64,000 nt of DNA from an uncultured Candidatus Saccharibacteria bacterium (GTDB lineage: Bacteria > Patescibacteriota > WWE3 > UBA101185 > UBA10185), in assembly GCA_964490125.1 (NCBI GenBank), contig CAZBAJ010000001.1, positions 3,573 through 67,572 on the forward strand. Reading direction: 5' to 3'. This document shows, one piece after another, positions 1 to 64,000 of this stretch. The translations under genes were made by a program, and so were the position numbers. The first letter of the stretch is position 1; each line of letters opens with the position of its first letter. The notes under the pieces are model-generated. The model did not search any database. It was not told where the DNA came from and worked only from the letters and a program-made list of their open reading frames with translations.

Positions 1-218
1 AAGACACCGGCTCGCCGGAGGTCCAAATAGCCTTGCTTACGCATAAAATCGACACTTTGTCGGAGCATTTAAAAGTCCACAAAAAAGATAATTCTTCTAG
101 GCGGGGGCTTTTGCAAATGGTGGGTAAGAGGCGCAGGCTAATGACTTATTTAAAAAAGAAAGATGCTGACAGGTTTGAAAAAACCACCAAAAAGGGCAAA
201 AAAGAACCCAAAAAATAA
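1..218 (+). CDS. rpsO: 30S ribosomal protein S15 (5' end cut by window edge)
   Basis: C-terminal S15 signature [34 protein letters not shown]; conserved rpsO-pnp synteny. Confidence 0.8.
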
Positions 219-245
219 ACGGGTGCAAGTGTCTTCCACAAAAGT

Positions 246-2498
246 ATGACTAACATTATAAAAAAAGAAATTGACTTTGCGGGCAAAAAGCTTGTGTTAG
301 AAACAGGTCAATTGGCTATTCAGGCTGACTTGGCGGTTAAGGCAAGTTTTGGCGACACAGTAGTTTTGGCAACCGCCGTTAGTGGCGCACCCAACCCGGA
401 TATAGATTTTTTCCCGCTCACTATTAATTACGAAGAAAAACTCTACGCCAGTGGACAAATAAAGTCTTCCAGGTTTGTAAAAAGGGACGGTAGACCCACG
501 GATGACGCGGTAATTGTCAAGCGACTTATTGACCATGCCGTTCGTCCGCTTTTTCCCGGTGATTATATGGATGAGGTTCAGGTTACCTGTACCGTTTTAT
601 CTTTAGACCCACACAGCGACCCCGAGTTTTTAAGCATGATTGCCGTTTCTGCCTGTCTGCATGCGTCAAAGATTCCTTGGCGTGGTCCCATGACTTCTGC
701 TCGGGTGGGTTTTGTGGACGGGGCTTATGTTTTGTGTCCGCCGGTGTATGAAACCAAACCGGATACCAAAATAGACATGATGGTTTCTTTTGCCGGTGAG
801 GATAGAAAATACCTTGCCATGGAGGCAGAAATCGACATATTGCCGGAGGAAAAAGTTTTAGGCGCTATCGATTTTGCCCGCGATAATTTAGAACCTGTGG
901 TTGCGCTAATTAACGACTTTGCTGAAGTGGTTAATCCAAACGGAGAAAAGTATGTTTATGTTTCCAAAAAGGTTGACCCAGAAATGCTTAACGAGGTTAA
1001 AGCCTTAATAAAGGATAGAGTGGCGGAAATGATGGATCAGGCATTTGACAAATTAAAGATAAAAGAGCGACAAGAATTGCTAAAAGCGGAGTTATTTGAA
1101 AAATTTGCGGGTAAGTATAAAAAGAGCGACTTGGCAAGAGCATTTGACGAGGTGGAGAAACACATCTTGCAAGAAACTATATTAGATAAAAATAAGCGCC
1201 CGGATGGTCGTGGACCTTTGGAAATTCGTCCGTTGGAGGCAAGCGTGGGCGTTTTACCAAGAACCCACGGGAGCGCGCTATTTTTTAGAGGTGTCACGCA
1301 AACTTTGACTGTGGCAACTTTAGGGTCAACTTCTTTAGAATTGTTTATTCAAAATATGTACGGCGAGCGCACAAAGAGGTTTATCCATTATTATAATTTT
1401 CCACCGTTTTCCGTTGGAGAAACTGGTAGGACGGGTAGTCCGGGTTCCAGGGAAATTGGTCATGGAATGCTGGCGGAAAAAGCTTTAAGACCGGTAATTC
1501 CGGAGCAGGATGAGTTTCCGTACATGATAATTTTAGTGTCAGAAACTTTGTCGTCCAGCGGATCCAGCTCTATGGCGTCAACCTGCAGTTCTACCTTAGC
1601 TTTAATGGATGCCGGCGTACCTATTAAAGACATTGTTGGTGGCGTAGGCGTAGGTCTTATTACCAACGATGATTTTACCAAGCATGTTATTTTAACGGAC
1701 TTGGCTTATATGGAAGACGCGTTTGGGTTTTTGGACTTTAAGATGACAGGCACTCGCACAGGCGTTACAGCAATCCAAAGTGATATGAAGTTGCCAGGAA
1801 TTCCTATGCACTTATTGCCAAAGATTTTTGAACAGTCGCGCGAGGCTAGGTTAAAAGTAATAGATTTATTGGAGCAGACCATTGCCAAACCACGGCAAGA
1901 AGTTAGCAAGTACGCTCCAAAAGTCATGTCGGTAAAAATTGACCCGGCAAAGATTGGTATGGTTATTGGTTCCGGTGGTAAGACTATAAAAGAGATTGAA
2001 GCAAAAACGGGTTGTGTTTTGGGTATTGAGGACGACGGTAACATTGCGGTTTCTGGTAATGATGAAGAAAAAGTAAAACTGGCTACAGAAATGATTTTAG
2101 GTATTGTTAAGGAGGTTGAGGTGGGAGAAATTTATGACGGCACGGTGCGGGAGGTTGTGGATTTTGGTGCCTTTGTAAACATTTTACCGGGTAAAGATGG
2201 TTTGTTACATGTTAGCGAGATGTCCGGCGAGTTTATAAGTGACCCCAGGTCGGTAATTAAAGAAGGCGATCCGGTTAAAGTTAAAGTTATTGGCGTTGGT
2301 ATGGACGGTAAAATTTCTCTTTCCAAAAAAGCTCTAGAACCGGGTTATGTGCCAAGTGAGCGACCAAGCGGGGGCGGTCGCAGGTCTTCTTCCTTTACTA
2401 GATATCCTGATGACGGACGCAGGTCTACAAATAGACCTCCACGCGATTTTGGCGGTGACCGCGACCGCCCCCGTCGCCCAAGATCTTTTAGCAGGTAG
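246..2498 (+). CDS. pnp: polynucleotide phosphorylase with C-terminal Arg/Gly/Asp-rich tail
   Basis: two RNase PH-like domains, KH (GKTIKEIE) and S1 domain; follows rpsO. Confidence 0.95.
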   Translation: MTNIIKKEIDFAGKKLVLETGQLAIQADLAVKASFGDTVVLATAVSGAPNPDIDFFPLTINYEEKLYASGQIKSSRFVKRDGRPTDDAVIVKRLIDHAVRPLFPGDYMDEVQVTCTVLSLDPHSDPEFLSMIAVSACLHASKIPWRGPMTSARVGFVDGAYVLCPPVYETKPDTKIDMMVSFAGEDRKYLAMEAEIDILPEEKVLGAIDFARDNLEPVVALINDFAEVVNPNGEKYVYVSKKVDPEMLNEVKALIKDRVAEMMDQAFDKLKIKERQELLKAELFEKFAGKYKKSDLARAFDEVEKHILQETILDKNKRPDGRGPLEIRPLEASVGVLPRTHGSALFFRGVTQTLTVATLGSTSLELFIQNMYGERTKRFIHYYNFPPFSVGETGRTGSPGSREIGHGMLAEKALRPVIPEQDEFPYMIILVSETLSSSGSSSMASTCSSTLALMDAGVPIKDIVGGVGVGLITNDDFTKHVILTDLAYMEDAFGFLDFKMTGTRTGVTAIQSDMKLPGIPMHLLPKIFEQSREARLKVIDLLEQTIAKPRQEVSKYAPKVMSVKIDPAKIGMVIGSGGKTIKEIEAKTGCVLGIEDDGNIAVSGNDEEKVKLATEMILGIVKEVEVGEIYDGTVREVVDFGAFVNILPGKDGLLHVSEMSGEFISDPRSVIKEGDPVKVKVIGVGMDGKISLSKKALEPGYVPSERPSGGGRRSSSFTRYPDDGRRSTNRPPRDFGGDRDRPRRPRSFSR

Positions 2499-2518
2499 GG
2501 ACAGATTTACCCTTTGTG

Positions 2519-2554
2519 TTGTTATAAAGTAATCAGTCCTCTATAATCAAGTCA
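2519..2554 (+). promoter_or_regulatory. promoter TTGTTA-17-TATAAT placing TSS at the ATG of the Lon-like gene (leaderless)
   Basis: -35 2519-2524, -10 2542-2547, ATG 2554 (6 nt after -10). Confidence 0.45.
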
Positions 2555-3678
2555 TGCCAGAAATAAAATTAGCTAAGTCCGACAAAAGCGTTATGTTCGA
2601 TAAGTCCATCCTCACAAGTCAGCCACAAAAATTTGAATTTGCAGAACTAGACGCGCTAGCCCAAAAAGTCGCCAAAGTTGAGGGCATGCCAAAAGAGTTA
2701 CGGGAGCGCATAGACAAAATGCTGAATCGGCTTAACCGCATGGCGCAAACCGGTGGTTACGCGGAGCAGTTTGACAATATTTCTCGGTATGTGGACACCG
2801 TGTCGTCAATTCCTTGGGTGGTTACAACTAAAGATCAACTGGACTTGGCAGAAACAAAAAAGTTGTTGGACAAAAATCACTTTGGCATGGAAACTACCAA
2901 AGAAAGAATTTTAGAATATTTGGCGACGATGAAACTGATGCAACGCCAGGGGGAGGACGCGGTGGCGCGCTCGCCAATTTTGCTGTTTGTAGGGCTCCAG
3001 GGTATTGGTAAAACTACTTTGGCAATTTCCATTGCAGAGGCGATGGGTCGCAAGTTTGTGCGTATCGCTATGGGCGCTATAGGTTCCGTTTTGGAGTTGC
3101 GTGGACGAAGTAAAGTGTATCCGGAGGCAGAACCGGGGCAAATTATTAAAGCGCTTATTAAAACCCAAGTGAAAAATCCGCTAATTTTGCTTGACGAAAT
3201 TGAAAAAGCTTCCGGCGAATCGGGTTTGCGGGCTGATGTTATGGCAACGCTTTTGGAAATTTTGGATCCCGCGCAAAACATCGAGTTTAGAGATCATTAT
3301 GTGGACTTTCCCGTCGACCTTAGCGATGTCATGTTTATTTGTTCTGCTAACAATTTAGGTACACTCTCCACCGCGCTTATGGACAGGATGGAGATCATCA
3401 AGCTTACTTCGTACACCGATCCGGAAAAAATTGCTATCGCTAGGGATTATTTATTTCCTAAAGTCGTTGCTAAATCAGGGCTTCAACCGGAGGAGCTTAA
3501 AATTGACCCGGATTTGTGGCCAAATATTGTACGACCATTTGGGTTTGATTCCGGCATTAGAAGTTTAAATCGTACGCTTGACGCTATTTGTAGAAAAGTC
3601 GCCAAAGAGATTGTGGAAGGCAAGTCGACTAGTGTTACTATAAACGCGTCAAACCTAAAGGAATATTTGCCAAAATAG
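2554..3678 (+). CDS. Lon-family AAA+ ATPase module lacking N-terminal LON domain and C-terminal S16 peptidase domain
   Basis: collinear with the Lon central region (ELRERI helical region, Walker A GLQGIGKTTLAISIA, LLDEIEK Walker B, sensor-2 region); only 374 aa and no Ser-Lys peptidase domain. Confidence 0.8.
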   Translation: MPEIKLAKSDKSVMFDKSILTSQPQKFEFAELDALAQKVAKVEGMPKELRERIDKMLNRLNRMAQTGGYAEQFDNISRYVDTVSSIPWVVTTKDQLDLAETKKLLDKNHFGMETTKERILEYLATMKLMQRQGEDAVARSPILLFVGLQGIGKTTLAISIAEAMGRKFVRIAMGAIGSVLELRGRSKVYPEAEPGQIIKALIKTQVKNPLILLDEIEKASGESGLRADVMATLLEILDPAQNIEFRDHYVDFPVDLSDVMFICSANNLGTLSTALMDRMEIIKLTSYTDPEKIAIARDYLFPKVVAKSGLQPEELKIDPDLWPNIVRPFGFDSGIRSLNRTLDAICRKVAKEIVEGKSTSVTINASNLKEYLPK

Positions 3679-3704
3679 GCCCAGGTCGATTGGTAATTAA
3701 ATCA

Positions 3705-4370
3705 ATGGATAAAGAGTTTTTACTTAAAGAAATTGAGAAGAGTATTAAAAGTTGCACCAAGTGTCGACTTTATAAAACCGCCACAAATGCCGTACCCGGT
3801 GAGGGAAATCCCAATAGCCAACTTGTATTTATAGGTGAGGCGCCAGGAGAAACCGAAGATCAAACCGGTCGACCTTTTGTGGGGCGGGCGGGGCGACTTT
3901 TGGAAACCTTACTTGCAAAAATCGGTTACAAGCGGGAAGATGTTTGGATTGGCAATATTATTAAGCACCGCCCGCCCCAAAACCGCGATCCGCTCCCCGA
4001 CGAAATCCTAGCCTGTCAACCTTACCTTGCCGAGCAACTAAAAATCATGTCGCCCAAACTTATTGTTACACTTGGTCGCTTTGCCTTGTCACACTTTTAT
4101 AGTGATGGTAAAATATCCCGTGATAAAGGAAATTTGATTCAAACTGCCAAGTTTAGCGTTTTTCCCGTTTATCACCCGGCGGCTGCTTTAAGAAGTCCAC
4201 AAATGTATAAAGACCTAGAAAACGATTTTTTAAAAATTCCGGCGGTTTTGGCAAATTTAGCCCTTACAAAAAATCTAAAACAGGGTAAACTAAATATGTC
4301 GACAAATTTGGAGAAAGGGAACAAGCAACCGTACGACAACGAGAAAGACGGTCAACAAAGACTTATATAG
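3705..4370 (+). CDS. uracil-DNA glycosylase, family 4
   Basis: CTKCRLYKTATNAVPGEGNPNSQLVFIGEAPGETED...GRAGRLL motif set typical of family-4 UDG; ATG at 3705 preferred over upstream TTG at 3690. Confidence 0.85.
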   Translation: MDKEFLLKEIEKSIKSCTKCRLYKTATNAVPGEGNPNSQLVFIGEAPGETEDQTGRPFVGRAGRLLETLLAKIGYKREDVWIGNIIKHRPPQNRDPLPDEILACQPYLAEQLKIMSPKLIVTLGRFALSHFYSDGKISRDKGNLIQTAKFSVFPVYHPAAALRSPQMYKDLENDFLKIPAVLANLALTKNLKQGKLNMSTNLEKGNKQPYDNEKDGQQRLI

Positions 4371-4372
4371 CT

Positions 4373-6070
4373 ATGCAATTATACGACTCTAATGCCGGCA
4401 AGCCCGCGCTTAAAATAATAACCTTAAGTGGTACAGAAAATGTCACCAAAAATTTAACCGTTTATGATTGTGGCGACGATATTATCGCGGTTGATTGTGG
4501 GATAGGCTTTCCCGATTCCGATATGCGTGGTGTGGATCTAGTTTTGCCGGATTTTACCTATCTAAAAGAAAACTCCCACCGATTTAAAGCGCTGTTTATA
4601 ACCCACGGACATGAGGATCATTTGGGCGCGGTACCTTACCTATTGCAGGAAGTTAATGTACCAATTTATTCGTCCCAACTTGTTTTGGGTTTTCTAACGG
4701 ACAGACTTAAAGAAAAATTTGACGAAAAACTTACCGGCATTTCTCTAAACACGCTTGACCCTACTACCAAAGATGTCCAGATTGGCAATTTTAAGGTGTC
4801 GGCTTTTAGAATTAACCACAGCGTTCCGCGTTCCATGGGTTTAGCTATTACTACGCCTCAAGGCACGGTTTTGCACATGGCGGACTATAAAATTGACTGG
4901 ACGCCGGTATTAGACCAGCCTATTGACCTTGGAAAAATTGCCCGCTACGGGGATGACGGGGTTTTGTGTTTACTGTCTGACTGTTTGGGGGCGACTACGG
5001 AAGGCTACTCAAAGTCGGAACAAACTCTAAACGATACTTTTGGCGATCTTTTTGAAGAAAAAGAAGGCAGGCAAATGCTTATAACCACCATCTCGTCAAA
5101 CATTTCCAGAATGCACCAAATTATTGTCGCTGCGCTAAAGCATAATCGTAAAATCGTTTTAGCAGGTCGGTCCATAGACCAAAGTATGCGGGTTGCTATG
5201 AATTTAGGTTATGTTAATTACGACAAGGATATTTTTGTGTCCGATAAAGACGCGTCAAGCTTTGCCAAAAATGAATTGGTATATATTATTGCCGGCTGTT
5301 ACGGTCAACAGGGTTCCGCGTTGGATAGGGTAGCTCGTAATCAGCACGACAATATACAGTTGCAGAAAGATGCGGTGGTAATTTTTTCCGCTGACCCCAG
5401 TCCGCCAAGTGTAAGAGAAGATGTTGAGCGACTTATTGATACGCTGACTCTTGAAGGCGCGGAGGTTATTTACGGCGCTATTCAGGAAAATTTGCATGTT
5501 TCTGGTCATGGCCCGCGCGGGGATTTAATTACTGTTGCCAGTGTTGCCCGGCCAAAATATTTTATTCCTATTGGCGGAACCGTTTCTAAAATGCGTGCTT
5601 ACACCAACATGGTAGAGGCCTTAGGTTACACAGAAAAATCGGTTTTTGAATCGCGTGAGGGCGAGTCCGTAATCTTTGAAAACGGTCAAGCTAAAAAAGG
5701 TCCCACAATAGAAACAGAGCTTATTATGGTAGGACAAAATGGGGAAGGTGAAATCCACGAAACTGTTGTAAAAGACCGCCAACGACTAGCTAACGACGGT
5801 GTTTTTGTGGTCATTCTGCCGGTGTCCAAAGATAAAAAGAAGTTGGTGGGCAAAGTAGAGGCGGTTACTAGAGGCTTTGTGTTTGTAAAGGAGTCTAAAG
5901 AACTTTTGGACAAGTCGACCCAGTTTGTAACAAAAGCCTTTGAAAAACACATAGCCAAAAGCGACGATTGGGGTCACTTGCGTTTTAAACTAGAGCGGGA
6001 AATCCAACAATATCTCCAAAAAGAAACCGGTGCCACACCATTGGTACTAGTCCACTCGATTGTGGTTTAG
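4373..6070 (+). CDS. rnj: ribonuclease J (metallo-beta-lactamase / beta-CASP)
   Basis: HGHEDHLGAVPYLL metal-binding motif, beta-CASP region, length about 565 aa. Confidence 0.9.
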   Translation: MQLYDSNAGKPALKIITLSGTENVTKNLTVYDCGDDIIAVDCGIGFPDSDMRGVDLVLPDFTYLKENSHRFKALFITHGHEDHLGAVPYLLQEVNVPIYSSQLVLGFLTDRLKEKFDEKLTGISLNTLDPTTKDVQIGNFKVSAFRINHSVPRSMGLAITTPQGTVLHMADYKIDWTPVLDQPIDLGKIARYGDDGVLCLLSDCLGATTEGYSKSEQTLNDTFGDLFEEKEGRQMLITTISSNISRMHQIIVAALKHNRKIVLAGRSIDQSMRVAMNLGYVNYDKDIFVSDKDASSFAKNELVYIIAGCYGQQGSALDRVARNQHDNIQLQKDAVVIFSADPSPPSVREDVERLIDTLTLEGAEVIYGAIQENLHVSGHGPRGDLITVASVARPKYFIPIGGTVSKMRAYTNMVEALGYTEKSVFESREGESVIFENGQAKKGPTIETELIMVGQNGEGEIHETVVKDRQRLANDGVFVVILPVSKDKKKLVGKVEAVTRGFVFVKESKELLDKSTQFVTKAFEKHIAKSDDWGHLRFKLEREIQQYLQKETGATPLVLVHSIVV

Positions 6071-6086
6071 AGTTACTCCCAGAAAA

Positions 6087-6103
6087 TGGTATTATATCCG
6101 TAA
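6087..6103 (+). promoter_or_regulatory. extended -10 TGgTATTAT immediately upstream of ftsK ATG (leaderless candidate)
   Basis: TG 6087-88, TATTAT 6090-6095, ATG 6103. Confidence 0.45.
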
Positions 6104-8367
6104 TGCCTAGAGGACGAAAAAAGTCGTTAAAATTTAAGCTAAAAGCGGATACCTTTAAATCCATTGTAGGGATCTTTTTTATTTTCTTTTCCGCCCTATC
6201 GTATGTGGCGTTTGTTCTGCCCGACTACTCCGTCAACAGTACCATTAACGCCGTTTATCGAAGATTTTTTGGTTACAGCGCGTATTTAATTCCGCTCCTC
6301 TTTTTATTTTCCGGTTTATTATTAGTAGGTTTTAGGTGGCGACTTTTGCAGGCGCGGATTTTTATTGGCATTTTGGCGGTAGCAATTTCGTCGTCCGCCT
6401 TACTGCATGTATTTTATTCCGGCAAAGAGGCGTACAAGGTGGCAGTTAGGGGCGACGGTGGGGGACTTATCGGCTATAAACTTTCTCAAGGGCTTTCCGA
6501 TGCCATTAGCACCTACGGCGCCTTTTTTGTTTTTGGCTTTATTTTGCTTGCCGGTGTGCTACTGCTTAGCGACATTTCCACCGAACGGGTAATTGAGTTT
6601 GTTAATAATCTGGTCGACAAAATAAAAGGTGTTAAAATGCCAAATTTAGGATTAAAGTTGCCCGCTTTAGCCAAAACCGCAATCTCCACCGTACCCGCTA
6701 CTATTATAGAGGCCGACGCAGTGGTTATAAATGAGGAACCAAAATCAGTCGCGTCTAAAGAAGTCGCACAAGAAACAAGCCCAGTGGAGATTTTACCCCC
6801 GCCGTCCGAACCCGCGTCGCAAAAACTAAACGGAGCTTTAATAACAACGGACAAGGGTAAAACGGAGCTTACCACTTTAGCCCCAACGGAAAAAGATCCA
6901 AGCAGTCTGCCTTATTCCAATAAGGTTTGGGAATACCCGCCCCACGACCTGTTGGTAGAAGCGCCTCATACCACCTTTGACACCAACGAAGTCAAACGCC
7001 GACAAAAAACCATAGAGGAAACCCTAAAAAGTTTTGGCATTCGCGTGGATCAGGCAGGCTACAATGTTGGACCAACCGTTACCCAGTACGCCTACAGTGT
7101 TCCGCCAGGCACCCGGATTGCCAAAATTAACAATTTGCAGGTAGATCTTGCCATGGCGCTTGAGTCCCCAACTGGTTCCGTGCGGTTAGAAATTCCTATT
7201 CCCGGGCGCAATGCTATTGGTGTGGAAGTCCCTAATTTAATAAAAAGTTTTGTCTATTTTAAGGATATTTTGGACAGCGACCAAATGAAGGCCATGAAGT
7301 CCAAAATCTCCGTGGGCCTGGGCAAAGATGTTGGTGGTATGGTGCGTACTTACGACATAGCCAAAATGCCTCACTTGTTAGTGGCGGGTGCTACGGGTTC
7401 GGGCAAATCAGTATTTTTGCACTCTATTTTGTTTTCCATTTTGTATCGGGCTAGTCCGCAAGAAGTCAAATTTATTTTAATCGACCCCAAAAGAGTAGAG
7501 CTACTTAATTATAATGGTATTCCACATTTAATTTCCCCGGTCATTACCGACATGGAAAAAGCCCCCAGTGCCTTTAGATGGGCGGTTAACGAGATGACCC
7601 GGAGGTATCAATTGTTTGAAAAAGCCCGCGCCCGCAACATAGACTCCTATAATGAAAAATCGGGTTTTCAGGCGCTACCGCACATTATTATAATGGTAGA
7701 CGAGCTGGCCGACTTAATGGTAGTAGATCCGGCATCGGTGGAGCACAGCATTGTGCGACTAAGTCAGCTTTCCCGCGCTACGGGTATTCATATGATTTTA
7801 ACCGTCCAACGCCCGTCCACAGATATTTTAACAGGTGTTATTAAAGCTAATATTCCTTGTCGCGCTGCGTTTAATGTTACTTCCCAAGTAGACTCGCGGG
7901 TTATTATTGACCAAGCCGGCGCAGAAAAATTAGTGGGTAGAGGGGATATGCTTTTTGTTCCGCCCGATGTCGCAAAGCCTATTAGAATTCAGGGTTGTTG
8001 GATTAGCGATGGGGAAATTGGCAAACTGGTGGACTGGTTAAGAAATACCGGCTTTATTCCGGATTATAAAGAAGAAGTTTTGGATACTCCGGATGAAGAA
8101 AAAAAGTCCGGGGCTACAATAGACGGTAAAGAGGTAGACGAAAGATACGAAGAAGCTAAAGATGTGGTTATAACTACCGGCAAAGCGTCCACCTCCTTTT
8201 TACAACGCCGGCTGTCTCTTGGTTACGCTAGGGCTGCCAGAATTATGGATCAACTTCAGGAAAATGGCGTAATTTCCGCGCAGGAAGCGGGTAGAGATCG
8301 CCAAGTTTTAATATCGTCAAACGGAAATAACAGGGATTTAGATTTTATTGACAATCTACCCGAGTAA
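6103..8367 (+). CDS. ftsK: DNA translocase FtsK/SpoIIIE
   Basis: N-terminal TM helices, GATGSGKSVFLHSIL Walker A, C-terminal gamma (wHTH) domain. Confidence 0.9.
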   Translation: MPRGRKKSLKFKLKADTFKSIVGIFFIFFSALSYVAFVLPDYSVNSTINAVYRRFFGYSAYLIPLLFLFSGLLLVGFRWRLLQARIFIGILAVAISSSALLHVFYSGKEAYKVAVRGDGGGLIGYKLSQGLSDAISTYGAFFVFGFILLAGVLLLSDISTERVIEFVNNLVDKIKGVKMPNLGLKLPALAKTAISTVPATIIEADAVVINEEPKSVASKEVAQETSPVEILPPPSEPASQKLNGALITTDKGKTELTTLAPTEKDPSSLPYSNKVWEYPPHDLLVEAPHTTFDTNEVKRRQKTIEETLKSFGIRVDQAGYNVGPTVTQYAYSVPPGTRIAKINNLQVDLAMALESPTGSVRLEIPIPGRNAIGVEVPNLIKSFVYFKDILDSDQMKAMKSKISVGLGKDVGGMVRTYDIAKMPHLLVAGATGSGKSVFLHSILFSILYRASPQEVKFILIDPKRVELLNYNGIPHLISPVITDMEKAPSAFRWAVNEMTRRYQLFEKARARNIDSYNEKSGFQALPHIIIMVDELADLMVVDPASVEHSIVRLSQLSRATGIHMILTVQRPSTDILTGVIKANIPCRAAFNVTSQVDSRVIIDQAGAEKLVGRGDMLFVPPDVAKPIRIQGCWISDGEIGKLVDWLRNTGFIPDYKEEVLDTPDEEKKSGATIDGKEVDERYEEAKDVVITTGKASTSFLQRRLSLGYARAARIMDQLQENGVISAQEAGRDRQVLISSNGNNRDLDFIDNLPE

Positions 8368-8389
8368 TGAAATACTCAAACTACTGCCT

Positions 8390-8659
8390 ATGGATATTCA
8401 ACTTGCCTTTGTAATATTGGTCGCTTTGCTTACTGGTTCTGCCATTGTGGTTAGTGTGTATGTAATTTTTGTTTTAAAAGATTTCCGTTTAACTATTCAA
8501 AAAGCTAATTCAATTTTGGACGACGCCCAGCAGGTTACGGATTCCGTTAAACGCCCGGTTAGTAGCATTATGAGTTTGGTGGACGGGGCAGTGCGGGGAA
8601 TTAAAGCAGCAAAGAGTGTTAAATCCATTGTTAGTTTGTGGGATAAGGAGGAAAAATAA
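8390..8659 (+). CDS. small membrane protein, DUF948-like
   Basis: single TM helix followed by a coiled region; ATG at 8390 chosen because ORF-track TTG start at 8348 overlaps ftsK. Confidence 0.5.
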   Translation: MDIQLAFVILVALLTGSAIVVSVYVIFVLKDFRLTIQKANSILDDAQQVTDSVKRPVSSIMSLVDGAVRGIKAAKSVKSIVSLWDKEEK

Positions 8660-9124
8660 ATGTGTAACGACAATAAAAATTCATCGGCGGTTAGTTTTGG
8701 TTTGGGTGCTTTAATTGGGGCCGGTGCGGGAGTATTTTTGTCGACTAAAAAAGGCAGAAAAATGGTAAAACAGGCGTGGAAGCAAGTAGAGCCGTATGTT
8801 GGCGACGCGGTAGACACGGCAAAAGATGAGTTTGAGGAAGTAAAAGGCAAAGCTAAAATTAAAGTGGAAGAATTAAAAGTAAAAGCGGAAGATTTTAGAC
8901 TAAAAGCAGAAGACACAGCGCAGGATTTAAAGCACAGGGCGGACGACGCACTTAGGGACTTTGAATCCAGAACGGAAAATTTTAAAGACCGCGCCGAGGA
9001 TTTTAAATCTAAGGCGGAGGATGAAGTAGATAGAAAAATTTCCCAAATTAGGGACATTGCGGACGAAAAGTTACCACCTTCGTTCAAGAAACCCGTAAAA
9101 CGAACCTTCTTCAAAGGTGTTTAA
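8660..9124 (+). CDS. YtxH-like membrane-anchored coiled protein
   Basis: N-terminal GxxxG-rich helix (GLGALIGAGAGVFL) followed by charged coiled repeats; paired with preceding DUF948-like gene. Confidence 0.55.
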   Translation: MCNDNKNSSAVSFGLGALIGAGAGVFLSTKKGRKMVKQAWKQVEPYVGDAVDTAKDEFEEVKGKAKIKVEELKVKAEDFRLKAEDTAQDLKHRADDALRDFESRTENFKDRAEDFKSKAEDEVDRKISQIRDIADEKLPPSFKKPVKRTFFKGV

Positions 9125-9180
9125 GAGTGGGTATTTCTAATTTTTATTTTATCAGTACATATTCCAAGACAGCTTTTCAG

Positions 9181-9197
9181 TGTGTATAATGTTCCCA
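9181..9197 (+). promoter_or_regulatory. TGTGTATAAT -10 element 6 nt upstream of AKR ATG (leaderless candidate)
   Basis: TATAAT 9185-9190, ATG 9197. Confidence 0.45.
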
Positions 9198-10066
9198 TGG
9201 AAATACCTACAAAGAAATTGAAGTGTGGTTTTGAAATGCCTGTTTACGGTTTGGGAACTTGGCAGATGGGCGGAAGAAAGGAAGCCGATCCACTAAACGA
9301 CGATAAAGCCGACATCGATGCGATTAGATACGCAATAGATCGTGGGGTTACCCACTTGGATACGGCAGAAAATTACGCAGCGGGTCATTCGGAAGAATTG
9401 TTGGGGCAGGCAATAAAGGGTTACGACCGTGATAAATTGTTTATTGTTTCCAAAGTCGGTAGAACAAAACTTAAACACAACGATTTAATCCAGTCAGCTG
9501 AAGAAAGTTTAAAGAGAATAGGTACTGCTTACCTCGATCTTTTTTTGATCCACGCGCCTAGTTTGGAAATACCCATTCAGGAAAGTATGAAAGCTATGAA
9601 TGAGTTGTTAAAAAGAGGCTTGGTTAGAAATATCGGCGTGAGCAATTTTACTGTAGAAAGATTTGTCGAAGCCCAAAAATGTTCCGAGTCTAAGATTGTA
9701 GCTAACCAGCTACATTTAAACCTTAAATATAGGGAAGCGGAAAGAAAGGGACTGTTGAGATATTGTCAGGAAAACGATGTTATGTTTATTGCGTGGAGAC
9801 CTTTGCAGAAGGGGGTTCTTTTAGCTGAAACGCCCGCTATTTTGAAGGATATGTGCGACAAATACAATAAAACACCAAGTCAGATAGCCATAAATTGGCT
9901 AATTAGCCAGAACAATGTTGTGACTTTATCTAAGACAAGAGATAAAAGTCATCTGGACGAGAATCTTGGAGCTTTTGGTTGGGAGATGGATAAATCCGAT
10001 GTTGAGAAATTAAGGACGGAGTTTCCGAATCAAGAGGATGTTTCCGACGCCGTCCCTCTGGTTTAG
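9197..10066 (+). CDS. aldo/keto reductase
   Basis: YGLGTW...G...HLDTAENY AKR signature; ATG at 9197 (ORF-track GTG at 9182 lies inside the -10 box). Confidence 0.85.
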   Translation: MEIPTKKLKCGFEMPVYGLGTWQMGGRKEADPLNDDKADIDAIRYAIDRGVTHLDTAENYAAGHSEELLGQAIKGYDRDKLFIVSKVGRTKLKHNDLIQSAEESLKRIGTAYLDLFLIHAPSLEIPIQESMKAMNELLKRGLVRNIGVSNFTVERFVEAQKCSESKIVANQLHLNLKYREAERKGLLRYCQENDVMFIAWRPLQKGVLLAETPAILKDMCDKYNKTPSQIAINWLISQNNVVTLSKTRDKSHLDENLGAFGWEMDKSDVEKLRTEFPNQEDVSDAVPLV

Positions 10067-10196
10067 TACCCCACCCTTTTGGCACTTTCTGGTTTTTTGT
10101 CCAGCTGTTAACGCCGTTACAACAAGGTTAAACGCCCCTCTGGACAAATATAAAATTGGACTTTACATTTGTCCAAGTAAGGTATAAACTGCCAGT

Positions 10197-11336
10197 ATGA
10201 TAGCAAGAACCTTAGCTAAAGAACTTATAAACAAAGCAGAGAAGTACCCGGTGATTTCTGTAACAGGACCCAGACAGTCAGGCAAAACAACGCTAATTAA
10301 AAGCCTGTATCCGGGTTATTTGTATGCCAATTTAGAATATCCCGACATTAGGGAATTTGCCAAAACAGATCCCAGAAGATTTTTAAATCAGGCTAAAACC
10401 ATGATTGTGGACGAAGTGCAGTATGTACCTGATTTACTTGCATACATGCAGGGAAATGTAGATGAGGACAAAGACAGACAGTATGTAATTTCCGGCTCCC
10501 AGAACCTATTACTTTCCGCAAAAGTCTCCGAGTCTCTTGCCGGTAGGGTGTTTGTAGCCAACCTGTTGCCACTTACGCTAAACGAGTTAGCAAGCGTGAA
10601 CCTAACTGAACCCGATTTAGTGTCCCAGTTATTTAAAGGTTTCTACCCCAAGATTTACGACGAAAATTTGGACCCAGTGATGTGGTATCGAAATTATATT
10701 TTGACTTATTTGGAACGCGATGTTAGGGACATAAAGACTGTGGATAGCTTGTCCTCGTTTAGAAATTTTATGGCTTTGTTGGCAGGTAGAACGGGGCAGA
10801 TTTTGAACATGGCTTCATTAGCAAGCGACGCTGGAATAAGTGCACCCACAGCAAAAGCGTGGATTTCTATACTGGAGGCAAGTTACATAATTAGGATACT
10901 TCCGCCATATTATAACAATTGGAATAAGAGGGTAGTTAAAGCACCCAAAGTCCATTTTGTTGATACCGGATTAGTATGCGCTCTGCTTGGCATAAAAAGC
11001 ACCGTAGAATTGGCACACCACCCGCTAATCGGAAGTATTTTTGAATCCTATGTATTTTCTGAATATGTAAAACGAAAAGCCAATTTTGAACTAACCGCCG
11101 ATCTATATTTTTGGAAAGACAAATCTAATAAAGAGGTTGATATATTGTTGGAAGCTGGAAATATAACAGAAGCTATTGAAGTAAAATACGGTCAGACCAT
11201 AGCTTTGGAATATTTTGCTAACCTAGAAAGTTATAGATTTTTATCCGAGACGCCTGTGAAGACCAGCGTTGTGTACGGCGGGCAGGGAATACACGAACGA
11301 GGCAACCATGTAGTTTGCGGGTGGCGGGAATTTTAG
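10197..11336 (+). CDS. AAA+ ATPase with DUF4143-type C-terminal domain (COG1373 family)
   Basis: Walker A GPRQSGKTTL near N-terminus, architecture of the widespread ATPase/DUF4143 family. Confidence 0.8.
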   Translation: MIARTLAKELINKAEKYPVISVTGPRQSGKTTLIKSLYPGYLYANLEYPDIREFAKTDPRRFLNQAKTMIVDEVQYVPDLLAYMQGNVDEDKDRQYVISGSQNLLLSAKVSESLAGRVFVANLLPLTLNELASVNLTEPDLVSQLFKGFYPKIYDENLDPVMWYRNYILTYLERDVRDIKTVDSLSSFRNFMALLAGRTGQILNMASLASDAGISAPTAKAWISILEASYIIRILPPYYNNWNKRVVKAPKVHFVDTGLVCALLGIKSTVELAHHPLIGSIFESYVFSEYVKRKANFELTADLYFWKDKSNKEVDILLEAGNITEAIEVKYGQTIALEYFANLESYRFLSETPVKTSVVYGGQGIHERGNHVVCGWREF

Positions 11337-11372
11337 AGGCGCCTTAATTTGTTTTCATGCTATTATTAAAAA

Positions 11373-12005
11373 ATGCCGTTATTCAATAAATCCGTTACTT
11401 CCATTGGCGGGGATGCTAAAGCCGACAGTACTAAAAAGCAGGACCAAAGCGGGAAGAGCTTTTTTTTGGAAATGATGGAAACTTTGGTTAGCTCCGTCAT
11501 TGTTATTCTTGTTATTTACTCTACAGTCGCCTTTCCGGAAATGGTGGTGGGTTCTAGTATGGAACCCAATTTTTACACCGGCGAGCGGATTTTGGTGGAA
11601 AAAGTCACGCGGTTTTTTAAGTCGTACAAAAGAGGCGACATTGTTGTACTTCACCCGCCCGGAAATGATAATATAGACTACATCAAGCGGATTGTGGGTA
11701 TGCCCGGGGATGTGGTAAAAATTGTGGACTGTAAGGTATACATAAAATCCGGTGAGGAAAGTTTTTTGTACGAGGAAGATTATTTGTCCGACGGGATTTG
11801 TACCATAGGTGGGGTTAAAATAAAGGATGGGCGGTCGTTTAAGATTGAAGACGGCAATTATTTGGTTTTAGGTGACAACCGCGAGAAATCTTTGGACTCG
11901 CGGGCGTTTGGGTTGGTACCCAAAGAGAGGATTTTAGGCAAGGTGGTTTACAGGTTTTGGCCACCTGCAAAAGCGGGTTTTGTTAATGTTGACAGCAAAA
12001 ATTAA
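11373..12005 (+). CDS. lepB: signal peptidase I
   Basis: GSSMEPNF (Ser box), YIKRIVGMPGD, GDNREKSLDSR boxes. Confidence 0.85.
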   Translation: MPLFNKSVTSIGGDAKADSTKKQDQSGKSFFLEMMETLVSSVIVILVIYSTVAFPEMVVGSSMEPNFYTGERILVEKVTRFFKSYKRGDIVVLHPPGNDNIDYIKRIVGMPGDVVKIVDCKVYIKSGEESFLYEEDYLSDGICTIGGVKIKDGRSFKIEDGNYLVLGDNREKSLDSRAFGLVPKERILGKVVYRFWPPAKAGFVNVDSKN

Positions 12006-12068
12006 GTATGATAAGCTACCCGCCAGCGCACGGGGAAGTCGTGCTTATTTCTTTTTAACTAAATAATA

Positions 12069-15000
12069 ATGAGATACGATTTTTCAAAACGAAGAGAAGT
12101 TTTGCCTCTAAAAGATTTAACAGGTGTACAAACTAAATCTTACCAGTGGCTTTTGCAAGAAGGTTTGGACGAGGTTTTGAATGAAGTTGGCACTATTGAA
12201 GACTATTCCGGGCGGGGTTGGGTGTTGCAATTACACAGTCCTACCTTTGAAAAACCCAGTATCACTAAAGACAACGCCTTTTTTACCGGTCGCACTTACG
12301 ACATGCCTTGGTATTTAAAGGCTACCCTAAAAGATACCATTGAGAAAAAAGAAAAAACCCAAAACATTTATATGGGCGACATTCCCGTAATGACCGAACG
12401 CGGTACTTTTATTATAAATGGTGTGGAGCGGGTAGTGGTCAGCCAGTTGACTAGATCGGAAGGTGTGTTGTTTACCAGTGAGGTTTCCCCCATTACCGGA
12501 GCGACGCTTGGGGGCGCCAAAGTTTTGCCTAAAAATGGCGTTTGGCTAGAAATTGAAACTTCCCGAACAGGCATTATTAGCGTAAAAATCGATAGGCGCA
12601 GAAAACTTGCCATTACTTCTTTACTCCGGATTTACGGTTTGACTACTAATGACCAAATTAAAGAGGCATTTAAAGATGTGGACAATGATCCGGAATTAAG
12701 CTACATAGACGCAACTTTAGCAAGAGATCCTTCCGGCGATTACGACCAAGCCTGCTTGGAGGTATATAAAAAGATGCGACCGGGTGAGCCGTTGGTGTTG
12801 GATAATGCTAAAGCTTTGGTCCACTCCATGTTTTTTAACCCGCGCAGATATTCGCTTGGTAAGGTAGGTCGGTTTAAATTTAACCAAAAACTTAATTTGG
12901 ACACGCCCAATGACAACAAGCACTGGCTAATGTTCCAAGAGGACTTGCTTAAAATTATTGCTCGGGTAATTGAAATCAATAATGGGGTTGCGGTGTCGGA
13001 CGACATTGACCACTTAGCCAATAGGAGGGTTAAGTCCATGGGAGAGCTTCTGCAAAATCAAATTAGAATTGGCTTTTTGCAACTTGAGCGCAATGTTAAG
13101 GAGCGTATGAGCCTGCATCCCAGGGACGAGATGCCGGAGCCGTCCGTGCTTATTTCTACTAGAATCGTAGCATCCAAAGTCCACAGTTTTTTTGCTACTG
13201 GTCAACTTTCCCAACAGCACGACCAACAAAATCCATTGACTTCATTGGATCACACCAGGCGTTTGTCATTAATGGGTCCCGGCGGACTTACTAAAGAGCG
13301 GGCAAGCATGGCGGTTAGAGATGTTCACTACACGCATTACGGCAAAATTTGCCCTGTTAGATCGCCGGAAGGTCCAAACATTGGACTTATTACTTATATG
13401 ACGCAGTATGCGGTGGTTAACGACTATGGATTTTTGGAAACACCTTACAGAAAAGTTGTCAATGAAAACGGCAAAATGCGTGTGACGGATGAAGTTGTGT
13501 ATTTGGCGGCCTATGACGAGGATAAAGTTAATATTGCTGACGCGTCCGCCACCCTGGATGAAAAAGGTTATGTTTTGGATGAGCGCGTATCTATGCGTAA
13601 AGGCGACAAGTTTTTAATTAGAGGCGTTGACAACATGGAGTACATGGATCTTATTCCAAGACAAATTGTAGGTATTTCCGCGGGGCTTATTCCCTTTTTG
13701 TCGCACGACGATGTGAACAGGTCTTTGGTGGCAACCCAGCAGATGTCTCAAGCCGTGCCGTTAGTAAAACCGGAGGCTCCTATTGTAGGTACGGGTACAG
13801 AGGAATCCGTTGCGCTAAATACCGGCTATGTTATTACTGCCGACGCAGATGGTGAGGTCACCTTTGCGGACGCTTCTAAAATCGTTGTTCAATACGGCAA
13901 AGATAAAAAATCAAAAGCGGAATATAAGTTGTCAAAATTTATAAAGTCCAATCAAGATACCTGCATTAACCAGACGGTAAAGGTGACAACCGGTCAAAAA
14001 GTTAAAAAAGGCGATGTTTTGGCGGAAGGACCTGGTATTGTGGACAAAGAAGTTGCCATTGGAACTAATGTAAAAGCCGCCTATATGATTTGGCGTGGTT
14101 ATGAGTACGAAGACGGCATTGTAATTTCAGATCGGTTAGTGAAAGAGGATATTCTAACCTCAATTCACATTTCCGATTACAATGTGTCCGTTTTAGAAAC
14201 TAAACTAGGACCGGAGGAAATTACCAGAGATATTCCAAATGTGTCGGAGGACGCTTTAAGAAATCTTGGGGAGGACGGAGTTGTGGCAATAGGTTCTAAA
14301 GTAAGGTCGGGTGACATTTTAGTAGGTAAAGTTGCTCCCAAAGGTGAAACCGACCTTTCTGCGGAAGAACGACTTTTGCGCGCTATTTTTGGTGAAAAAG
14401 CCAAAGAGGTTAGGGACAATTCCTTAAGCGTTCCTCATGGCGAGCGGGGTGTGGTAATAGGCATTAAGCGCGTCACCCGGGAAGATAATAAAGAGCTACC
14501 AAGTGGAGTAATAGAAGAAATTACCGTTTATGTTGCCCAGCAAAGAAAAATAGAAGTGGGCGACAAGTTGGCAGGCCGACATGGAAACAAGGGCGTAATT
14601 TCCGCCATTGTGCCGGAAATAGACATGCCACATATGGAAAACGGCGAGCCCGTGGATATAATTTTTGCTTCTGACACAGTGCTAAAAAGAATGAATGTGG
14701 GTCAGATTTTGGAAGCGCCGTTAGGTTACGCGGGCAGAGTGTTAGGTAAAAAATACACTGTGCCAGTTTTCCAAAGTCCTTCGGAAGAAGATTACCAAAA
14801 GGAGTTAACCGAAGCTGGTATTCCTCTAACTGGTAAGGTAAAACTCATTGATGGTCGGACTGGCGAATATTTTGAACATCCGGTATTGGTTGGTGAAACC
14901 TACATTTTAAAGCTGTATCACATGGCAGAAGATAAGATGCACGCGCGGTCTACTGGTCCGTACTCGCTTATTACGCAACAGCCGTTGGGAGGAAAAGCGC

Positions 15001-15344
15001 AATTTGGCGGACAGAGATTTGGAGAAATGGAAGTTTGGGCGTTGGAGGCTTACGGGGCTGCAAATGTCCTGCAGGAAATGCTTACCATTAAGTCGGACGA
15101 CTTTGTAGGCAGAACTCAAGCTTACAGGTCTATTTTGCAGGGTATGTCTATTCCAACCTCTAACATTCCGGAGTCGTTTAAATTATTAGTACGAGAGTTA
15201 AACGGTTTAGGGTTGGGGCTTTTGCCCATTGGCGCGCAAAAACTGGAGACGCCAGAGGCAGAAAGCGTAGTCCCGCAAAATGCCGAGCTAGAAAAAGAAA
15301 TTAAAGAACAAACCCAAAATTTTGTGGTGGAGGAGGACAACTAA
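12069..15344 (+). CDS. rpoB: DNA-directed RNA polymerase subunit beta
   Basis: full-length collinear similarity to RpoB conserved blocks. Confidence 0.97.
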   Translation: MRYDFSKRREVLPLKDLTGVQTKSYQWLLQEGLDEVLNEVGTIEDYSGRGWVLQLHSPTFEKPSITKDNAFFTGRTYDMPWYLKATLKDTIEKKEKTQNIYMGDIPVMTERGTFIINGVERVVVSQLTRSEGVLFTSEVSPITGATLGGAKVLPKNGVWLEIETSRTGIISVKIDRRRKLAITSLLRIYGLTTNDQIKEAFKDVDNDPELSYIDATLARDPSGDYDQACLEVYKKMRPGEPLVLDNAKALVHSMFFNPRRYSLGKVGRFKFNQKLNLDTPNDNKHWLMFQEDLLKIIARVIEINNGVAVSDDIDHLANRRVKSMGELLQNQIRIGFLQLERNVKERMSLHPRDEMPEPSVLISTRIVASKVHSFFATGQLSQQHDQQNPLTSLDHTRRLSLMGPGGLTKERASMAVRDVHYTHYGKICPVRSPEGPNIGLITYMTQYAVVNDYGFLETPYRKVVNENGKMRVTDEVVYLAAYDEDKVNIADASATLDEKGYVLDERVSMRKGDKFLIRGVDNMEYMDLIPRQIVGISAGLIPFLSHDDVNRSLVATQQMSQAVPLVKPEAPIVGTGTEESVALNTGYVITADADGEVTFADASKIVVQYGKDKKSKAEYKLSKFIKSNQDTCINQTVKVTTGQKVKKGDVLAEGPGIVDKEVAIGTNVKAAYMIWRGYEYEDGIVISDRLVKEDILTSIHISDYNVSVLETKLGPEEITRDIPNVSEDALRNLGEDGVVAIGSKVRSGDILVGKVAPKGETDLSAEERLLRAIFGEKAKEVRDNSLSVPHGERGVVIGIKRVTREDNKELPSGVIEEITVYVAQQRKIEVGDKLAGRHGNKGVISAIVPEIDMPHMENGEPVDIIFASDTVLKRMNVGQILEAPLGYAGRVLGKKYTVPVFQSPSEEDYQKELTEAGIPLTGKVKLIDGRTGEYFEHPVLVGETYILKLYHMAEDKMHARSTGPYSLITQQPLGGKAQFGGQRFGEMEVWALEAYGAANVLQEMLTIKSDDFVGRTQAYRSILQGMSIPTSNIPESFKLLVRELNGLGLGLLPIGAQKLETPEAESVVPQNAELEKEIKEQTQNFVVEEDN

Positions 15345-18300
15345 TGAGACAAATTGGAGATCTTGCTGATTTTTCGTCGCTAAAAATTTACCTGGCTTCT
15401 GCTAAAGACATTTTGGAATGGTCTTATGGCGAAGTTATAAAGCCGGAAACCATTAATTATAGAACCTTTAAGCCAGAAAAAGACGGTTTGTTTGACGAAC
15501 GCATTTTTGGACCGTCAAAAGATTTTGAATGTTATTGCGGTAAATACAAACGAATTAGGTACAAAGGCGTAATTTGCGACAAATGCGGTGTGGAGGTTAC
15601 TTCATCCAGAGTGCGACGGGAAAGAATGGGGCATATTAAACTGGCAAGTCCGGTTGCCCATGTGTGGTTTTTTAGGGGTATTCCGTCCAAAATGGCATTG
15701 GTGCTGGATATTTCACCCAGAAATATTGAATCCATTGTCTATTTTTCATCGTTTATTGTGACGGAGGTTTTAGACGAGAAAAAGGCTCACGCCATTGATA
15801 AAGTCGCAAAAGATTTAGAAAAAGCTAAAGAAGCAGTTTCCAAAGAATACGAGGAGCAAATTAAGGACTTGGAAAAAGACTTTGGTTCCAAGGTTCGTGA
15901 CGGTAACAAAGGTTTTTCCGTAGAGGAAGCCGAGCATAAATTTAAAGATAAAGTCAACCATATTAGAGCTAAACAAGGAGAAAAGTTGGGCGAATTGGAG
16001 AGCGAGTACGGCATCATGCAACGCAAATTAGAAAGTATCGAATTGTTTAGCGTTTTGTCGGATAATGAATATGTTAATTTGGCTGACTATATAGACGACT
16101 TTTGTAAAGTAGACATTGGCGCCGAGGCTTTGCAAAAAATTTTAACCGACTTGGATTTAAACGCGTTGGCGCTTGAATTAAAAGAGATCGTTCAGAATTC
16201 CAAGGGTCAAAAAGCCCAAAAAGCTATAAAAAGACTACGCGCGGTAGAAGGTTTTAGACGGGCGACTCTTGAACCCTCACGGATGATTTTAAGCGTTTTG
16301 CCCGTAATTCCGCCGGATTTGCGACCTATGGTTCAGTTAGAAGGCGGGCGGTTTGCTACCTCCGATCTTAACGATTTGTACAGAAGAGTCATAAATAGAA
16401 ACAACCGACTTAAAAGACTTTTGGACTTGGGCGCGCCGGAAATTATCGTTAGAAACGAAAAACGCATGTTGCAAGAGGCGGTTGACGCATTATTGGACTC
16501 CTCTAAACAGCGCTCAACTGTAAGAACGGCGGTAAAAGGTAATAAAAAGCAGTTAAGATCCTTGGCCGACATGTTAAAAGGCAAGCAAGGTCGCTTTAGA
16601 CAAAACTTGTTGGGTAAGCGTGTAGACTATTCTGCAAGGTCAGTTATTGTTAACGGACCAGAACTTAAGCTTAACGAATGTGGTATTCCCAAAAACATGG
16701 CGTTGGAACTGTTTAAACCATTTGTTTTAAGGGAAGTTTTAGCCAGAGGTTTGGCGCCCAATGTCAAAAGCGCCAGGTATGTGTTGGAGCAAGAAGGCCC
16801 AGAAATTTGGGAAATTTTAGAAGGCTTGGTTAAAGATCACCCAGTACTATTAAATAGAGCCCCAACCTTGTGGCGACTTGGTATTCAGGCATTTTACCCC
16901 AAATTAGTGGAGGGTAATGCTATTAGACTGCACCTGTGCGTATGTCCTGGTTACAACGCCGACTTTGATGGCGACCAGATGGCTGTCCATTTGCCTCTTT
17001 CTGCCAAGGCGGTGGAGGAAGCCAAAACTCTAATGCTGTCCATTAACAATTTACGCCGTCCTGCGGACGGATCCCCGTCGTCCGTGCCAATTAAAATTAT
17101 GTTGTTCGGCGTGTACTACATAACTTGTATAGATGAAAAATTGCCGATGCCGGAAAAAGTCTTTTCCAGTCCACAAGAAGTATTATTTTTGTTGGAATCT
17201 ACGGGCGAGGTTGCCATGCGTCAAAAATTAAAAGTTAGAATAAACGGGGAAATTGTTGAAACTACGCCAGGCAGAATAATTTTTAACAACTATATTCCGG
17301 AACATTTTAGGTTTGTTAACGACACAATGGATAAAAAGAAGGTCCACGCCGTTTTGCAAAGATCTTTTGACAACGAGCCTTTAGAAGTTACCGCTAAACT
17401 AATTGACGACATAAAAGACATGGGTTTTAAATACGGCACCATGTTAGGTCACTCTACCGCTCTTTCCGATGTCGTCGTTCCACCGGCCAGAAAAACTTTA
17501 ATAGACAGCGCCCAAGAAGAAGTTGTGGAAATAAACCATAACTACAGGCGTGGACTTATTACGGAAGCAGAAGCCAAAAGATTAAGGGAAGAAGTTTGGA
17601 ATAGAACGACCTCGCAAATTGATGAGAAAGTTTGGGAGGGTTTAACCGAGGACAACCCGCTTAAAATGGAGATTGTTTCCGGTTCCAGCAGAGCCTCACG
17701 GGACCAAATTAAACAGGTTGGTGGTATCCGCGGGCTTATTGCCGATACTCAAAGCAGGATTGTGGATTTGCCGATTTTAGGCAATTATAAACTTGGACTT
17801 TCCGGCATGGAGTACTTTTTAAGCGGTCGGGGTGCAAGAAAAGGTTTGGTAGACAAGGCATTAAAGACTGCGGACGCGGGTTATATGACCAGAAGACTTG
17901 TAGATGTGGCACAAGATGTGGTAGTTAGACAGCTTGATTGCGGAACGACTAAAGGTAGAGAAGTGTTGGTGGGTGAAAAAACCTCGTTATCATCTTTTGC
18001 CGATAGGATGGCTGGTAGATATTTAGCGCAAACAATTAAAGTGGGCGACAAAGTCATTGCGGAGAAAGATGCTTATTTGGATAGAGATTTACTTAAAAAA
18101 ATCGAGGACGCCAAAGTCGAAAAAATAATTATAAGAAGTCCTATGACTTGTGAAACCAAGCGGGGCGTGTGTCAACGATGCTACGGATTGGATGTGATGT
18201 CTGCAGAGTTAGTTAAGGTTGGTACGGCGGTTGGAGTGCAGGCGGCCCAGGCCATAGGAGAGCCGGGAACTCAGCTTACTATGAAGACCTTCCAGACTGG

Positions 18301-19027
18301 TGGTGTGGCAACGGTTAAAGATATTACCCAAGGTTTGCCCAGAGTAGAAGAAGTTTTTGAAGCCAGGGCGCCAAAGAACATGTCGCTTATGGCAGATATT
18401 ACCGGTACGGTAAGTATTTCTAAGGCGGGAGATGAACGCAAGATTGTTATTTTGCCTGCCGACAAGGACGAGCTGGCCGCCGAGTACATGGTTGACCCCA
18501 TGTCGGAAATTATTGTTAAGGACGGTCAATTAGTAGCAAAAGGGGAAAAGCTGACTTCCGGTCACCTTGATTTAACGGAGCTTATGCGGGCAACCGGTGT
18601 TGCGGCAACCAGAAAATATATTATTGACGAAATTCAAAAAGTCTACTCGTCTCAAGGCGTGGTTATTAACGATAAGCACATAGAAACCATTGCCAGGCAA
18701 ATGTTTAACCATGTTCGTATTGATGATCCGGGGGACACAGCCTTTTTAGAAGGTGAGATAGCCACTAAAGCGGCTTTTGAAGAAGGTAACGAACGCGTTT
18801 TGGCAGAAGGCGGAACACCTGCAACAGCAAAGATTACCCTTTTGGGTATTACCAAGGCCAGCCTTAACACGGATAGCTTCCTTTCCGCGGCGTCGTTTAT
18901 CCAAACCAGTAGCGTCTTGACCGATGCTGCAAGCTCTGGTAAGGTGGATAGGCTCATTGGACTGAAGGAGAATGTTATTATAGGTAGATTAATTCCCACA
19001 GGCGATAGAGCAAAAATGGAGGAATAA
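15344..19027 (+). CDS. rpoC: DNA-directed RNA polymerase subunit beta'
   Basis: zinc-finger CX2C..CX2C, NADFDGD catalytic motif, trigger loop/bridge helix regions. Confidence 0.97.
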   Translation: MRQIGDLADFSSLKIYLASAKDILEWSYGEVIKPETINYRTFKPEKDGLFDERIFGPSKDFECYCGKYKRIRYKGVICDKCGVEVTSSRVRRERMGHIKLASPVAHVWFFRGIPSKMALVLDISPRNIESIVYFSSFIVTEVLDEKKAHAIDKVAKDLEKAKEAVSKEYEEQIKDLEKDFGSKVRDGNKGFSVEEAEHKFKDKVNHIRAKQGEKLGELESEYGIMQRKLESIELFSVLSDNEYVNLADYIDDFCKVDIGAEALQKILTDLDLNALALELKEIVQNSKGQKAQKAIKRLRAVEGFRRATLEPSRMILSVLPVIPPDLRPMVQLEGGRFATSDLNDLYRRVINRNNRLKRLLDLGAPEIIVRNEKRMLQEAVDALLDSSKQRSTVRTAVKGNKKQLRSLADMLKGKQGRFRQNLLGKRVDYSARSVIVNGPELKLNECGIPKNMALELFKPFVLREVLARGLAPNVKSARYVLEQEGPEIWEILEGLVKDHPVLLNRAPTLWRLGIQAFYPKLVEGNAIRLHLCVCPGYNADFDGDQMAVHLPLSAKAVEEAKTLMLSINNLRRPADGSPSSVPIKIMLFGVYYITCIDEKLPMPEKVFSSPQEVLFLLESTGEVAMRQKLKVRINGEIVETTPGRIIFNNYIPEHFRFVNDTMDKKKVHAVLQRSFDNEPLEVTAKLIDDIKDMGFKYGTMLGHSTALSDVVVPPARKTLIDSAQEEVVEINHNYRRGLITEAEAKRLREEVWNRTTSQIDEKVWEGLTEDNPLKMEIVSGSSRASRDQIKQVGGIRGLIADTQSRIVDLPILGNYKLGLSGMEYFLSGRGARKGLVDKALKTADAGYMTRRLVDVAQDVVVRQLDCGTTKGREVLVGEKTSLSSFADRMAGRYLAQTIKVGDKVIAEKDAYLDRDLLKKIEDAKVEKIIIRSPMTCETKRGVCQRCYGLDVMSAELVKVGTAVGVQAAQAIGEPGTQLTMKTFQTGGVATVKDITQGLPRVEEVFEARAPKNMSLMADITGTVSISKAGDERKIVILPADKDELAAEYMVDPMSEIIVKDGQLVAKGEKLTSGHLDLTELMRATGVAATRKYIIDEIQKVYSSQGVVINDKHIETIARQMFNHVRIDDPGDTAFLEGEIATKAAFEEGNERVLAEGGTPATAKITLLGITKASLNTDSFLSAASFIQTSSVLTDAASSGKVDRLIGLKENVIIGRLIPTGDRAKMEE

Positions 19028-19030
19028 GCT

Positions 19031-19465
19031 ATGCCAACGGTTAATCAGTTGTTAAGAAAAGGCAGAAAAACTAAATTAAAAAAGGCTAAAACACCGGCGC
19101 TTAAGGCGTTTTTTAACTCCAAGCGACGCGTTTCTACCCAGTTTCCGTCGCCCTTTAAAAAGGGTGTGTGTTTGCAAGTTAAAACGCAAACGCCAAAAAA
19201 GCCAAATTCTGCTTTGCGCAAGGTTGCCAGGGTGCGACTTTCTAATGGTCGCGAGCTTACTGCTTATATTCCTGGGGAAGGTCATTCTTTGCAGGAACAC
19301 TCCGTAGTTTTAGTCCGAGGCGGTAGAGTTAAAGACTTACCTGGTATAAAATTTACTATTGTTAGGGGTAAGTACGACTTAATGGGAGTGGAAAAACGCA
19401 GTACATCAAGATCCATTTATGGTCGCAAAAAAGAACTTAAAGCAGGAGGCATGTTAAAGAAGTGA
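19031..19465 (+). CDS. rpsL: 30S ribosomal protein S12
   Basis: [22 protein letters not shown] signatures. Confidence 0.97.
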
Positions 19466-19472
19466 TGATTAT

Positions 19473-19520
19473 GAGGTCATCGGTTCTCAATTTAGTAAAA
19501 TATGAGAACCTGCGGTCCTC
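19473..19520 (+). promoter_or_regulatory. intercistronic rpsL-rpsG RNA hairpin (candidate S7 translational operator)
   Basis: perfect 8-bp stem GGTTCTCA (19482-89) / TGAGAACC (19503-10), 13-nt loop, extended by GAGG/CCTC outer pairs. Confidence 0.4.
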
Positions 19521-19533
19521 TAATTAATAAATT

Positions 19534-19998
19534 ATGAGATCAGGACCAATTAAAAAAATTCAAAAGCCGGGCGACTCTGTTTACAAGTCCAAACTTGTGG
19601 CTAGAGTTGTAAGCATTGTTATGCGTGCGGGTAAAAAAAGTACCGCAGAAGATATTGTGTACGGTGTTATTTCCAAGCTTAATGCCGACAAAAAACAAGC
19701 CTTGGAGATGTTTGAGACCGCTATTAAAAATGTCATGCCTAAACTGGAGGTTAGAAGCAGGCGGATGGGCGGAGCAACTTATCAGGTTCCGCAACCTGTA
19801 CGGTACGAAAGATCCGAGGCATTAGCTGTAAGATGGCTTATTGGCGCCGCCAGGAAAAAGAAGGGTAAACCCATGGAAGAAAAATTGCTAGAAGAAATTA
19901 AAAACGCCCATCAGGGTATTGGCGATGCCATTAAAAAGCGCGACGATGTCCACAAAATGGCCGAAGCCAACAAAGCATTTTCTCATTTTAAATTTTAA
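19534..19998 (+). CDS. rpsG: 30S ribosomal protein S7
   Basis: S7 family motifs; str-operon position. Confidence 0.95.
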
Positions 19999-20006
19999 CT
20001 TGTCCT

Positions 20007-22091
20007 ATGGCTGTAGATCCTACTATTAAAAAAGAATATCCGTTAGATAAGATAAGAAACATTGGGATTATTGCCCACATTGACGCGGGAAAGACCACTA
20101 CTACCGAGCGGGTTTTGTATTACACCCACAAGTCGCACAAAATTGGTGAAGTGCATGAAGGCGTGGCTCAAATGGACTGGATGGCGCAGGAACGAGAGCG
20201 GGGAATTACCATTACCTCCGCCGCTACTACCTGTTTTTGGAACGACCACCGGATTAACATTATCGATACTCCAGGGCATGTGGATTTCACCGCGGAAGTA
20301 GAAAGATCCCTTAGAGTTTTGGACGGCGGTGTAATTTTGTTTGACGGTTCGCAGGGTGTTGAGCCCCAGTCAGAAACCGTCTACCGTCAAGCAGAAAAGT
20401 ACCATGTACCCCTGCTCTTTTTTGTCAACAAGCTGGATAAAGTGGGTGGGGATTTTTACATGACTTTGGAGTCTATTTCCCAACGGTTAACTAATAAAGC
20501 GGTAGCGCTTCAACTCCCCATTGGAGTTGAAGGCGATTTTAAAGCCGTCATAGATTTATTGGAGAAAAAAGCTTACCAGTTTGCGGGAAAACTTGGGGAA
20601 GAGATTACAGAAGTACCAATTCCGCAGGACATGCAGGAAAAAGTAGAAAAATACCGCAAAATCTTGGTGGAAAAAGTGGCGGAGTCAAGTGACGCGTTAA
20701 TGGAAAAATACCTTGGCGGAGAAGAGCTATCCGTGGAAGAAATTAAAACAGGCATTAGGATTCTTACTATTTCCTCCAACCTGTATCCTATTTTCGGCGG
20801 AGCGTCGCTTGCCAACATAGGTGTACAAAAACTGTTGGACGGGGTGGTAGCTTACCTTCCGTCGCCTCAAGATATAAAAACGGTAAATGCCCACAGCCTT
20901 ACGGGTGAGGAGCAGAAGCTTGCTATTGACGAGTCAGGCGATTTTGCGTCGCTGGCATTTAAAGTCCAAACGGATCCGTATGTCGGTAGACTTACATATT
21001 TTAGAGTTTATTCAGGAAAGGTGATAGCGGGGTCGTACATCTATAACTCCACCAAAGGTAAAAAAGAGCGACTTAGCCGGATTTTGCTTATGCATGCTAA
21101 CCATCGCGAGGAGGTTAAAGAGGTTAAAGCGGGAGAAATTGCCGCCGGTGTTGGACTTGCGGAAACGGTTACGGGCGATACTTTGTGCGACGAAAAAAGT
21201 CCGGTATTGTTGGAAGCCATAAGTTTTGCTGAACCCGTTATAGGTCTTGTGGTGGAACCTAAAACTAAAACCGACCGTGACAAGCTTGGCGAGTCGCTTA
21301 AAAAGTTTTTGGAGGAAGATCCCACGCTTAAACTTAAAACGGACGCAGAAACATCACAAACCGTATTATATGGTATGGGAGAGTTGCATTTAGAAATTAT
21401 TGTCGACAGATTAAAACGCGAATTTGGCGTGGAAGTTAATACCGGCAAACCGCAAGTAGCCTACCGTGAAACTGTTAGAAAAACAGTGGAGAAAGAAGGT
21501 AAGTATATTAGACAATCGGGTGGACGCGGTCAATACGGGCATGTCTTTATTAAAATGGAGCCTATGGAGCGGGGTAACGGTGTGGAATTTGTTAATAAAA
21601 TTGTAGGTGGTTCTATTCCTAGAGAGTACATTCCGGCGGTGGAAAAAGGTATTAAAGAGGCTTCGGAAACCGGTATTTTGGCAGGCTATCCGGTGGTAGA
21701 CATCAGGGTTAGTTTGTTTGACGGATCTTTCCACGAGGTCGACTCGTCTGAAATTGCCTTTAAGATTGCGGCCAGTGAGGCTTTTAAAGACGCCCAGCGC
21801 GCTGCAGACCCTTATTTATTGGAGCCAATTATGAAGGTTGAAGTTATAACTTCGGAGGAATTTATGGGCGATGTTATAGGCAATTTATCCAGTAAGCGCG
21901 GGCAAATAGAAGGTAGTGAGATGCGTGGTAATGCTAGGGTAATAAGCGCGCAAGTGCCTCTTTCCGAAATGTTTGGTTACGCTACAGATTTGCGCGGTAT
22001 GACGCAGGGTCGGGCAAGTTTCACCATGGAACCCAGCCACTACGCCGAGGTTCCCGCAAGCGTGGCCGCGTTAATTGTTAAGAAGCCTTAG
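20007..22091 (+). CDS. fusA: elongation factor G
   Basis: G-domain [17 protein letters not shown], domains II-V. Confidence 0.97.
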
Positions 22092-22255
22092 TTCCCAAAC
22101 CGTCTTGTCCACAGGACGAAAACACAGTATTTTTGTCCTACAAACCCGTTTTTGAGGACAAATTTGGTGAAAACCTACGGGGGTGTTGCTTTTTGTATAA
22201 GAATTTGCTTAACTATGCAAGCTAAAGTCAATAAAATTTTAAAGAAAGGACTTTT

Positions 22256-23434
22256 ATGCCAGAATATGTAAGAACTAAACCACATGTAAATGTTGGAACC
22301 ATGGGTCATGTTGACCATGGAAAAACCACTTTAACCGCAGCTATTACCAAGGTATTAGCTGGCAAGGGAGGCGCCCAGTTTAGAGCGTACGACTCTATTG
22401 ATAGCGCGCCAGAAGAAAAAGCCAGAGGTATTACCATTAACATTGCTCATATTGAGTATGAGACAGAAAAGCGTCACTACGCGCATATTGACATGCCGGG
22501 TCATGCGGACTATATCAAGAACATGATTACCGGTGCCGCTCAAACCGACGGTGCTATTTTGGTAGTTTCCGCACCCGATGGTCCAATGCCTCAAACCAGA
22601 GAGCATATTTTGTTAGCCAAGCAGGTGGGTGTTCCCGCAATTGTCGTGTTTTTAAATAAGTGCGACATGGTGCAGGACAAGGAGATTTTGGACTTGGTAG
22701 AAATGGAAGTAAGAGAGCTATTAACCAAGTACGGTTTTGATGGTGATAAGGCGCCAGTTATTAAAGGTTCCGCGGCTAAAGCGCTGGAAGGCGATCCAGA
22801 ATCTATAAAAGCCGTAGAAGAATTGATGAAAGCCGTTGACGAGTATGTACCTACATCGGTAAGGGAGATTGACAAGCCGTTCTTAATGCCCGTAGAGGAT
22901 GTTTTCTCTATTAAGGGCAGAGGTACAGTAGCTACAGGGAAAATTGAGCGGGGTATTATTAAAGTAAACGAAGAGATTGAAATTGTAGGTATTAGAGAAA
23001 CCAAAAAGACCGTAGTTACCGGAGTTGAAATGTTTAAGAAAAGTTTGGGAGAGGGTCAGGCGGGCGACAATGTTGGAATCTTGCTTAGAGGTATTGAGCG
23101 GGACGACATTGAACGCGGACAGGTATTAGCCAAGCCCGGTACGGTTAAACCTCACTATGAGTTTGAGGCCGAGTGCTTGATTCTAACCAAAGAAGAGGGC
23201 GGACGGCACAAGGCGTTCTTTACAGGTTATAGGCCGCAATTTTACTTAAGAACTACCGATGTGACTGGTGATATTACTTTGCCGGAAGGTGTGGAAATGG
23301 TTATGCCTGGTGACAACGCTAAGTTTAAAGTCAAACTTATTACCCCGGTAGCTATAGAAGAAGGTTTAAGGTTTGCTATTAGAGAAGGCGGACATACTGT
23401 GGGTGCAGGAGTTGTGACAAAGGTTATTGCTTAA
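22256..23434 (+). CDS. tuf: elongation factor Tu
   Basis: [22 protein letters not shown] motifs. Confidence 0.97.
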
Positions 23435-23441
23435 GGATAAA

Positions 23442-23765
23442 ATGGCCGTAAAAGAAGTTAAGAAACAGAATATTAAGATTCGTCTTAACTCGTACGACCA
23501 TAGGATTATAGACTTAAGTTGTGGCAAGATTGTTGATGTGGCTGTAAGAACCGGGGCCCAAGTTACGGGACCGGTTCCTTTGCCCACTAGAATTGAAAAG
23601 TACACAGTTATCAGAGGGCCTCATATTGATAAAAGGTCAAGGGAGCAGTTTGAGATGAGGACTCACAAAAGGTTGCTGGAAGTGGTTGATCCCACGCCAG
23701 CCACCATAGATGCTTTGTCACACCTTAGCCTACCAGCCGGGGTGGGGATTAGCATTAAAGTTTAG
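23442..23765 (+). CDS. rpsJ: 30S ribosomal protein S10
   Basis: [13 protein letters not shown]... S10 signature; ATG 23442 with AAGGA SD; tuf stop at 23434. Confidence 0.95.
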
Positions 23766-23839
23766 TGAGTATTCTGTCCAAATACATGTTGACTAAGAAA
23801 ACAACAAATCAAAGGTAGGTGAATCTGGGAAGAAGTCTA

Positions 23840-23866
23840 AAGGCGCCCAGAGGGCGCCTTTTTGTT
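23840..23866 (+). terminator. intrinsic terminator-like hairpin between rpsJ and rplC
   Basis: AGGCGCCC-AGAG-GGCGCCT stem-loop followed by TTTTTGTT. Confidence 0.55.
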
Positions 23867-23955
23867 ATGTCTAGGATCAAAAATTGGAATTGACTGGAAT
23901 TGATTAGTACAAAGCGCAAAAAAAACACAAAGATAATGAGGTAAAAAGAGAACAA

Positions 23956-24414
23956 ATGATAAGAAAGAATGTAGATATGGTTAACACACTAACGGGAAAA
24001 AAACTAAATATGTCGCAAATGTTTGCAGGTAACGGTAAAGTGTTGCCTGTGACTTATGTAGCTTTGGATGAAGCTTTTAAGGACAAGTTGGAGGACGATT
24101 TTGTAGGCAAGTCGGTGGTAGTGGTTGGTTATTCTAAAGGCGGGGGTTTTGCCGGTGGAATGAAGCGTTGGGGTTTTAAAGGCGGACCGGCGACTAGAGG
24201 TCAATCTACTTCGCCTAGGCAAAGTGGTTCCATTGGTTCACAGACGCCGGGTAGAGTAAGAAAGGGCAAAAAAATGGCAGGTCATTTAGGTAACAAACAA
24301 GTAACGGTAAAAGGACTAAAAATTGTAGGATTGGAAAAAGAAGCTTTTAAAATAATGGTTTCCGGACCTGTTCCAGGTGCTAGAAACAGTAAAGTTAAAA
24401 TAGGAGTGCTTTAA
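23956..24414 (+). CDS. rplC: 50S ribosomal protein L3 (short form)
   Basis: GKKLNMSQMF..., KGGGFAGGMKRWGFKGGPATRGQS, GHLGNKQVTV motifs; start could be 23977. Confidence 0.9.
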   Translation: MIRKNVDMVNTLTGKKLNMSQMFAGNGKVLPVTYVALDEAFKDKLEDDFVGKSVVVVGYSKGGGFAGGMKRWGFKGGPATRGQSTSPRQSGSIGSQTPGRVRKGKKMAGHLGNKQVTVKGLKIVGLEKEAFKIMVSGPVPGARNSKVKIGVL

Positions 24415-24415
24415 T

Positions 24416-25246
24416 ATGGCAATGGTGGTAAAAAAGACGGAGGAAAATAATGACAAAAAGATGGAGTCTAAAATTAAGGTCAGTAAAGAGGTAGCTAAAA
24501 AAACTCCTCGTAAACCAGAACCTAAGACTACAAATAATGAAAATAACAAAGGTACTAACAAGGGCAAAGTTGTAGGCAGTCAACCAAGTAAGGACAAAGA
24601 CTCAAAGAATGTTGACAAAATCAACAAGGAAATTGCAGTAGGCTTGACACAAATTACCCAAACCGACTCTTTTGGTAAAGTTTTTAATGCTGACCCTAAC
24701 CCCGCGCTACTTTCACAATATATTAGGGTTTATCAGTCCAACCAGAGGCAAGGCAATGCCAAAGCAAAAACCAGGGGGGAAGTTTCTGGCTCGGGTAAAA
24801 AGCCTTGGAAACAAAAAGGCACCGGTAGATCTAGGGTGGGAAGCATCAGAACCCCGGTTTGGCGACACGGCGGGGTTTCTCATGGTCCGGTGCCCAAAGA
24901 TTGGGCGCTAAATTTGCCCAAAAAAATGAAATCACAAGCCTTTTTTGTCGCCCTCTCTCAAAAGGTTAGCAAGTCACAAGTTTATATGGTGGATAAAATT
25001 GACTTGCAAGAGGGCAGGACTAAAGAACTCTTGGCTCTAACTAAAGCTTGGAATTTTAAGGGAAGCGTATTAATAGTAATCGCTACGGCAAATTACCCCT
25101 TAGTTAGCGCGTCAGCCAATCTACAAACCATTAAAGTTACAACCTGGGATAATTTAAATGCGTATCAACTAGTCGCCCACAGCTATGTAATTTTTGAAAA
25201 AGAAGCTCTGGAAAAAGTAAAGGAAAAATATGCCAAGAATAACTAA
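24416..25246 (+). CDS. rplD: 50S ribosomal protein L4 with about 70-aa Lys-rich N-terminal extension
   Basis: L4 core KPWKQKGTGRSR...; low-complexity K/N-rich N-terminus. Confidence 0.9.
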   Translation: MAMVVKKTEENNDKKMESKIKVSKEVAKKTPRKPEPKTTNNENNKGTNKGKVVGSQPSKDKDSKNVDKINKEIAVGLTQITQTDSFGKVFNADPNPALLSQYIRVYQSNQRQGNAKAKTRGEVSGSGKKPWKQKGTGRSRVGSIRTPVWRHGGVSHGPVPKDWALNLPKKMKSQAFFVALSQKVSKSQVYMVDKIDLQEGRTKELLALTKAWNFKGSVLIVIATANYPLVSASANLQTIKVTTWDNLNAYQLVAHSYVIFEKEALEKVKEKYAKNN

Positions 25247-25637
25247 AGTTTTGCAAAATTTAATATCGACGGAAAAGACGACCAAAGCAAAAGAAGGTCA
25301 AAATGTGTATGTGTTTAAGGTTTTAGGTAGCGCATCCCAGGGTTTAGTAGCAAAGGAAGTTGCTCAAAACTACAAAGTGGAAGTGGAAAATGTTAATTTA
25401 ATGATTGTGCCTGGCAAAAAGCGTAGACTTAGAAAAACTCAAAGGTTTACTAGAACCCCAAAATGGAAAAAGGCGTTAGTGCAACTAAAAGAAGGTCAAA
25501 AAATTGAAGAAGTTAAGGATTCAAAAATCTCTAAGGAAGTTAAGGAAAGTAAAAATACTAAAGACACTAAAGATGCTAAGGATATTAAGAAAGACCAGAC
25601 CGTAAAGGCAGATCAAGATAAGGAGGAGAGCAAATGA
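25230..25637 (+). CDS. rplW: 50S ribosomal protein L23 with Lys-rich C-terminal extension
   Basis: L23 core; position between rplD and rplB. Confidence 0.9.
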   Translation: MPRITKVLQNLISTEKTTKAKEGQNVYVFKVLGSASQGLVAKEVAQNYKVEVENVNLMIVPGKKRRLRKTQRFTRTPKWKKALVQLKEGQKIEEVKDSKISKEVKESKNTKDTKDAKDIKKDQTVKADQDKEESK

Positions 25638-26461
25638 TTAAAAGCTATAAACCCACAAGTGAAGGTATGCGAACCAGAAGGACGCTCATTAGCGATGTAA
25701 CCAAAGCCCGTCCCCAAAAGTCGCTCATTAAAATTTTAACCGGACCCGCAGGTAGAAATAATGGCAGAATTTCTTCCCGCCACAGACAACGAGGTCACAA
25801 AAAGTTTTATAGAGTTGTTGACTTTAAACGCGGTAAATACGACATCCCCGCAACGGTTACAGCTTTAGAATATGACCCAAACAGAGGTCCTACCATAGCC
25901 TTACTATCTTACGCCGACGGTGAAAAAAGCTACATTTTAGCGCCGGAAGGCTTGCAGGTAGGGCAAAAAGTTATCTCTTCCAAAAATTCCGTGGAAATGC
26001 TACCGGGAAACGCCACCACGCTTGTGAATCTGCCGTTAAGCGCGGAAGTTCACAATGTAGAACTTAACATTGGCGCAGGCGGTCAACTTATAAGAGGAGC
26101 GGGTTCTTACGGCATAGTAATGGCAAAAGAAGGAAAATATGTTAATATTAAGCTCCCGAGCGGGGAAGTAAAAAAGTTTGCCCAGGATTGCATGGCTACA
26201 ATTGGGGTATTATCTAACGGCGATTTGCGAAATAGGGTTTTAGGTAAGGCTGGAATTGGTAGACATTTAGGCATGCGACCTCATATTAGGGGTGTTGCTG
26301 TAGCTAATCCCACAGATCATCCTCACGGCGGTTCTTATAAAGATAAAGGTGTAGGTGCGCCTTCTCCAAAGTCGCCATGGGGTTGGAAGACCAAAGGTAA
26401 AAAGACCAGAAGCAGAACCGTAGGTTTAAAGTATTTAGTTAGCGGTAAAAAGGCAAAGTAA
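25634..26461 (+). CDS. rplB: 50S ribosomal protein L2
   Basis: L2 signatures incl. [13 protein letters not shown]..., HPHGGG. Confidence 0.95.
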
Positions 26462-26463
26462 GT

Positions 26464-26757
26464 ATGTCAAGATCACTAAAAAAAGGACCGTATTTGGATC
26501 CAAGATTAATGGAAAAAGTTAAAAAAGCAGTAGATGCGGGCGACAGAAAGCCCATTAAAACCTGGGCGCGTAGAAGTACTATCAGCCCGGAAATGGTGGG
26601 TTTAACTTTTGAAGTCCATAACGGCAAGCAATTTTTGCCGGTGCTTTGTAGCGAGTCCATGGTAGGTCATAAATTAGGGGAATTTTCCTTCACCAGAAGG
26701 TTCCCGGGTCATTCGTCCAAAAAAGGAAAGGAAACAAGTGCAAAAGAGAGTAAATAA
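26464..26757 (+). CDS. rpsS: 30S ribosomal protein S19
   Basis: SRSLKKGPY..., GHKLGEF motif. Confidence 0.95.
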
Positions 26758-27091
26758 TCCAAAATGTGTTTATAAGTATGCCAAAATCTCACCAAAAAAG
26801 GTGATGCCGGTGTTGACTGCGGTAAGAAAAAAATCCGTTGCTGACGCGGTAAATTTCTTGACTTTTGATACTACTAAAGCTTCCAAAATGGTCTTAAAAG
26901 CATTATCTTCTGCCATAGCAAACGCCAAGCAAAAAGGATTAGCAGAAGAAGGATTAGTTATTCACAAAGCTACTGTTGATACAGCGCCAACCGCCAAAAG
27001 AGGTCACCCTGGTTCAAGGTCGCACTATTCTAGAATTTTAAAACGGAGTTCACATATTACCATGGAAGTTGGGCAAAAGGAGGGTAAGTAA
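26738..27091 (+). CDS. rplV: 50S ribosomal protein L22
   Basis: AKISPKKV...VADAVNFL L22 N-terminal signature; overlaps rpsS end. Confidence 0.9.
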
Positions 27092-27723
27092 TGGGTCATA
27101 AAATAAATCCTACCGGTTTTAGAATGGGCATTAATAAGGACTGGACTTCCCGCTGGTATTTAAGCAAAAAAGCGGTTGCGCCCGCCTTACTAGAAGATTT
27201 TACTATCAGAAAATTTCTTACCAAGAGATTTGAAACGGCGGGAGTAAAGTGCATAGAAATTGACAGGTCATTAAACGATGTAGCGGTTACGGCAAGAGTT
27301 TCTAAACCTGGCGTGGTTATTGGTAGGGGTGGTGCAGGCGTGGACGAGGTTAGAGATGAGCTTAAAAAAATCACCAAAGTAAAAACCAGCTTGACGGTGG
27401 AAGAGGTAAAAAACGCTGAAACCGATGCTCAATTGGTGGCGGATTATATTACCAGACAATTAAAAAGAAGACTACCTTACAGACGGGTTATGACCTCCGC
27501 AATAAATTCTGCCATGGAACGCGGAGTTAAGGGGATTAAAATTAGGCTGGCCGGGTTGTTAGGCGGACCTATGAGTATCGCCAGAACAGAAACTTTGGCG
27601 CAAGGTTCTGTGCCGTCTCAAACTATAAGGGCAGACATTGATTTTGCAAAAATGGATTGTCTTATGCCGTACGGCAAAGTTGGCATAAAAGTTTGGATTT
27701 TTAAAGGACTAAAGGAGATTTAA
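27091..27723 (+). CDS. rpsC: 30S ribosomal protein S3
   Basis: GHKINPTGFR, KH domain GRGGAG. Confidence 0.95.
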   Translation: MGHKINPTGFRMGINKDWTSRWYLSKKAVAPALLEDFTIRKFLTKRFETAGVKCIEIDRSLNDVAVTARVSKPGVVIGRGGAGVDEVRDELKKITKVKTSLTVEEVKNAETDAQLVADYITRQLKRRLPYRRVMTSAINSAMERGVKGIKIRLAGLLGGPMSIARTETLAQGSVPSQTIRADIDFAKMDCLMPYGKVGIKVWIFKGLKEI

Positions 27724-27725
27724 TT

Positions 27726-28136
27726 ATGTTAATGCCTAAAAAAGTTAAATACCGTAAGCAAATGCGGGGCATAAACAAGGGCATGGCGCTTAGGGGTTTT
27801 ACCATTGCGTACGGGGATTACGCCATAAAAGCTATGGACAGGGGTTTATTGACATCCAGACAGATTGAAGCGGCCAGAAAAGCCGTGTCTCACGCCACAA
27901 AAAGGGGCGGTAAGCTTTGGATAAGGGTTTTTCCCGATAAAGCCGTTGCCAAAAAAGCCAATGAAACCAGAATGGGAAGTGGAAAATCCCCCACCGATCA
28001 TTACGCGTGTATTATAAAACCTGGCAAAATTATTTTTGAAATTGGCGGAACCACGCAAGAAGTCGCAGAAAAAGCTTTATGGACAGCAGGCAGAAAATTG
28101 CCAATTAGGACTAAATTTATTAAGGAGGGCGAGTAA
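27726..28136 (+). CDS. rplP: 50S ribosomal protein L16
   Basis: MLMPKKVKYRKQ..RG L16 signature. Confidence 0.95.
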   Translation: MLMPKKVKYRKQMRGINKGMALRGFTIAYGDYAIKAMDRGLLTSRQIEAARKAVSHATKRGGKLWIRVFPDKAVAKKANETRMGSGKSPTDHYACIIKPGKIIFEIGGTTQEVAEKALWTAGRKLPIRTKFIKEGE

Positions 28137-28372
28137 TGAGTGTTAAAAAATTTATAGGTCAAGTAGTGTCGACAAAAATGGTTGGTACGGTGGTAGTGGC
28201 GGTTGACGCGTCAAAAAGACACCCTGTCTACCGGAAAATGATTAAAATCACAAAAAGAATTAAAGCACACACTACTGACAAATATGCCGTGGGCGATTTA
28301 GTGGAAATACAGGAAACCAAACCGTTTTCTAAAGAAGTAGCATTTAAAGTTGTAGGAAAGGTTACAAAATAA
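28136..28372 (+). CDS. rpsQ: 30S ribosomal protein S17
   Basis: GQVVSTKMVGTVVVAV...RHPVYRK signature; directly abuts rplP with no rpmC between. Confidence 0.9.
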   Translation: MSVKKFIGQVVSTKMVGTVVVAVDASKRHPVYRKMIKITKRIKAHTTDKYAVGDLVEIQETKPFSKEVAFKVVGKVTK

Positions 28373-28378
28373 CAAATT

Positions 28379-28747
28379 ATGTTGCAAAGAGGTAGCACAC
28401 TTAAAGTGGCAGACAATAGCGGAGCCAAACTTCTAAAAGTTATTGGGACTTTGGGTAACTCCAGGCTTAAATTTATGGGTATTGGGGACACGGCAGTGTG
28501 CGCGGTAAAAGGTGCCAGTTCAACCGGCGTTGTAAAAGATCATTCAATAGTAAAAGCGTTAATTGTGCGGACTAAAAAAGAAATTAGGAGACAAGACGGT
28601 AGCTATGTAAGGTTTGATGATAACGCTGGAGTGGTAATTAATAACGACGACAACATGGTAGCCACAAGAATTTTTGGTCCTATTGCTAGGGAAATTAGGG
28701 ACGCGGGTTATTTAAAAGTTGCTTCATTGGCTAAGGAGGTTTGGTAA
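28379..28747 (+). CDS. rplN: 50S ribosomal protein L14
   Basis: MLQRGSTLKVADNSGAK L14 N-terminus. Confidence 0.95.
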   Translation: MLQRGSTLKVADNSGAKLLKVIGTLGNSRLKFMGIGDTAVCAVKGASSTGVVKDHSIVKALIVRTKKEIRRQDGSYVRFDDNAGVVINNDDNMVATRIFGPIAREIRDAGYLKVASLAKEVW

Positions 28748-28801
28748 GTTTGACAGGTTTGGTAAATAGACCGTAAAAAACTACCAATTAAGGTTAAATC
28801 T

Positions 28802-29113
28802 ATGAAAATAAGAAAGGGCGACAAAGTAAAAGTTATAGTGGGAAAAGACGCCGGTAAACAAGGTAAGGTTTTACTTACCCTAAAAGATAGGGAAAAAATT
28901 GTGGTAGAAGGCGTAAATATTGTCAGCAGACATGTTAAACCGGGCAAAGTTTCTAAAGAAGGTGGCATTATTAAAATAGAAAAGCCCATTGCAGTAAGTG
29001 ATGTCATGCTGGTTTGTCAAAAATGCGGAAAGCCGGTGCGGGTCGGGTTTTCTATTGCGGGTGAAAAAAAGTATCGGGTGTGTAAAAAGTGCGGGGAGGT
29101 CTTTACGTCATGA
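28802..29113 (+). CDS. rplX: 50S ribosomal protein L24
   Basis: MKIRKGDKVKVIVGKDAGKQGKV KOW motif. Confidence 0.9.
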   Translation: MKIRKGDKVKVIVGKDAGKQGKVLLTLKDREKIVVEGVNIVSRHVKPGKVSKEGGIIKIEKPIAVSDVMLVCQKCGKPVRVGFSIAGEKKYRVCKKCGEVFTS

Positions 29114-29652
29114 GCGATTTACATAAAAACTATACCGACAAAGTAGTCGGACAACTTAAAAAAGATTTACAGCTGGAAAATGCCATGCAGGTGCCGGCAG
29201 TAAAAAAGATAGTTATTAACGCCGGAATAGGTAGTATTAAGGACTCAAAAGAGGCGCTGGAAACTTTTGTAGCGGAACTTACCGCGTTAAGCGGACAAAA
29301 ACCGTCGCCCAGAAAAGCCAGATTAAGCGAAGCGGGTTTTAAAATAAGAAAAGGGGAAACTGTGGCTTATACAGTTACTCTGCGGGGAAAAGCCATGTGG
29401 GCGTTTTTAGACAAGCTAAATAATGTGGTTTTGCCAAGAAGCAGGGGTTTTTGGGGATTAAATAAAGATGCTTTTGACGGTCAAGGGAATTATTCACTAG
29501 GTATTAAAGAGCATACGGTGTTTCCGGAAGTCAACCCTAATACTGTTAAAGCAATAAGATCCATGCAAGTTACCGTCTGTACAAATGCCAAAGATGACAA
29601 CAAGGCTTACGCTCTGCTAAAATCTCTGGGCTTTCCGTTTAAGAAGGACTAA
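29110..29652 (+). CDS. rplE: 50S ribosomal protein L5
   Basis: L5 core; ATG 29110 overlaps rplX stop by 4 nt (ATGA). Confidence 0.9.
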
Positions 29653-29653
29653 T

Positions 29654-29839
29654 ATGGCAAGAAAATCGTGGCTAGAAAGAATGAAACGAGAACCAAAATT
29701 TGGAGTCCAAACCTATAATAGGTGCGGTATTTGTGGCAAACCAAGGGCGTATATGCGCAAATTTGGGATTTGCAGAATTTGTTTTAGGGAACTTGCCCAC
29801 AAGGGCGAAATTCCCGGAATAAGAAAGAGTAGCTGGTAA
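29654..29839 (+). CDS. rpsZ: 30S ribosomal protein S14 type Z (zinc-binding)
   Basis: 61 aa, [25 protein letters not shown] CxxC..CxxC. Confidence 0.9.
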
Positions 29840-30246
29840 TGAGTACAGATAATTTATCTAATTTATTAAGCACGGTAAAGAACGCCTCTATGGCGGGTCG
29901 ACCGTTTTTTGAGACTGCCTATTTTAAACAGGGTAAAGAGATTTTGGAAGTTCTTAAAACTGCCGGACTTGTTGCGGATGTAAAAGTCTTTAAGCAGGAG
30001 GATACGGGTTTTAAGGGTTTGCATGTTGATATGGTTGTTGACGCCTCGGGATTGGTTAAGCGGTTGGAGATAGTAAGACTTTCTAAGCCGGGTCATAGAG
30101 TTTACCAAAGCTGCAAAAACTTTTTAAAGGTAAAAGCAGGACTTGGTATTTTAGTAGTTTCTACTTCCCGTGGAGTAATGGGTGGGGAAGAAGCTAAAAA
30201 AAGAAAGTTAGGTGGGGAACTTATTTGTAAGGCGTATTTTAATTAA
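29839..30246 (+). CDS. rpsH: 30S ribosomal protein S8
   Basis: S8 family core, spc-operon position. Confidence 0.95.
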   Translation: MSTDNLSNLLSTVKNASMAGRPFFETAYFKQGKEILEVLKTAGLVADVKVFKQEDTGFKGLHVDMVVDASGLVKRLEIVRLSKPGHRVYQSCKNFLKVKAGLGILVVSTSRGVMGGEEAKKRKLGGELICKAYFN

Positions 30247-30254
30247 GGTTTATT

Positions 30255-30806
30255 ATGTCAAGAATTGGTAAAAGAACATTACTAGTACCGGAGGGCGTTG
30301 AGGTTAATGCTACCGGTAGAGATGTTAAAGTTAAGGGTCCAAAGGGTGAGCTTAGTGTAGTTTTGCCTATGGGCATTATGGTAAAGGTTGACGGGGGTTC
30401 GCTGACGACAAACTTAATGGACGAAAGCAAGGCTAAATTACTATCACCCTCCTGGGGATTAGCAAACGCTTTAGTTAATAACGCTTTGCAAGGAGTTAAA
30501 ACCGGTTTTACTAAAAAGTTAGAGCTAAGTGGAGTTGGTTACCGGGCTAAAAAGACTGACAAGGGAATTTCTATGACTTTGGGTTTTTCTCATCCGGTGG
30601 AGTTTGATTTGCCAAAAGGTATAGAGGTTAATGTAGAAGATAACACTCAACTTACGGTGTCCGGTATAGATAAGCAGTTGGTAGGGTTAGTTTCCGCCCA
30701 AATTAGAAAGCTTAAAAAGCCGGAGCCTTATAAAGGCAAAGGAATTAAGTATTCAACCGAGGTTGTTAGAAGAAAACCTGGTAAAGCAGGAAAGGCGCAA
30801 AAATGA
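30255..30806 (+). CDS. rplF: 50S ribosomal protein L6
   Basis: MSRIGKRTLLVPEGVEV L6 N-terminus, two-domain length. Confidence 0.95.
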   Translation: MSRIGKRTLLVPEGVEVNATGRDVKVKGPKGELSVVLPMGIMVKVDGGSLTTNLMDESKAKLLSPSWGLANALVNNALQGVKTGFTKKLELSGVGYRAKKTDKGISMTLGFSHPVEFDLPKGIEVNVEDNTQLTVSGIDKQLVGLVSAQIRKLKKPEPYKGKGIKYSTEVVRRKPGKAGKAQK

Positions 30807-31165
30807 TCTCAAAAGTGATAGCCAGAAAATCAAATAGAGAGCGACGCAAAGTGCGGATCAGGAAAAAGATCCAAGGTACAGCTTTGTCGCCCAGACTTAC
30901 ACTTTTTAGGTCAAACAGGTATATTTATGGACAAATTATTGACGACACTGCGGGCAAAACATTAGTTGCCAACAGCGCGGAAGTCACGGATTTGCACAAG
31001 GGCGTAAAAAAATTGGACGCATCCAAAAAGTGCGGTCAAGCGTTGGCAGAAAAAGCCGTCAAAGCAAAAATTAAGAAAGTAGTGTTTGACAGAAATGGTT
31101 ACATTTACACGGGTAGAGTAGCAAAATTTGCAGAAGGCGCCCGCGAGGGAGGTTTAGAATTTTAA
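30803..31165 (+). CDS. rplR: 50S ribosomal protein L18
   Basis: RLTLFRSNRYIYGQIIDD L18 signature. Confidence 0.9.
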   Translation: MISKVIARKSNRERRKVRIRKKIQGTALSPRLTLFRSNRYIYGQIIDDTAGKTLVANSAEVTDLHKGVKKLDASKKCGQALAEKAVKAKIKKVVFDRNGYIYTGRVAKFAEGAREGGLEF

Positions 31166-31166
31166 T

Positions 31167-31718
31167 ATGAGACCACAATCAGACGGTTTTGAAGAAAAAA
31201 TAATAGAGATTAAGCGGGTTTCCAAAAAAACTAAAGGTGGAAACAAAATCAGGTTTACTGCCTTGGCGGTGGTGGGCGACAAAATAGGCAAGGTGGGTTA
31301 CGCAATGGCAAAAGCGCTAGATGTTACTACCGCAATTTCCAAAGCATTAGCACGGGCTAGGCGTGATGTTATTGCCATAACCTTAGCAGACAATACTATT
31401 CCGCACGAGGTTACCCAGTCGTACAAGTCGTCTTCGGTAAAAATGATGCCTGCACCCAAAGGTTCCGGTATTATTGCTGGTGGCGCGGTTAGAGAAGTTT
31501 TGGCGCTCTGTGGTGTTAAGGATGTGTCGGCAAAAATGCTTGGTTCTAACAATAAGCATGGTGCGGTAATTTGCACAGTCAACGCGCTCAAGAAGTTAGA
31601 AAAGAAGATTGTTAAAGTTTCTAATGTGGACAACAAAGCAGACGGGTCGACGGAAATTAAAAGTGCTAAGGAAGTTAAAGAAGTTAAAGTAAACCAAGGA
31701 GAAGGCGATGTTAAGTAG
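31167..31718 (+). CDS. rpsE: 30S ribosomal protein S5 with about 30-aa C-terminal extension
   Basis: S5 dsRBD and C-domain motifs. Confidence 0.95.
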   Translation: MRPQSDGFEEKIIEIKRVSKKTKGGNKIRFTALAVVGDKIGKVGYAMAKALDVTTAISKALARARRDVIAITLADNTIPHEVTQSYKSSSVKMMPAPKGSGIIAGGAVREVLALCGVKDVSAKMLGSNNKHGAVICTVNALKKLEKKIVKVSNVDNKADGSTEIKSAKEVKEVKVNQGEGDVK

Positions 31719-32136
31719 TTTACCAAAAATTTATGGGAATAAGTCCGCCAAAAAGCGCGTTGGACGGGGTGGTGGTAGTGGAAAAGGCTTTCACACTACG
31801 GGAACAGGTCATAAAGGTCAAAATGCTAGGCGTGGTCACGGGATTCCGGTGGGTTTTGAGGGCGGTCAGGTACCGTTGTACAAAAAACTACCTAAGATCC
31901 GGGGTTTTAAAAGGTCGTACAAACAAAAACCCGCAATAGTTAATCTTAACGCGCTTGGAGCCTTTAAAGCTGGGGATCAGGTAAACCCCCAAACGCTACT
32001 GGAGAAAAAACTTATCACAAAAAAAGATCTTACCAGAGAGATTAAAATTTTAGGTGAGGGAAGTTTAACAACCAAGCTTGAGTTTAGCGGAGTCAGTTTT
32101 TCCAAGTCGGCGCAAAAAACCATAGAAAATGCTTAA
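31708..32136 (+). CDS. rplO: 50S ribosomal protein L15
   Basis: GRGGGSGKG...; follows rpsE directly (no rpmD). Confidence 0.9.
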   Translation: MLSSLPKIYGNKSAKKRVGRGGGSGKGFHTTGTGHKGQNARRGHGIPVGFEGGQVPLYKKLPKIRGFKRSYKQKPAIVNLNALGAFKAGDQVNPQTLLEKKLITKKDLTREIKILGEGSLTTKLEFSGVSFSKSAQKTIENA

Positions 32137-33373
32137 AAAGAAACTTATTTTTACCTTTTTTATTATTGTCCTGTTTAGGATTTTGGCAAACATTCCTGTA
32201 CCGGGTGTTGATATTACAGCCATTAGGGCATATCTTTCTGGTAACGCGGTTTTTGGCATGTTAAACCTGTTTTCCGGCGGTGGCTTTTCTAACTTCTCCT
32301 TAATGACCCTAGGCCTTGGACCCTACATCAACGCCTCTATTATTATGCAGATTTTTACCGTCGTCATACCAAAATTAGAGGAACTTTCTAAAGAGGGTGA
32401 GTTTGGACGGGAAAAAATCAATCAGTATACTAAAATTTTAACCATTCCAATCTCGCTTTTGCAGTCGTACGGCATGTACTTTTTACTTATGAAACAAAAC
32501 ATTATTACTCCCTTGCCGGTATTAAATTTAATCGTATTTATGCTTACGCTTATGGGCGGAGCAATGCTGTTAGTTTGGCTGGGCGACTTACTAACAGAAA
32601 ACGGCATTGGTAACGGAATTTCCATGCTTATTTTTGTAGGTATTGTAGAGCGACTTCCTGCCGGCCTTTCACAATTTTACCTCATGTTAAATCCCGACAC
32701 CTTTTTAAGATCCTTACTCTTTTTGGCAGGTGCGATGGCGCTTATTTTAGGTATTGTTATGGTTAACGAGGCGGTAAGAAACATTCCGGTGGAATATGGT
32801 AGACGGGAAAGTTACAGCCAGAAAAATCCGGGGGGTGTGACTTCGTCGCTGCCTATTAAAGTCAACCAAGCGGGAGTTATACCAATAATTTTTGCAGTGT
32901 CCGTGGTTATGCTCCCGCAACTTATTGCCACACCTTTAGCTGCTTCCGGTAATGCTCTTGCAGTTCAGATTGGGAACTTTCTCCAATACAGTTTTACCAC
33001 CACATCCTTTGCCTATAACGCATTTTATTTTCTTCTGGTACTTGGTTTTACCTATTTTTATACTTCTTTCCAGTTTGACCCGGTAAAAATTGCGGACGAC
33101 ATTAAAAAGCGTGGAGGTTTTATTCCCGGCGTGCGACCGGGCAAAAACACTACGGATTATCTCCGCAAGATTATTAACCGAATTACTTTGGGTGGCGCGG
33201 TTTTTCTTGGTTCCATAGCAATTTTGCCAAATTTAGCTGGTAGTTATTTTGGTTTTGGTAATTTAGCCATTGGCGGGAGTGGGCTTTTAATTGTAGTTTC
33301 AGTTGTGTTGGAGACCGCCCGTCAGATAAAATCTGTTAAAGCCACAAAGAGTTACGAAAACTTTTTAAATTAG
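32129..33373 (+). CDS. secY: preprotein translocase subunit SecY
   Basis: 10 TM topology, conserved SecY blocks. Confidence 0.95.
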   Translation: MLKKKLIFTFFIIVLFRILANIPVPGVDITAIRAYLSGNAVFGMLNLFSGGGFSNFSLMTLGLGPYINASIIMQIFTVVIPKLEELSKEGEFGREKINQYTKILTIPISLLQSYGMYFLLMKQNIITPLPVLNLIVFMLTLMGGAMLLVWLGDLLTENGIGNGISMLIFVGIVERLPAGLSQFYLMLNPDTFLRSLLFLAGAMALILGIVMVNEAVRNIPVEYGRRESYSQKNPGGVTSSLPIKVNQAGVIPIIFAVSVVMLPQLIATPLAASGNALAVQIGNFLQYSFTTTSFAYNAFYFLLVLGFTYFYTSFQFDPVKIADDIKKRGGFIPGVRPGKNTTDYLRKIINRITLGGAVFLGSIAILPNLAGSYFGFGNLAIGGSGLLIVVSVVLETARQIKSVKATKSYENFLN

Positions 33374-33388
33374 TTTAAGAAAGGATAT

Positions 33389-33652
33389 ATGTTCGACAAA
33401 TTAAAAGACCTTAACAATTTAAGAAAAGCCCAAGCGGAAATAAAAAAGGAGTTGGAGCAAATCTATGTAGAGGCAGAAAAAGCCGGTATTAAAATTTTGG
33501 TGCGGGGTGACAAGCGGGTAGAAAAGCTAGAAATTGACGGAGTTGAAAACAAAACCCTGCGCGATTTAATAAACGACACTATGAAGGATGTGGACAAAAA
33601 GGTAGAAAAGCAAATGCGTGGTCACATGGCGGATTTGGGTTTGGATATTTAA
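33389..33652 (+). CDS. YbaB/EbfC-family nucleoid-associated protein
   Basis: 87 aa; N-terminal NLRKAQAEIKKELEQ helix and tail collinear with YbaB/EbfC. Confidence 0.65.
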   Translation: MFDKLKDLNNLRKAQAEIKKELEQIYVEAEKAGIKILVRGDKRVEKLEIDGVENKTLRDLINDTMKDVDKKVEKQMRGHMADLGLDI

Positions 33653-33673
33653 CTTCTAAAACGAGATTTAGTT

Positions 33674-33689
33674 TATAATAGATACGCCA
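33674..33689 (+). promoter_or_regulatory. TATAAT box 9 nt upstream of the first methyltransferase ATG
   Basis: TATAAT 33674-33679; ATG 33689. Confidence 0.35.
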
Positions 33690-34966
33690 TGTACAAGAAA
33701 TCTCCTGTCATACCTTTGTTTGATGATGTCAAAATAGATCAATCGTGGTCTTTTTCTGAAAAAACAAGAAAAGAAACTGCCTATATTACCCACGGTTATC
33801 ACAGATACCCTGCAAAATTTATCCCACAAATTGTTGCCAGGCTAGCGGAAGAATATACCAAATTGGACGACCTGATTGTTGACCCCTTTGGAGGTTGTGG
33901 GACAACGCTAGTGGAATCAAAAATCATGGGTAGAAATTCCATTGGAGTGGATATTAACCCCGTAGCAGTTTTAATTACCAAGGCAAAAATTACCCCACTA
34001 GAGCCAACAAAAATAGAGAAAGAGTTTTGTCTACTTAAAGATAAGATTGACGCATACAATTTGGAAAAAGAAGTAAAAGCTCCAGAACATGAGAGAATTG
34101 ATTATTGGTTTAAGCCAGAGAATAAGCGCAAACTAGCCTTTATTTTTGCCACAATTACCAAAATAACTGATCAAGATGTCCGTGACTTTTTTATCTGTGC
34201 ATTTTCTAATATATTAAAAAGTTGCTCTATTTGGTTACAAAAAAGCAATAAGCCAACACGAGACTTACACAAAAAACCTGTCGAACCTACTCTAACATTT
34301 TACAGGCAAGTTAAGGCTATGTTGCGCGGTAACGCTCGATTCTATGAACTATTGCAACAAACCAATCGTCTAGAAACATCCAGTAAGGTCTTTTGTACCG
34401 ATGCCAGAACTATTCCTACCAAAGATGGAACCGTCGATCTAATTGTTACCTCCCCGCCCTATGTTACCTCTTATGAATACGCGGATCTTCATCAACTAAC
34501 CGCTTTGTGGCTTGAACACACTAAGGATCTAAGCGATTTTAGAAAAAGATTTATTGGTACTTCTTACCATAATAAAAAGGATTTAGTTCTAAACAGTTCT
34601 ATTGCGGAAAGTATCAGAACGGATTTATTAAAAAAGGACAGAAAAACTGCTGAAGAGGTGTCAACATATTTTAGCGAAATGAACCAAGTCTTTATTGAGA
34701 TGAAACGAATTCTTAAAAAAGGTGGCAAAACTTGTATTGTGGTAGGTAATACGAGCCTTAAGGGTGTTGAGGTGCTAAACGCCGAAGTTTTTGCCGAACA
34801 ATTACAAAACTTAGGGTTAAAAATTGTAGATATTATCAAGCGGGAGATCCCTTCAAAAAATCTTCCATCGGTTAGGGATGCGAATACTGGAAAATTTGCT
34901 AAAATAGGTCAAGAGAATAAAGTTTCCGCCTACCCAACTGAATTCATCCTAATAATGGAGAGATAA
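33689..34966 (+). CDS. DNA methyltransferase (amino-MTase, probable N4-cytosine or N6-adenine), alpha-like motif order
   Basis: AdoMet motif I DPFGGCGTT at about aa 65 preceded by HRYPAKFIPQIV (HPTQKP-like); catalytic motif IV TSPPY at about aa 265. Confidence 0.75.
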   Translation: MYKKSPVIPLFDDVKIDQSWSFSEKTRKETAYITHGYHRYPAKFIPQIVARLAEEYTKLDDLIVDPFGGCGTTLVESKIMGRNSIGVDINPVAVLITKAKITPLEPTKIEKEFCLLKDKIDAYNLEKEVKAPEHERIDYWFKPENKRKLAFIFATITKITDQDVRDFFICAFSNILKSCSIWLQKSNKPTRDLHKKPVEPTLTFYRQVKAMLRGNARFYELLQQTNRLETSSKVFCTDARTIPTKDGTVDLIVTSPPYVTSYEYADLHQLTALWLEHTKDLSDFRKRFIGTSYHNKKDLVLNSSIAESIRTDLLKKDRKTAEEVSTYFSEMNQVFIEMKRILKKGGKTCIVVGNTSLKGVEVLNAEVFAEQLQNLGLKIVDIIKREIPSKNLPSVRDANTGKFAKIGQENKVSAYPTEFILIMER

Positions 34967-34969
34967 AAC

Positions 34970-35665
34970 ATGATTAATTATAGCCAAAATTTTCAAGAAA
35001 TTGTGGTTCCACTCGTGAATCAATTTGCAGAAAAATACGGATACGATCAAGTGCATAAGTATTTTTTCGACATACTTGATGACACAAAAGATAGATATCA
35101 ATTAGCTTGTCAAAAAGACAAAGGTCAAAGTTGGAGAAATGAAAGCGGAACAATGTTAGAAAATATGGTCATATATTTTATACAAGAAGAGGTTAAAAAA
35201 ATGGGTTATGACTTAGTGTCCGACGAACAGATAAAAAAGGCGTCTCAAGGTGATGGAATAATGAGTAAGGTGTACCGTAATATAGTCGTCCGTTATGGGG
35301 ATTACTTAGTTATTCCTGATGGAGATATTGTTATTTATAAACCTAGTGATGGGAATGTGGTAGCTATCATCTCTTGTAAAAACTCTTTGCGGGAGCGGTA
35401 TGCTCAATCTCTATACTGGAAACTCAAACTTTCGCTAGATCCAATAACAAAACCAATCAAGATGTATTTTATAACGATAGACAAAGAGAAAGGCAAAAAA
35501 CCTGAATTGGATATTAACAGCAAAAACGGTCGCCCTACAAAATCAAGAATTTTATTGGAACATGAGATGGACGGTGTCTATGTTGGTAGAGAGTTAAAGG
35601 ATACCAGCGATAAAATAAAAGAATTCAATAAATTTATCGATGATTTGAGAAAGCTACTGAAATAA
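34970..35665 (+). CDS. hypothetical protein, candidate restriction endonuclease of the cassette
   Basis: 4 nt after MTase stop; weak PD..(S)xK-like stretch VIPDGDIVIYK...ISCK; no recognisable family. Confidence 0.35.
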   Translation: MINYSQNFQEIVVPLVNQFAEKYGYDQVHKYFFDILDDTKDRYQLACQKDKGQSWRNESGTMLENMVIYFIQEEVKKMGYDLVSDEQIKKASQGDGIMSKVYRNIVVRYGDYLVIPDGDIVIYKPSDGNVVAIISCKNSLRERYAQSLYWKLKLSLDPITKPIKMYFITIDKEKGKKPELDINSKNGRPTKSRILLEHEMDGVYVGRELKDTSDKIKEFNKFIDDLRKLLK

Positions 35666-35669
35666 ATCA

Positions 35670-36068
35670 ATGGAGCAACTACTTTTACAACTTGGATTAG
35701 GGATTACCTCAAATGTTATCTACGATCTTATAAAGGATTTTTTCTCTAAAAATCCCAAAGCAGACAAATCGCAACTACAAAATAGATTAGCCTCTTTTCT
35801 TAATATTCAAAACGCCAATGTAGTGGCAGATAGCATCATTACCTTTTTAGCTAAGAATGGGGATATAAGAATTGAGGGAACAAGTATTTATGCGAACGAC
35901 TCTATATCGATGTTTTCATCGCAAAATACAAAATTTACTTTCGGTAACACTAGCTCAAGTACAACAAAAAATACACGAATCGAAATTGGTGGTGGTGCCT
36001 TTATTCAAGGACAGTGCGGTGCGGGTGTGAAACAGAATAAGGATGGAAGTATGGTTTTTTATGCTTAA
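35670..36068 (+). CDS. hypothetical protein (S/T/N-rich C-terminal half)
   Basis: ORF of 132 aa tightly packed between cassette genes; no recognisable motif. Confidence 0.4.
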   Translation: MEQLLLQLGLGITSNVIYDLIKDFFSKNPKADKSQLQNRLASFLNIQNANVVADSIITFLAKNGDIRIEGTSIYANDSISMFSSQNTKFTFGNTSSSTTKNTRIEIGGGAFIQGQCGAGVKQNKDGSMVFYA

Positions 36069-36070
36069 TT

Positions 36071-36742
36071 ATGGAAATTGAATCAACAACACTTTGGGAT
36101 TTTCCCAAACAAAATTATGGAGGTATCCCTCATGGGGATAACAAATACAATGGGGTTACGCCTGCCCAGGTAATATGGAATTTACTGCAGAGATACACTA
36201 AAGAGGGTGATTTAGTTGTGGATCCTATGTGCGGGAGTGGTACAACCATCGATGTTGCTAAAGAATTAAATAGAAAGGTAATTGGTTACGATCTAAATGT
36301 TACAAGGTCCGATGTCATTAAAAACGACTCTCGTAAAATACCTCTTGAAAATAATTCCGTGGATTTTGTTTTTATTGATTCGCCTTATTCCGACAATATT
36401 AATTATTCCGCTAATAAAGAATGTATTGGCAAAATATCCTGTGAGAAAACGGAATTTTATGATGAATTAGAAAAAGTTGCTGAGGAAATCCATAGGATAT
36501 TAAAGCCTGGGAAAGTAATGGGTTGGGTTATTGCAGATCAATGGGTTAAAAAGAAATTTACTCCCGTTGGATTTTTACTGTGGCAAAGGTTAGAAAAATA
36601 TTTTGAACCAGTCGATCTGATTTGTTTAACAAGAAAGAACCAAACCTCTAATACACCTGTCTGGCATGAGAGGGCACGCTTATACAATTTTTATCTGCGT
36701 GGATTTAAATATCTGTTTATTATGAGAAAAGTAAAACAATGA
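36071..36742 (+). CDS. second, compact DNA methyltransferase paralogous to 33689..34966
   Basis: WDF...HG...YTKEGDLVVDPMCGSGTT (motif I) aligns residue-by-residue with WSF...HG...YTKLDDLIVDPFGGCGTT of the first MTase; motif IV-like FIDSPYSDNINY. Confidence 0.65.
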   Translation: MEIESTTLWDFPKQNYGGIPHGDNKYNGVTPAQVIWNLLQRYTKEGDLVVDPMCGSGTTIDVAKELNRKVIGYDLNVTRSDVIKNDSRKIPLENNSVDFVFIDSPYSDNINYSANKECIGKISCEKTEFYDELEKVAEEIHRILKPGKVMGWVIADQWVKKKFTPVGFLLWQRLEKYFEPVDLICLTRKNQTSNTPVWHERARLYNFYLRGFKYLFIMRKVKQ

Positions 36743-37350
36743 AAATTTTATTACTAGGTCCACAAGGTTGCGGAAAAGGAACAATTGGGCAGATGCTTGC
36801 CGAGCGGATGGGGATTCCTTTGCTTTCTGTGGGGGAAATGTTGCGGTCGGTGGAGATGTCGTCCCAGTATTATCAAAAAGTCCAAGAAGACACTAAAAAC
36901 GGCGTTTTGGTGGCGGAAGAAATTGTTGTCGCTCTGCTAAAAGAGGAGCTTGCTAAAGAAAAGTATAAAAATGGGGTTATTTTTGACGGATGGTGCAGGC
37001 GAATGAGTGATCTTGAGGCGTTTGATCCGGGTTTTGATTTTGTAATCGTGCTTGAACTGTCGCGCGAGACCTCTATTAAAAGAATCAGTGGGCGTAGGCT
37101 ATGCCAGGTTGACGGAAAAACCTATAACATTTTAACTTTGCCCAAAGAGGAACTGGCAAAATGTCCAGGCAGGTTAATTCAGCGGGAGGACGACACGGAA
37201 GAAGCGGTAAAAAAGCGGTTAGAAATTTATTACACGCAGACGCAGGAAGTCGTGGATTATTTTGACAAGTTGGGCAGGACAATTCATATTAACGCCGAAC
37301 CTTTGCCGGGTGTCATTTTTACGGATTTGATTAATAAATTAGGAGAATAA
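36739..37350 (+). CDS. adk: adenylate kinase
   Basis: GPQGCGKGT P-loop, LID region. Confidence 0.95.
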   Translation: MKILLLGPQGCGKGTIGQMLAERMGIPLLSVGEMLRSVEMSSQYYQKVQEDTKNGVLVAEEIVVALLKEELAKEKYKNGVIFDGWCRRMSDLEAFDPGFDFVIVLELSRETSIKRISGRRLCQVDGKTYNILTLPKEELAKCPGRLIQREDDTEEAVKKRLEIYYTQTQEVVDYFDKLGRTIHINAEPLPGVIFTDLINKLGE

Positions 37351-37359
37351 CTTAACCTC

Positions 37360-37397
37360 TTGAAATCGACTATAAAAATTGGTATATTCCTTACCTA
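37360..37397 (+). promoter_or_regulatory. promoter TTGAAA-17-TGgTATATT for MazF-like gene, ATG at predicted TSS (leaderless)
   Basis: -35 37360-65, TG 37380-81, -10 37383-88, ATG 37397. Confidence 0.5.
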
Positions 37398-37846
37398 TGG
37401 TAGTTGATATTAAGCTTTTTGACATATGGAATGTATTAAAGAAAAAGATACACCAAAGAATTGATGTTAGGTATTTTAGAGAAGGACAGATTTGGTGGTG
37501 CTACATTGGGCAGAATGTCGGATCCGAAACCTATGGTAAAGGTGATAAATTTATCCGCCCAGTGTTGATTTTTAGAAAACTATCTCCAAATCTATTTTTA
37601 GGAATACCCATTACTAGCAAAGATAGATCTGGTAGTTGGTATAGTTTGTTAACGAGTAAATCTACTAAACAGGTTGCTATGTTATATCAGGCAAGGGTGA
37701 TGGATCGCAAAAGGCTTTCTAATCGAATGATGGAAATATCGGAAAAGGAAATGGAGAGGTTAGAGGTCGACCTTATTAGTCTTTGGTCCAGGGGGAAATA
37801 TTCACCCCGCCTTACGGCGGGGATCAAAGGGTTACCCCTAAAGTAA
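37397..37846 (+). CDS. MazF/PemK-like toxin-fold protein (putative endoribonuclease), no adjacent antitoxin
   Basis: GQIWWCYIGQNVGSE..., LGIPITSKDRS collinear with MazF blocks (G-IWxVDFxPxxGSE ... VPxTS); AT-rich; own promoter. Confidence 0.55.
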   Translation: MVVDIKLFDIWNVLKKKIHQRIDVRYFREGQIWWCYIGQNVGSETYGKGDKFIRPVLIFRKLSPNLFLGIPITSKDRSGSWYSLLTSKSTKQVAMLYQARVMDRKRLSNRMMEISEKEMERLEVDLISLWSRGKYSPRLTAGIKGLPLK

Positions 37847-37887
37847 GAATATTGTATGCTAAGTAGGTGTTTTTGTCAAAATAATTT

Positions 37888-38622
37888 ATGATCCTTATTA
37901 AATCGTCACAAGAAATAGAGGCCATGTTAGAAAGTGGCAAAATTGCCAGAAAAGCCATAGACGAGGCGGTTAAGCAGGCACGGGTTGGAATGACGACTAT
38001 GGAGCTTAACAATTTGGCGGAAAAAGTCATTGTAGACGCCGGGGGTAAGCCGTGTTTTAAAGGCTTTGAGGGCTTTCCCACCGCTACCTGTATAAATATT
38101 AACGAAGGCATTGTCCACGGTCTGCCGGGAAAATATCAAATGAAGTCTGGGGATATAGTAAGCGTAGATTTAGGCGTTTTATACAAAGGTATGTATAGCG
38201 ATGTATCAGAGTCGTTTGAGCTAGAAACCAACCTCCAAAAACGGTTTCTCTACTTTGGTAGAAAAGCATTGGAACTTGCCATCGAGTCCTGCGTCATAGG
38301 CAACCACATTGGGGATATTTCCTACGCCATCCAGTCCACCTTAAAACACGCCGGTTACACAGTTACCAAAGATTTAGCAGGTCATGGCGTGGGTCGGGAG
38401 CTTCATGAGGATCCGTATGTAGAATGCTTTGGTCGACGCGGAAAGGGGCATGAAATCAAGGAAAACATGACTTTTGCTATAGAAGTTATCTACCAAAAAG
38501 GTCGACCAGAATTAAAGTTAGATAAGGACGGCTGGACATTAAAGACCGCGGATGGTAGTCTTGCAGGACTTTTTGAAAAGAGCGTGGCGGTAACAAGGCA
38601 AGGACCACTTGTTTTAACCTGA
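37888..38622 (+). CDS. map: methionine aminopeptidase type I
   Basis: pita-bread fold metal ligands D..D..H..E..E pattern, length 244 aa. Confidence 0.95.
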
Positions 38623-38648
38623 TAAGTCTGGTAAAATCTTGCGGTTGC

Positions 38649-38861
38649 ATGAGTAAAGAGCTAGTTACAAAGGACGGAATAGTTAGGGAAGCCCTTCAGG
38701 GCGGACTTTTCCGTGTAGAGTTGCAGGACGGGACCTTAATTTTAGCGGTACTTTCGGGCAAAACCCGCAAGTTTCACATAAGGATACTTCCAGGCGACAG
38801 AGTCAAAATGGAGTTTTCTCCTCACGACTTAACCAGAGGAAGGATTTCTTACCGACTTTAG
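38649..38861 (+). CDS. infA: translation initiation factor IF-1
   Basis: 70 aa S1-like, [19 protein letters not shown]. Confidence 0.95.
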
Positions 38862-38904
38862 AAGTCGACCAAAAGAATAAGTAGAGGAAAGAAACAAACT
38901 TGAT

Positions 38905-39021
38905 ATGAAAGTTAGAGCGTCAGTTAAAAAAATGTGTAGGGACTGCAAAGTTATAAAGCGCAAAGGCGTTATTAGGGTGGTATGTAAAAGAAACCCTAAG
39001 CATAAGCAGAGGCAAGGTTAA
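38905..39021 (+). CDS. rpmJ: 50S ribosomal protein L36
   Basis: translates to [38 protein letters not shown] (38 aa, C-x2-C...C zinc ribbon); below ORF-track length cutoff. Confidence 0.85.
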
Positions 39022-39023
39022 TT

Positions 39024-39413
39024 ATGGCACGACTTGTTGGGGTGGACATCCCAAATCAAAAGCGACTTGAGGCAAGTTTGCAGTATATTTACGGCGTAGG
39101 CGCAACTTTGGCTAAGAAGATTGTTGCCACCGCCCAAATGAGTCCGAATATTAGAGTGTCACAACTTACGGAAGCCGACTTAGCAAAGTTAAGAAACGCT
39201 ATTACGGAATTAAAAATTCCAGTTGAGGGAGAGTTAAGGCGGGTAGTTGGTCAAAATGTTAGACGGCTTCAGGAAATTAAAAGTTACCGGGGCGATAGAC
39301 ATAAAAAGGGTTTGCCAGTAAGAGGTCAACGGACTAGAACTAACGCGAGAATTAGAAAAGGTAAAAAGAAGACGGTTGGCGGAATTAAGAAGAAATCGGC
39401 AGCCAAGACTTAA
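39024..39413 (+). CDS. rpsM: 30S ribosomal protein S13
   Basis: MARLVGVDIP... S13 signature. Confidence 0.95.
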   Translation: MARLVGVDIPNQKRLEASLQYIYGVGATLAKKIVATAQMSPNIRVSQLTEADLAKLRNAITELKIPVEGELRRVVGQNVRRLQEIKSYRGDRHKKGLPVRGQRTRTNARIRKGKKKTVGGIKKKSAAKT

Positions 39414-39439
39414 CGATGTTAGCAATGATCTAAAAAACT

Positions 39440-39814
39440 ATGGCAAGAAAAGCACAAAAAAAGCAAATACCGCAAAGTGGCAAAGCCTACATTGTAACGG
39501 GGTTTAATAACACTATTGTTACTTTAACGGATCTTAACGGCAACGCGCTTTTTTCCGGCAGTGCTGGAGGCGTAGGTTTTAAGGGGTCCAGAAAACCCAC
39601 CCCGTACGCGGCTACCAAAGCAGTAGAAGAAACAGCCAAACGGGCTTATGATGCAGGTCTTAAAGAAGTTGCGGTTTTTGTAAAAGGCGCAGGAGCGGGA
39701 CGGGTTGCCGGTATTAAAGCCTTAAAGACCGCGGGTTTGCGGGTAACGGCAATTTCCGACATTACGCCAGTACCGCACAATGGTTGTAGGCCAAAGCATA
39801 AGAGGAAGGTTTAA
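39440..39814 (+). CDS. rpsK: 30S ribosomal protein S11
   Basis: S11 family core. Confidence 0.95.
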   Translation: MARKAQKKQIPQSGKAYIVTGFNNTIVTLTDLNGNALFSGSAGGVGFKGSRKPTPYAATKAVEETAKRAYDAGLKEVAVFVKGAGAGRVAGIKALKTAGLRVTAISDITPVPHNGCRPKHKRKV

Positions 39815-39823
39815 GTACTAAAT

Positions 39824-40426
39824 ATGTCAAGATACACAGAAGCAAAATGTAGACTATGTAGACGGGAGGGCGCCAAGCTCTACTTAAAGGGTATTAGGTG
39901 TGAAAGCGAAAAGTGCGCTTTTAATAAACGCCAGCAAGCTCCCGGTCAACACGGTACTTCCCGCAGAAGACTTTCCACCTACGGACTCCAGCTTAGAGAA
40001 AAACAAAAAGCCAAAAGAATTTACGGCATTTTAGAAAAACAATTTGCCAGTTATGTAGCCAAAGCTATGAAGACCAAGGGCGTAACCGGTGAAGAACTTT
40101 TACGCCTGTTAGAATTGCGCTTTGACAATATGGTTTACCGGGCGGGCTTTGCCGTATCACGGGCGCAGGCAAGACAGTATATCCGCAGGAACTTTTTTAC
40201 AATTAACGGAAAAGTGTGTAATATTCCATCCGCGCAGTTAAAGTCAGGGTATACTATTAAGCCGGTCGACTTTAGTAAGCTGTCGCCCAGAGAAGGTTTT
40301 ACCTTACCGGAGTGGCTAACTGCCGATCTTAAACAAAAGTCTATTACTTTAGCCAGACTTCCGGAAACAGAAGATCTGCCTAGCGATTTTAATGTCCAAA
40401 TGATTGTTGAATTTTATTCCAGATAA
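39824..40426 (+). CDS. rpsD: 30S ribosomal protein S4
   Basis: S4 zinc-ribbon region and S4 RNA-binding domain. Confidence 0.95.
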   Translation: MSRYTEAKCRLCRREGAKLYLKGIRCESEKCAFNKRQQAPGQHGTSRRRLSTYGLQLREKQKAKRIYGILEKQFASYVAKAMKTKGVTGEELLRLLELRFDNMVYRAGFAVSRAQARQYIRRNFFTINGKVCNIPSAQLKSGYTIKPVDFSKLSPREGFTLPEWLTADLKQKSITLARLPETEDLPSDFNVQMIVEFYSR

Positions 40427-40436
40427 GGAGGAATTT

Positions 40437-41351
40437 ATGCTAACAGCAAATGATTTAAAAATAGTTAAAGTCCTAGAAGAAGGATCTAGCGGTGTTTTTA
40501 CTTTTGAGCCGTTGCCACTTGGCTTTGGTAATACTTTAGGTAACACGCTCCGTAGAGTGTTGTATACCTCACTTGAGGGTGCAGCGTTAACTCAAGCAAA
40601 AATTACCGGTGTGGTCCATCAATTTTCCACAATTCCGGGTGTAAAAGAGGATGTGGTGGAAGTTTCCTTAAATCTAAAGCAGGTTAGGGTAAAACTGCAC
40701 ACTAAAAATCCGGTAATCGGGTCTATCAGCAAAAAAGGACCTGGGGTTGTTACAGCTGGCGACATTGATTTTCCGTCCGATGCTGAAGTTGTTAATAAAG
40801 ACTTAGTTTTAGCCACGCTTTCCGATTCCAAAGCCAGATTTGAGGCAGAGGTTGTGGTTGAGCCGGGCGTGGGCTATTCTCCGGTAGAGGAACGGGAAAC
40901 CTCTAAAGTAGGGGTAATTTTACTTGACTGCGTGTTCTCTCCTGTTGTTAGGGTTAGTTATTCCGTGGAGCCTGCCAGATTTGGCAAACGGGTAGATTTA
41001 GACAAATTGACGCTAAAAGTAGAGACTGACGGAACACTTTCCCCATGGGAAGCTGTTTCAAAATCCGCCGACCTGTTGACGGAGTTTTTTGGCTTTGTTG
41101 CTAAAGGTGGCATAGAGGTAGAAGATTCTACGGGAGAGGTGGTCGGCGGTTCAAAAGTCGACAAAAAAAGTCTTAATGTAGAGGATTTACCGGTTTCTAA
41201 TAGGGCCATTAATGCGCTTAAAAAGTTTGGGCTTAAGACGCTAAAAGACATAGCGGACATGACAGACAGCCAAATTGCCGACATCAAAAACCTGGGCGAA
41301 AAATCGGTAACCGAGATCATGGAGTTACTTAAAAAGGAAGGTTTTAGATAA
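40437..41351 (+). CDS. rpoA: DNA-directed RNA polymerase subunit alpha
   Basis: NTD dimerisation and CTD (NRAINALKK) motifs; ATG 40437 preceded by AGGAGG. Confidence 0.95.
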   Translation: MLTANDLKIVKVLEEGSSGVFTFEPLPLGFGNTLGNTLRRVLYTSLEGAALTQAKITGVVHQFSTIPGVKEDVVEVSLNLKQVRVKLHTKNPVIGSISKKGPGVVTAGDIDFPSDAEVVNKDLVLATLSDSKARFEAEVVVEPGVGYSPVEERETSKVGVILLDCVFSPVVRVSYSVEPARFGKRVDLDKLTLKVETDGTLSPWEAVSKSADLLTEFFGFVAKGGIEVEDSTGEVVGGSKVDKKSLNVEDLPVSNRAINALKKFGLKTLKDIADMTDSQIADIKNLGEKSVTEIMELLKKEGFR

Positions 41352-41828
41352 ATGAGGCACCGTGTTCTGTCAAAAAGGCTAAAGCGGACAAGTGGGGAGT
41401 TAAAATCCTTGATGGTTAATCAGTCTAAGCAACTTTTTGACCGGGGATCTGTTACTACAACGCTGTCTAAAGCAAAGCTGTTGCGACCTTTTGCGGAAAA
41501 GCTGGTAACTTTGGCAAAAGACCAATCGTTTACTAATGTTAAGCGGGTAAAATCGGTGTTGGCGGACGACGGGGCAGTTAGAACGCTGTTTCAAAATGTC
41601 GCACCAAAGTTTTTGCAAAGACCGGGCGGTTATACCAGAATTATTAAATTAGGTAATCGCGGTGGGGATAACGCCCCCTTGGGTCGACTTGAATTTGTGG
41701 AGGATGTTAAGGTAAAAGCCCAAAAACTAGACAAAAAAGAGGCAAAAGCGGGCAAGTCCAAGGACAAAGTTAAGAAAGCGGTTGGTAAAAAATCCGCAGA
41801 AAAAGTAAAAAAAGATGCAAAAAACTAA
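41352..41828 (+). CDS. rplQ: 50S ribosomal protein L17 with Lys-rich C-terminal extension
   Basis: MRHRVLSKRLKRTSGE L17 N-terminus. Confidence 0.9.
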   Translation: MRHRVLSKRLKRTSGELKSLMVNQSKQLFDRGSVTTTLSKAKLLRPFAEKLVTLAKDQSFTNVKRVKSVLADDGAVRTLFQNVAPKFLQRPGGYTRIIKLGNRGGDNAPLGRLEFVEDVKVKAQKLDKKEAKAGKSKDKVKKAVGKKSAEKVKKDAKN

Positions 41829-42243
41829 GTTTGACACAATTAAAGAGCTTAAACCCGTGTGGCATTTAATTGACGCTAAAGATATGGTGTTGGGTAGACT
41901 TGCTAAGCAGGTGGCGGACATATTAAACGGAAAAAACAGCGCACATTATTCCCCCAACCAATATTGTCAAGCCAAAGTTGTAGTTATAAATTCCGACAAA
42001 GTTGCGGTAACGGGTAAAAAGTTAACCGACAAACAGTACATTTGGCATACGGGTTTTCCCAAGGGTTTGCGGTTCCAAAGTCTTAAAGACGCCATGACAA
42101 AAGATTCTACTAAAGTTATCGAACGCGCGGTTAAAGGAATGTTACCTAAAAACCGGTTGCAAAAAAATAAAATGGCGGGGTTGTTTGTGTTTAAGGACGA
42201 AAACCACACTCATCAGGCAAATTTTGGAAAGGCTAGTAAATGA
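41815..42243 (+). CDS. rplM: 50S ribosomal protein L13
   Basis: WHLIDAKDMVLGRLA L13 signature. Confidence 0.9.
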   Translation: MQKTKFDTIKELKPVWHLIDAKDMVLGRLAKQVADILNGKNSAHYSPNQYCQAKVVVINSDKVAVTGKKLTDKQYIWHTGFPKGLRFQSLKDAMTKDSTKVIERAVKGMLPKNRLQKNKMAGLFVFKDENHTHQANFGKASK

Positions 42244-42671
42244 CTGCGGTAAAAACAAATAAAGACCAAAAAGATCAAGAAATTATTATTGCAACAGGTC
42301 GACGCAAGACAGCAGTTGCCTCCGTGTTTTTAAAAGTTGGTAAAGGCAAATTTACCGTAAACGATAAGCCAATTGATGAGTATTTTCCGCTTGAGCAAGA
42401 TAAAAACAGGTGGTTAAAGCCGTTTTTTGTGGCGGGTATTTCTAACCCAGAGCAGTCCTACGGCGCTACTATAAAAGTATTTGGGTCCGGCGGTACTGGT
42501 CAAATTGGGGCGGTAAGTTTGGCTTTAGCAAAAGCGTTGTGCAAACTTATGCCGGAAATGCGGTCACCGTTAAGAAAACAAGATCTATTAACTAGGGATT
42601 CCAGGATGGTAGAAAGAAAAAAGCCCTACTTGCGTAAGGCTCGTAAAGCTCCTCAATATTCCAAGCGTTAA
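42240..42671 (+). CDS. rpsI: 30S ribosomal protein S9
   Basis: GRRKTAVA...GGGxxGQ...PQYSKR C-terminus. Confidence 0.95.
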   Translation: MTAVKTNKDQKDQEIIIATGRRKTAVASVFLKVGKGKFTVNDKPIDEYFPLEQDKNRWLKPFFVAGISNPEQSYGATIKVFGSGGTGQIGAVSLALAKALCKLMPEMRSPLRKQDLLTRDSRMVERKKPYLRKARKAPQYSKR

Positions 42672-42676
42672 TACTT
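42619..42676 (+). repeat. direct repeat copy 1 (3' end of rpsI), partner at 44813..44870
   Basis: 58 nt, 54/58 identical to 44813..44870; all 4 differences are synonymous third-position changes. Confidence 0.85.
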
Positions 42677-42747
42677 AATGGTTGGTCTATCTTTAGAAAA
42701 ACTACTTACAAGCTAATATTATAGCATTAAAAATCAAAATTCTAGAC

Positions 42748-42783
42748 TTGTTTTTAGTTTAAAGCCTTTTATACTTTAATTCA
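42748..42783 (+). promoter_or_regulatory. promoter TTGTTT-16-TATACT for HelD-like gene, leaderless geometry
   Basis: -35 42748-53, -10 42770-75, ATG 42783; AT-rich junction DNA. Confidence 0.45.
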
Positions 42784-44795
42784 TGACCTACAAGGAAATA
42801 TATTCCTTTGAAAATAAGGTGCTTAAAGGTTTTATAGGTAGCATAGAAGAATTTATTAAAAATGAGGCTTTTGAGTTAGATAACATCTTAAAACAATATG
42901 AGAAGGAGTTTAGAAAGGTGAATGAAGGCTGGAATAATGAGGATAGAGCAGAAGCCATCTATTTAGCGAACGAACTGTTAAGACGAAACCTGTTTCAAGC
43001 TCGAACTTCTTATCTAGGTGCATTACGCACTACTGAAAATTCGCCATATTTTGCTCACATAGATATACTACACCAACCATCAGGAATGTTGGAGACCTTT
43101 TATTTAGGTAAGGTCGCTTATACTTCAAAAGATAAGGAAATAGCTATTACTGATTGGCGAAGCCCCGTAGCCTCACTGTATTACACTTACGCTTTTCCTA
43201 CCAAAAATGCAGAATACTCCGTTGTTGTAGATAAAGACCCCGTAGAGATAGAAAAATATGTCTGCGAGCTTGTGCTTAGAAGAGCAATAGACATTGAAAA
43301 CAAAAGGCTTGTTAATGTTTTTGATAGTGGGAATAAATTTATGCTTTCTAAAATTGAACAAAAAGCAGGCGGTTTGCTCGAGGATATTATTGAAACCATC
43401 CAGCTAGATCAAGATCTGATTATTCGCCTACCTTTATATAATAATATTATTGTCCAAGGTGTTGCAGGAAGCGGTAAAACAACCCTAGCTTTACACAGAG
43501 TTTCGTATCTTTTTTATAACTATGCCCGTTTACTTAAACCACAAAACACCTTGTTTCTGTCATCCTCAAAAACGCTTATAAACTATTTAGCCAAAAGCCT
43601 TCCTGGAATGGGTATAACTGATATTAATTGTTATTCCTTACGAGACTTTTTACTTAAAACTTTAGTAGAAAACGGTATTAAAGTTAAACCTCGTGCTCAA
43701 ATTCAGCCTATCGGAGACTTGGCTGAGTTTACAGATAAGTTTGATAACTTTTTGGATGCTACTGAGGTTAGATTGTTAGAAGATTTGGATTCAAGCTTAT
43801 TTGATAGATTTGCACTTAAAACTTACAACCTGAAACGCGCAAGGTCCCGCCTGACTTCAAAATCTTATATGGAAAAACTTGATACACTATCCAATGATTT
43901 AGCCGAGATGAATAAAGAGTTAAGATTGTATGATGACCCTGCAACGCAGTACGATGAGGCACGCATTCACGGTGTTAAAAAAACCATTAAGGTACTTAAA
44001 AACCAGCTCGATCCTGCTAAATTGTACAGCAATTTTTGTCTTTACGATTTGAGTTTAAATCACTTGTCTGCCTTATATCTATTGGCGGATAGATTAGGCG
44101 CCATTTCTTATAAGGATTACGATTTGGTCTTTGTGGATGAAGCTCAAGATTTTAATCCTCTACATTTAAGATGTATAAAAACACTCTCATCTAGGAATGT
44201 CTTTAATTTTTTTGGCGACTTAAATCAGGCAATTTACAGTAAAGATCACATTAAATCGTGGGACTGCATTTCTGATATGTATGGTATCAATAAATTGCAA
44301 CAATTTAGTCTTACCAGAAGCTACCGTTCAACTAAGAGCATAGTTTCTAAAGCCACGGATATATTAAGAGCAAAAGGAATTACTGATAATCTTCCTGAAC
44401 CCGTTTCTCGTACCGGAGAACCGACAATTGAACAAAGATTTGATCGTTTAGATAGCATGATGGCGACTCTTGTCGATGCTGTAAAACAGGTAAGAAAACA
44501 CAGAGCTAAGTCTATTGGCATCATCTGCTCGTCACAAAGTCAGGCTGATATTGTCAGCAGGCATTTTAGAGCTAAGGGGATGCAGTATTTTAGTATCACC
44601 GAAGGTTTCGACGATTACTCCAAATACGGCATTTTTATCGTAGCACCAAGCCTGGTTAAAGGGTTAGAATTTGACACCGTTTTTATTTTAGATGCCGGGG
44701 GCGGTGAGTTTGCTGATGTTGACGAGGGTCATTTTCGTAAATTTGTGGCAATGACGCGTGCAATGAGTAGCTTATACATATATAGCCTAAATTAA
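42783..44795 (+). CDS. UvrD-like SF1 helicase, HelD / helicase IV-like
   Basis: N-terminal domain with YFAHIDI and ITDWRSPVASLYY (HelD-type DWRAPIA.LYY motif); Walker A GVAGSGKTTLALHR; VFVDEAQDF; C-terminal RSYRST, VKGLEFD, MTRA motifs. Confidence 0.8.
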   Translation: MTYKEIYSFENKVLKGFIGSIEEFIKNEAFELDNILKQYEKEFRKVNEGWNNEDRAEAIYLANELLRRNLFQARTSYLGALRTTENSPYFAHIDILHQPSGMLETFYLGKVAYTSKDKEIAITDWRSPVASLYYTYAFPTKNAEYSVVVDKDPVEIEKYVCELVLRRAIDIENKRLVNVFDSGNKFMLSKIEQKAGGLLEDIIETIQLDQDLIIRLPLYNNIIVQGVAGSGKTTLALHRVSYLFYNYARLLKPQNTLFLSSSKTLINYLAKSLPGMGITDINCYSLRDFLLKTLVENGIKVKPRAQIQPIGDLAEFTDKFDNFLDATEVRLLEDLDSSLFDRFALKTYNLKRARSRLTSKSYMEKLDTLSNDLAEMNKELRLYDDPATQYDEARIHGVKKTIKVLKNQLDPAKLYSNFCLYDLSLNHLSALYLLADRLGAISYKDYDLVFVDEAQDFNPLHLRCIKTLSSRNVFNFFGDLNQAIYSKDHIKSWDCISDMYGINKLQQFSLTRSYRSTKSIVSKATDILRAKGITDNLPEPVSRTGEPTIEQRFDRLDSMMATLVDAVKQVRKHRAKSIGIICSSQSQADIVSRHFRAKGMQYFSITEGFDDYSKYGIFIVAPSLVKGLEFDTVFILDAGGGEFADVDEGHFRKFVAMTRAMSSLYIYSLN

Positions 44796-44812
44796 CTAAA
44801 CGCTTCTAATAC

Positions 44813-44870
44813 AAAAGCCCTACTTGCGTAAGGCTCGTAAAGCGCCCCAATACTCCAAGCGTTAACACTT
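44813..44870 (+). repeat. direct repeat copy 2 (degenerate duplicate of rpsI 3' end encoding KPYLRKARKAPQYSKR*)
   Basis: see copy 1; lies 18 nt after helicase stop. Confidence 0.85.
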
Positions 44871-44878
44871 ACCCAGAT

Positions 44879-45172
44879 TTAAATTAGCTTTTGCGACGAT
44901 AACATTCGCGTAAGCTCTTGTCTTAATTGGGAGAAACATTTTTCCAGCTCAATAACCCTTTGGTTGAGCAATATTCTATTGTCATTAGACATTTCCGTGA
45001 AACTGACATTAAACTCATTAGCAATCTGTGCTAAGACCCTAACTGTGGGAATAGCTCGACCTGTTTCGTACGCGGAAACGCTTTTTCCGGAGATGCCTAC
45101 TTTTTGTCCAAAGCGCTCCTGCGATAAATTTAGACTACACCTTAAATACTTAAGTTGATCACAAACATGCAT
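44879..45172 (-). CDS. XRE-family helix-turn-helix transcriptional regulator
   Basis: LSQERFGQKVGISGKSVSAYETGRAIPTVRVLAQIANEFNVS Cro/C1-type HTH. Confidence 0.75.
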   Translation of the reverse strand: MHVCDQLKYLRCSLNLSQERFGQKVGISGKSVSAYETGRAIPTVRVLAQIANEFNVSFTEMSNDNRILLNQRVIELEKCFSQLRQELTRMLSSQKLI

Positions 45173-45292
45173 ATTAACCTTTCCGGACAGGAAATTCTAT
45201 TGAAACTAGATGTCAAGATGTTGTCACATCTCTTAGGATTAATTATATTGCATACACACTTGTTATTTCAATATGAAAGGAGGTGAAAAAAT

Positions 45293-45877
45293 ATGACAAC
45301 CAGAAAATATGCAATAGGTCTTATGTCGTTAGCAATAGTGGCGGTTGGACTTATGGGTGTGGCGTATGCAGCTTTTACTGACCAGTCTAAGTTTACAGGT
45401 TCTAGGTTTAGCATAGCTAGTGCGGATATAAAGCTTCTCAACGACTTAGCAGGTGGTACAGGTGTGTCAAATCTTGTGGATACAAAACCGGTGCCTTCTT
45501 ACGATAATATTTCTCCGGGTTGGGTTTCTGACTATCTTGTTAAGTTGTACAACAATGGGACGCAGGCGGTAACTCTTACATCTAGCATGGATTATCTTAC
45601 GACAAATGATCCGTCAACCATTAGAGAGGTTTTGTATATGGAGCCGTATGACTGGAATGATGCAGATAACGACGGAGTGTTGGATGACGGGGAACAGGGT
45701 GTTTCTTGGGGCAGAAAGGCGTTTACGGCGTGGAAGACTACCGGGTTTAACTTTGGGCAACTAGACGCGGGAGTTGTTAAGCCGTTGATTATGAGATTTT
45801 CCGTGGGGAATGTTACTAACGCTAAGATGGGCGCGGTTGGAATCTTTGATTTTATGTTTGATTCGGTTGGCATTTAG
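45293..45877 (+). CDS. secreted TasA/camelysin-like protein with SipW-cognate-class signal peptide
   Basis: signal peptide then AYAAFTDQSKFTGSRFSIASADIKL resembling the AAF[ND]D...F..G motif of TasA/CalY; strong SD AAAGGAGGTGA; followed by sipW-like gene. Confidence 0.6.
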   Translation: MTTRKYAIGLMSLAIVAVGLMGVAYAAFTDQSKFTGSRFSIASADIKLLNDLAGGTGVSNLVDTKPVPSYDNISPGWVSDYLVKLYNNGTQAVTLTSSMDYLTTNDPSTIREVLYMEPYDWNDADNDGVLDDGEQGVSWGRKAFTAWKTTGFNFGQLDAGVVKPLIMRFSVGNVTNAKMGAVGIFDFMFDSVGI

Positions 45878-45908
45878 TTTGGTAGTTGGAGGTTACGCAA
45901 GGCGAATA

Positions 45909-45936
45909 GTTGTTTCCGGAACAACCTCTGCAGAGG
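45909..45936 (+). promoter_or_regulatory. two adjacent GC-rich hairpins between TasA-like gene and sipW-like gene (possible attenuator/processing site)
   Basis: GTTGTTTCCGGAACAAC imperfect palindrome and CCTCTGCAGAGG perfect 12-nt palindrome; no T-run. Confidence 0.3.
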
Positions 45937-46002
45937 CAAAGTCGTCAATTTGCTTACGCAGACCTGCCCGCTTTGTTTTAAGCCCTGAAGCAATCTACAA
46001 AT

Positions 46003-46554
46003 ATGTCTAAATTGTTTTTAAAAACTTTTGTTGGATTAGTCGTATTGGGTGGATTGGTTTATTACAGCGTGCAAAATAATGTCCGACTATTTTTTGTTGT
46101 TACGGGTTCCATGGAACCTGTGATTCCTACAAAGTCGATTATTTTATCTAGAAAAATTTCTGGAGACACCGTAAAAGCAGGTGCGGTTATTGTTTTTAAC
46201 GATCAAGCTACTAAACATGTTACGGCGCACAGAGTTAAGGAGGTTATAGCGGAAGGTTTTGTAACCAAAGGCGATGCCAACGAGTATCAGGATCGTAGTT
46301 TAGTCCAGCCAGCTGAATTGTTGGGGCGGGTATTTTTTGTCGTCCCTATTGTTGACGCTGTAAGCGTTTTCACCCAAGTCGGACTATTAATACTGATCTT
46401 TATGCTAGGTGTTTTAGTACGGAGATTTTTGGTATGCTTAAAGCATGGTTTTTCCTGTCCGACCGCAACACTTAACGCGCTTTTTAGACTTAGTGTTTTT
46501 AGGCGCCCCAAGGCGACTTTTTGTAATAGGTCGACGGGTTTTGGCGCTTACTAA
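46003..46554 (+). CDS. signal peptidase I, archaeal/ER type (SipW-like)
   Basis: VVTGSMEP (Ser), AHRV (His), KGDAN boxes of SipW-type peptidases; N- and C-terminal TM helices. Confidence 0.8.
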   Translation: MSKLFLKTFVGLVVLGGLVYYSVQNNVRLFFVVTGSMEPVIPTKSIILSRKISGDTVKAGAVIVFNDQATKHVTAHRVKEVIAEGFVTKGDANEYQDRSLVQPAELLGRVFFVVPIVDAVSVFTQVGLLILIFMLGVLVRRFLVCLKHGFSCPTATLNALFRLSVFRRPKATFCNRSTGFGAY

Positions 46555-49000
46555 TTATGAGACTTCGTTTAGCCTGCATCTGCGGTTGATTTTAACGCCG
46601 TTGTACGGGGATTATACCAAAGCCGGTAGAGTCATTGGTTTGGTTTTTAGGTTGCTGGCAATTTTTTACGGCCTCTTTGTTTTATTGTTTTTGGGTTTGG
46701 TAGTTTTGGTGTCGCCGTTGCTTTGGTATTTTGCTTTGTTTGGCGTATTTTATGTATTTAGATTGTGGGCGGTACTGGGTTTTATAGCGTTTTTTGCCTT
46801 GTGGTGGAAGTATACGCAAAATAAACCGACAAAGTTGGGAGAATATCGTCCGTGGGTAGCTGATGTCGTCCAAAATATTAAAATTAGGGGGAATTTAGAG
46901 GTTAGGGATTTTATTACTTCCCCGGTGCTTGCGGACTTTTTTAGTCGGTTGGAACTTACCAAAACCGATTTTGCTAACGAGCTTACCAAACTTTACTCCT
47001 ATGAGGAGTGCGTTAGACAAATATCTACTTGGGAAATTAAAGCCAAAGACTACTTACCAAAATTTGAGTCACTTTTTATAGAACCGGAGCAGGTGTTTTT
47101 GGCAGTTTTGTCGACCTTACCTAATTTAGAAAGATTTATGGCTAAGTACAATTTAATACTTAGCGACTTTGAAGGTTGCGCCAAGTGGTTAATAGAGCGG
47201 CGCGACGATAAGGAACGGGCGCATGTTTGGCAGGACTATTACAAACTGCCGGTAATGGGCGGAATTGGTAAGGGATTAACGGGCAGAGTAACGCCGGATC
47301 TGGACTCGGTGTCCACGGATTTTACCCAGTTAGTCAAAAAGGGTTTGGTAGAAAAAACCTATTGGCGTAAAGAGGAAATCAAGCGCGTAGCGGATCTTTT
47401 GGGTGGGTCTAACAGGAATGTGTTGATTGTAGGCGCACCCGGTGCCGGCAAAACCGGCATTGTTAAAGGCATTGCTTGGAGCGTAATTAGAGGAACGCAG
47501 TTTGACCAGTTAAAGTTTAAACGGATTGTAAGTTTAGAGGTCGGCAAGGTTCTGGCGGGAACAAAAAGCGCCGGAGATGTGGCGGACAAGCTTAAAAAAG
47601 CGGTGGAGGACGCTTTGGGCGCGGGTGATGTTATAATTTTTGTGGACGACATTCACACGCTTATTGCCGGTTCCGCGGTTGAGGATACCAAAACCAGCTC
47701 TGCCTACACTGTTCTTACTAATTATCTGGCGGATGGTCGGTTGCAATTTATTGGCGCCACCAACATAGAAAATTATCGTAAATATATAGAACCAAACGGT
47801 TCGTTTGCTCAGCTGTTTCAAATTGTCGAGGTCCCCCCGTCGTCCAAAGAAGAAACCTTAGAAATAATAAAAGTTAAAGCGGAAATTTTGGAGCAACAGT
47901 TTAAAGTCAAAACTTCCTTTACTGCGCTTACCAAAATTGTGGAGCTGGGTGACAAGCTAATTCACGAGCGGGTTTTTCCGGACAAAGCGGTGGAGATTTT
48001 AAATAGGTGCGTTTCGCAGGTTGCAAAAAGTACGCACTTTGTAACCGTCGATTTGGTTTTGCAAACGCTTTCAGAGATTACGCATATTCCGGTGTCGGCG
48101 GTTACTAACGATGAGTCGCAAAAACTGCTAAATATAGAAATGGAGATGAAAAAGCGGGTTATCGGCCAGGACGACGCCATAAACATGATAGGTTCGGCGC
48201 TTAAACGGGCGCGGGCGGGTATTAGAAACGATAAAAAACCCATGGCAAGCTTTTTGTTTGTGGGAACAACGGGCGTGGGAAAAACGGAAACGGCAAAAAC
48301 CTTGGCGCGGGTGTATTTTGGTGACGAAAAGCTAATGATTCGGCTTGATATGAGTGAGTATCAGCAGGTTGACAGTATTGACAGGCTAATTGGCGCGCCC
48401 AACGGTTCCACTAAAGGTGTGTTGACGGAGGCGGTTAGAAGTCGCCCATTTGCCCTAATTCTGTTGGACGAAATTGAAAAGGCGCACCAAAACATACTGT
48501 TGGCTTTTTTGCAGGTGTTGGACGACGGCAGACTAACGGATTCTTCTGGCACAACGGTTGATTTTACCAATACCATTATAATAGCAACCAGCAATGTGGG
48601 GACCCGGTCAATTCAGGAGGTTTTTGGCAGAAACGGCACTTTTGAGGAAATGAAGGAAGTTGCTACAAAGGATGTCCGGGAGAAATTTGCCCCGGAGTTT
48701 TTAAATAGGTTTAACGGGATTATCGTATACAAGCCGCTTTCTATGGAATCGGTTCAAAAAATTGCGGACATCATGCTTGGTAGTGTAAGAAAAATGGCGG
48801 AGGAAAAAGGCATTAAAGTTAGTTTTAAACCGGAGCTTATGGGGGAACTTTTAAAGCGCGGTTATAGCCCGGAGTGGGGCGCCCGGCCCATGGCGCGGGT
48901 AATAGAAGAAAGCGTTATGAACTATCTGGCCATTAAAATTTTGGCAAAGGAGATTGTGGCAGGCGATTCGGTGGAGTCAGGGACGGAGGTTTTTAGCTAG
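46541..49000 (+). CDS. membrane-anchored Clp/Hsp100-like ATPase with two AAA+ modules
   Basis: N-terminal multi-TM region replaces Clp N-domain; NBD1 LIVGAPGAGKTGIVKGIA..IFVDDIH; NBD2 LFVGTTGVGKTETAKTLA..LLDEIEKAH; sensor EFLNRFNGIIVYKPLS. Start uncertain: no in-frame ATG after sipW stop, so TTG 46541 or 46586 is assumed; ORF-track ATG at 46445 overlaps sipW by 110 nt. Confidence 0.75.
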   Translation: MALTNYETSFSLHLRLILTPLYGDYTKAGRVIGLVFRLLAIFYGLFVLLFLGLVVLVSPLLWYFALFGVFYVFRLWAVLGFIAFFALWWKYTQNKPTKLGEYRPWVADVVQNIKIRGNLEVRDFITSPVLADFFSRLELTKTDFANELTKLYSYEECVRQISTWEIKAKDYLPKFESLFIEPEQVFLAVLSTLPNLERFMAKYNLILSDFEGCAKWLIERRDDKERAHVWQDYYKLPVMGGIGKGLTGRVTPDLDSVSTDFTQLVKKGLVEKTYWRKEEIKRVADLLGGSNRNVLIVGAPGAGKTGIVKGIAWSVIRGTQFDQLKFKRIVSLEVGKVLAGTKSAGDVADKLKKAVEDALGAGDVIIFVDDIHTLIAGSAVEDTKTSSAYTVLTNYLADGRLQFIGATNIENYRKYIEPNGSFAQLFQIVEVPPSSKEETLEIIKVKAEILEQQFKVKTSFTALTKIVELGDKLIHERVFPDKAVEILNRCVSQVAKSTHFVTVDLVLQTLSEITHIPVSAVTNDESQKLLNIEMEMKKRVIGQDDAINMIGSALKRARAGIRNDKKPMASFLFVGTTGVGKTETAKTLARVYFGDEKLMIRLDMSEYQQVDSIDRLIGAPNGSTKGVLTEAVRSRPFALILLDEIEKAHQNILLAFLQVLDDGRLTDSSGTTVDFTNTIIIATSNVGTRSIQEVFGRNGTFEEMKEVATKDVREKFAPEFLNRFNGIIVYKPLSMESVQKIADIMLGSVRKMAEEKGIKVSFKPELMGELLKRGYSPEWGARPMARVIEESVMNYLAIKILAKEIVAGDSVESGTEVFS

Positions 49001-49022
49001 TGTTTATTATATAATTACGACT

Positions 49023-49580
49023 ATGGGGGACGAAGCCATGAATACAAAAAACTATATTGAGGAACTTAGAGCAGAAATCGACCAAATCCCCAACGAATCC
49101 ATGCGACTTTGTATGCGGGATTATTTACAAGCGCGGGAGCAAACCAGAGATATTCTAGCATTGGTTCCGGAGGATTTGTTGGACTATAAAGTTGCGCCAG
49201 GTGAAGAAGTCCAATCCCTTAGGGAAAATTTTGCAGAACTTGCACGCGTGGAAGCTAGTTTAATTAGAGGTTTACAAAGTGGACGAAGGGTACACAGTGG
49301 CGGTCACAATGTCCTGCCCGAACTACCCAAGAAAGAAGAGATTTTAAACGCTTATGAAAAATTGGATCGTGAAATGTTTACTTTGCTAAAAAATCCAGCC
49401 TTTGATCCCAAAGATACCTTTATTTATGCTGGAGAAAATGGAACCGAGCAAACTCTTAGGAAAGGCGGATCAGTTTGGTATTTCTTTTATCACGAAATGA
49501 AGGAATTGGGGTCAATAAGGGCAAAGCTGGATGGTGTTGGAATAGAACCGCCAGAATCCTACAAAAAGGCTTGGGGTTAA
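49023..49580 (+). CDS. hypothetical protein (possibly DinB/helical-bundle-like)
   Basis: ORF directly after Clp-like gene; ATG 49023; no confident family assignment. Confidence 0.45.
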   Translation: MGDEAMNTKNYIEELRAEIDQIPNESMRLCMRDYLQAREQTRDILALVPEDLLDYKVAPGEEVQSLRENFAELARVEASLIRGLQSGRRVHSGGHNVLPELPKKEEILNAYEKLDREMFTLLKNPAFDPKDTFIYAGENGTEQTLRKGGSVWYFFYHEMKELGSIRAKLDGVGIEPPESYKKAWG

Positions 49581-49582
49581 TA

Positions 49583-50470
49583 CTACCCATGGATTATTCT
49601 AAACTTTCGGTTTGAGTTAAAAATTCTTACTAATTTTTCAAAATTTTCATCGGGGTTTTGCAGTAGGCGTGCTAGGTTGTCTATTTCTCGTAGGTCGTTT
49701 TCTTTTATTGTTGGGAATACTTTTAAAAAGGCCATATCTACGGTGTTAGTATAAATAGGCTCATTATTCATTAGGCAGTGAAAATCGTAAAAGAGTTCCC
49801 ATGCTATGACGACTAGTCCTTGCGTACCTCCACTATTTTGAAAATAACCCGGATTAACTTTGCCGCTCCTTACCCTAAGCCAAGCATCAGCCGAGAAATC
49901 AAATAAGTCTTTAGGTAAGTCGTAGGGGTCGAATTTAATATAAGGTTCTATGCTGACATCGACATCTATAGATATCCAGCGGCTTTCAACAATATTCCAA
50001 TACTGGGTTATCCAATGATCCCAACTGCACCCCTTCATATCTTCGTATTCGAAATAAGGAGCAAAACCCGATCTGACGCGAGCGGGAATCCCCCTTGTTT
50101 TTAGCATCGATGCCACAAGTATTGCTACATTTCTACAACTAACAATTAAGCTATTTTCTTCTGTACATTCTAAAGTTAGACCCCGTGGGTCTCTCCTAAA
50201 AAGCTCCGAAAGCATCGAAGATGTCGTTGTGAAAACATCGTCCTCTCTGCACCTGTACCAAGGTACTTTTGTCATATCGCCATAGCGCAGGTCTTTGTTG
50301 GTTTGGGTGTTTCCGATTTCCAGAGCGTGTGCGTCGATGACACTTTTTCTAATTAAGTATCCAATTTTCTCTATGTCACTCGTTGGCAAACTCTTTAGAT
50401 AATCGGCATAACAGCCGGGAAAGGTTGCGTGCGAGTATTTTGTGTAGTAATCCAAGATAGTTTGATTCAT
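49583..50470 (-). CDS. transglutaminase-like cysteine-protease-fold protein
   Basis: VSCRNVAILVASMLKTRGIPARVRSGF (Cys), SWDHW (His), downstream Asp: Cys-His-Asp core of transglutaminase-like superfamily. Confidence 0.65.
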   Translation of the reverse strand: MNQTILDYYTKYSHATFPGCYADYLKSLPTSDIEKIGYLIRKSVIDAHALEIGNTQTNKDLRYGDMTKVPWYRCREDDVFTTTSSMLSELFRRDPRGLTLECTEENSLIVSCRNVAILVASMLKTRGIPARVRSGFAPYFEYEDMKGCSWDHWITQYWNIVESRWISIDVDVSIEPYIKFDPYDLPKDLFDFSADAWLRVRSGKVNPGYFQNSGGTQGLVVIAWELFYDFHCLMNNEPIYTNTVDMAFLKVFPTIKENDLREIDNLARLLQNPDENFEKLVRIFNSNRKFRIIHG

Positions 50471-50507
50471 GGGTGAATATTACAACCGAAAAATTTTAAT
50501 TACAACT

Positions 50508-51305
50508 TCATTCAATCGGTAAGAAAATCTCAAAAACTTGTTGGGTTGTGTCTGCGTTTACTTTCCAATATATTTCAAAGTCGGAAACTTTATTTTTCAC
50601 TTTGATTCTGTTGATCCTGCAATATTTTTCCAACTCTTTCCAAAACAGTGAAAGCATTTCTCCAGCACCACTGTGTTTATAAGAAATCACCTTTCCTGGG
50701 CTAAAGGTCATATGTCGTACAACATTCTTAAACTCCGGTTTTATGGCGATATCTTTGTCACTAAAAACGCATATTTTAATGTGGCAATTTTTTGGACGAT
50801 AGCCCTGATCCTCAAAAACAGCCATTGTGGTTAAACCGTCGTGAGGTTTTTCGATCATATTTATTAGCTCGCTACAATACATGCCGATTTTTGAGTAGGC
50901 GCCTATTTTGTCGATGTAGTAAACGCTAAGAGGTTGAAATACCGAAATTTTAGGTTTGATCATGGTCCGATTTGTTTTAAGATTTTCCAAGAAATTATCA
51001 ATATTTTTTAAGTTAAATTCTAGAGTACTCATTTCCTTTAGTATTGTCGGGCGTTTTTCCTTAAATAGTTCAACCAATTTTCCATGATTATTTAGATACT
51101 CCTTTATTTCTTTTAGAGAAATACCTAGCGTTGTGAGTAGTAAAACCATCTGATAATCTAAAATCTGTCTTTGGGAATAATACCGAAACCCCCGCAAGTC
51201 GATCCTTTCCGGTTTTAGGACACCTTTTTGGTCGTAGAATAAAATCGTTCGTTTTGTTGTACAGGCGAGTTTTGCGAACTCGCCCGGTGTTATAAAAGCG
51301 TCCAT
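50508..51305 (-). CDS. MerR-family transcriptional regulator with C-terminal GyrI-like effector-binding domain (BmrR-like)
   Basis: N-terminal MerR HTH (ITPGEFAKLACTTKRTILFYDQKGVL), long coiled linker, about 150-aa C-terminal domain of GyrI-like size. Confidence 0.8.
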   Translation of the reverse strand: MDAFITPGEFAKLACTTKRTILFYDQKGVLKPERIDLRGFRYYSQRQILDYQMVLLLTTLGISLKEIKEYLNNHGKLVELFKEKRPTILKEMSTLEFNLKNIDNFLENLKTNRTMIKPKISVFQPLSVYYIDKIGAYSKIGMYCSELINMIEKPHDGLTTMAVFEDQGYRPKNCHIKICVFSDKDIAIKPEFKNVVRHMTFSPGKVISYKHSGAGEMLSLFWKELEKYCRINRIKVKNKVSDFEIYWKVNADTTQQVFEIFLPIE

Positions 51306-51307
51306 AC

Positions 51308-51345
51308 TTGACTATAACCTCGCGTTACACCTTATTATAGCATCC
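51308..51345 (+). promoter_or_regulatory. MerR-type promoter for the UvrA paralog: TTGACT - 19 bp - TATTAT
   Basis: TTGACT 51308-51313, TATTAT 51333-51338, 19-bp spacer, ATG at 51349; divergent MerR gene starts at 51305. Confidence 0.55.
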
Positions 51346-51348
51346 ATT

Positions 51349-53607
51349 ATGTCTAATATAGTTATAAAAGGAGCGCGCGAGCACAACCTTAAAGGTGTTG
51401 ATATAACGATACCTCGCAACAAGGTTGTGTGTTTTGTGGGTGTGTCGGGTAGCGGAAAGTCCACAATTGCCTTCGATATCGTCGCAAAAGAGGGGCAAAG
51501 GCAATATTTTGAAAGTTTGTCGGCTTATGCCCGCAGGTACTTGCAAAAGAGCAATCGTCCTGATATTGACGATATCAAGGGAATATCTTCCACAGTTATT
51601 ATTAGTCAAGACAGGCTTACCAAGAATCCGCGTTCGACTGTTGGTACTGTGACTGAAACTTACACCTACCTTAGGTTGTTGTACTCTAGAGTAGGTTGGC
51701 CTCCAATGGACTCTTCCAACTATTCGTTTAATCATCCCGACGGTTTTTGTCCAAGATGTAAGGGTCTAGGTAGGGCCATGGATGTGGACATAAATAAATT
51801 AGTCGATGTGAGTTTATCTCTTAACGAGGGGGCTATAAAATATAGCAACTGGCGAGTGAATAGTATGTATTGGAAGATTGTTAGAGAAAGCGGATATTTT
51901 GATATGGACAAAAAGCTTAAAGATTTTAGTGAAAGCGAAATGAACAAGTTGCTCTATTCCAAGAAAGAGACACTGGATGACAGGGTAGGAAACGGTGTAA
52001 TCCACCCAACCTATAAGGGTATAGTAACTCATCTGCTCGGGCGTGGTTCTAGTGCAGTTAGAAGTGTAAACGATGAGGAACTAAGCTATTTTAGTTATAT
52101 AGATTGCCCTTTGTGTCACGGTTGGAGAATAAGTCAAAAAGCTTTGGAGGTTAAGTTAAATGGATTGAATATCGGCGAAGTCGGTAATTTGCCTATCTAC
52201 GATTGTCTAAGTTTTGTGCAAAGTATTAAGCACCCGCATGCCGATGTAATTAAGCCCAGACTGGAACTCCAACTCCAGCATTTAATAAACGTGGGTGTAG
52301 GGTATTTATCACTAAACAGGACTACGGATACTCTGTCGGGTGGAGAGTCGCAAAGAATAAAAATGGCAAGACAGCTCGGTTCCGACTTGACAGAGACAAT
52401 TTATGTTTTGGACGAGCCAACTGCGGGTCTGCATCCTCGCGATGTCGACAAGGTTATTGAGAACTTAAGAAAATTAAAGGACGGCGGAAACACTGTTTTA
52501 ATAGTTGAGCATGATCCGGAGGTTATAAAGTCGGCTGACTACATCATTGAAGTTGGACCTGGCGGTGGAAAAAAGGGTGGAAACATTGTTGCAACGGGTT
52601 CTTTAACCGAGATTAAAGCCAATCCAACATCTATAACAGCCAAGTACATAAATGGCAGTGACAAGATACGGTTGCCTGAAGAATATAGAGAAAGAAACGG
52701 TAATATAAGTATTGCAAATGCTTCAACCCACAACCTAAAAAATATAAGCGTTGACATTCCGACAGGCGTGTTGGTGGCGTTAACCGGTGTTTCAGGTAGT
52801 GGGAAGAGCTCGTTGGTGGAGGAAATTTGTAGGCAGTACCAGCACAAAGTCACGCTTGTTGATCAGAGCGCTGTGGGTGCTAACCAAAGAGGCTGTATTG
52901 CTACCTATACGGGAACCTTTGACATTATCAGAAAGCTCTTTGCTCAAGAAAATAAAGTCAGCGTTAGTTTATTTAGCTACAACAGTAGCGGTGCTTGTGA
53001 AGACTGCAAAGGTTTAGGTCATATGGATGTTGATATGAATTTTTTAGGTGACATCAAGATTAAGTGTCCCAAGTGTAATGGGAAAAGGTATAAGCAGGAA
53101 GTATTGAAGTATTTATATAAAGGTAAGAGCATAGATCGGGTTTTAGAAAGTACAGTTGAGGAAGCGCTAGAGTTTTTTGATCAAAAAGAAATAAAAGTTA
53201 AGCTTGCAATGTTGGCAGAAGTCGGACTAGATTATATAGAAATTGGTCAGTCTTTGGACACCTTATCGGGCGGGGAATCTCAAAGATTAAAGTTAGCCAG
53301 TCGTTTGCAAGCAAAGGGTGAGTTTTATATCTTGGACGAGCCCACTTCCGGCCTTCACCTTGCTGATGTAGAAAAGTTACTCAAACTTTTGAATCGCCTG
53401 GTTGACAATGGGAACACTGTTTTGGTAGTCGAGCATAATTTAAAGATTATTGTGTCCAGCGATTGGGTTATCGATTTAGGACCCGATGGTGGCGATAAAG
53501 GCGGGGAACTGATCGTCCAAGGAACACCAAAAGATATTTTAAGTTGTGACCAGTCGTATACCGCAAAGTATTTAAGGGGAACGGTAAGTTTGGAAAATAA
53601 AGCTTAA
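51349..53607 (+). CDS. UvrA paralog (class II, short; DrrC/UvrA2-like)
   Basis: two ABC ATPase modules (GVSGSGKST twice), four CxxC zinc modules, ABC signature LSGGESQR twice; 752 aa, lacking UvrB-binding/insertion domains. Confidence 0.85.
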   Translation: MSNIVIKGAREHNLKGVDITIPRNKVVCFVGVSGSGKSTIAFDIVAKEGQRQYFESLSAYARRYLQKSNRPDIDDIKGISSTVIISQDRLTKNPRSTVGTVTETYTYLRLLYSRVGWPPMDSSNYSFNHPDGFCPRCKGLGRAMDVDINKLVDVSLSLNEGAIKYSNWRVNSMYWKIVRESGYFDMDKKLKDFSESEMNKLLYSKKETLDDRVGNGVIHPTYKGIVTHLLGRGSSAVRSVNDEELSYFSYIDCPLCHGWRISQKALEVKLNGLNIGEVGNLPIYDCLSFVQSIKHPHADVIKPRLELQLQHLINVGVGYLSLNRTTDTLSGGESQRIKMARQLGSDLTETIYVLDEPTAGLHPRDVDKVIENLRKLKDGGNTVLIVEHDPEVIKSADYIIEVGPGGGKKGGNIVATGSLTEIKANPTSITAKYINGSDKIRLPEEYRERNGNISIANASTHNLKNISVDIPTGVLVALTGVSGSGKSSLVEEICRQYQHKVTLVDQSAVGANQRGCIATYTGTFDIIRKLFAQENKVSVSLFSYNSSGACEDCKGLGHMDVDMNFLGDIKIKCPKCNGKRYKQEVLKYLYKGKSIDRVLESTVEEALEFFDQKEIKVKLAMLAEVGLDYIEIGQSLDTLSGGESQRLKLASRLQAKGEFYILDEPTSGLHLADVEKLLKLLNRLVDNGNTVLVVEHNLKIIVSSDWVIDLGPDGGDKGGELIVQGTPKDILSCDQSYTAKYLRGTVSLENKA

Positions 53608-53674
53608 CCACTAGTTTCGTACTCTCAAAAACCCAGGTCACAATAATGATAAAATTATCTACACTAAGAAAAAT

Positions 53675-54574
53675 TTGGCAGTAATTATGGTCCCAAAAAT
53701 AACCGAACTCCAAGCCAAGTCGATTTTTACCAAATCCGGATTGCCTGGGTCGGATTGGGTAATTAATCCGTACAACGGTTGTTTATTTGGTTGCATGTAT
53801 TGTTACGCGGCGCAAATTGCTAGGTGGAAACATCCTAATGAGCAGTGGGGTACCTATTTAGATGTCAAACTAAAAGCCCCGGAGTTGCTAAAACAAGAGC
53901 TTGCCAAGTTGGAAAAACGCCATAAAACCAAGGATTTTGGCTCGGTATTTTTTAGCTCTGTTACGGATCCGTATGTGGGCGTGGAGGCAAAATACCGGCT
54001 AACCCGGCAGTGTTTAGAGGTTTTGGCGGACTTTGGATACGCGGGTGCGGTTTCGGTTCAGACCAAGTCGCCCCTAGTTACGCGGGATATTGATATGCTT
54101 GCCCGCCTAAAAAATGCTTCTGTAGGTTTTACTATTACTTCTTTGGACGACAAAATCTCCGCTTTTTTGGAGGTAATGGCGCCACCTATAAGTCATCGGT
54201 TGGATGCGTTAAAAAAGTTGCACGACGCAGGGATTTCCACCTACGCATTTGTCGGTCCTATTTTGCCGCATTTTCTCGTCGACCAGCAGATTTTAAAGAT
54301 ACTGTTAGATGAGTTGCAGGAAGTTGGCGTGACCGAGGTTTGGTTTGAGCATATAAATTTAAGTCCAAAAATTAAGGAACGCCTGTACGACTATTTGCGT
54401 AAAAAGGCTCCGGAGTTGATTGAGGTTTTTGACCAAGCTAATACACAGGAGTATCGTAATCAGTTGGACGACTTTATTGTTGCGGAAATGAAATCCCGTG
54501 GGTTGACGCTAGGGCTTAACAAAGTGATCCACCACCGGAGTTTGCCAAAGAAAGACCTTATTAATCTTGCTTGA
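53675..54574 (+). CDS. radical SAM protein, SplB / DNA-repair-photolyase-like (COG1533)
   Basis: CxxxCxxC cluster in PYNGCLFGCMYCYA near N-terminus; about 300 aa TIM-barrel size. Confidence 0.75.
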   Translation: MAVIMVPKITELQAKSIFTKSGLPGSDWVINPYNGCLFGCMYCYAAQIARWKHPNEQWGTYLDVKLKAPELLKQELAKLEKRHKTKDFGSVFFSSVTDPYVGVEAKYRLTRQCLEVLADFGYAGAVSVQTKSPLVTRDIDMLARLKNASVGFTITSLDDKISAFLEVMAPPISHRLDALKKLHDAGISTYAFVGPILPHFLVDQQILKILLDELQEVGVTEVWFEHINLSPKIKERLYDYLRKKAPELIEVFDQANTQEYRNQLDDFIVAEMKSRGLTLGLNKVIHHRSLPKKDLINLA

Positions 54575-54664
54575 TTTTTTCTAGGGGATTTGGTAACATA
54601 CGGCAGATCGAAAGATTAAGAATTCGGTGGCTAAAGGGCTCCTTTACGGAGTCCTTTGTGCATC

Positions 54665-55408
54665 TTAAGGAGTTATTTCCTTTCTCCAACAGATAAAATC
54701 CTTAATATCGAAGATGTCGAAGATGAATAAACCCTCCTTTTTAAGCTCGTTTAGTTCGGCCGAAATTCTTCCAGCCGTCCCAAAAACTACAGCGTTTCTA
54801 TTGCTTTTTAAGATTCTTCTAAGCGGGTCGTAAAAGTCGCTGTCTCCACTCCACAATATAAAATTTTGGGTTTTTCCTTTTTCGCTTTCCAAGAGCATGT
54901 CCACCGCCATCTCGACATCAAAGTTGCATTTTCTCTCCTCGATAAAATATTCTCCCCTTCTGTTCATATCTACAAAACAACCATTTAGGTATTTGATTGT
55001 TGGTGAGGTATATCTTCTAAGTAAGGCTGGGCTTATAAATTGGCGAAGTAACTCTGTTGAAGTCGGTACGATCCTTCTTGCGTCTATTTTTAATCTCATT
55101 ATCTTTACGGGTTTTGTTTGCAATGTGTAACCCAGTCTATTTATGTCATATATTTCTTTTTGCGCGTTAGGGTCGTTTTTAAGGTAGCCGTTGTAAAGGC
55201 TAACCGATTTAACGGTATCGAAAGAGTCCAAGAACTGTTTTAGCCTCTTTAATTCAATATGCCAACCAAGCTTTGTACTCCAAGGTCTTACATTAGCATA
55301 GTCAATATAAACCGCGGTAGGTTGGGCAAACACGGCTTCTAGTTTTGTTATTACATTGGGATGTAAATTAGCAAGCACCTTTATTTTGTCGGTTTTTGGT
55401 GTAAACAT
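54665..55408 (-). CDS. NYN-domain (LabA-like PIN-fold) protein
   Basis: AVYIDYANV..., FDVEMAVDML, WSGDSDFYDP acidic motifs. Confidence 0.7.
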   Translation of the reverse strand: MFTPKTDKIKVLANLHPNVITKLEAVFAQPTAVYIDYANVRPWSTKLGWHIELKRLKQFLDSFDTVKSVSLYNGYLKNDPNAQKEIYDINRLGYTLQTKPVKIMRLKIDARRIVPTSTELLRQFISPALLRRYTSPTIKYLNGCFVDMNRRGEYFIEERKCNFDVEMAVDMLLESEKGKTQNFILWSGDSDFYDPLRRILKSNRNAVVFGTAGRISAELNELKKEGLFIFDIFDIKDFICWRKEITP

Positions 55409-55601
55409 AAATGCTCAGAAGTGTTCAGGTCATACTATCAATATTTGTCCAAAAGTCAATACATATTTATTGTTAGGTACCCATTTATTCGGGCGACTTG
55501 TGAACTAATGCCCTTTCCTTCAATTCAAATAAACGCCTTTCTCTAAACCGTTTTAGTACTATTTTAATGCGCTATATCCCTAGTCGTACTATAATACCCA
55601 C

Positions 55602-56777
55602 ATGTTAATAGAACTCTCCCCCGACCAAGATCTTGCCCGCAAGTTTATTATGGATTGGTACAACTCAAAAAGTCGCCCGCCGTACATTACTTTGGGAGGC
55701 TATGCGGGCACGGGCAAGACCACGCTCATTACTTATTTACGGCGCCAGCTCAAAGTCGACCATAAAAAGCTAAAAGTGGCGTTTTGTGCTTATACGGGCA
55801 AGGCCACGCAGGTTTTAAAACGCAAGCTGGCGGAGCATAACGCTGTGCATTTTGGCGACGAAGTGCGGACGATCCACTCGCTTATTTACAAAGCTATAAC
55901 GGACGAACATGGGTTTATTATTGGTTGGCGACGGCGGGACAGCCTGGACACGGAGCCTAATTTACTAATTGTAGACGAAGCAAGTATGGTTGATCAGGAA
56001 ATTTGGCAGGACTTACTTTCTTACCATGTACCTATTATAGCGGTGGGCGACCATGGTCAGCTTCCCCCCGTGTCGGGTGACTTTAACTTAATGCAAAACC
56101 CGCACTTGAAGTTGGAAAAAATCCATCGCCAGGCGGAGGAAAATCCAATTATTAAACTTTCTGTTATAGCACGGGAAACCGGTTTGATACCGCACGGTGA
56201 CTACGGCGACCATGTTTTTAAAGCAACGCCTGCTGATGCGTCCACCATGCTAGAAAACATTTTTTGTAACTTTTCTTCCGACCAGTTAGTTTTATGCGGT
56301 TATAATTCAACCAGGGTTAAGCTAAACGCCACAATAAGGAACGCCTTGGGTTTTGAAACGCCGGAACCGTACCCGGGTGACAGAGTGATTTGTCTGCGCA
56401 ACAATAGGCAAAAAGAGGTTTACAACGGGATGTTGGGGTACCTAGAGTATATTAATAGGCTGTCTAAAAATAAATACCTAATTGAGGTCGCCATGGATTC
56501 TTATGAAGAAGGTCATACCTATTCCGGAGTTGTTTCCGCGGAGCAGTTTGGCGCGCAAAAAACACTAAATAACATTTTAGGGTACGCAAAAACTAAGGAG
56601 ATGGACTTGTTTGACTTTGGGTACGCGCTTACAGTTCACAAAGCGCAGGGGAGTCAGGCAAAAAAGGTGGTGGTGTTTGAGGAGCGCTTTTCCCGCGACA
56701 CTGAAGAGGACTGGCGCCGTTGGCTGTACACCGCTGTCACCCGCGCGGAGGAGGAACTTTTAATTGTAGGGAATTAA
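55602..56777 (+). CDS. RecD/Dda-like SF1B DNA helicase
   Basis: GGYAGTGKTTL Walker A, LLIVDEASMV Walker B, C-terminal ...VTRAEEELLIV. Confidence 0.8.
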   Translation: MLIELSPDQDLARKFIMDWYNSKSRPPYITLGGYAGTGKTTLITYLRRQLKVDHKKLKVAFCAYTGKATQVLKRKLAEHNAVHFGDEVRTIHSLIYKAITDEHGFIIGWRRRDSLDTEPNLLIVDEASMVDQEIWQDLLSYHVPIIAVGDHGQLPPVSGDFNLMQNPHLKLEKIHRQAEENPIIKLSVIARETGLIPHGDYGDHVFKATPADASTMLENIFCNFSSDQLVLCGYNSTRVKLNATIRNALGFETPEPYPGDRVICLRNNRQKEVYNGMLGYLEYINRLSKNKYLIEVAMDSYEEGHTYSGVVSAEQFGAQKTLNNILGYAKTKEMDLFDFGYALTVHKAQGSQAKKVVVFEERFSRDTEEDWRRWLYTAVTRAEEELLIVGN

Positions 56778-57311
56778 AACGCCTTCGGTTTAAATCCCGG
56801 TTTGTTTAGTATTTTTATACCGTTCCGTTTCTTGGTTATGGCAAATAATCCCTCTTTTTCAATTTCGCCCGCCCGAGCGTTTGTAAGTTTTTCGCTGGCT
56901 AAGGCGCCGTACACTTTGGTATTAATTAATAAATGGCTGTGAGAACTTTTAAAACGGGGGATGATATTTTCAACCAAGTCCACGACATCATTGTAGCTTG
57001 CTGTTTTTACTACTTTTATTACCACAGCATTGACTGGATTGTGCGCTACAACATCATAAATAAAACCGTCAATATCGGTGAGGTTTTTAATAATAATGTC
57101 AAACCTTGTCTTACGAAGTCTTTTCCTATGCTGGAGGTAAAAAATATAGACGGTCTTTAAAGCCAATCTCCTCATCGGGAAAATTCTCTTTGTACAGTTT
57201 TTGAAATTCTCTGTCGATTTGTCGCTCAAGTCGTTTTTCTTCACGGGTATCGGCGATAAGTTGCTTATACTTTGCAAATAACTCATCTTTGGTTAGATTC
57301 TCTATCTTCAT
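56774..57311 (-). pseudogene. hypothetical gene split into two overlapping frames at an A6/T6 tract (possible frameshift or sequencing error)
   Basis: ORFs 57126..57311 (61 aa) and 56774..57286 (170 aa, N-terminal 55 aa look non-protein-like) overlap in different frames around homopolymer 57139..57144. Confidence 0.3.
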
Positions 57312-57339
57312 TCGTAAATTTTAACAAAATTCTTGGAAG

Positions 57340-57801
57340 TTGGTCTATAATAAGGCTATGGAAAGTTTAGTCGACGAATTAAGGTTGGCGCGAACGGCTG
57401 TTATTGAGGCAGTTTCTAAAGTCGCCAGGAATAAACGAGAGGTTGTGTTTTTAGGCGACTGGACATTAAAGGATTTAATCGCGCATTTGACGGGCTGGGC
57501 TAATTATCAGCTTGAGGTTATTAAAGATGTCCAAACAGGCAGGATTCCCAAAGAACCCGGAAGTATTGACGGGTTTAATGAAAAATCTACTAGAAAAAGG
57601 GCGACGCAGTCTTGGGAAAAAACATATTCAGAATTTTTGGACGCTAGCCAAAAACTTATCGACACCTATCAGAAGTTACCAAACGATTTGTGGGATACCT
57701 TGCTTTGGGAAGACAAAAAGACGACTTTGAAAAAGTTTATTAATATTGAGATACGACATTACAAGAAAACACATTTGCCACAAATTTTAAAACTGGTATA
57801 G
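57340..57801 (+). CDS. ClbS/DfsB-family (DUF1706) four-helix-bundle protein
   Basis: WTLKDLIAHLTGW matches the W[ST][VL]KD[VL][IL]AHL..W hallmark of ClbS-like proteins. Confidence 0.6.
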   Translation: MVYNKAMESLVDELRLARTAVIEAVSKVARNKREVVFLGDWTLKDLIAHLTGWANYQLEVIKDVQTGRIPKEPGSIDGFNEKSTRKRATQSWEKTYSEFLDASQKLIDTYQKLPNDLWDTLLWEDKKTTLKKFINIEIRHYKKTHLPQILKLV

Positions 57802-57820
57802 CGTTTTGCAATCCCCGCTA

Positions 57821-58492
57821 TTACTTCAGTATGTATTGGGATTTAACACTATAAACGCAATAAGGTTTCCAGTTAATTTTTAAAACGCAAAGATCGATTT
57901 CAGGCCATTTATTTTCCAGCTTGATAATTTCCCTTTCGTCAAGCCAAATACATTTTTGGAGCTTCATTTTGTCCTTTTGGTTAATCGTAATCGAAGTTTT
58001 ATAAACTCCAAAAGCGTCGTCAAATATAGTATCACCGCTTTTTGTAATAACCGTTTTCATATGTAAAGAGTCGAATGTAAAATCTGTATAAGGGATATGT
58101 AAACCTGTTTCGTCGTAGAAAATTCTGGGCAAGGCATCTTCCAGGCTTTCTCCAAATAACGGCGAGCCACTTGGTAAATTGTAGAAGGTCTGCTGGTTGC
58201 TTTCATGGGGTTTGATCAGAAAATCCTCGCCGCAACTACAAACAAAGCCTACAAAGAACATTTTAAAAGCATCGTCCTTTAGATCCGTTTTTTGAAAAGT
58301 AGACAGAGTGGTTAACCCTTTAGCCGTAATAAAATACTTGTCGTTGTGTTTTTCCACCAAGTCACCTGATATCAGTCGTTTTAAATGAAAAACAATATTG
58401 TCCTCGGCATCGTAGCCACGCGCTAGAGAAGAGAATGTCCGTCCATTTTCGTCGACTAGTCTTTTGATCAGCAGTTTCTGGAGTGTGTGCAT
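57821..58492 (-). CDS. NUDIX hydrolase with N-terminal winged-helix domain
   Basis: Nudix box GSPLFGESLEDALPRIFYDETGL (Gx5Ex7R...ExG); N-terminal 70 aa wHTH-like. Confidence 0.7.
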   Translation of the reverse strand: MHTLQKLLIKRLVDENGRTFSSLARGYDAEDNIVFHLKRLISGDLVEKHNDKYFITAKGLTTLSTFQKTDLKDDAFKMFFVGFVCSCGEDFLIKPHESNQQTFYNLPSGSPLFGESLEDALPRIFYDETGLHIPYTDFTFDSLHMKTVITKSGDTIFDDAFGVYKTSITINQKDKMKLQKCIWLDEREIIKLENKWPEIDLCVLKINWKPYCVYSVKSQYILK

Positions 58493-58571
58493 AAGTGTAG
58501 TTTACTACACTAGAAGGCAGGTTGCGGACAGTATACAATTGCCGTACTAGTAAGATAGAGAGGAGGATACC

Positions 58572-58952
58572 ATGATTATCAAATTGTTTGCTGTGTGTTT
58601 ATTGGTAGGCGACTTTGAGAAGTCGCTTAACTTTTATAAGGATGTTCTGGGATTGAAGGTAAAGTCGCAGGAGGGAGACAGCTTTGCAAATTTTGAGCTT
58701 GAAGGTACGGAACTGGCGATTTTCCAGAAAGATGACGCTACAGCCATGTTCCCCAAAAAATATATGGGTAATGGTGGTGGTTCTGTTTTGGGTTTTCAGG
58801 TTGGGGAACTGGATAAATATTGTCGTGAACTTAGTCAAAAAGGTGTAGAGACAATTGAAGGACCAAAAACCACTCCGTGGGGACAAAAAGTGGCGTATTT
58901 TAGGGATCCGGATAATAATATTTGGGAGGTTTCTGAACCTTTCGAGGAATAA
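58572..58952 (+). CDS. VOC-family protein (glyoxalase/bleomycin-resistance fold)
   Basis: 126 aa, paired beta-alpha-beta-beta-beta modules, ...FRDPDNNIWEV C-terminal motif. Confidence 0.8.
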   Translation: MIIKLFAVCLLVGDFEKSLNFYKDVLGLKVKSQEGDSFANFELEGTELAIFQKDDATAMFPKKYMGNGGGSVLGFQVGELDKYCRELSQKGVETIEGPKTTPWGQKVAYFRDPDNNIWEVSEPFEE

Positions 58953-58954
58953 GT

Positions 58955-59923
58955 GTGATGTTAAACAAAGTCGCTACAATAGAAATCCTGCCAACAATTC
59001 CATTTAATTTTGACGCAACTTTTCACAAACCCGATCACTTTCCCAGCGGAGACAACATCTGTGAGGCGGGCGTCAGGTGGCAAACCTGTTTTTGGCAAAA
59101 TAAACAAGTCGGGCTTAAATTTGTCAACACAGGTACGGCAAAAAAGCCCGTGATACAAGTAGAAGTTTATTACTCCGCCAAACTCTCCCAGCAGTTTTTA
59201 GAGTCGCTCAAGCAGGAACTAAGTTATAGGTTCAATCTGCATTTGGATTTGTCGGACTTTTATGCCAACTTTAAAAACGACCCCGTGTTAAAAGAGCCTA
59301 TTAAAAGGCTTTACGGTATGCGTCCCAGCCACGCGGGATCCCTCTACGAATATTTGGTTATTGGCATTGTGTTGCAAAATACTTTTGTCAGGCGGTCGGT
59401 GCAAATGTTGCAAGCGCTGTTTGAGCATTACGGTAAGTTGCTTGAGTACGACGGCAAGAAGCTGTGGGCGTTTTGGCAACCCGGTAGTTTGGACTCTGTG
59501 ACGGAAGCTGATTTGCGCGCACTTAAATTGGGCTACCGGGCAAAGTCGGTTAAAAAGTTGGACGACGCATTTAGAGCAGGCGTTGTGGATGAGCTTGCCC
59601 TGCGTAGTGCCGATTTGGAAGCCCAAAAGCGCGAGTTGCTTAAGTTGTATGGCGTTGGTCCGGCAACAGTTTGGTATCTGCTGTTTGATGTCTTTCATCA
59701 GTACGACTTTTTTACGCACATTTCGCCTTGGGAGCAAAAGATTTATTCTAAAGTGCTGTTTAACCACGACCCGGAAAATCCTATGGAGGTTGACGAGTTA
59801 ATTAGGTATTTTGACAGGTTCGGGCAGTACCGTCAGCTAGCCGTCCACTATATTTGGGAGGACTTGTGGTGGAAGCGGAAGAACCAAAATGTTCCGTGGC
59901 TGGAAAAACTCATCCGCTTATAA
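58955..59923 (+). CDS. HhH-GPD DNA glycosylase, AlkA-like (3-methyladenine glycosylase II type)
   Basis: N-terminal AlkA-like domain plus helix-hairpin-helix LKLYGVGPATVWYLLF. Confidence 0.7.
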   Translation: MMLNKVATIEILPTIPFNFDATFHKPDHFPSGDNICEAGVRWQTCFWQNKQVGLKFVNTGTAKKPVIQVEVYYSAKLSQQFLESLKQELSYRFNLHLDLSDFYANFKNDPVLKEPIKRLYGMRPSHAGSLYEYLVIGIVLQNTFVRRSVQMLQALFEHYGKLLEYDGKKLWAFWQPGSLDSVTEADLRALKLGYRAKSVKKLDDAFRAGVVDELALRSADLEAQKRELLKLYGVGPATVWYLLFDVFHQYDFFTHISPWEQKIYSKVLFNHDPENPMEVDELIRYFDRFGQYRQLAVHYIWEDLWWKRKNQNVPWLEKLIRL

Positions 59924-59976
59924 AAGTCACACAAAAACAACTAAACCCCCGTAAATTAGAGTTCTAGCCTTATTTC

Positions 59977-59992
59977 TGGTACATTACCCCTA
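59977..59992 (+). promoter_or_regulatory. extended -10 TGgTACATT 6 nt upstream of prfB ATG (leaderless candidate)
   Basis: TG 59977-78, TACATT 59980-85, ATG 59992. Confidence 0.4.
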
Positions 59993-60996
59993 TGGAAGAC
60001 TTGCACGAGCGCCTTACAACGCTTAGAAAAAAACTAAATATTGAGGCAAAAAAGGATGAAATCTCCGCGCTAAAAGAAAAGATGCAGGACGACTCGGTTT
60101 GGCAGGACTGGGAAAAAGGTCAAAAACTTTCTAAGGAGCTTTCTGACTTGCAAAAAGAGGTGGAGGATTTTGAGATGCTGGAGCTTGTTGCGCAAGAGGA
60201 AAATCTCGAGGAATTTGAAAAAGCTTTATGGGAATTGGAAAAAAAGACTTATTTAAGTATGCCGTACGACAAAAGCGGGGCAATTCTTTCTATTCACGCG
60301 GGTCAGGGCGGGACGGAGGCCATGGACTGGACGGAAATGTTGTACAGAATGTACACGCGGTTTTGCGACAATAAAAATTGGAAGCATGAAATTTTGGCAA
60401 TGACGCCGGGTGACGAGGCGGGTTATAAATCGGTAAGTATAGAAATTGACGGTAAATATGTGTACGGGTTTTTAAAAAACGAGTCGGGGGTGCATCGGCT
60501 GGTACGACAGTCGCCCTTTAATGCCAATGACCTGCGTCAAACCTCTTTTGCTCTAGTAGAGGTAATTCCGTTGGTAGACGATTCAATTGCGGATATAGAA
60601 ATTAAGGAGGACGATTTGGAGTGGGATTTTTTTAGAGCAGGCGGACACGGTGGCCAAAATGTTAACAAAGTTTCCACGGCTGTGCGACTTAAACACAAAC
60701 CAACGGGCATTATTATAGAAAACCAAACGGAGCGTTATCAGGGGAAAAATCGGGAAAAGGCGTTGCAGGTATTAAAGTCTAAATTGTACGCACTGCAGTT
60801 GGAGGAAGCTAAAAAGGAAGAAAGAAAAATGAAGGGGGATTATAAAGTACCGGGTTGGGGCAATCAAATCCGTAATTATATTTTACATCCTTACAAGCTA
60901 GTTAAGGATTTACGGACAGATTTAGAATCAACGAATCCGGAGAAAGTTTTGGACGGGGAATTGGATGAGTTTATAGATGCAGAGTTGAAGCTTTAG
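59992..60996 (+). CDS. prfB: peptide chain release factor 2, single uninterrupted ORF
   Basis: SPF tripeptide (QSPFNAND), GGQ motif ([18 protein letters not shown]). Confidence 0.9.
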
Positions 60997-61036
60997 GAAT
61001 TTTTCCAAAAACTATAGACAAATTTTGTACTCAATA

Positions 61037-61050
61037 TATAATAGTCGATA
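61037..61050 (+). promoter_or_regulatory. TATAAT 7 nt upstream of DUF3048 gene ATG (leaderless candidate)
   Basis: TATAAT 61037-61042, ATG 61050. Confidence 0.4.
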
Positions 61051-62309
61051 TGGAGAAGGTAGAAATTAATCCCACTGATCAGGAAAGCGCTCAAATAATA
61101 AATCAGGACGCGGTTCCGGCGCCACATTTTGTCAACCCGCAAGAATTGCAACCGGGAGGCTCGTTTAGCAAAAAGTATATTATTGCCGGTCTTGTGGTGG
61201 GATTGGTGCTGGTTGGGGCATTTTTTGCGCTGTCCTACTTTAAAAATTCAAACTTGTGGGTAAACAGGTCTTCCGTGTTTAAAAATGTGGGCGACGGGGG
61301 AGCCAAGCCCAAAGAAATCGTCAAACCAATTATGAATCCGTTGACCGGCGTAATGTACACAGAAGAAGATTCCGCAAGCTGGAAGGATGTGCGACCTTTA
61401 GGTGTAATGATTAACAATCATCCGGATGCCCGTCCGCAAGCAGGTTTGGTGGACGCGGAATTTACCTATGAAATTGTAGCGGAGGGCGGAATTACCCGCT
61501 TTTTGGCGTTTTACCAGTCGGTTTTGCCGGAAAAAGTTGGACCAATTAGAAGCGCGCGGGAATATTATTTAGTAATGGCAAAAGAAATGGGTGACGCTAT
61601 GTACATGCACCACGGTTTTTCCCCGCAGGCGTTAATTGACATTGATAGCTGGCCGGTACGAAGTTTGCAGAGGGGAAACGCCCCCACTTGGCGGGAAAAT
61701 CCGCGAAATGTGGCGGTAGAACACACTCTCTACGCTAACGCTAAAGAGCTGGTAAAAACCGGTCTAGATTTGGGTTGGACGGGTAAGGCAGAGGATTTTT
61801 ACACCTGGCAGTTTAAGGACGATACGGGTACTTACGGCTCCATGCCGGAAGCAGATAAAATTTCGTACGACTTTTGGTACCAGGGCGACTTTTCTGCCAT
61901 GTGGCAGTATGACAAATCGTCCAACAGCTATTTAAGGTTTATGGGTTTTGACGACGGCGGTAAGGAAATACCCCACAAAGATGAAACAACCGGAAAGCAG
62001 ATTTCCGTATCCAATTTAATAGTCCAATTTGCTACGGAAACTAAGATTGCGGGTGACGAAAAGAATCGGTTGGACTACACTTTAATAGGAAGCGGTAAGG
62101 GTTATGTCTTTTTAGATGGTCGTGCAATTGAAGTTACTTGGAGTAAAGCCGGTAGAGACGCCCGCACCAAATATTATGATACAAACGGCGCGGAAGTTAA
62201 GTTTAATCGTGGCAAGTTTTGGGTAGCAATAATTCCAGATCGAAGTCCAGAAAATTTAAAGTTTAGTTCGTCTACGGCGTCGCCAAGTGCTACGCCTACT
62301 GCCCAGTAA
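61050..62309 (+). CDS. DUF3048-family membrane-anchored protein (YerB-like)
   Basis: N-terminal TM helix then RPLGVMINNHPDARPQAGL..YEIVAEGGITRFLAFY block typical of DUF3048. Confidence 0.75.
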   Translation: MEKVEINPTDQESAQIINQDAVPAPHFVNPQELQPGGSFSKKYIIAGLVVGLVLVGAFFALSYFKNSNLWVNRSSVFKNVGDGGAKPKEIVKPIMNPLTGVMYTEEDSASWKDVRPLGVMINNHPDARPQAGLVDAEFTYEIVAEGGITRFLAFYQSVLPEKVGPIRSAREYYLVMAKEMGDAMYMHHGFSPQALIDIDSWPVRSLQRGNAPTWRENPRNVAVEHTLYANAKELVKTGLDLGWTGKAEDFYTWQFKDDTGTYGSMPEADKISYDFWYQGDFSAMWQYDKSSNSYLRFMGFDDGGKEIPHKDETTGKQISVSNLIVQFATETKIAGDEKNRLDYTLIGSGKGYVFLDGRAIEVTWSKAGRDARTKYYDTNGAEVKFNRGKFWVAIIPDRSPENLKFSSSTASPSATPTAQ

Positions 62310-62347
62310 TTAATTTGGAGCGCCTTACTGCTCGGGCGAAATAAAAT

Positions 62348-62932
62348 ATGCTAGAAAAACTTCTAGTAAGTGGGGTAAGGTTAAAAATTTTGCGCGCAAT
62401 GCTTACGCGTCCCGGTGAGCAAATCCACATTAGGGGATTGGTGCGCGAGGTAGGGACGGAAATTAACGCGGTTAGGCGCGAACTTAGCAATTTGGAGTCG
62501 GTGGGGCTGTTGGTTAGCCGCAAAAGTGGCAATAGAGTTTATTACACTCTAAATACCCATTGTACATATTATCCGGAGCTTCTAGGTCTTACCGCTAAAG
62601 AATATGGGTTGGGCGCAAACATAATTTCCGGCGTCAAGAATTTGGGCGATATTAAGTTTGCGGTGTTGTCACGCGCGTTTGCTGGAAAGCGTCGCAAATC
62701 TTCATCTTTAGATGTCGACCTGTTTGTGGTAGGAAAAGTTAATGTAGACGCTTTGGAGGACATGGTTAAGAAGGAGCAGGAACTGCGCGGTTACGAGATA
62801 AATTACGCGGTTATGGGTGAGGACGAATTTAATTACGCCAAACGCAAGAACGATCAGTTTGTGATTAGAGCGCTGTTGCAAAGCCGAATCATGTTAATCG
62901 GCGACGAGGAAACTTTCTGCTCACTTTCTTAA
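62348..62932 (+). CDS. winged-helix (ArsR-like) transcriptional regulator with C-terminal nucleotidyltransferase-like domain
   Basis: N-terminal wHTH (LKILRAMLTRPGEQIHIRGLVREVG); C-terminal SSLDVDLFVVGKV resembles minimal NTase motif. Confidence 0.5.
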   Translation: MLEKLLVSGVRLKILRAMLTRPGEQIHIRGLVREVGTEINAVRRELSNLESVGLLVSRKSGNRVYYTLNTHCTYYPELLGLTAKEYGLGANIISGVKNLGDIKFAVLSRAFAGKRRKSSSLDVDLFVVGKVNVDALEDMVKKEQELRGYEINYAVMGEDEFNYAKRKNDQFVIRALLQSRIMLIGDEETFCSLS

Positions 62933-62970
62933 CTTAATAGTACTGCCGGGTGTGGGAATGTGTTAAAATT

Positions 62971-63006
62971 TTGGTCGACTTGATTGGTTTGATTGGTTTG
63001 ACTGGT
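62971..63006 (+). repeat. tandem 9-mer (TTGATTGGT x about 4, slightly degenerate) upstream of secD
   Basis: TTGGTCGAC TTGATTGGT TTGATTGGT TTGACTGGT. Confidence 0.6.
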
Positions 63007-63024
63007 GCATTTTGTCAAATTGCT

Positions 63025-64000
63025 ATGAAAAAGGACTTCTTTAAACTTGGCGCAATAGTAGGACTTTTTGTTTTGGCGACTTTGATTTCCTTGCCGGTCG
63101 TGCCGGTTAAAATTCCCCAGCTTGGTATTGATACCACTGTTGGCGGTTATTATGTCCGACTTTTTGGTGACAAATTTACTTTGGACTTGCGGGACATTAA
63201 GCGCGGTTTGGATTTGCAAGGCGGGGTTAAATTGGTTTTGCGTGCTGACATGTCAAAACTGGCGGAAGCGGATAAAGCCAAAGCTCTAGAGTCTTCAAGG
63301 GAAATTATATCAAGACGGGTTGACTTTTTAGGCGTAGCCGAACCTCATATTAATACCGTACGGGCGGGCGAGGATTACAGAATAGAAGTTGAGATTCCGG
63401 GCATTGCTGATATTAAAACCGCAGTAGAGGCAATAGGTCAAACCGCGCAGTTGAGGTTTAAGATTTTGCCTAAAGACTTGGAGTGGAATCAGGATAAGTT
63501 TTTGGACTACTTTCAGAAGCCGGAATTATGGCAGGACACAGGTATCACGGGCGCGGATCTTCAGGGTGCGGAGGTAGTGTTTCCTCAAGGTACGGCTTTA
63601 AAAGACAAAACTACGCCACAAATTGAATTAAGATTTTCTCCGGAAGGTCGTAAAAAGTTTAGTGACTTAGCAAAGGAGAATGTAGAAAGACCTGTTGCGC
63701 TGTTCCTGGATGAAAGTCAGTTTCCCATCTCTATGCCAGTTATTAGCAAGGATTTGGCAAACGGACTAACTGGTGACCCTGTAATAAACGGTACTTTTGA
63801 CATGGCAAGCGCGCGGGCGTTAAGTTTGCAAATTCGTGCGGGGGCATTGCCTGTGCCTATTGAGGTTTTGGAGCAAAAAAATATTGACGCAACTTTGGGT
63901 GCAGAATCAGTGCAAAAAAGTCTTAAGGCAGGAGCAATAGGGCTTGGTGTTGTAATGATTTTTATGATTATTTTGTATGGTGAGCTGGGCCTGATAGCGG
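63025..64000 (+). CDS. secD: protein translocase subunit SecD (3' end beyond window)
   Basis: MKKDFFKLGAIVGLFVLATL TM, GLDLQGGVKLVL SecD signature, C-terminal TM start GLGVVMIFMIILYG; open frame to window end, not in ORF track. Confidence 0.85.
   Translation, partial: MKKDFFKLGAIVGLFVLATLISLPVVPVKIPQLGIDTTVGGYYVRLFGDKFTLDLRDIKRGLDLQGGVKLVLRADMSKLAEADKAKALESSREIISRRVDFLGVAEPHINTVRAGEDYRIEVEIPGIADIKTAVEAIGQTAQLRFKILPKDLEWNQDKFLDYFQKPELWQDTGITGADLQGAEVVFPQGTALKDKTTPQIELRFSPEGRKKFSDLAKENVERPVALFLDESQFPISMPVISKDLANGLTGDPVINGTFDMASARALSLQIRAGALPVPIEVLEQKNIDATLGAESVQKSLKAGAIGLGVVMIFMIILYGELGLIA

Follow-up and report, generated by a model that had tools for sequence, protein, structure and literature searches.

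The window examined here, a 64,000-nt stretch from a genome of 42% GC and less than 1 Mb with AT-rich spacers, raises the question of whether the hexamers resembling a sigma-70 -10 element that lie only six or seven bases before many of its ATG codons are promoters from which mRNAs would begin at the start codon itself. A sequence-only reading of this DNA had listed nine such genes and had proposed widespread leaderless expression of non-ribosomal genes. At the protein level the nearest relatives belong to WWE3 genomes, and homologs of the DUF3048 and FtsK proteins, at 50-91% identity, carry WWE3 or Patescibacteria names. In addition, the uL30 gene is missing between those for uS5 and uL15, so that the S5 gene (31167) adjoins the L15 gene (31708), an absence that is a hallmark of CPR (PMC9297842). 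The window was therefore placed in candidate division WWE3 of the CPR. Neither the HelD-like protein nor EF-Tu had an identical sequence on record, a comparison of the HelD-like protein with the genome collection returned no relatives, and the window gave no hits in Rfam or tRNA scans.

Promoter-like boxes before start codons in the window

The distance d was defined as the count of bases that separate the final T of the -10 hexamer from the A of the ATG. A strict hexamer was required to have at least five of six matches, including A2 and T6, and the window set comprised 73 gene starts. The sites, together with one Shine-Dalgarno (SD) contrast, are listed below; those marked new are absent from the earlier list.

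2519-2556, plus strand: Lon-like AAA+ gene promoter; -35 TTGTTA (2519-2524), -10 TATAAT (2542-2547), ATG 2554, d = 6
6066-6105, plus strand: ftsK promoter; -35-like TTTAGA, TGgTATTAT (-10 at 6090-6095), ATG 6103, d = 7
9162-9199, plus strand: aldo-keto reductase (AKR) promoter; -10 TATAAT (9185-9190), ATG 9197, d = 6; an upstream GTG (9182) lies 5' of the box
10162-10199, plus strand: DUF4143/AAA_14 ATPase promoter; -35 TTTACA (10162-10167), -10 TAAACT (10185-10190), ATG 10197, d = 6; an alternative -10, TATAAA, lies at d = 8, and the -35 TTTACA at 17 nt
11358-11375, plus strand: signal peptidase I promoter, new; TGcTATTAT (-10 at 11361-11366), ATG 11373, d = 6
15326-15346, plus strand: rpoC start, SD contrast; SD GGAGGAGG, overlapping the rpoB stop
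33674-33691, plus strand: first DNA methyltransferase; -10 TATAAT (33674-33679), ATG 33689, d = 9
37360-37399, plus strand: MazF/PemK-like promoter; -35 TTGAAA, TGgTATATT (-10 at 37383-37388), ATG 37397, d = 8; an upstream TTG (37379) lies 5' of the box
42748-42785, plus strand: HelD-like helicase promoter; -10 TATACT (42770-42775), ATG 42783, d = 7; a stop codon (42780) immediately precedes the ATG
46430-46447, plus strand: ClpB-like ATPase promoter, new; TGgTATGCT (-10 at 46433-46438), ATG 46445, d = 6; it sits within the 3' end of the SipW-like ORF
49010-49025, plus strand: DinB-family gene, new; -10 TATAAT (49010-49015), ATG 49023, d = 7
50468-50505, minus strand: transglutaminase-like gene, new; -35 TTGTAA, -10 TAATAT/AATATT (50476-50482), ATG 50470, d = 5-6
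51303-51351: divergent 43-nt spacer, flanked by a MerR-family gene on the minus strand (ATG 51305) and uvrA2 on the plus strand (ATG 51349)
55590-55604, plus strand: RecD/PIF1-like helicase, new; -10 TATAAT (55590-55595), ATG 55602, d = 6
57346-57360, plus strand: DinB/DUF1706-like gene, new; -10 TATAAT (57346-57351), ATG 57358, d = 6; an upstream TTG (57340) lies 5' of the box
58490-58504, minus strand: winged-helix gene, new; weak -10 TAAACT (58499-58504), ATG 58492, d = 6
59957-59994, plus strand: promoter of prfB (RF2, without frameshift site); TGgTACATT (-10 at 59980-59985), ATG 59992, d = 6
61015-61052, plus strand: DUF3048 promoter; -35 TAGACA (61015-61020), -10 TATAAT (61037-61042), ATG 61050, d = 7

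All nine genes listed earlier have a -10-like hexamer near the first ATG of the ORF. The distance of 6-7 nt claimed for them applies to seven, the exceptions being 33689 and 37397. These nine sites are real, but their number had been set too low, as about ten more were found at 11373, 46445, 49023, 50470 (minus), 51305 (minus), 55602, 57358 and 58492 (minus), with marginal cases at 37888 and 38649. The boxes at 10197, 58492 and 59992 are weak, with four of six matches. On the plus strand of the divergent spacer, TTGACT-19-TATTAT at d = 10 predicts a leader of ~3-4 nt for uvrA2; 4 nt had been proposed before. The MerR-family gene on the minus strand is ambiguous: its box may be TATAGT at d = 5, or else TGcTATAAT, which would give it an ~18-nt leader containing GAGG. 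The first methyltransferase transcript (33689) is predicted to be near-leaderless, with ~2-3 nt. Leaders of 1-4 nt are the more likely outcome for 33689, 37397 and uvrA2, and the sites at d = 8-12 (33689, 37397, 38649, 51349) probably yield leaders of 1-6 nt. By convention, mycobacterial studies of transcription start sites count leaders of up to 5 nt as leaderless.

Pfam and NCBIfam agree with the gene identities given previously, but neither confirms the "TasA-like" gene, whose label derives solely from the adjoining SipW-type signal peptidase. A minus-strand ORF at 8497-9114 was rejected as a gene in favor of two on the plus strand, the YtxH-like and the small TM gene, which are genuine.

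Under the strict definition, 10 of the 73 starts have a box at d = 6 or 7, where shuffled upstream regions give 1.6 and the other offsets 1.35 (p ~8e-6); the rate at other ATGs of the window (n = 1507) is 0.67%. Loose hexamers are frequent, at 2-3% for any offset, and the peak itself is sharp and limited to d = 6-7, in the window as in related loci. With a looser rule, ~17-19 of the 39 genes having an upstream spacer of at least 20 nt fit the pattern; a count at d = 6/7 (at least four of six matches) gives 14/39, and one at d = 5-10 gives 19/39. Eight sites carry a TG extension. E. coli, analyzed with the identical pipeline as a control, gave 1/92 with a flat profile, against 12/66 for the window. 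A generic two-hexamer (-35/-10) promoter and terminator scan of 44-64 kb, in which the DUF3048 promoter ranked first, returned 39 sites versus 35.7 expected and so could not discriminate here, indicating that the signal depends on position and not on promoter strength.

The box is also unevenly distributed among genes, being present in 18 of the 39 whose upstream gap is 20 nt or longer versus 3 of the 33 with a shorter one. The SD shows the inverse, preceding tightly packed operon-internal genes (6/39 versus 19/33 for the same two groups). rpoC is representative of these operon-internal SD-led genes, and its SD is kept in orthologs; further SD-led genes include rpsL (19031), rpoA (40437), YtxH (8660), the TasA-like gene (45293) and a glyoxalase gene (58572). 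The SD sequences claimed for the contrast genes were present as GGAGG before rpsL, AAGGAGG before rpoA and AAGGAGGTG before the TasA-like gene, with a weaker AAAGGA before tuf. About one third of gapped genes, including pnp (246), rpoB (12069), rpsG (19534) and 62348, have neither SD nor box, which implies that additional initiation modes exist. CTGCC was considered as a general non-SD initiation signal and rejected: it is enriched before ORF-opening ATGs, nearly all of them within two gene families, and after family de-duplication was not clearly above control pentamers. A hairpin upstream of gene 62348 showed no consistent structure in 77 orthologous regions.

Recurrence across WWE3 and retention of spacing in orthologs

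The scan for -10 enrichment that had been suggested as a check was run on 80 related loci, which hold 989 genes in 1.2 Mb, with genes called by a naive first-ATG rule. Of these genes, 10.0% have a box at d = 6 and 6.7% have one at d = 7, over a background of ~0.6%. The enrichment at d = 6 is 17-fold and E. coli shows none; d = 8 and 9 show a secondary enrichment of 3.5% each. When each of 239 gene families was counted once, 21.5% had a box, as did 37 of the 176 singleton families. Gap length again separates the two signals in these loci, and they never occur together before one gene: a box precedes 32-42% of genes whose gap is 10-100 nt versus 6-7% where it is below 10 nt, and an SD precedes 39% of overlapping genes versus 3% of those with a gap of 25-50 nt. 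In loci that are more distantly related, among them a Roizmanbacteria genome, 8/20 and 8/14 genes show the pattern.

These boxes have the features of sigma-70 promoters. A2 and T6 dominate the hexamers, as in sigma-70 -10 elements, and a TG one base upstream of the -10 accompanies 39% of start-associated boxes versus 4.7% of control hexamers, an 8-fold difference. T is enriched at -17 and TG at -15/-14. The -35 is weak or absent, reaching five or more of six matches in 15% of boxes versus 1.7% of control hexamers, with a spacer of 16-18 nt where present. When 749 extended -10 sites were taken as the starting point, without gene calls, 61 were followed by an ATG at d = 6 and 50 by one at d = 7, versus ~10 at other offsets; GTG and TTG were not enriched 6-7 nt after these sites. 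ORFs of at least 60 codons are opened by 93 of the 111 ATGs at d = 6/7 (84%), versus 3/22 at d = 2-3. The pattern is confirmed as real, beyond chance and position-locked to the ATG.

Across WWE3 species, orthologs keep the distance while the discriminator drifts. The DUF3048 promoter, whose 16-nt spacer holds a conserved TGTACTCAAT, is conserved in 38 species, of which 25 have an in-frame ATG at d = 6 and another 6 have it at d = 7-8 (31/38 within d = 6-8); the 25 promoters at d = 6 have 21 different discriminators. prfB has a -10 at d = 5-9 in 16 of 19 orthologs, many with the TG extension, and ClpB-like genes have TGnTATnnT in 12/13, mostly at d = 6 (range 6-9). Counting the window and six orthologs, TGnTAnnAT precedes ftsK at d = 7-8 in 7/7 sequences, and TGnTATTAT precedes the signal peptidase gene at d = 6 in 5/7. 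The Lon-like gene has a -10 in 6/6 sequences including the window, its five orthologs comprising four at d = 6 (one with a GTG start) and one at d = 9. A DUF4143 ATPase ortholog in locus L092 has TTGACA-17-TAATAT-6-ATG. A metagenome scan for FtsK gave three distant loci only, which were left out of the analysis.

Explanations for the spacing

Together, these observations suggest that, WWE3-wide, sigma-70-type promoters very probably give rise to leaderless mRNAs for many genes that come first in their transcription unit. The promoters would be of the housekeeping type, many with an extended -10 (TGnTATAAT) and a weak -35, and the A of the ATG would serve as the purine that lies 7 nt past the -10 box, where RNA polymerase would start at the start codon or within ~3 nt of it. 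We infer a start site at the start codon, with a 5' UTR of 0-5 nt, because in 49 bacteria the transcription start sites center 7 bp beyond the -10 element (PMC12641261); moreover, the published signature of leaderless genes is a Pribnow box placed 6-8 nt ahead of the start codon (PMC6028130). The resulting mRNAs would have neither 5' UTR nor SD, and the ribosome would recognize the 5'-terminal AUG directly. Approximately one third to one half of transcription-unit-first genes may be organized in this way, in WWE3 and in at least some other Patescibacteria, with canonical GGAGG-type SD sequences presumably reserved for operon-internal genes and a leadered minority of first genes (ribosomal/translation genes, TasA-like). 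The earlier proposal of widespread leaderless expression agrees with all sequence-level tests that were run, but "first genes of transcription units" describes the class better than "non-ribosomal genes".

Two alternatives deny that the box acts as a promoter. In an AT-rich setting, nearby stop codons and base composition could yield TATAAT-like hexamers with no functional link to the gene; the AT-rich spacers of a 42% GC genome, the loose hexamers at every offset and a generic scan no higher than shuffles speak for this reading. However, composition explains neither a sharp peak at d = 6-7 only (10 boxes against 1.6 in shuffles), nor the flat E. coli profile, the 8-fold enrichment of TG or the retained distance in orthologs with diverged discriminators, and chance is refuted for practical purposes, with a negligible probability left to it. 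The hexamer might instead be a non-SD translation signal on leadered mRNAs, of the Bacteroidetes "group B" type, with no promoter involved. The box does lie at an RBS-like distance from the start, as noted for M. tuberculosis (PMC6028130), and the third of gapped genes without SD shows that some non-SD mechanism must exist. Group B motifs by definition also precede operon-internal genes (PMC6028130), yet here the motif is depleted before close-spaced genes: the box falls to 6-7% at gaps below 10 nt, and GGAGG-type SDs are present there instead. Moreover, the hexamers carry TGn extensions as well as -35 boxes with a 16-18 nt spacer, which are contacts of RNA polymerase and not of the ribosome, and the A2/T6 dominance is that of a sigma-70 -10, making this translation signal very improbable.

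A third possibility accepts the promoters but holds that many transcripts begin a few bases before the ATG, or that translation starts at another codon than this ATG; the mRNAs would then have very short leaders, or starts further downstream, and would not truly begin with AUG. The sites at d = 8-12 (33689, 37397, 38649, 51349) and the secondary enrichment at d = 8-9 point in this direction, and start-site choice shifts by 1-2 nt in all bacteria (PMC12641261). Against it, the mode lies exactly at d = 6, common to 25/38 DUF3048 promoters, ATG is specifically enriched at d = 6/7 where it opens long ORFs, and N-terminal conservation favors the promoter-adjacent ATG for ftsK. We regard it as unlikely.

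Known leaderless systems and consequences for gene starts

The predicted leaderless initiation from sigma-70-type promoters resembles the GeneMarkS-2 "group C" of leaderless bacteria, namely Actinobacteria (Mycobacterium, Streptomyces, Corynebacterium) and Deinococcus-Thermus, in having a Pribnow box 6-8 nt before the start codon of operon-first genes, a box confined to such genes while internal genes are SD-led, and a predicted leaderless share within ~25-50% of transcription units (PMC6028130). Unlike the high-GC Actinobacteria or Deinococcus, WWE3 belongs to the CPR/Patescibacteria and has a genome of 42% GC below 1 Mb; its promoters often have an extended -10 (39% TG), and its predicted leaderless start codon is essentially ATG only. 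In mycobacteria, GTG starts are frequent. The elements also resemble the extended -10 (TGnTATAAT / TRTGn) sigma-70/SigA promoters of E. coli and Gram-positives in their TG at -15/-14, weak or absent -35 and 16-18 nt spacer where a -35 is present, but differ in being position-locked to the start codon, so that the discriminator doubles as the entire "leader". In E. coli and phages (lambda cI from PRM, Tn1721 tetR) and in archaea, individual AUG-initial mRNAs or transcripts are translated without an SD. The strong AUG requirement of those mRNAs fits the ATG-only enrichment in WWE3, although in E. coli, unlike WWE3, they are rare exceptions. Archaeal "group D" genes have a TATA box ~26 nt upstream (PMC6028130), versus a -10 at 6-8 nt in WWE3.

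The leaderless architecture is already known elsewhere, and WWE3 would be a new lineage for it, for which no earlier report was found. Our search for leaderless genes in CPR, Patescibacteria, Saccharibacteria, WWE3 or TM7x returned no report; the GeneMarkS-2 supplementary tables, which may list CPR, lay outside it. The CPR literature that matched only cited GeneMarkS-2 or YchF, or used "leaderless" in connection with secretion. A broader claim, that leaderless initiation from extended -10 promoters is the default for transcription-unit-first genes in all WWE3 and probably the wider CPR/Patescibacteria, is one we hold tentatively, with slightly more doubt than confidence. If true, the major leaderless lineages would comprise, besides Actinobacteria and Deinococcus-Thermus, a large radiation of uncultured bacteria whose ribosomes are reduced, and the debate over whether leaderless initiation is ancestral would gain a deep-branching, ribosome-reduced group. 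Leaderless translation requires neither the anti-SD interaction nor protein bS1, and one may speculate that this independence bears on the trimmed CPR ribosome.

Hardly any CPR bacteria have been cultured, and the gene models available for them are the output of automatic callers. If at least one third of CPR transcription units are leaderless, the box would fix the start codon and thereby improve N-termini, signal peptides and protein families, and TGnTATAAT-N6-ATG would be a usable promoter model for a lineage without genetics. SD-trained callers would, conversely, systematically misplace starts in CPR MAGs. The earlier suggestion that the box pins start codons is borne out at ftsK, where the N-terminus MPRGRKK encoded from the predicted leaderless ATG is conserved in 13 orthologs, whereas the public record of a 100% identical FtsK protein starts at TTG 6346 and loses 81 N-terminal residues (MPRGRKKSLKFKLK...). 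The DinB/DUF1706-like gene is called at 147 aa in a related strain, which corresponds to the start at ATG 57358.

Boxes at start codons in the window and in related loci

All nine genes for which the sequence-only reading had described a TATAAT-like -10 hexamer (hereafter, the box) 6-7 nt before the ATG do carry such a hexamer directly 5' of the first ATG of the ORF. The distance itself held for seven of them (Lon-like, ftsK, AKR, DUF4143, HelD-like, prfB and DUF3048); in the MazF-like gene and the first methyltransferase, d, the count of bases separating the final T of the hexamer from the A of the ATG, is 8-9. Strict hexamers, defined by at least five of six matches to TATAAT with A2 and T6, were counted against a provisional list of 73 window starts placed at first ATGs. 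They occur at d=6 or 7 in 10 of the 73, compared with 1.6 starts when the 40-nt upstream regions were shuffled (maximum 8 over 2000 trials), 1.35 starts at other offsets in the same upstream sequences, and a rate of 0.67% at the 1507 other ATGs of the window. The earlier tally of leaderless-type sites is too low, and the additional sites are as follows.

11373, signal peptidase, clear case
46445, ClpB-like gene, clear case
49023, gene, clear case
50470 (minus strand), gene, clear case
55602, gene, clear case
57358, gene, clear case
58492 (minus strand), gene, clear case
37888, weaker or near-leaderless case
38649, weaker or near-leaderless case
51305 (minus strand), weaker or near-leaderless case
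51349, weaker or near-leaderless case

The pattern applies to about 17-19 of the 39 window genes whose upstream spacer is 20 nt or longer. Within the window, the box and the Shine-Dalgarno (SD) core (GGAG, GAGG or AGGA at -18 to -4) hardly ever precede the same gene, and gene context separates the two. The box precedes 18 of 39 gapped genes versus 3 of 33 tightly packed genes (Fisher p=6e-4), whereas an SD core precedes 6 of 39 and 19 of 33, respectively (p=4e-4). The genes previously set in contrast to the leaderless type do have SD sequences, namely GGAGG for rpsL, AAGGAGG for rpoA, AAGGAGGTG for the 'TasA-like' gene and a weaker AAAGGA for tuf, and GGAGG sequences are retained in orthologues of rpoC and of the YtxH-like gene. 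The 'TasA-like' gene adjoins a SipW-type signal peptidase gene; Pfam and NCBIfam gave no match for its protein.

An enrichment scan, proposed earlier as a check, was performed on 80 related loci (1.2 Mb) from species-representative genomes with a DUF3048 orthologue, nearly all of them WWE3. We called 989 genes by a naive rule that took ORFs of 100 codons or more, without overlaps, and began each at its first ATG. Strict boxes form a sharp peak, with 10.0% of genes at d=6 and 6.7% at d=7, and shoulders of 3.5% each at d=8-9, as opposed to ~0.6% at other ATGs. Box frequency varies with the upstream gap exactly as expected of a promoter, from 6-7% where the gap is below 10 nt to 32-42% where it measures 10-100 nt; the SD rate follows the opposite trend (39% of overlapping genes, 3% at gaps of 25-50 nt), and none of the 989 genes has both. 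Since the loci share neighboring genes, their proteins were clustered into 239 families. With one count per family, 21.5% are leaderless-type; among the 176 families with a single member, the figure is 37. Large families are consistent within themselves, some having the box in 22/25, 21/38 and 37/73 of their genes and others in 0/23, 0/14 and 0/13. In the ten most distant loci (35-41% identity) the pattern is found in 28.7% of genes, including 8 of 20 in a Roizmanbacteria locus; another distant locus has 8 of 14. The same pipeline applied to an E. coli K-12 control (100 kb including ribosomal protein clusters) identified 1 of 92 genes at d=6-9, versus 12 of 66 in the window.

Promoter character and mode of initiation

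For 165 start-associated boxes, aligned at the hexamer, the comparison set was 13,715 further strict hexamers from the same loci. A TG extension is present in 39% of the former versus 4.7% of the latter, T is also enriched at -5 and -3 of the start-associated boxes (a TRTG-like pattern), and a -35 with at least five of six matches at 16-18 nt accompanies 15% versus 1.7%; neither the extension nor the -35 was used to select boxes. A promoter-first test, which needs no gene calls, started from 749 TGn-extended boxes on both strands. These are followed by ATG at d=6 in 61 cases and at d=7 in 50, compared with ~10 at other offsets, and GTG and TTG showed no enrichment downstream of the same boxes. 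ORFs of at least 60 codons are opened by 93 of the 111 ATGs at d=6 or 7, versus 3 of 22 at d=2-3. Rare GTG starts do occur in leaderless position, as TATAAT-GAGCTT-GTG in the Lon-like gene of one related locus (L092, 733) and as TATAAT-AAAAAG-GTG in DUF3048 of another (L039), both standing where orthologues have ATG.

Start sites mapped in 49 bacteria place the onset of transcription ~7 bp 3' of the -10 element (PMC12641261); at d=6, that base would be the A of the ATG. For the start site and the mode of initiation, we infer that the genome very probably combines sigma-70-type promoters starting at or near the AUG, leaderless 5'-AUG translation, and SD sequences for the remaining genes. Housekeeping sigma-70-type promoters, often with an extended -10 and a weak -35, would begin transcription at the AUG or within a few bases, and the resulting leaderless mRNAs would be translated through direct recognition of the 5'-AUG. 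Canonical SD sequences would serve downstream operon genes and a minority of leadered first genes.

The possibility that composition alone yields boxes near ATGs is excluded by the peak at d=6-7 in related loci, the TG and -35 features, the conserved distance at DUF3048, the E. coli control and the shuffles; the geometry, statistics, promoter features and conservation of the boxes are matters of direct observation. The box might instead represent a non-SD ribosome-binding site of the type found in Bacteroidetes, but this explanation fails, as the motif avoids operon-internal genes and bears RNA polymerase contact features. Very short leaders may occur in the subset at d=8-12 but are unlikely for the d=6 mode.

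The arrangement seen here is the one by which GeneMarkS-2 defines its group C: first genes have a Pribnow box 6-8 nt before the start, the other genes have SD sequences, and 25-50% of operons are leaderless (PMC6028130). Actinobacteria (90%) and Deinococcus-Thermus (97%) are its typical representatives (PMC6028130). Every feature of group C that can be tested in sequence was found here. A full-text literature search found no report of leaderless genes in CPR/Patescibacteria, including Saccharibacteria, WWE3 and TM7x; the nearest literature consisted of a CPR ribosome study in which some Parcubacteria are noted to have lost the anti-SD (PMC9297842) and a promoter survey with TM7x start sites among its data (PMC12641261). 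The WWE3 case is an instance of an architecture that is already well characterised elsewhere but apparently undescribed for this lineage. The NCBI pipeline may already model such genomes as leaderless-type, unremarked. The leaderless-type pattern suggested by the sequence-only reading is real, statistically strong, broader than claimed and clade-wide; the leaderless transcripts themselves are predicted from the DNA.

Individual promoters and start codons

The DUF3048 promoter (TAGACA, 16-18 nt, TATAAT) is recognisable in 38 species; in 25 of them an in-frame ATG stands at d=6, and in another 6 at d=7-8. The 25 promoters with d=6 contain 21 different discriminator sequences, so it is the distance that has been conserved, rather than the sequence. 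The first-ATG rule often misplaces this start because an in-frame ATG sits within the spacer. Within this promoter (61015-61042 in the window; compared with L001-L070), a spacer segment, TGTACTCAAT, is conserved nearly base for base in ~40 WWE3 species, like the -35 TAGACA and the -10. It includes the inverted repeat ACAAA-T-TTTGT, its full motif occurs only once in the window, and it looks like a putative operator or an unusually constrained spacer.

Boxes were also examined in orthologues of other genes. A -10 is found at d=5-9 in 16 of 19 prfB orthologues, and the box of the ClpB-like gene is retained in 12 of 13. For ftsK, TGnTAnnAT occurs at d=7-8 in all seven sequences compared, comprising the window and six syntenic loci found via FtsK homologues (52-91% identity). 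The Lon-like gene has the box in 6 of 6, including the window (d=6 in five, one with a GTG start, and d=9 in one), the signal peptidase has TGnTATTAT at d=6 in 5 of 7, including the window, and one DUF4143 orthologue reads TTGACA-17-TAATAT-6-ATG.

That box geometry can pin down start codons receives direct support from FtsK (ftsK, 6103-8367). The public record P0122 (673 aa), a 100% identical FtsK protein, starts at TTG 6346, behind AGGTGG, dropping 81 conserved N-terminal residues, including part of the 4TM region. Thirteen orthologues share the opening of the dropped segment, MPRGRKKSLKFKLK, counted from the ATG next to the promoter; the P0122 start is probably an SD-biased call. Alternative upstream starts of the AKR gene (GTG 9182), the MazF-like gene (TTG 37379) and the gene at 57358 (TTG 57340) would be absent from the box-driven transcript because they lie 5' of the -10 box. 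These observations have practical value for start-codon annotation in CPR genomes.

Additional features of the region

At its 3' end, the SipW-like signal peptidase ORF (46003-46554) overlaps the beginning of the ClpB-like gene (46445-49000) by 110 nt, and this overlap seems real because the ClpB-like N-terminus and the extended -10 box are conserved in orthologues. The ClpB-like protein has an unusually long N-terminal region, its first AAA domain starting at residue 326. The -35 of the DUF4143 ATPase promoter is enclosed by a perfect inverted repeat of 10 bp, TTGGACAAAT...ATTTGTCCAA, whose loop is 17 nt (~10141-10177); the repeat may be an operator or may terminate the upstream AKR gene. Five of 6 syntenic relatives lack AKR and DUF4143 at the corresponding position, suggesting a variable insertion. 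The uvrA2-like gene and a divergent MerR/GyrI-like regulator gene are separated by a 43-nt spacer (51306-51348) in which -10 boxes of the two strands overlap and face each other, minus-strand TGCTATAAT being the complement of plus-strand TATTATAGCA; this layout would fit MerR-type control of the divergent gene.

Upstream of rpoB, neither SD nor -10 box is present (12006-12068; related loci L089, L091 and L094). A conserved terminator-like hairpin (GCACG...CGTGC) with a T-tract ends ~15 nt before its ATG, reminiscent of the E. coli rplL-rpoB attenuator, although the upstream gene here is a signal peptidase instead. The gene at 62348 (ArsR/PaaX-like winged helix, 3' of DUF3048) has neither SD nor leaderless box (10/76) in the segment before it (62310-62347 in the window). 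A CTGCC(C) pentamer lies 15-22 nt 5' of the ATG in 59 of 77 orthologous regions (L001-L080), degenerate as CTGCT in the window, and no consistent upstream hairpin was found across the 77. A small TM-protein gene (8390-8659), missed by the 100-aa ORF cut-off, has a leadered promoter (8347-8392; L089-L094), TTGACA-17-TGaAATACT followed by 13 nt ending in ACTGCCT abutting the ATG, in 7 of 7 including the window; its predicted mRNA leader is ~7 nt, ACUGCCU. ACTGCC also lies 5' of the DUF4143 ATG (10197); as a general signal, it was rejected after family de-duplication. The minus-strand ORF 8497-9114 was rejected as spurious, the two plus-strand genes there being real.

Besides the str/S10/spc/alpha clusters of ribosomal protein genes, the window (GC ~42%) includes pnp, Lon-like AAA+, UDG, RNase J, ftsK and rpoB/rpoC genes and a group of genes for repair and stress. 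An L30 gene is missing between those for S5 and L15, as is characteristic of the candidate phyla radiation (PMC9297842), and the nearest homologues of the DUF3048 protein and FtsK are labelled 'candidate division WWE3' or 'Patescibacteria group'; on both grounds the host is a WWE3 (Katanobacteria) bacterium. Assemblies of related strains come from runs SRR8925812 and SRR11845629. In the stretch 33689-37846, within the ribosomal protein superoperon, a restriction-modification island lies between secY/YbaB-like and adk:

33689, N6/N4 MTase
34970, BsaWI-like endonuclease
35670, unknown gene
36071, second MTase

GC falls to 37% at 32-36 kb. A MazF/PemK-like toxin gene lies between adk and map, with no obvious antitoxin. 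prfB (RF2, 334 aa; 59992-60996) is one unbroken ORF, and the 69-nt spacer 5' of it is too short to hold the leader for programmed +1 frameshifting that many bacteria have.

Follow-up and report, generated by a model that had tools for sequence, protein, structure and literature searches.

A MazF-fold toxin gene and a convergent small RNA gene, a putative RNA antitoxin, at the adk-map junction of a WWE3 bacterium

The DNA analysed here, a stretch of 64 kb referred to as the window, belongs to a bacterium of the candidate division WWE3 (CPR). Between adk (36739-37350, + strand; Pfam ADK, 3e-30) and map (37888-38622, + strand; Pfam Peptidase_M24, 2e-37) it carries an open reading frame of the same orientation (37397-37846), which has an ATG start, codes for 149 aa, and is separated by 46 nt from adk and by 41 nt from map. 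The GC content is 0.33-0.39 over 37200-37800 compared with 0.43-0.46 in adk and map, and the description of an AT-rich ORF splitting the adk-map order, given in an earlier note on this DNA, is thus correct. Since the in-frame TTG located upstream (37379) falls within the -10 box of the promoter described below, and since the start codon of a 65%-identical homologue (locus L001) is at the equivalent of 37400, translation likely starts at ATG 37397.

MazF endoribonucleases are known to use an arginine and a threonine or serine for catalysis. The translated ORF matched the PemK_toxin profile PF02452 with an E-value of 3.4e-10 (40.5 bits, cut-off 23.1) over residues 29-126, which cover profile positions 2-105 of 109. 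The AF2 model (pLDDT 86.8) displayed an SH3-like beta-barrel with a C-terminal helix (residues 116-131), as do solved MazF/Kid structures. The best Foldseek matches were the MazF proteins of S. aureus, B. cereus and B. subtilis (prob 1.0, TM 0.72-0.79), and the top 50 were MazF/PemK/EndoA chains without exception (prob 1.0, target-normalised TM 0.65-0.79). In the profile alignment with PDB sequences R54-P55 and T73, all within the MazF core (residues 29-126), correspond to R25-P26 and T48 of the B. subtilis enzyme, and in an alignment of ten sequences (A4) R54 and P55 were invariant and T73 was at least 90% conserved. The roles of the catalytic Arg (R29 in the E. coli, R25 in the B. subtilis enzyme) and Thr/Ser (T52 and T48, respectively) are described, for example, in PMC8086154. 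A helix at the N-terminus (residues 8-19, with W11 and K15) is, judged from the AF2 model and the alignments, specific to this toxin family. The NCBIfam search yielded a MazF match below threshold only, and no PADLOC defence-system model was matched by three members of the family. Taken together, profile and model evidence indicates that the interposed ORF codes for a true toxin of the MazF type, as the earlier note had proposed, with predicted endoribonuclease activity; the protein is presumably toxic.

Upstream of the ORF a promoter was recognized at 37360-37388 (+ strand), consisting of a -35 box TTGAAA (37360-37365), a 17-nt spacer and the extended -10 element TGgTATATT (37380-37388). It scored 10/12 in the promoter scan with the TG extension present. 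The -10 element ends 8 nt before the ATG, therefore the toxin mRNA is predicted to be leaderless or near-leaderless. Taken alone this single match is not significant, because there were fewer promoter-like sites in the region than in shuffled sequences. The promoter is nevertheless kept in L001 (TTGATA-17-TGcTATATT), and an extended -10 element ending 5-10 nt before the start codon occurs in 24 of 80 family loci, where about 1.4 would be expected. These data uphold the proposal that the gene has its own promoter in leaderless geometry.

Neither spacer (46 and 41 nt) contained a conserved small ORF, and there was no adjacent, co-transcribed gene for a protein antitoxin. The only mechanically defined ORFs nearby are antisense to the toxin gene (37687-37827, 46 aa; 37824-38111, 95 aa), and no antitoxin-sized ORF was found beside the toxin in the relatives' gene calls that were inspected, in agreement with the earlier note. 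The 46-aa minus-strand ORF was considered as a hidden antitoxin and rejected, its start codon being absent in L001.

The 3' end of the toxin gene overlaps a predicted convergent gene for a small RNA of about 49 nt (37844 to 37796, - strand), which was delineated with a covariance model (match 37793-37846, 49.2 bits, E 2.4e-11; the sole match in the window). The sequence of this sRNA is 5'-ACUUUA GGGGUAACCC UUUGAU CCCCGCC GUAA GGCGGGG UGAAUAUUU. It is predicted to start at 37844, opposite the T of the toxin stop codon; its 3' end is approximate. The sRNA overlaps the last 16 codons and the stop codon, with full complementarity to the final 46 nt of the coding sequence and to the first base of the stop codon. 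Its promoter lies in the spacer between the toxin gene and map (37851-37879, - strand), with a -35 box TTGACA (37879-37874), a 17-nt spacer and a -10 box TACAAT (37856-37851); it scored 11/12 in the promoter scan and is kept in L001. Among 80 distinct loci, the -35, TG and -10 elements were at a fixed distance from the first hairpin of the RNA, and the predicted start was an A in 81%.

Hairpin 1 (37828-37839) has a 4-bp stem (A-U, G-C, G-C, G-C) and a GUAA loop. Across the family its closing pair was UA in 43 and CG in 31 cases, the GGG/CCC part was nearly invariant, and 99.4% of the cells were paired. It is worth mentioning that a purely antisense mechanism does not require a conserved 5' hairpin.

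Hairpin 2 (37805-37822), an exact inverted repeat (CCCCGCC-GUAA-GGCGGGG), is terminator-like and is followed by the U-rich tail UGAAUAUUU (37804-37796, - strand). Compensatory changes were found in 7/7 of its modelled pairs, and in 46 of 79 sequences its loop was of the GNRA type on the sRNA strand. Considering both hairpins, the paired cells amounted to 93%, while shuffled and slid controls reached 74.7% and 44-62%, respectively, double changes occurred in 11 of 12 pairs, and RNAalifold recovered both hairpins independently. A candidate third helix, between the 5' leader and the 3' tail, in which only 61.6% of the cells were paired and the variation was mostly U-A/U-G, was not adopted. The segments that stay single-stranded are an AYWUUY leader and a UAUUUU tail. 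The assignment of the sRNA to the minus strand is based on the promoter, the GNRA loops and the U tail; the G-U versus A-C strand test (26 vs 15) was only mildly informative. Since the U run is offset from hairpin 2 by 2-5 nt and is short in the window, the 3' end of the sRNA and the efficiency of termination are uncertain. No Rfam 15 family matched anywhere in the window at the gathering threshold, and with the limit relaxed to E<=10 the best hit by E-value in 37300-37960 was Ref84, with 19.8 bits (52 needed) and E 6.9. The sRNA represents an RNA family that is absent from Rfam.

The overlap raises the question of whether the conserved 3' stretch belongs to the protein. The earlier note had listed a C-terminal helix among the blocks collinear with MazF/PemK. 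This holds for the helix at residues 116-131; the last 17 residues (133-149, GKYSPRLTAGIKGLPLK; 37793-37843, + strand) arise by read-through across the RNA gene, are disordered in the AF2 model (pLDDT 46-59), and are absent from most homologues. Of 75 homologous ORFs 13 run through the RNA gene, and 45 stop at the 3' tail of the RNA. In comparison with L001, 15/17 third codon positions were the same in the tail against 52/132 in the ORF body, and nucleotide identity was 93.9% in the RNA gene against 61.1% in the ORF body. Several distant homologues have a loosely similar tail, which would fit a C-terminal peptide motif (K-Y-x-P...G..G.P) in place of an RNA gene. This interpretation has next to no probability: in L010, L019 and the majority of the remaining loci the stop codon precedes the element, synonymous sites are frozen, the changes are compensatory in the RNA pairs, and the tail is predicted to be disordered. 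These observations show that the last 17 residues are a translated RNA gene and not a conserved part of the protein.

The toxin family comprises 2,133 clusters at 50% identity, which are almost entirely from CPR bacteria. A genome scan with a ten-sequence alignment gave 422 confirmed matches in species-representative genomes, again almost all in Patescibacteria/CPR. Databases label the members 'type II toxin' without an antitoxin. Since a scan of IMG/VR yielded only three relatives on viral contigs, one of them with the sRNA, the family is not primarily phage-borne. A search of both strands of 536.6 kb with the covariance model (R1) gave 83 matches; every one was antisense to the toxin gene, and with few exceptions they were located at its 3' end. 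In 85 other loci, 80 of the 91 family ORFs were paired with an R1 match. In the other 10 loci the same place was occupied by variant versions of the element, again with promoter, small hairpin and terminator, and the sequence of hairpin 1 differed by subfamily (GGG/CCC, GGC/GCC, GUCC/GGAU). Thus, the convergent RNA accompanies essentially every member of the toxin family examined. At most loci the RNA overlaps only the toxin stop codon and the 3' UTR, the coding overlap being 1-8 nt; the toxin mRNA must therefore read through, and no + strand terminator for it was evident.

In four related WWE3 genomes, whose ribosomal protein S4 is 80-97% identical, adk directly adjoins map. These empty sites (L099-L102) identify the ~520-bp module (about 37360-37879) as an insertion, with adk as its left flank and map now behind it. 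The toxin gene occupies the same site in three assemblies and in one 65%-identical relative, and another relative carries the module elsewhere; often the module is embedded among genes of the same strand. A 13-nt perfect inverted repeat (37256-37268/37873-37885) was considered as the terminal repeat of the insertion. This possibility was rejected because the left arm is adk coding sequence (YFDK) that is also present in the empty-site relatives.

The earlier note had regarded the gene as an orphan toxin embedded in the ribosomal operon, either a domesticated RNase or an uncoupled remnant. The lack of an adjacent protein antitoxin, the location in an operon and the retention of the gene at this site in three assemblies and the 65%-identical relative can be read in this way. 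A solitary, domesticated or decaying gene is nevertheless very improbable given the conserved partner RNA gene, the intact catalytic residues and fold, the empty site in four closer or comparably related genomes, and the presence of the module at another location in a further relative. The gene is therefore neither solitary nor a fixture of the operon. As evidence against the orphan reading, the note had named occurrence of the gene at this site throughout its relatives, accompanied by a conserved partner; the partner was found, the universal presence was not. The suggestion that the antitoxin could be an sRNA fared better, since a conserved convergent RNA gene does lie at the toxin 3' end, with a predicted antitoxin role.

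A homologue of the toxin with 36-40% identity and the same N-terminal extension is pVir0047 of C. jejuni 81-176 (PemK_toxin, 8e-8). At its 3' end a convergent sRNA of 77 nt, CJpv3, was described, which starts at 31119, ends 5 nt past the stop codon and was seen on Northern blots; the reads at its start site reached a height of 16164 compared with 28 at the toxin start site (Dugar 2013, PMC3656092, Tables S5 and S12). An RNA-antitoxin/protein-toxin pair, cjrA/cjpT, was validated on pVir (Shen 2016, as cited in PMC7826846 and PMC10470494), and is possibly identical with CJpv3/pVir0047. Transcription of the convergent sRNA has been shown for this homologue only. CJpv3 differs from the CPR sRNA in its length and its three hairpins, and model R1 gave no match on pVir; the two RNAs share their architecture but are not demonstrably homologous. 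The pVir locus also differs from that of the window in the 26-nt leader of the toxin mRNA and in being plasmid-borne in Campylobacterota, and the pVir0047/CJpv3 module was found in 81-176-type pVir records only.

Some observations would be compatible with a role of the sRNA other than that of an antitoxin. It could act as an insulator or by transcriptional interference, or it could up-regulate or stabilise the toxin message, the toxin being controlled otherwise, e.g. by autoinhibition through the N-terminal helix. The antisense RNA aMEF stimulates the mazEF operon (PMC8749433), the frequent position of the module among same-strand genes is one where read-through control could matter, and on small Campylobacter plasmids, e.g. 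pCJ419, an RNA copy 93% identical to CJpv3 neighbours a 142-aa ORF that is unrelated to the toxin. We consider such roles improbable, as neutralisation best accounts for an sRNA that is strictly paired, one to one, with a family of toxins having no other antidote, and the ~500-fold excess of sRNA over toxin start-site reads on pVir is the stoichiometry of an antitoxin.

MazF and PemK are textbook type II toxins, which are neutralised by a protein. The toxin described here shares with MazEF and PemIK (Kid-Kis) the fold, the PF02452 match, the conserved catalytic Arg and Thr, and a similar core size. It differs from them in that a MazE/PemI protein antitoxin and a two-gene operon are lacking, and in having an extra N-terminal helix, a predicted leaderless monocistronic transcript and a convergent sRNA partner. 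In its layout the module resembles the type I pairs txpA/RatA, bsrG/SR4 and yonT/SR6 of B. subtilis, in which toxin and sRNA are likewise convergent, have their own promoters and overlap at the 3' ends. In those systems, however, the toxins are hydrophobic membrane peptides of less than 60 aa, the RNAs are 180-220 nt long and the overlap is 75-120 nt, whereas here a soluble RNase fold of 130-150 aa is combined with an RNA of ~50 nt, and the overlap is usually just the stop codon and the 3' UTR. With respect to the definition of type I, the sRNA has, by prediction, its own promoter and complementarity to the toxin mRNA, and the toxin is a 149-aa soluble MazF fold rather than a small (<60 aa) hydrophobic membrane peptide. 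Control of a non-membrane, nuclease-type toxin by an sRNA antitoxin has precedents in SymE/SymR and RalR/RalA of E. coli (PMC1891008, PMC4041452). SymR, in contrast, overlaps the 5' end of symE, and the SymE fold is AbrB/MazE-like, not MazF; RalA is trans-acting and complementary over 16 nt, and RalR has no MazF fold.

Taking these comparisons into account, we assign a probability of about 70 per cent to the interpretation that the locus is a mobile two-gene toxin-antitoxin module in which a cis-antisense RNA is the antitoxin to a MazF-fold toxin. Its proposed action, by duplex formation, RNase III cleavage and mRNA decay, follows the type I systems of B. subtilis (for a review see PMC6562991). 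We infer that both genes are expressed in the WWE3 host and that neutralisation occurs by base-pairing. The first gene would encode the endoribonuclease and would be transcribed as a leaderless mRNA from its own promoter, probably also by read-through from adk. The second, with its strong promoter and terminator-like 3' hairpin, would supply an abundant sRNA able to anneal to the toxin transcript at its 3' end; the resulting duplex would then be cut by a double-strand-specific RNase, or would block the ribosome. At the present locus this would remove the stop codon and open the message to decay, so that little toxin is made. If synthesis of the sRNA stopped because the locus was lost, transcription was shut off or a phage attacked, the toxin would be made and would cleave cellular RNA.

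ToxN and AbiQ, toxins of type III systems, have a Kid/MazF-related fold. The module can also be compared with ToxIN, CptIN and TenpIN, where a Kid/MazF-related endoribonuclease is neutralised by RNA. The structured sRNA could, by analogy, bind the MazF-fold protein and block its active site, perhaps as a pseudo-substrate; that it is complementary to the mRNA would in this case only result from the way in which the genes are laid out. The conserved RNA shape, with a stable small hairpin 5-6 nt from the 5' end and a GNRA hairpin, goes beyond antisense needs, the basic N-terminal helix with W11 and K15 is conserved in the family and missing in canonical MazF, and the coding overlap of only 1-8 nt in most loci points in the same direction. 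Type III antitoxins, on the other hand, are tandem-repeat arrays that precede the toxin gene in the same orientation, with a terminator between the two, and are processed by the toxin into pseudoknots, whereas the RNA gene here is single, downstream and convergent. TRF detected no tandem repeats in 36700-38700, and a repeat search gave only short two-copy matches and no array. Membership of the toxin in the ToxN, AbiQ, CptN or TenpN families was not indicated either: PADLOC gave no match, PemK_toxin was the sole Pfam hit, and the best structural matches were MazF. Moreover, hairpin 1 varies between subfamilies and the pVir RNA differs again, yet the protein core is conserved; and the strictly convergent, abutting layout is needed by cis-antisense control but not by protein binding. 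For these reasons we regard a type III-like mechanism as unlikely.

Few defence systems are known in CPR bacteria. A bolder form of the same idea, to which we likewise give a low probability, is that the sRNA is a structured ligand in a single-copy, convergent RNA-protein inhibitory complex and that this RNA-guarded MazF is the main currency of toxin-antitoxin or abortive-infection systems in the CPR. If true, it would define a novel kind of TA system, intermediate between types I and III, with the family-specific N-terminal helix as the RNA-binding element.

In the literature searched on MazF, RNA antitoxins, CPR toxin-antitoxin systems and pVir, in which cjrA/cjpT was covered through citing papers, no description of the pairing of a MazF-fold toxin with a convergent RNA was found. 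The partner is a tiny convergent RNA gene of a kind that was missed by gene callers and by Rfam. Non-coding RNAs are almost unknown in CPR organisms, which are difficult to culture.

Modules of this kind can insert within the ribosomal-protein super-operon, directly upstream of the essential genes map, infA, rpmJ and rpsM. If the cis-antisense interpretation is confirmed, many apparent 'orphan MazF' annotations would be resolved, a widespread RNA family would be added to the CPR, and a leaderless toxin gene with a 50-nt RNA would provide, in ~520 bp, a simple module for the control of an enzyme toxin by an RNA antitoxin.

The low-GC ORF that the earlier note had described between adk (36739-37350) and map (37888-38622) was found at 37397-37846 (+). 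It encodes 149 amino acids, is separated from its neighbours by spacers of 46 nt (adk side) and 41 nt (map side), and has a GC content of 0.33-0.39 against 0.43-0.46 in the flanking genes. The window holds the end of the ribosomal-protein super-operon, with secY (32129-33373) before adk, and with infA, rpmJ, rpsM, rpsK, rpsD and rpoA downstream of map. The proposed MazF/PemK fold was supported by profile search and structure prediction: the protein matched Pfam PemK_toxin (PF02452; E 3.4e-10, 40.5 bits, cut-off 23.1), an AlphaFold2 model built on 117 homologues had a mean pLDDT of 86.8, and the 50 best Foldseek PDB matches of the model were all MazF/PemK/EndoA chains (probability 1.0, target TM 0.65-0.79). 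In the family profile R54-P55 and T73 aligned with R25-P26 and T48 of B. subtilis MazF, where R25 and T48 form the catalytic pair. The promoter in leaderless geometry was recovered by a scan (TTGAAA, 17 nt, TGgTATATT, ending 8 nt upstream of the ATG) and is conserved in L001, the locus of a homologue 65% identical to the window toxin, where the gene likewise sits between adk and map; this geometry recurs at 24 of 80 family loci, compared with about 1.4 expected.

No antitoxin-sized gene was found next to the toxin gene in any context whose gene calls were read (adk-map, NUDIX/SDR island, T4SS-coupling-protein region, polysaccharide cluster), as the earlier note had stated for the window, and PADLOC gave no defence-system match for three family members. 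The toxin gene did not, however, prove to be solitary. A minus-strand RNA gene was predicted, of the small antisense kind that the note had suggested looking for; it has its own promoter, is convergent with the toxin gene and overlaps the 3' end of that gene. In a DNA alignment of the window with L001, the ORF body was 61.1% identical, with the same third codon position in 52 of 132 cases, whereas the last ~50 nt were 93.9% identical with 15 of 17 third positions unchanged; in the last ~50 nt selection therefore works at the nucleotide level. This stretch contains a perfect hairpin, CCCCGCC-TTAC-GGCGGGG (37805-37822), and is adjoined downstream by a minus-strand promoter (37879-37851; TTGACA, 17 nt, TACAAT), which scored highest among the promoter matches in the region (scan 11/12) and is also conserved in L001. 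Transcription is predicted to start near 37844 (-), opposite the T of the toxin stop codon, and to give an sRNA of about 49 nt, ACUUUA-GGGGUAACCC-UUUGAU-CCCCGCC-GUAA-GGCGGGG-UGAAUAUUU; in it a short leader is followed by a 4-bp hairpin, which a linker joins to a 7-bp GC hairpin whose loop is GNRA, and the tail is U-rich. A covariance model of this RNA had its sole match in the window at 37793-37846 (-) (49.2 bits, E 2.4e-11), and a search of the window with Rfam 15 returned no family matching the RNA gene.

An exhaustive HMMER search of the toxin family gave 2,133 clusters (50% identity) at E<=0.001, 1,324 of them at E<=1e-10, which combine the MazF core with an N-terminal helix specific to the family (F/YDxWNxxKK; W11 invariant) and are named in databases only as 'type II toxin-antitoxin system PemK/MazF family toxin'. 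Scanning species-representative genomes confirmed 422 relatives, the best 80 of which belong almost all to Patescibacteria/CPR (Saccharibacteria, Kuenen-, Nomura-, Gracili-, Magasanik- and Uhrbacteria, Paceibacterota, Minisyncoccia), with a few Campylobacterota bins. The covariance model, derived from 27 hand-checked examples, was searched on both strands of the window and 85 loci (536.6 kb in total). All 83 matches with E<=1 were opposite to the toxin strand and nearly all lay at the 3' end of the toxin gene, the RNA being present at this end of 80 of the 91 family ORFs. Ten loci missed by the model were inspected by eye, and all ten had, at the same position, a promoter convergent with the toxin gene, followed by a small 5' hairpin and a U-tailed GC hairpin; the 5' hairpin differs, being GGC-GAAA-GCC or, in Campylobacterota bins, GUCC-UUCG-GGAU.

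In the Campylobacterota loci L028, L033 and L069 (Sulfuricurvum, Sulfurospirillum and Sulfurimonas bins) a distinct sRNA variant, ACAAUU-GUCC-UUCG-GGAU-GCCCCUUG...CAAGGGG-AGAAAAUCUACAC, is nearly identical between the genera, suggesting that the module of toxin and sRNA genes has recently spread by horizontal transfer. Some loci have two tandem sRNA gene copies behind one toxin gene, or two complete modules within a few kb: L026 (624-690 and 737-802), L088 (3265-3316 and 3414-3470), L078 (103-157), L047 (1153-1620 and 4001-4500) and L089 (2938-3440 and 4330-4729), where one of the two modules has a disrupted toxin ORF. A few family members were called as fusions (P0156, 215 aa; P0150, 325 aa; P0187, 243 aa), namely of an HTH_3/XRE domain with PemK, of PemK with a RuvC-like C-terminal region, and of PemK with PF07866; these may be real, or gene calls that ran on through the sRNA gene.

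Among 79 distinct sequences, in an alignment that was fitted to the covariance model and is thereby biased toward the structure, standard pairs occupied 93.0% of the pair cells (74.7% in column shuffles, 44-62% in slid controls), both-sided changes occurred in 11 of 12 pairs, and 186 cells were compensatory compared with 55 in shuffles. The closing pair of hairpin 1 was U-A in 43 and C-G in 31 of these sequences, and RNAalifold recovered both hairpins independently. At a fixed distance upstream of hairpin 1, 80 distinct sequences showed TTGACA (-41 to -36) and a TG-extended TATAAT (-20 to -13), with A at -6, the expected sRNA start, in 81%. The hairpin-2 loop is GNRA on the sRNA strand in 46 of 79, and a U tail follows hairpin 2 on that strand only. 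The RNA gene is almost certainly real, and its product appears to be structured and independently transcribed from the minus strand. At 45 of 75 loci the toxin ORF stops inside the complement of the U tail (overlap 1-8 nt); at 7 there is no overlap, and at 13, including the window, the ORF spans nearly the whole RNA gene. Because of this span, the last 17 residues of the window toxin (GKYSPRLTAGIKGLPLK; pLDDT 46-59) are translated read-through of the RNA gene. The loose 'K-Y-x-P...G..G.P' tail of some homologues is the hairpin read as codons.

Using tblastn, plasmid homologues with 31-41% identity, including the N-terminal extension, were found in Helicobacter, Nitratiruptor and Campylobacter, among them CJJ81176_pVir0047 on pVir of C. 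jejuni 81-176 (30634-31038, +). Between pVir0047 and pVir0048, dRNA-seq had identified CJpv3, a Northern-positive sRNA of 77 nt (31119 to 31043, -; Dugar et al. 2013, Table S12, PMC3656092). The start site at 31119, which the study lists as antisense to pVir0047, had a read height of 16164, and the primary start site of pVir0047 (30608) one of 28 (Table S5, PMC3656092). In the pVir sequence, TTGATT...TGATATAAT precedes the start site, which is followed by three hairpins and by a terminator whose end is 5 nt beyond the pVir0047 stop codon. This architecture, here confirmed by mapped transcripts in a member of the family, is the same as that of the window locus; the covariance model did not detect CJpv3 in pVir. 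[quoted passage not shown] 2016 (cited in PMC7826846 and PMC10470494). The pVir0047-CJpv3 module was found in 81-176-type pVir records only. This restriction fits cjrA/cjpT, which is likewise known only from the 81-176 pVir plasmid, and the two pairs may be identical. A 93% identical copy of the CJpv3 region was also seen on small Campylobacter plasmids of 4-5 kb (pCJ419, NC_004997, locus L097, 1501-1595; NZ_CP084081; NZ_CP048773; NZ_OY754861). In pCJ419, the sole small plasmid inspected, the copy is placed at the 3' end of a gene encoding a 142-aa hypothetical protein that showed no PemK similarity (no Pfam match; hhalign probability 0.1); the CJpv3-type RNA cassette may work with another protein, or in the control of plasmid replication.

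Since its ribosomal protein S4 is 80% identical to named WWE3 proteins, the window was assigned to candidate division WWE3. Examination of the adk-map junction, also proposed earlier, showed that in four relatives (S4 97, 86, 84 and 80% identical) adk is directly followed by map with a gap of 21-29 nt or an overlap of 4 nt, and that these relatives have neither a PemK gene nor an RNA-model match. In another genome, whose adk and map overlap, the gene for a 52% identical toxin and its RNA are flanked by NUDIX and SDR genes within the secY-adk gap. In view of the four empty sites and the different location in the other genome, the ~520-bp unit 37360-37879 is a mobile, lineage-specific insertion.

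In empty spacers (L099, 5058-5086; L101, 5087-5115) the map ATG is preceded, at a distance of 7 nt, by TGcTATTCT or TGgTATTCT. This has the look of a promoter for leaderless map mRNA and resembles the toxin promoter TGgTATATT in the window spacer (37351-37396). In the window, map lacks a promoter of this kind, is preceded by the toxin gene and faces the sRNA promoter head-on; because of this and the likeness of the two promoters, the promoter of map may have been captured by the insertion. A 13-nt perfect inverted repeat (37256-37268 / 37873-37885; ATTATTTTGACAA / TTGTCAAAATAAT), located in the 3' part of adk and the -35 region of the sRNA promoter, is overlapped by a + strand promoter-like site (TTGACA-17-CATATT) and is probably coincidental, as its left arm encodes YFDK of Adk. 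Between secY and adk the window carries a low-GC restriction-modification island (33689-36742) with genes for two N6/N4 DNA methyltransferases (33689-34966 and 36071-36742, the latter overlapping the adk start codon) and a BsaWI-like restriction endonuclease (34970-35665; PF18643, 2e-27), and a 132-aa ORF of no known function (35670-36068). In relatives this gap holds YbaB and other cargo (NYN nuclease, SDH-type protease, unknown ORFs); judging from these differences it is a hypervariable hotspot inside the ribosomal super-operon.

By analogy, the most economical mechanism for the module would be that of the 3'-overlapping type I systems of Bacillus, txpA/RatA and bsrG/SR4. The abundant sRNA would base-pair to the toxin mRNA at its 3' end, forming a duplex that would be cleaved or would block translation; in the window allele, removal of the stop codon is predicted to leave a non-stop message. 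Control from the 3' end fits a leaderless toxin mRNA, which has no 5' UTR to regulate. The main rival is a type III-like mechanism, in which the sRNA binds the toxin protein directly. The conserved RNA shape and the extra basic helix of the toxin would suit such binding, but no tandem repeats were found at the toxin locus, the hairpin sequence varies between subfamilies, and the RNA gene is strictly convergent and abuts the toxin gene. Base-pairing is slightly favoured over protein binding.

Precedents exist for RNA antitoxins, for MazF toxins and for convergent type I layouts, and one plasmid family member has a mapped sRNA. In Rfam, PADLOC, NCBIfam names and the searchable literature no description was found of MazF-fold toxins paired throughout a family with a dedicated convergent sRNA, of the CPR RNA family, or of its abundance in CPR genomes. 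An intact MazF-fold gene is strictly linked, in fixed orientation, to a convergent RNA gene that has a promoter of its own and a terminator-like end, in a unit that is mobile, and the RNA is probably (at roughly 75%) the antitoxin.

Follow-up and report, generated by a model that had tools for sequence, protein, structure and literature searches.

The window, a 64-kb stretch of DNA, derives from a WWE3/Patescibacteria lineage and contains a single inserted helD-type gene behind rpsI, with a duplicated 58-base piece of the rpsI tail on both sides of the insert. The rpsI gene (42240..42671, plus strand) encodes an intact ribosomal protein S9 of 143 aa (Pfam Ribosomal_S9, E 2e-39) and is the last member of the rpoA-rplQ-rplM-rpsI block, a placement that agrees with synteny in 24 related loci. 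It is followed on the plus strand by a helD-like gene (42783..44795) for a compact, Class-I-like HelD protein of 670 aa, recognised from its ORF and from Pfam, profile, alignment, AF2 and fold evidence. Further downstream lies a convergent gene (44879..45172, minus strand) for an XRE-family HTH protein of 97 aa, identified by a match to Pfam HTH_3 and by synteny. A sequence-only reading of this DNA had placed one helicase gene between the two copies of the rpsI tail, and the ORF at 42783-44795 indeed gives UvrD-helicase and UvrD_C Pfam matches; no other ORF between the copies reaches 110 aa, the remaining listed ones being antisense and 56-70 aa long. The cassette itself spans window positions 42678-44812 (2.14 kb) and consists of a promoter, helD and 17 nt of tail.

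The duplicated rpsI tail

A repeat search recovers one outstanding direct repeat in the window (42614-42677 versus 44808-44871; 64 nt, 91%), and the two copies of its 58-nt core (42619-42676 and 44813-44870) are identical at 54 of 58 positions, as had been read from the sequence. The first 31 nt of this core are exact and are present just twice within the window, and no match to them was obtained in 100 shuffles with up to 3 mismatches allowed. As delineated by repeat search and alignment, copy 1 (42619..42676, plus strand), which is attL-like, comprises the final 16 codons and the stop of rpsI together with 5 nt beyond it, with the aligned repeat ending at 42677, 6 nt past the stop. Copy 2 (44813..44870, plus strand), which is attR-like, is an orphan rpsI 3' fragment situated 17 nt after the helD stop, a gap previously given as 18 nt, and 8 nt before the XRE stop. 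Both copies translate as KPYLRKARKAPQYSKR followed by a stop codon.

All four differences between the copies had been described as synonymous. This holds for three third-position changes (GCT>GCG, CCT>CCC and TAT>TAC), but the fourth lies directly past the stop codon (TAA-TAC versus TAA-CAC), so that the repeat extends 6 nt into non-coding DNA. From the synonymous-only divergence copy 2 had been attributed to the functional rpsI of another lineage, and the chance of three out of three differences being synonymous is about P = 0.012. The argument does not decide the origin of copy 2, because comparison with outgroups places two derived changes in copy 1 and two in copy 2; sister-strain contigs, furthermore, are copy-1-like beside the XRE gene. 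Going by these sequences, gene conversion or polymorphism would account for the differences equally well.

Contained within the repeat is a hairpin followed by a U-run (42621..42642, minus strand), which lies inside the rpsI coding end and is supported by a terminator scan and by folds of 20 loci. Its second copy (44815..44836, minus strand), found by the terminator scan and by folding, is directly downstream of the XRE gene and has the U-run weakened to UUGUAUU. Transcription of the convergent XRE gene probably ended at the hairpin at 42621..42642 in the ancestral empty arrangement. The same segment is also an imperfect palindrome (AGCCCTA-CTTGCG-TAAGGCT), which could represent a recombinase core site. 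An Rfam search detected no RNA family within the window.

Mis-assembly does not account for the repeat structure. One Logan contig of independent origin (L009, 99.97% identical) runs from rpoA-rplQ-rplM-rpsI through copy 1 into the helicase, contigs L001-L003 cover the helicase into copy 2, with L001 and L002 starting from copy 1, and contigs L010-L013 extend to copy 2 from the side of the XRE gene. As expected from their construction with k=31, the Logan contigs break inside the repeat, and L010 and L013 end at its 31-nt exact core. Presence and absence of the cassette within the same species was sought in these contigs, all of which break in this way and yield no proven empty site. In the sister-strain contigs L011 and L012 the bases next to the XRE gene are of the copy-1 type, and this could reflect gene conversion, a mixture of strains or an empty site. 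A terminal overlap of 29 nt in L001 was considered as evidence for a circle and rejected, as the 31-mer repeat explains it.

Empty sites and other cargo at the junction

In 22 of the 24 loci from related WWE3 genomes, rpsI abuts a convergent XRE gene at a distance of -5 to 151 nt, and it does so too on the metagenome contig L045. Being the immediate neighbour of rpsI in related genomes, the XRE gene serves as a marker for the right flank of the empty site. The sequence of L045, which comes from a near relative, corresponds to window positions 41878-42677 and 44813-45287, exactly the window minus 42678-44812, and contains the repeat only once. No helD gene occurs at rpsI in any of the 24 loci or on L045, and these empty sites in relatives favour the earlier proposal of an integration at a gene 3' end over its ancestral alternative: helD is an insertion here. 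An ancestral helD at rpsI that was lost elsewhere, or a mis-assembly, would draw on nothing beyond the breaking of k=31 contigs at the repeat, and is exceedingly improbable in view of the absence of helD from the related loci and L045, the flanking repeat, which itself marks an insertion, and the independent contig L009, which matches the window at 99.97% identity from rpsI across copy 1 into helD.

The orthologues of this helD (35-41% identical) occupy fixed chromosomal contexts elsewhere, adjoining either uvrB/lexA or tgt/rpmE, which indicates that the copy in the window is displaced. For the same reason its closeness to rpoA, described as striking in the sequence-only reading, looks incidental from gene order. 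Out of 15 billion proteins, just 2 fall into the 90% cluster of the window helD product, and identity drops to 41% at the next relative; hence the acquisition is narrow. An exact look-up of the helicase gave no match, and a Logan variant (P0001) differs from it by one residue. Phage and plasmid collections returned distant HelD genes only, at most 34% identical. IMG/VR yielded no match when scanned for the helicase, and its search for rpsI-tail att sites with one specific and two degenerate patterns recovered no element and no attP-bearing contig.

As had been noted, helD is AT-rich (GC 0.367 and GC3 0.325, versus 0.421 GC for the window). The deviation is real but modest, and the argument from composition is weak because secY is as AT-rich as helD. 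Composition was accordingly set aside as proof of foreign origin, the gene being mildly atypical.

The same rpsI site has been used independently by different cargo, the one additional case being the relative L014. Here a 430-nt cargo lies at the rpsI/XRE junction, flanked by a repeat of that relative's own rpsI tail which starts at the same K-P-Y codons, so that its left boundary is the same as that in the window. The L014 insert encodes a hydrophobic ORF of 44-46 aa with its own promoter and SD and shows no similarity to the window insert; L014 is also no nearer to the window than are the empty-site genomes L046-L048. The window and L014 are the only two repeat-flanked cases known. A third insert at the junction, of 2.6 kb, is seen in L024, with no repeat and no Pfam domains.

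The helD product and its promoter-like region

By sequence and predicted structure, the helD product is a HelD-family protein. Its best NCBIfam match by far is HelD_BACSU (E 4e-71; 3.7e-71 unrounded), with a score of 240 bits versus an equivalog cut-off of 419, so that it is a member of the family but not the B. subtilis equivalog. Both in sequence and in fold the best matches are the HelD-RNAP structures of B. subtilis and M. smegmatis. Those in the PDB sequence search are 6wvk_H (5e-42) and 6yxu_H, and the AF2 model (pLDDT 88.9), when searched with Foldseek, has HelD-RNAP complexes as all of its top 7 matches (E 1e-32 to 1e-25), with UvrD/PcrA at 1e-17. Aligned with 6wvk_H over its full length, the model gives a Foldseek E of 2.6e-32 and a TM of 0.60.

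Examination of the model and alignments shows a predicted coiled-coil arm at residues 3-84, whose helices 3-47 and 52-84 would constitute an antiparallel secondary-channel arm, with an acidic tip (E53-D54) that aligns with DEPDD of the Bacillus HelDs. This is followed by the DWR motif (124-126), Walker A (226-233) and DEAQD (452-456). The DWRSP stretch (124-128) aligns to DWRAP of 6wvk_H, and D124, W125, R126 and P128 are invariant in a 56-sequence alignment; the DWR motif (Trp-cage) of the HelD-specific N-terminal domain is absolutely conserved (PMC8655204). In the predicted model the 1A domain is split by an all-helical insert (about 297-447) between Walker A and DEAQD, an arm of 152 aa versus about 240 in Bacillus, i.e. 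about 90 aa shorter. The earlier HelD call is supported by HelD-specific N-terminal homology seen in the NCBIfam, PDB sequence, 56-sequence alignment, AF2 and Foldseek comparisons.

The protein resembles HelD Class I (B. subtilis YvgS/HelD; 6WVK, 6ZCA) in its DWR(A/S)P Trp-cage motif, its acidic-tipped antiparallel coiled coil at the N-terminus, and its UvrD-like 1A/2A motor, which has Walker A and DEAQD and whose 1A domain accommodates a helical arm. It differs from that class, as known here from sequence and model, in being about 21-25% identical and below the equivalog cut-off, and in having a shorter arm insert and a predicted leaderless mRNA. Horizontal transfer of helD has already been documented, and the published survey of HelD Classes I-III makes no mention of Patescibacteria (PMC8655204). 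With the present gene and its orthologues, HelD now includes a compact clade from the candidate phyla radiation, in which predicted leaderless promoters are conserved.

It had been suggested alternatively that the gene encodes a defence helicase. Under this explanation the product would be an anti-phage helicase of the Gabija GajB-like or DRT-associated kind, carried on a defence islet, and not an RNAP recycling factor. It is in keeping with PADLOC matches to GajB and RT-associated helicases (E 1e-16 to 1e-8), with the horizontal acquisition of the gene, with the variability of the junction and with the adjoining XRE gene. The PADLOC matches, however, fall mainly on the generic UvrD core (residues about 350-670) and at best reach E 1e-16, whereas the HelD models fare far better (E 4e-71) and cover the HelD-specific N-terminal domain, and seven HelD-RNAP structures rank first in the fold search. 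Moreover, there is no ORF for a GajA, RT or nuclease partner, and the XRE gene is ancestral to the site and lies outside the insert. We therefore regard a defence function as very unlikely.

The cargo would most likely act like the Bacillus HelD, with its N-terminal coiled coil entering the RNA polymerase secondary channel, its helical arm opening the clamp and ATP hydrolysis freeing the stalled polymerase. The position of helD beside uvrB/lexA in other members of the clade hints at a role in the DNA-damage response.

The cassette carries a promoter-like region (42744..42775, plus strand) with the conserved sequence AGACTTGT, found by sequence inspection and recurring with the same geometry upstream of five orthologues. 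It comprises a -35-like TTGTTT (42748-42753), a 16-nt spacer and TATACT (42770-42775), the last being separated by 7 nt from the ATG. As the -35 element matches at only 3 of 6 positions, it is absent from a generic promoter scan. The idea of a leaderless promoter, raised in the sequence-only reading, gains comparative support from six helD orthologues, all with -35/-10-like boxes that end at a distance of 6-8 nt from the start codon. No Shine-Dalgarno sequence is present upstream of the window helD or of the compared orthologues, and a leaderless helD mRNA is therefore predicted. Expression would proceed from this promoter, possibly also by read-through from the rpoA-rplQ-rplM-rpsI operon.

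Route of integration

The locus is a tidy site-directed gene capture and represents no new kind of system; on the evidence in hand the type of event is ordinary, namely an integrative islet with a known protein family. We propose that the cassette was acquired by one narrow WWE3/Patescibacteria lineage, between rpsI and the convergent XRE gene of its chromosome, and that it would have integrated via a recombination site of about 58 bp coinciding with the rpsI 3' end; rpsI would thereby remain intact (copy 1), and its tail would be present a second time, as an orphan, beyond the insert (copy 2). Most likely this would have been a site-specific recombination of a circular intermediate, with a putative crossover point, catalysed by a recombinase encoded outside the cassette. 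Such an enzyme acting in trans, or since lost, would make this a CIME-like, att-flanked element. The best reading, held with moderate confidence, is that of an att-flanked, CIME-like cassette without an integrase at the rpsI 3' end. No integrase or recombinase is encoded in the insert, and the ten window ORFs chosen by size as candidate recombinases gave no Pfam match to Phage_integrase or Resolvase. The lack of an integrase in the insert excludes membership of the IMEs or ICEs and is compatible with a CIME-like status.

The rpsI 3' end is a documented target of streptococcal IMEs and ICEs with tyrosine integrases, long direct repeats accompanying some of them; a CIME, by definition, is att-flanked and lacks an integrase (PMC5357655, PMC4701971, PMC5704250). 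The window cassette shares with the streptococcal elements (e.g. IMESag-rpsI) the same gene end, direct repeats with the rpsI 3' end, an intact gene and re-use of the site by different cargo, and with CIMEs the retention of attL/attR with no integrase. Unlike the streptococcal elements it has no integrase, relaxase or other element gene and comes from a different phylum; it also measures 2.1 kb with one cargo gene, versus about 9 kb and 13 ORFs for IMESag-rpsI. Integration at the rpsI 3' end thereby becomes known from a distant phylum as well, in a minimal version that lacks an integrase. The locus also shows how a genome-reduced Patescibacteria lineage has gained an accessory transcription factor at a precise site behind its ribosomal/RNAP operon, with the neighbouring genes undisrupted. 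If a trans-acting recombinase exists, the 58-bp site might be usable as a genetic tool in organisms that have none.

Integration could instead have been guided by homology, with no dedicated recombinase, through a RecA-mediated single crossover (Campbell type) of a circularised fragment or through homology-facilitated illegitimate recombination after natural transformation. In the illegitimate version an 'rpsI-helD' donor from a related lineage would be anchored in the ribosomal operon and its far end joined 58 nt upstream of the recipient rpsI stop; both routes would yield the identical structure of a complete rpsI, helD and an orphan rpsI tail. Such integration is consistent with the absence of an integrase from the cassette and from the ten ORFs, and with the long conserved homology available in the ribosomal operon, and a related functional rpsI as the source of one copy would explain why the two differ at synonymous or non-coding sites only. 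Patescibacteria, moreover, commonly carry competence and type IV pilus genes. On the other hand, the required donor, a helD beside rpsI, is absent from the 24 related loci, the orthologues being located elsewhere; random illegitimate joins would not reproduce the left repeat boundary that L014 has in common with the window, and 58 bp of homology is short for efficient RecA crossover. On balance we consider a homology-guided event unlikely, while according it appreciable weight.

A long target-site duplication would also generate direct repeats, if nicks staggered by about 58 nt at the rpsI/XRE junction were filled in after ligation of a linear fragment. Both copies would then be host-derived and have diverged later, with the functional copy tolerating synonymous changes only. 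The resemblance of copy 2 to its own copy 1, both in the window and in L014, agrees with this, and the copy-1-like bases beside the XRE gene in L011 and L012 are consistent with initially identical copies. Against it, there is no transposase ORF and there are no terminal inverted repeats at the ends of the insert, and of the changes that the outgroups identify as derived, two are in the non-functional copy, each at a third codon position. At about 58 bp, a target duplication would also far exceed the lengths usually reported for transposable elements. This mechanism appears improbable, and a DDE or other transposon was rejected on the absence of a transposase ORF and inverted repeats and on a duplication that, at 58 bp, is not short.

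Returning to the CIME-like reading, the logic of the arrangement, though no more than its logic, recalls integron cassettes, in which a single gene is combined with a short recombination site, the recombinase is encoded elsewhere and different cassettes occupy one site. Integrons differ in having an attC-like imperfect palindrome family, intI and attI, which are not found with the window cassette; the latter has its own promoter and lies between two copies of a host gene segment. More speculatively, the rpsI 3' end in this WWE3 clade might be a dedicated cassette-capture site, at which single promoter-bearing genes would be exchanged by a chromosomal trans-acting recombinase that recognises the hairpin/palindrome, probably also the XRE terminator. 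We hold this to be doubtful; if true, it would amount to an integron-like platform for gene acquisition on a ribosomal protein gene in the ultra-small genomes of Patescibacteria. The cargo in such a scheme would be helD in the window and a membrane peptide of 44-46 aa in L014.

The rpsI tail duplication and its empty site

The plus-strand ribosomal and RNA polymerase block runs from rpoB and rpoC through to infA-rpsM-rpsK-rpsD-rpoA-rplQ-rplM-rpsI, with rpsI ending at 42671. A repeat search reveals a single outstanding direct repeat in the window (42614-42677 versus 44808-44871). Its 58-nt core (copy 1, 42619-42676; copy 2, 44813-44870) is identical at 54/58 positions, and the first 31 nt are exact, occurring twice in the 64 kb and never in shuffles. 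Both copies translate to KPYLRKARKAPQYSKR-stop, and the repeat extends 6 nt beyond the stop codon into non-coding DNA. With a 110-aa minimum, the interval they enclose contains one ORF, the helicase gene (42783-44795, 670 aa). Alignment of the copies bears out the sequence-only reading of near-identical rpsI-tail repeats around this gene; that all four differences are synonymous holds for three (GCT/GCG, CCT/CCC, TAT/TAC), whereas the fourth lies past the stop codon (TAA-TAC versus TAA-CAC). The joins are confirmed by independent Logan contigs: L009 runs from rpoA to rpsI and through copy 1 into the helicase at 99.97% identity to the window, the helicase is represented in L001-L003, and the L010-L013 set extends towards copy 2 from the flank occupied by XRE, the convergent HTH gene at 44879-45172. 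Contigs of the helicase side and of the XRE side both end within the repeat, which a k=31 assembler cannot avoid.

An RpsI scan with one genome per species yielded 20 Patescibacteria/WWE3 loci, none with a helicase at rpsI. In 19 of these the order rpoA-rplQ-rplM-rpsI is followed by the convergent XRE gene, and most of the 19 go on to encode a 194-aa protein and ClpB, in some cases with an S26-like peptidase between the two; L029, the remaining locus, lies on a contig of 1.8 kb that stops 190 nt beyond rpsI. The rpsI-XRE gap spans -5 to 151 nt in 17 loci, and three more species (five contigs, found via the 194-aa protein) also have an empty site. The JGI contig L045, from a close relative, matches window 41878-42677 and then, contiguously, 44813-45287; it equals the window minus 42678-44812, with one repeat copy, and reads TAACAC after the rpsI stop, as in copy 2. 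Together, this alignment and the gene order in relatives indicate that rpsI abutting XRE is the ancestral state and that copy 2 marks the original downstream flank, in agreement with the proposed insertion.

The probability that three of three coding differences are synonymous is about 0.012 under random mutation. Outgroups (L045, L014, L047, L048) suggest two derived changes in each copy, and sister-strain contigs (L011, L012) carry copy-1-like bases adjoining XRE. The proposed derivation of copy 2 from a foreign functional rpsI is thus not established, as with outgroups split two/two the pattern does not tell which copy is foreign. The insert is only mildly atypical in composition (GC3 0.325 versus 0.322 for secY).

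Contigs L010, L011, L012 and L013 (equivalents of window 44814-48995 from other samples) encode an identical XRE protein, and their nucleotide identity with the window lies between 95.3 and 99.7%; all helicase contigs retrieved are 99.95% identical. Among 15 billion proteins, the helicase cluster at >=90% identity comprises two sequences, the NCBI protein of the window itself and a Logan variant differing at one residue. The more diverged of the L010-L013 strains may therefore lack the insert.

Re-use of the site and mode of integration

Locus L014, whose RpsI is 74% identical to that of the window (several empty-site genomes are equally close or closer), bears a 430-nt insert after rpsI (6391-6822) encoding a hydrophobic ORF of 44-46 aa (MSYDDQMGGMIEGGFLGVIGALVVLVVLDYFHW...) with its own TGGTATAAT promoter (extended -10 box) and SD GGAGG. 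Alignment detects no similarity between this insert and that of the window. On the 3' side of the L014 insert the rpsI tail of L014 itself recurs in degenerate form, starting at the same Lys-Pro-Tyr codons as the window repeat and lacking one RKA unit through a 9-nt in-frame deletion. The orphan copy in each genome resembles that genome's own rpsI; hence, these are independent events or the copies were kept alike by gene conversion. The rpsI 3' site is re-used by different cargo. In L024, a WWE3-like MAG, a 2.6-kb insert at the rpsI/XRE junction (6397-8970) contains two minus-strand ORFs, one of 574 aa and one of 202 aa that apparently spans the membrane; neither has a Pfam match, and a flanking repeat is absent.

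Repeats containing the target 3' end, an intact target, exact empty sites and a re-used boundary are the traces that a circular element leaves on integrating site-specifically, and we propose that the cassette probably entered in this way. The main interpretation of the sequence-only reading, integration of a HelD-like gene at the rpsI 3' end, is supported. This end is a documented target of tyrosine-integrase IMEs/ICEs (integrative elements with an integrase) in streptococci, some with long repeats, and att-flanked elements without an integrase are termed CIMEs (PMC5357655, PMC4701971, PMC5704250). No recombinase was found in the insert or among ten selected window ORFs, nor an attP-bearing element in IMG/VR scans. 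The contigs gave no demonstrable excision product, as the 29-nt terminal overlap of L001 is explained by the 31-nt exact core of the repeat in a k=31 assembly. Recombination after DNA uptake, either RecA-mediated or illegitimate and homology-facilitated, is a less probable origin, as the same boundary in the L014 repeat disfavours random joins; a repeat arising as a long fill-in target duplication appears improbable. In kind, the locus is a familiar protein family at an already known sort of integration site; its novelty lies in the phylum, in a minimal format of one gene and no integrase, and in a second independent cargo at the same site.

The helicase as a HelD protein and its promoter

Pfam detects only UvrD-type domains in the helicase. 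The top NCBIfam model is HelD_BACSU (E 4e-71; 240 bits, under the 419-bit equivalog cut-off), followed by HelR and HelD_MYCSM, with UvrD, PcrA and Rep far lower. The PDB sequence matches are led by HelD of B. subtilis (6wvk_H, 5e-42) and of M. smegmatis, in alignments that take in the HelD-specific N-terminal domain with DWRSP/DWRAP. D124, W125, R126, P128, Walker A and DEAQD do not vary across a 56-sequence alignment, on which a confident AlphaFold2 model was built (pLDDT 88.9, pTM 0.89). In it, residues 3-47 and 52-84 are predicted to pair as an N-terminal helical hairpin, and domain 1A is split by an insert made up of helices alone (about 297-447). The first seven Foldseek hits are chains of HelD-RNAP complexes (E 1e-32 to 1e-25, versus 1e-17 for UvrD and PcrA). 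E53-D54, at the tip of the coiled coil, align with the acidic tip residues of Bacillus HelDs. The arm insert is short (152 aa versus about 240 aa in Bacillus HelD). These features, which uphold the HelD assignment, are those defining HelD in the literature; the survey describing Classes I-III (Firmicutes/Bacteroides, Actinobacteria, Deltaproteobacteria) documents horizontal transfer of helD and does not mention Patescibacteria (PMC8655204). A defence helicase is not supported: PADLOC matches (GajB, RT-associated helicases) fall mainly on the generic helicase core, and a partner gene is absent.

Beyond the two-member cluster, the next relatives of the window helicase (35-41% identical) are all from Patescibacteria, where helD occupies one of two conserved settings, uvrB<>helD...lexA or tgt<>helD><rpmE. 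Given these contexts, the rpoA proximity that the sequence-only reading called striking looks like a by-product of site position. In three of six orthologues helD is divergent from uvrB and near lexA, which hints at DNA-damage regulation. All six Patescibacteria helD genes have AG(A/T)CTTGT in common, some 33 nt ahead of the start, followed after 16-17 nt by a -10-like hexamer lying 6-8 nt from the start codon, and all six lack an SD (window 42744-42782; L041 ~2088-2123; L042 ~3998-4033; L004, L005, L043 ~7965-8000). The shared motifs suggest that the cassette brought the clade's own promoter. This comparison favours the earlier proposal that it is leaderless, which it probably is, and leaderless helD expression seems to be a clade trait. 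A terminator scan predicts no plus-strand terminator between rpsI and helD; hence operon read-through into helD is also possible.

The rpsI-tail hairpin and neighbouring genes

An imperfect palindrome (AGCCCTA-CTTGCG-TAAGGCT) makes up the left part of the repeat and gives a minus-strand hairpin with a U-run (42621-42642 and 44815-44836) within the conserved rpsI coding end ERKKPYLRKA. A similar minus-strand hairpin is predicted at equivalent positions in most WWE3 loci (L015-L033, L045), and the convergent XRE gene probably uses it as an intrinsic terminator that sits inside rpsI. Copy 2 preserves the hairpin next to XRE; speculatively, its retention may explain why the orphan copy persists, and, equally speculatively, it could serve as a recombinase core site.

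Right after the rpsI operon, about 24 WWE3 loci (compared among the window, L014-L033 and L046-L050) encode a triad of XRE regulator, 194-aa secreted protein and SipW-like signal peptidase, the last detectable in about half of them; in the window it spans 44879-46554 (XRE, minus strand; 194-aa ORF, 45293-45877; S26/S24-like peptidase, 46003-46554). JGI names one 194-aa homologue 'peptide with SipW-like signal peptide', and another matches Pfam PF12389. We take this layout to resemble B. subtilis sinR/tasA/sipW, and it might encode a surface fibre system. Elsewhere in the window, a DUF4143/AAA_14 ATPase gene (10197-11336) lies just upstream of the rpoB-rpoC block, and a RecD/PIF1-like SF1 helicase (391 aa, 55602-56777), also present in L048, is encoded downstream.
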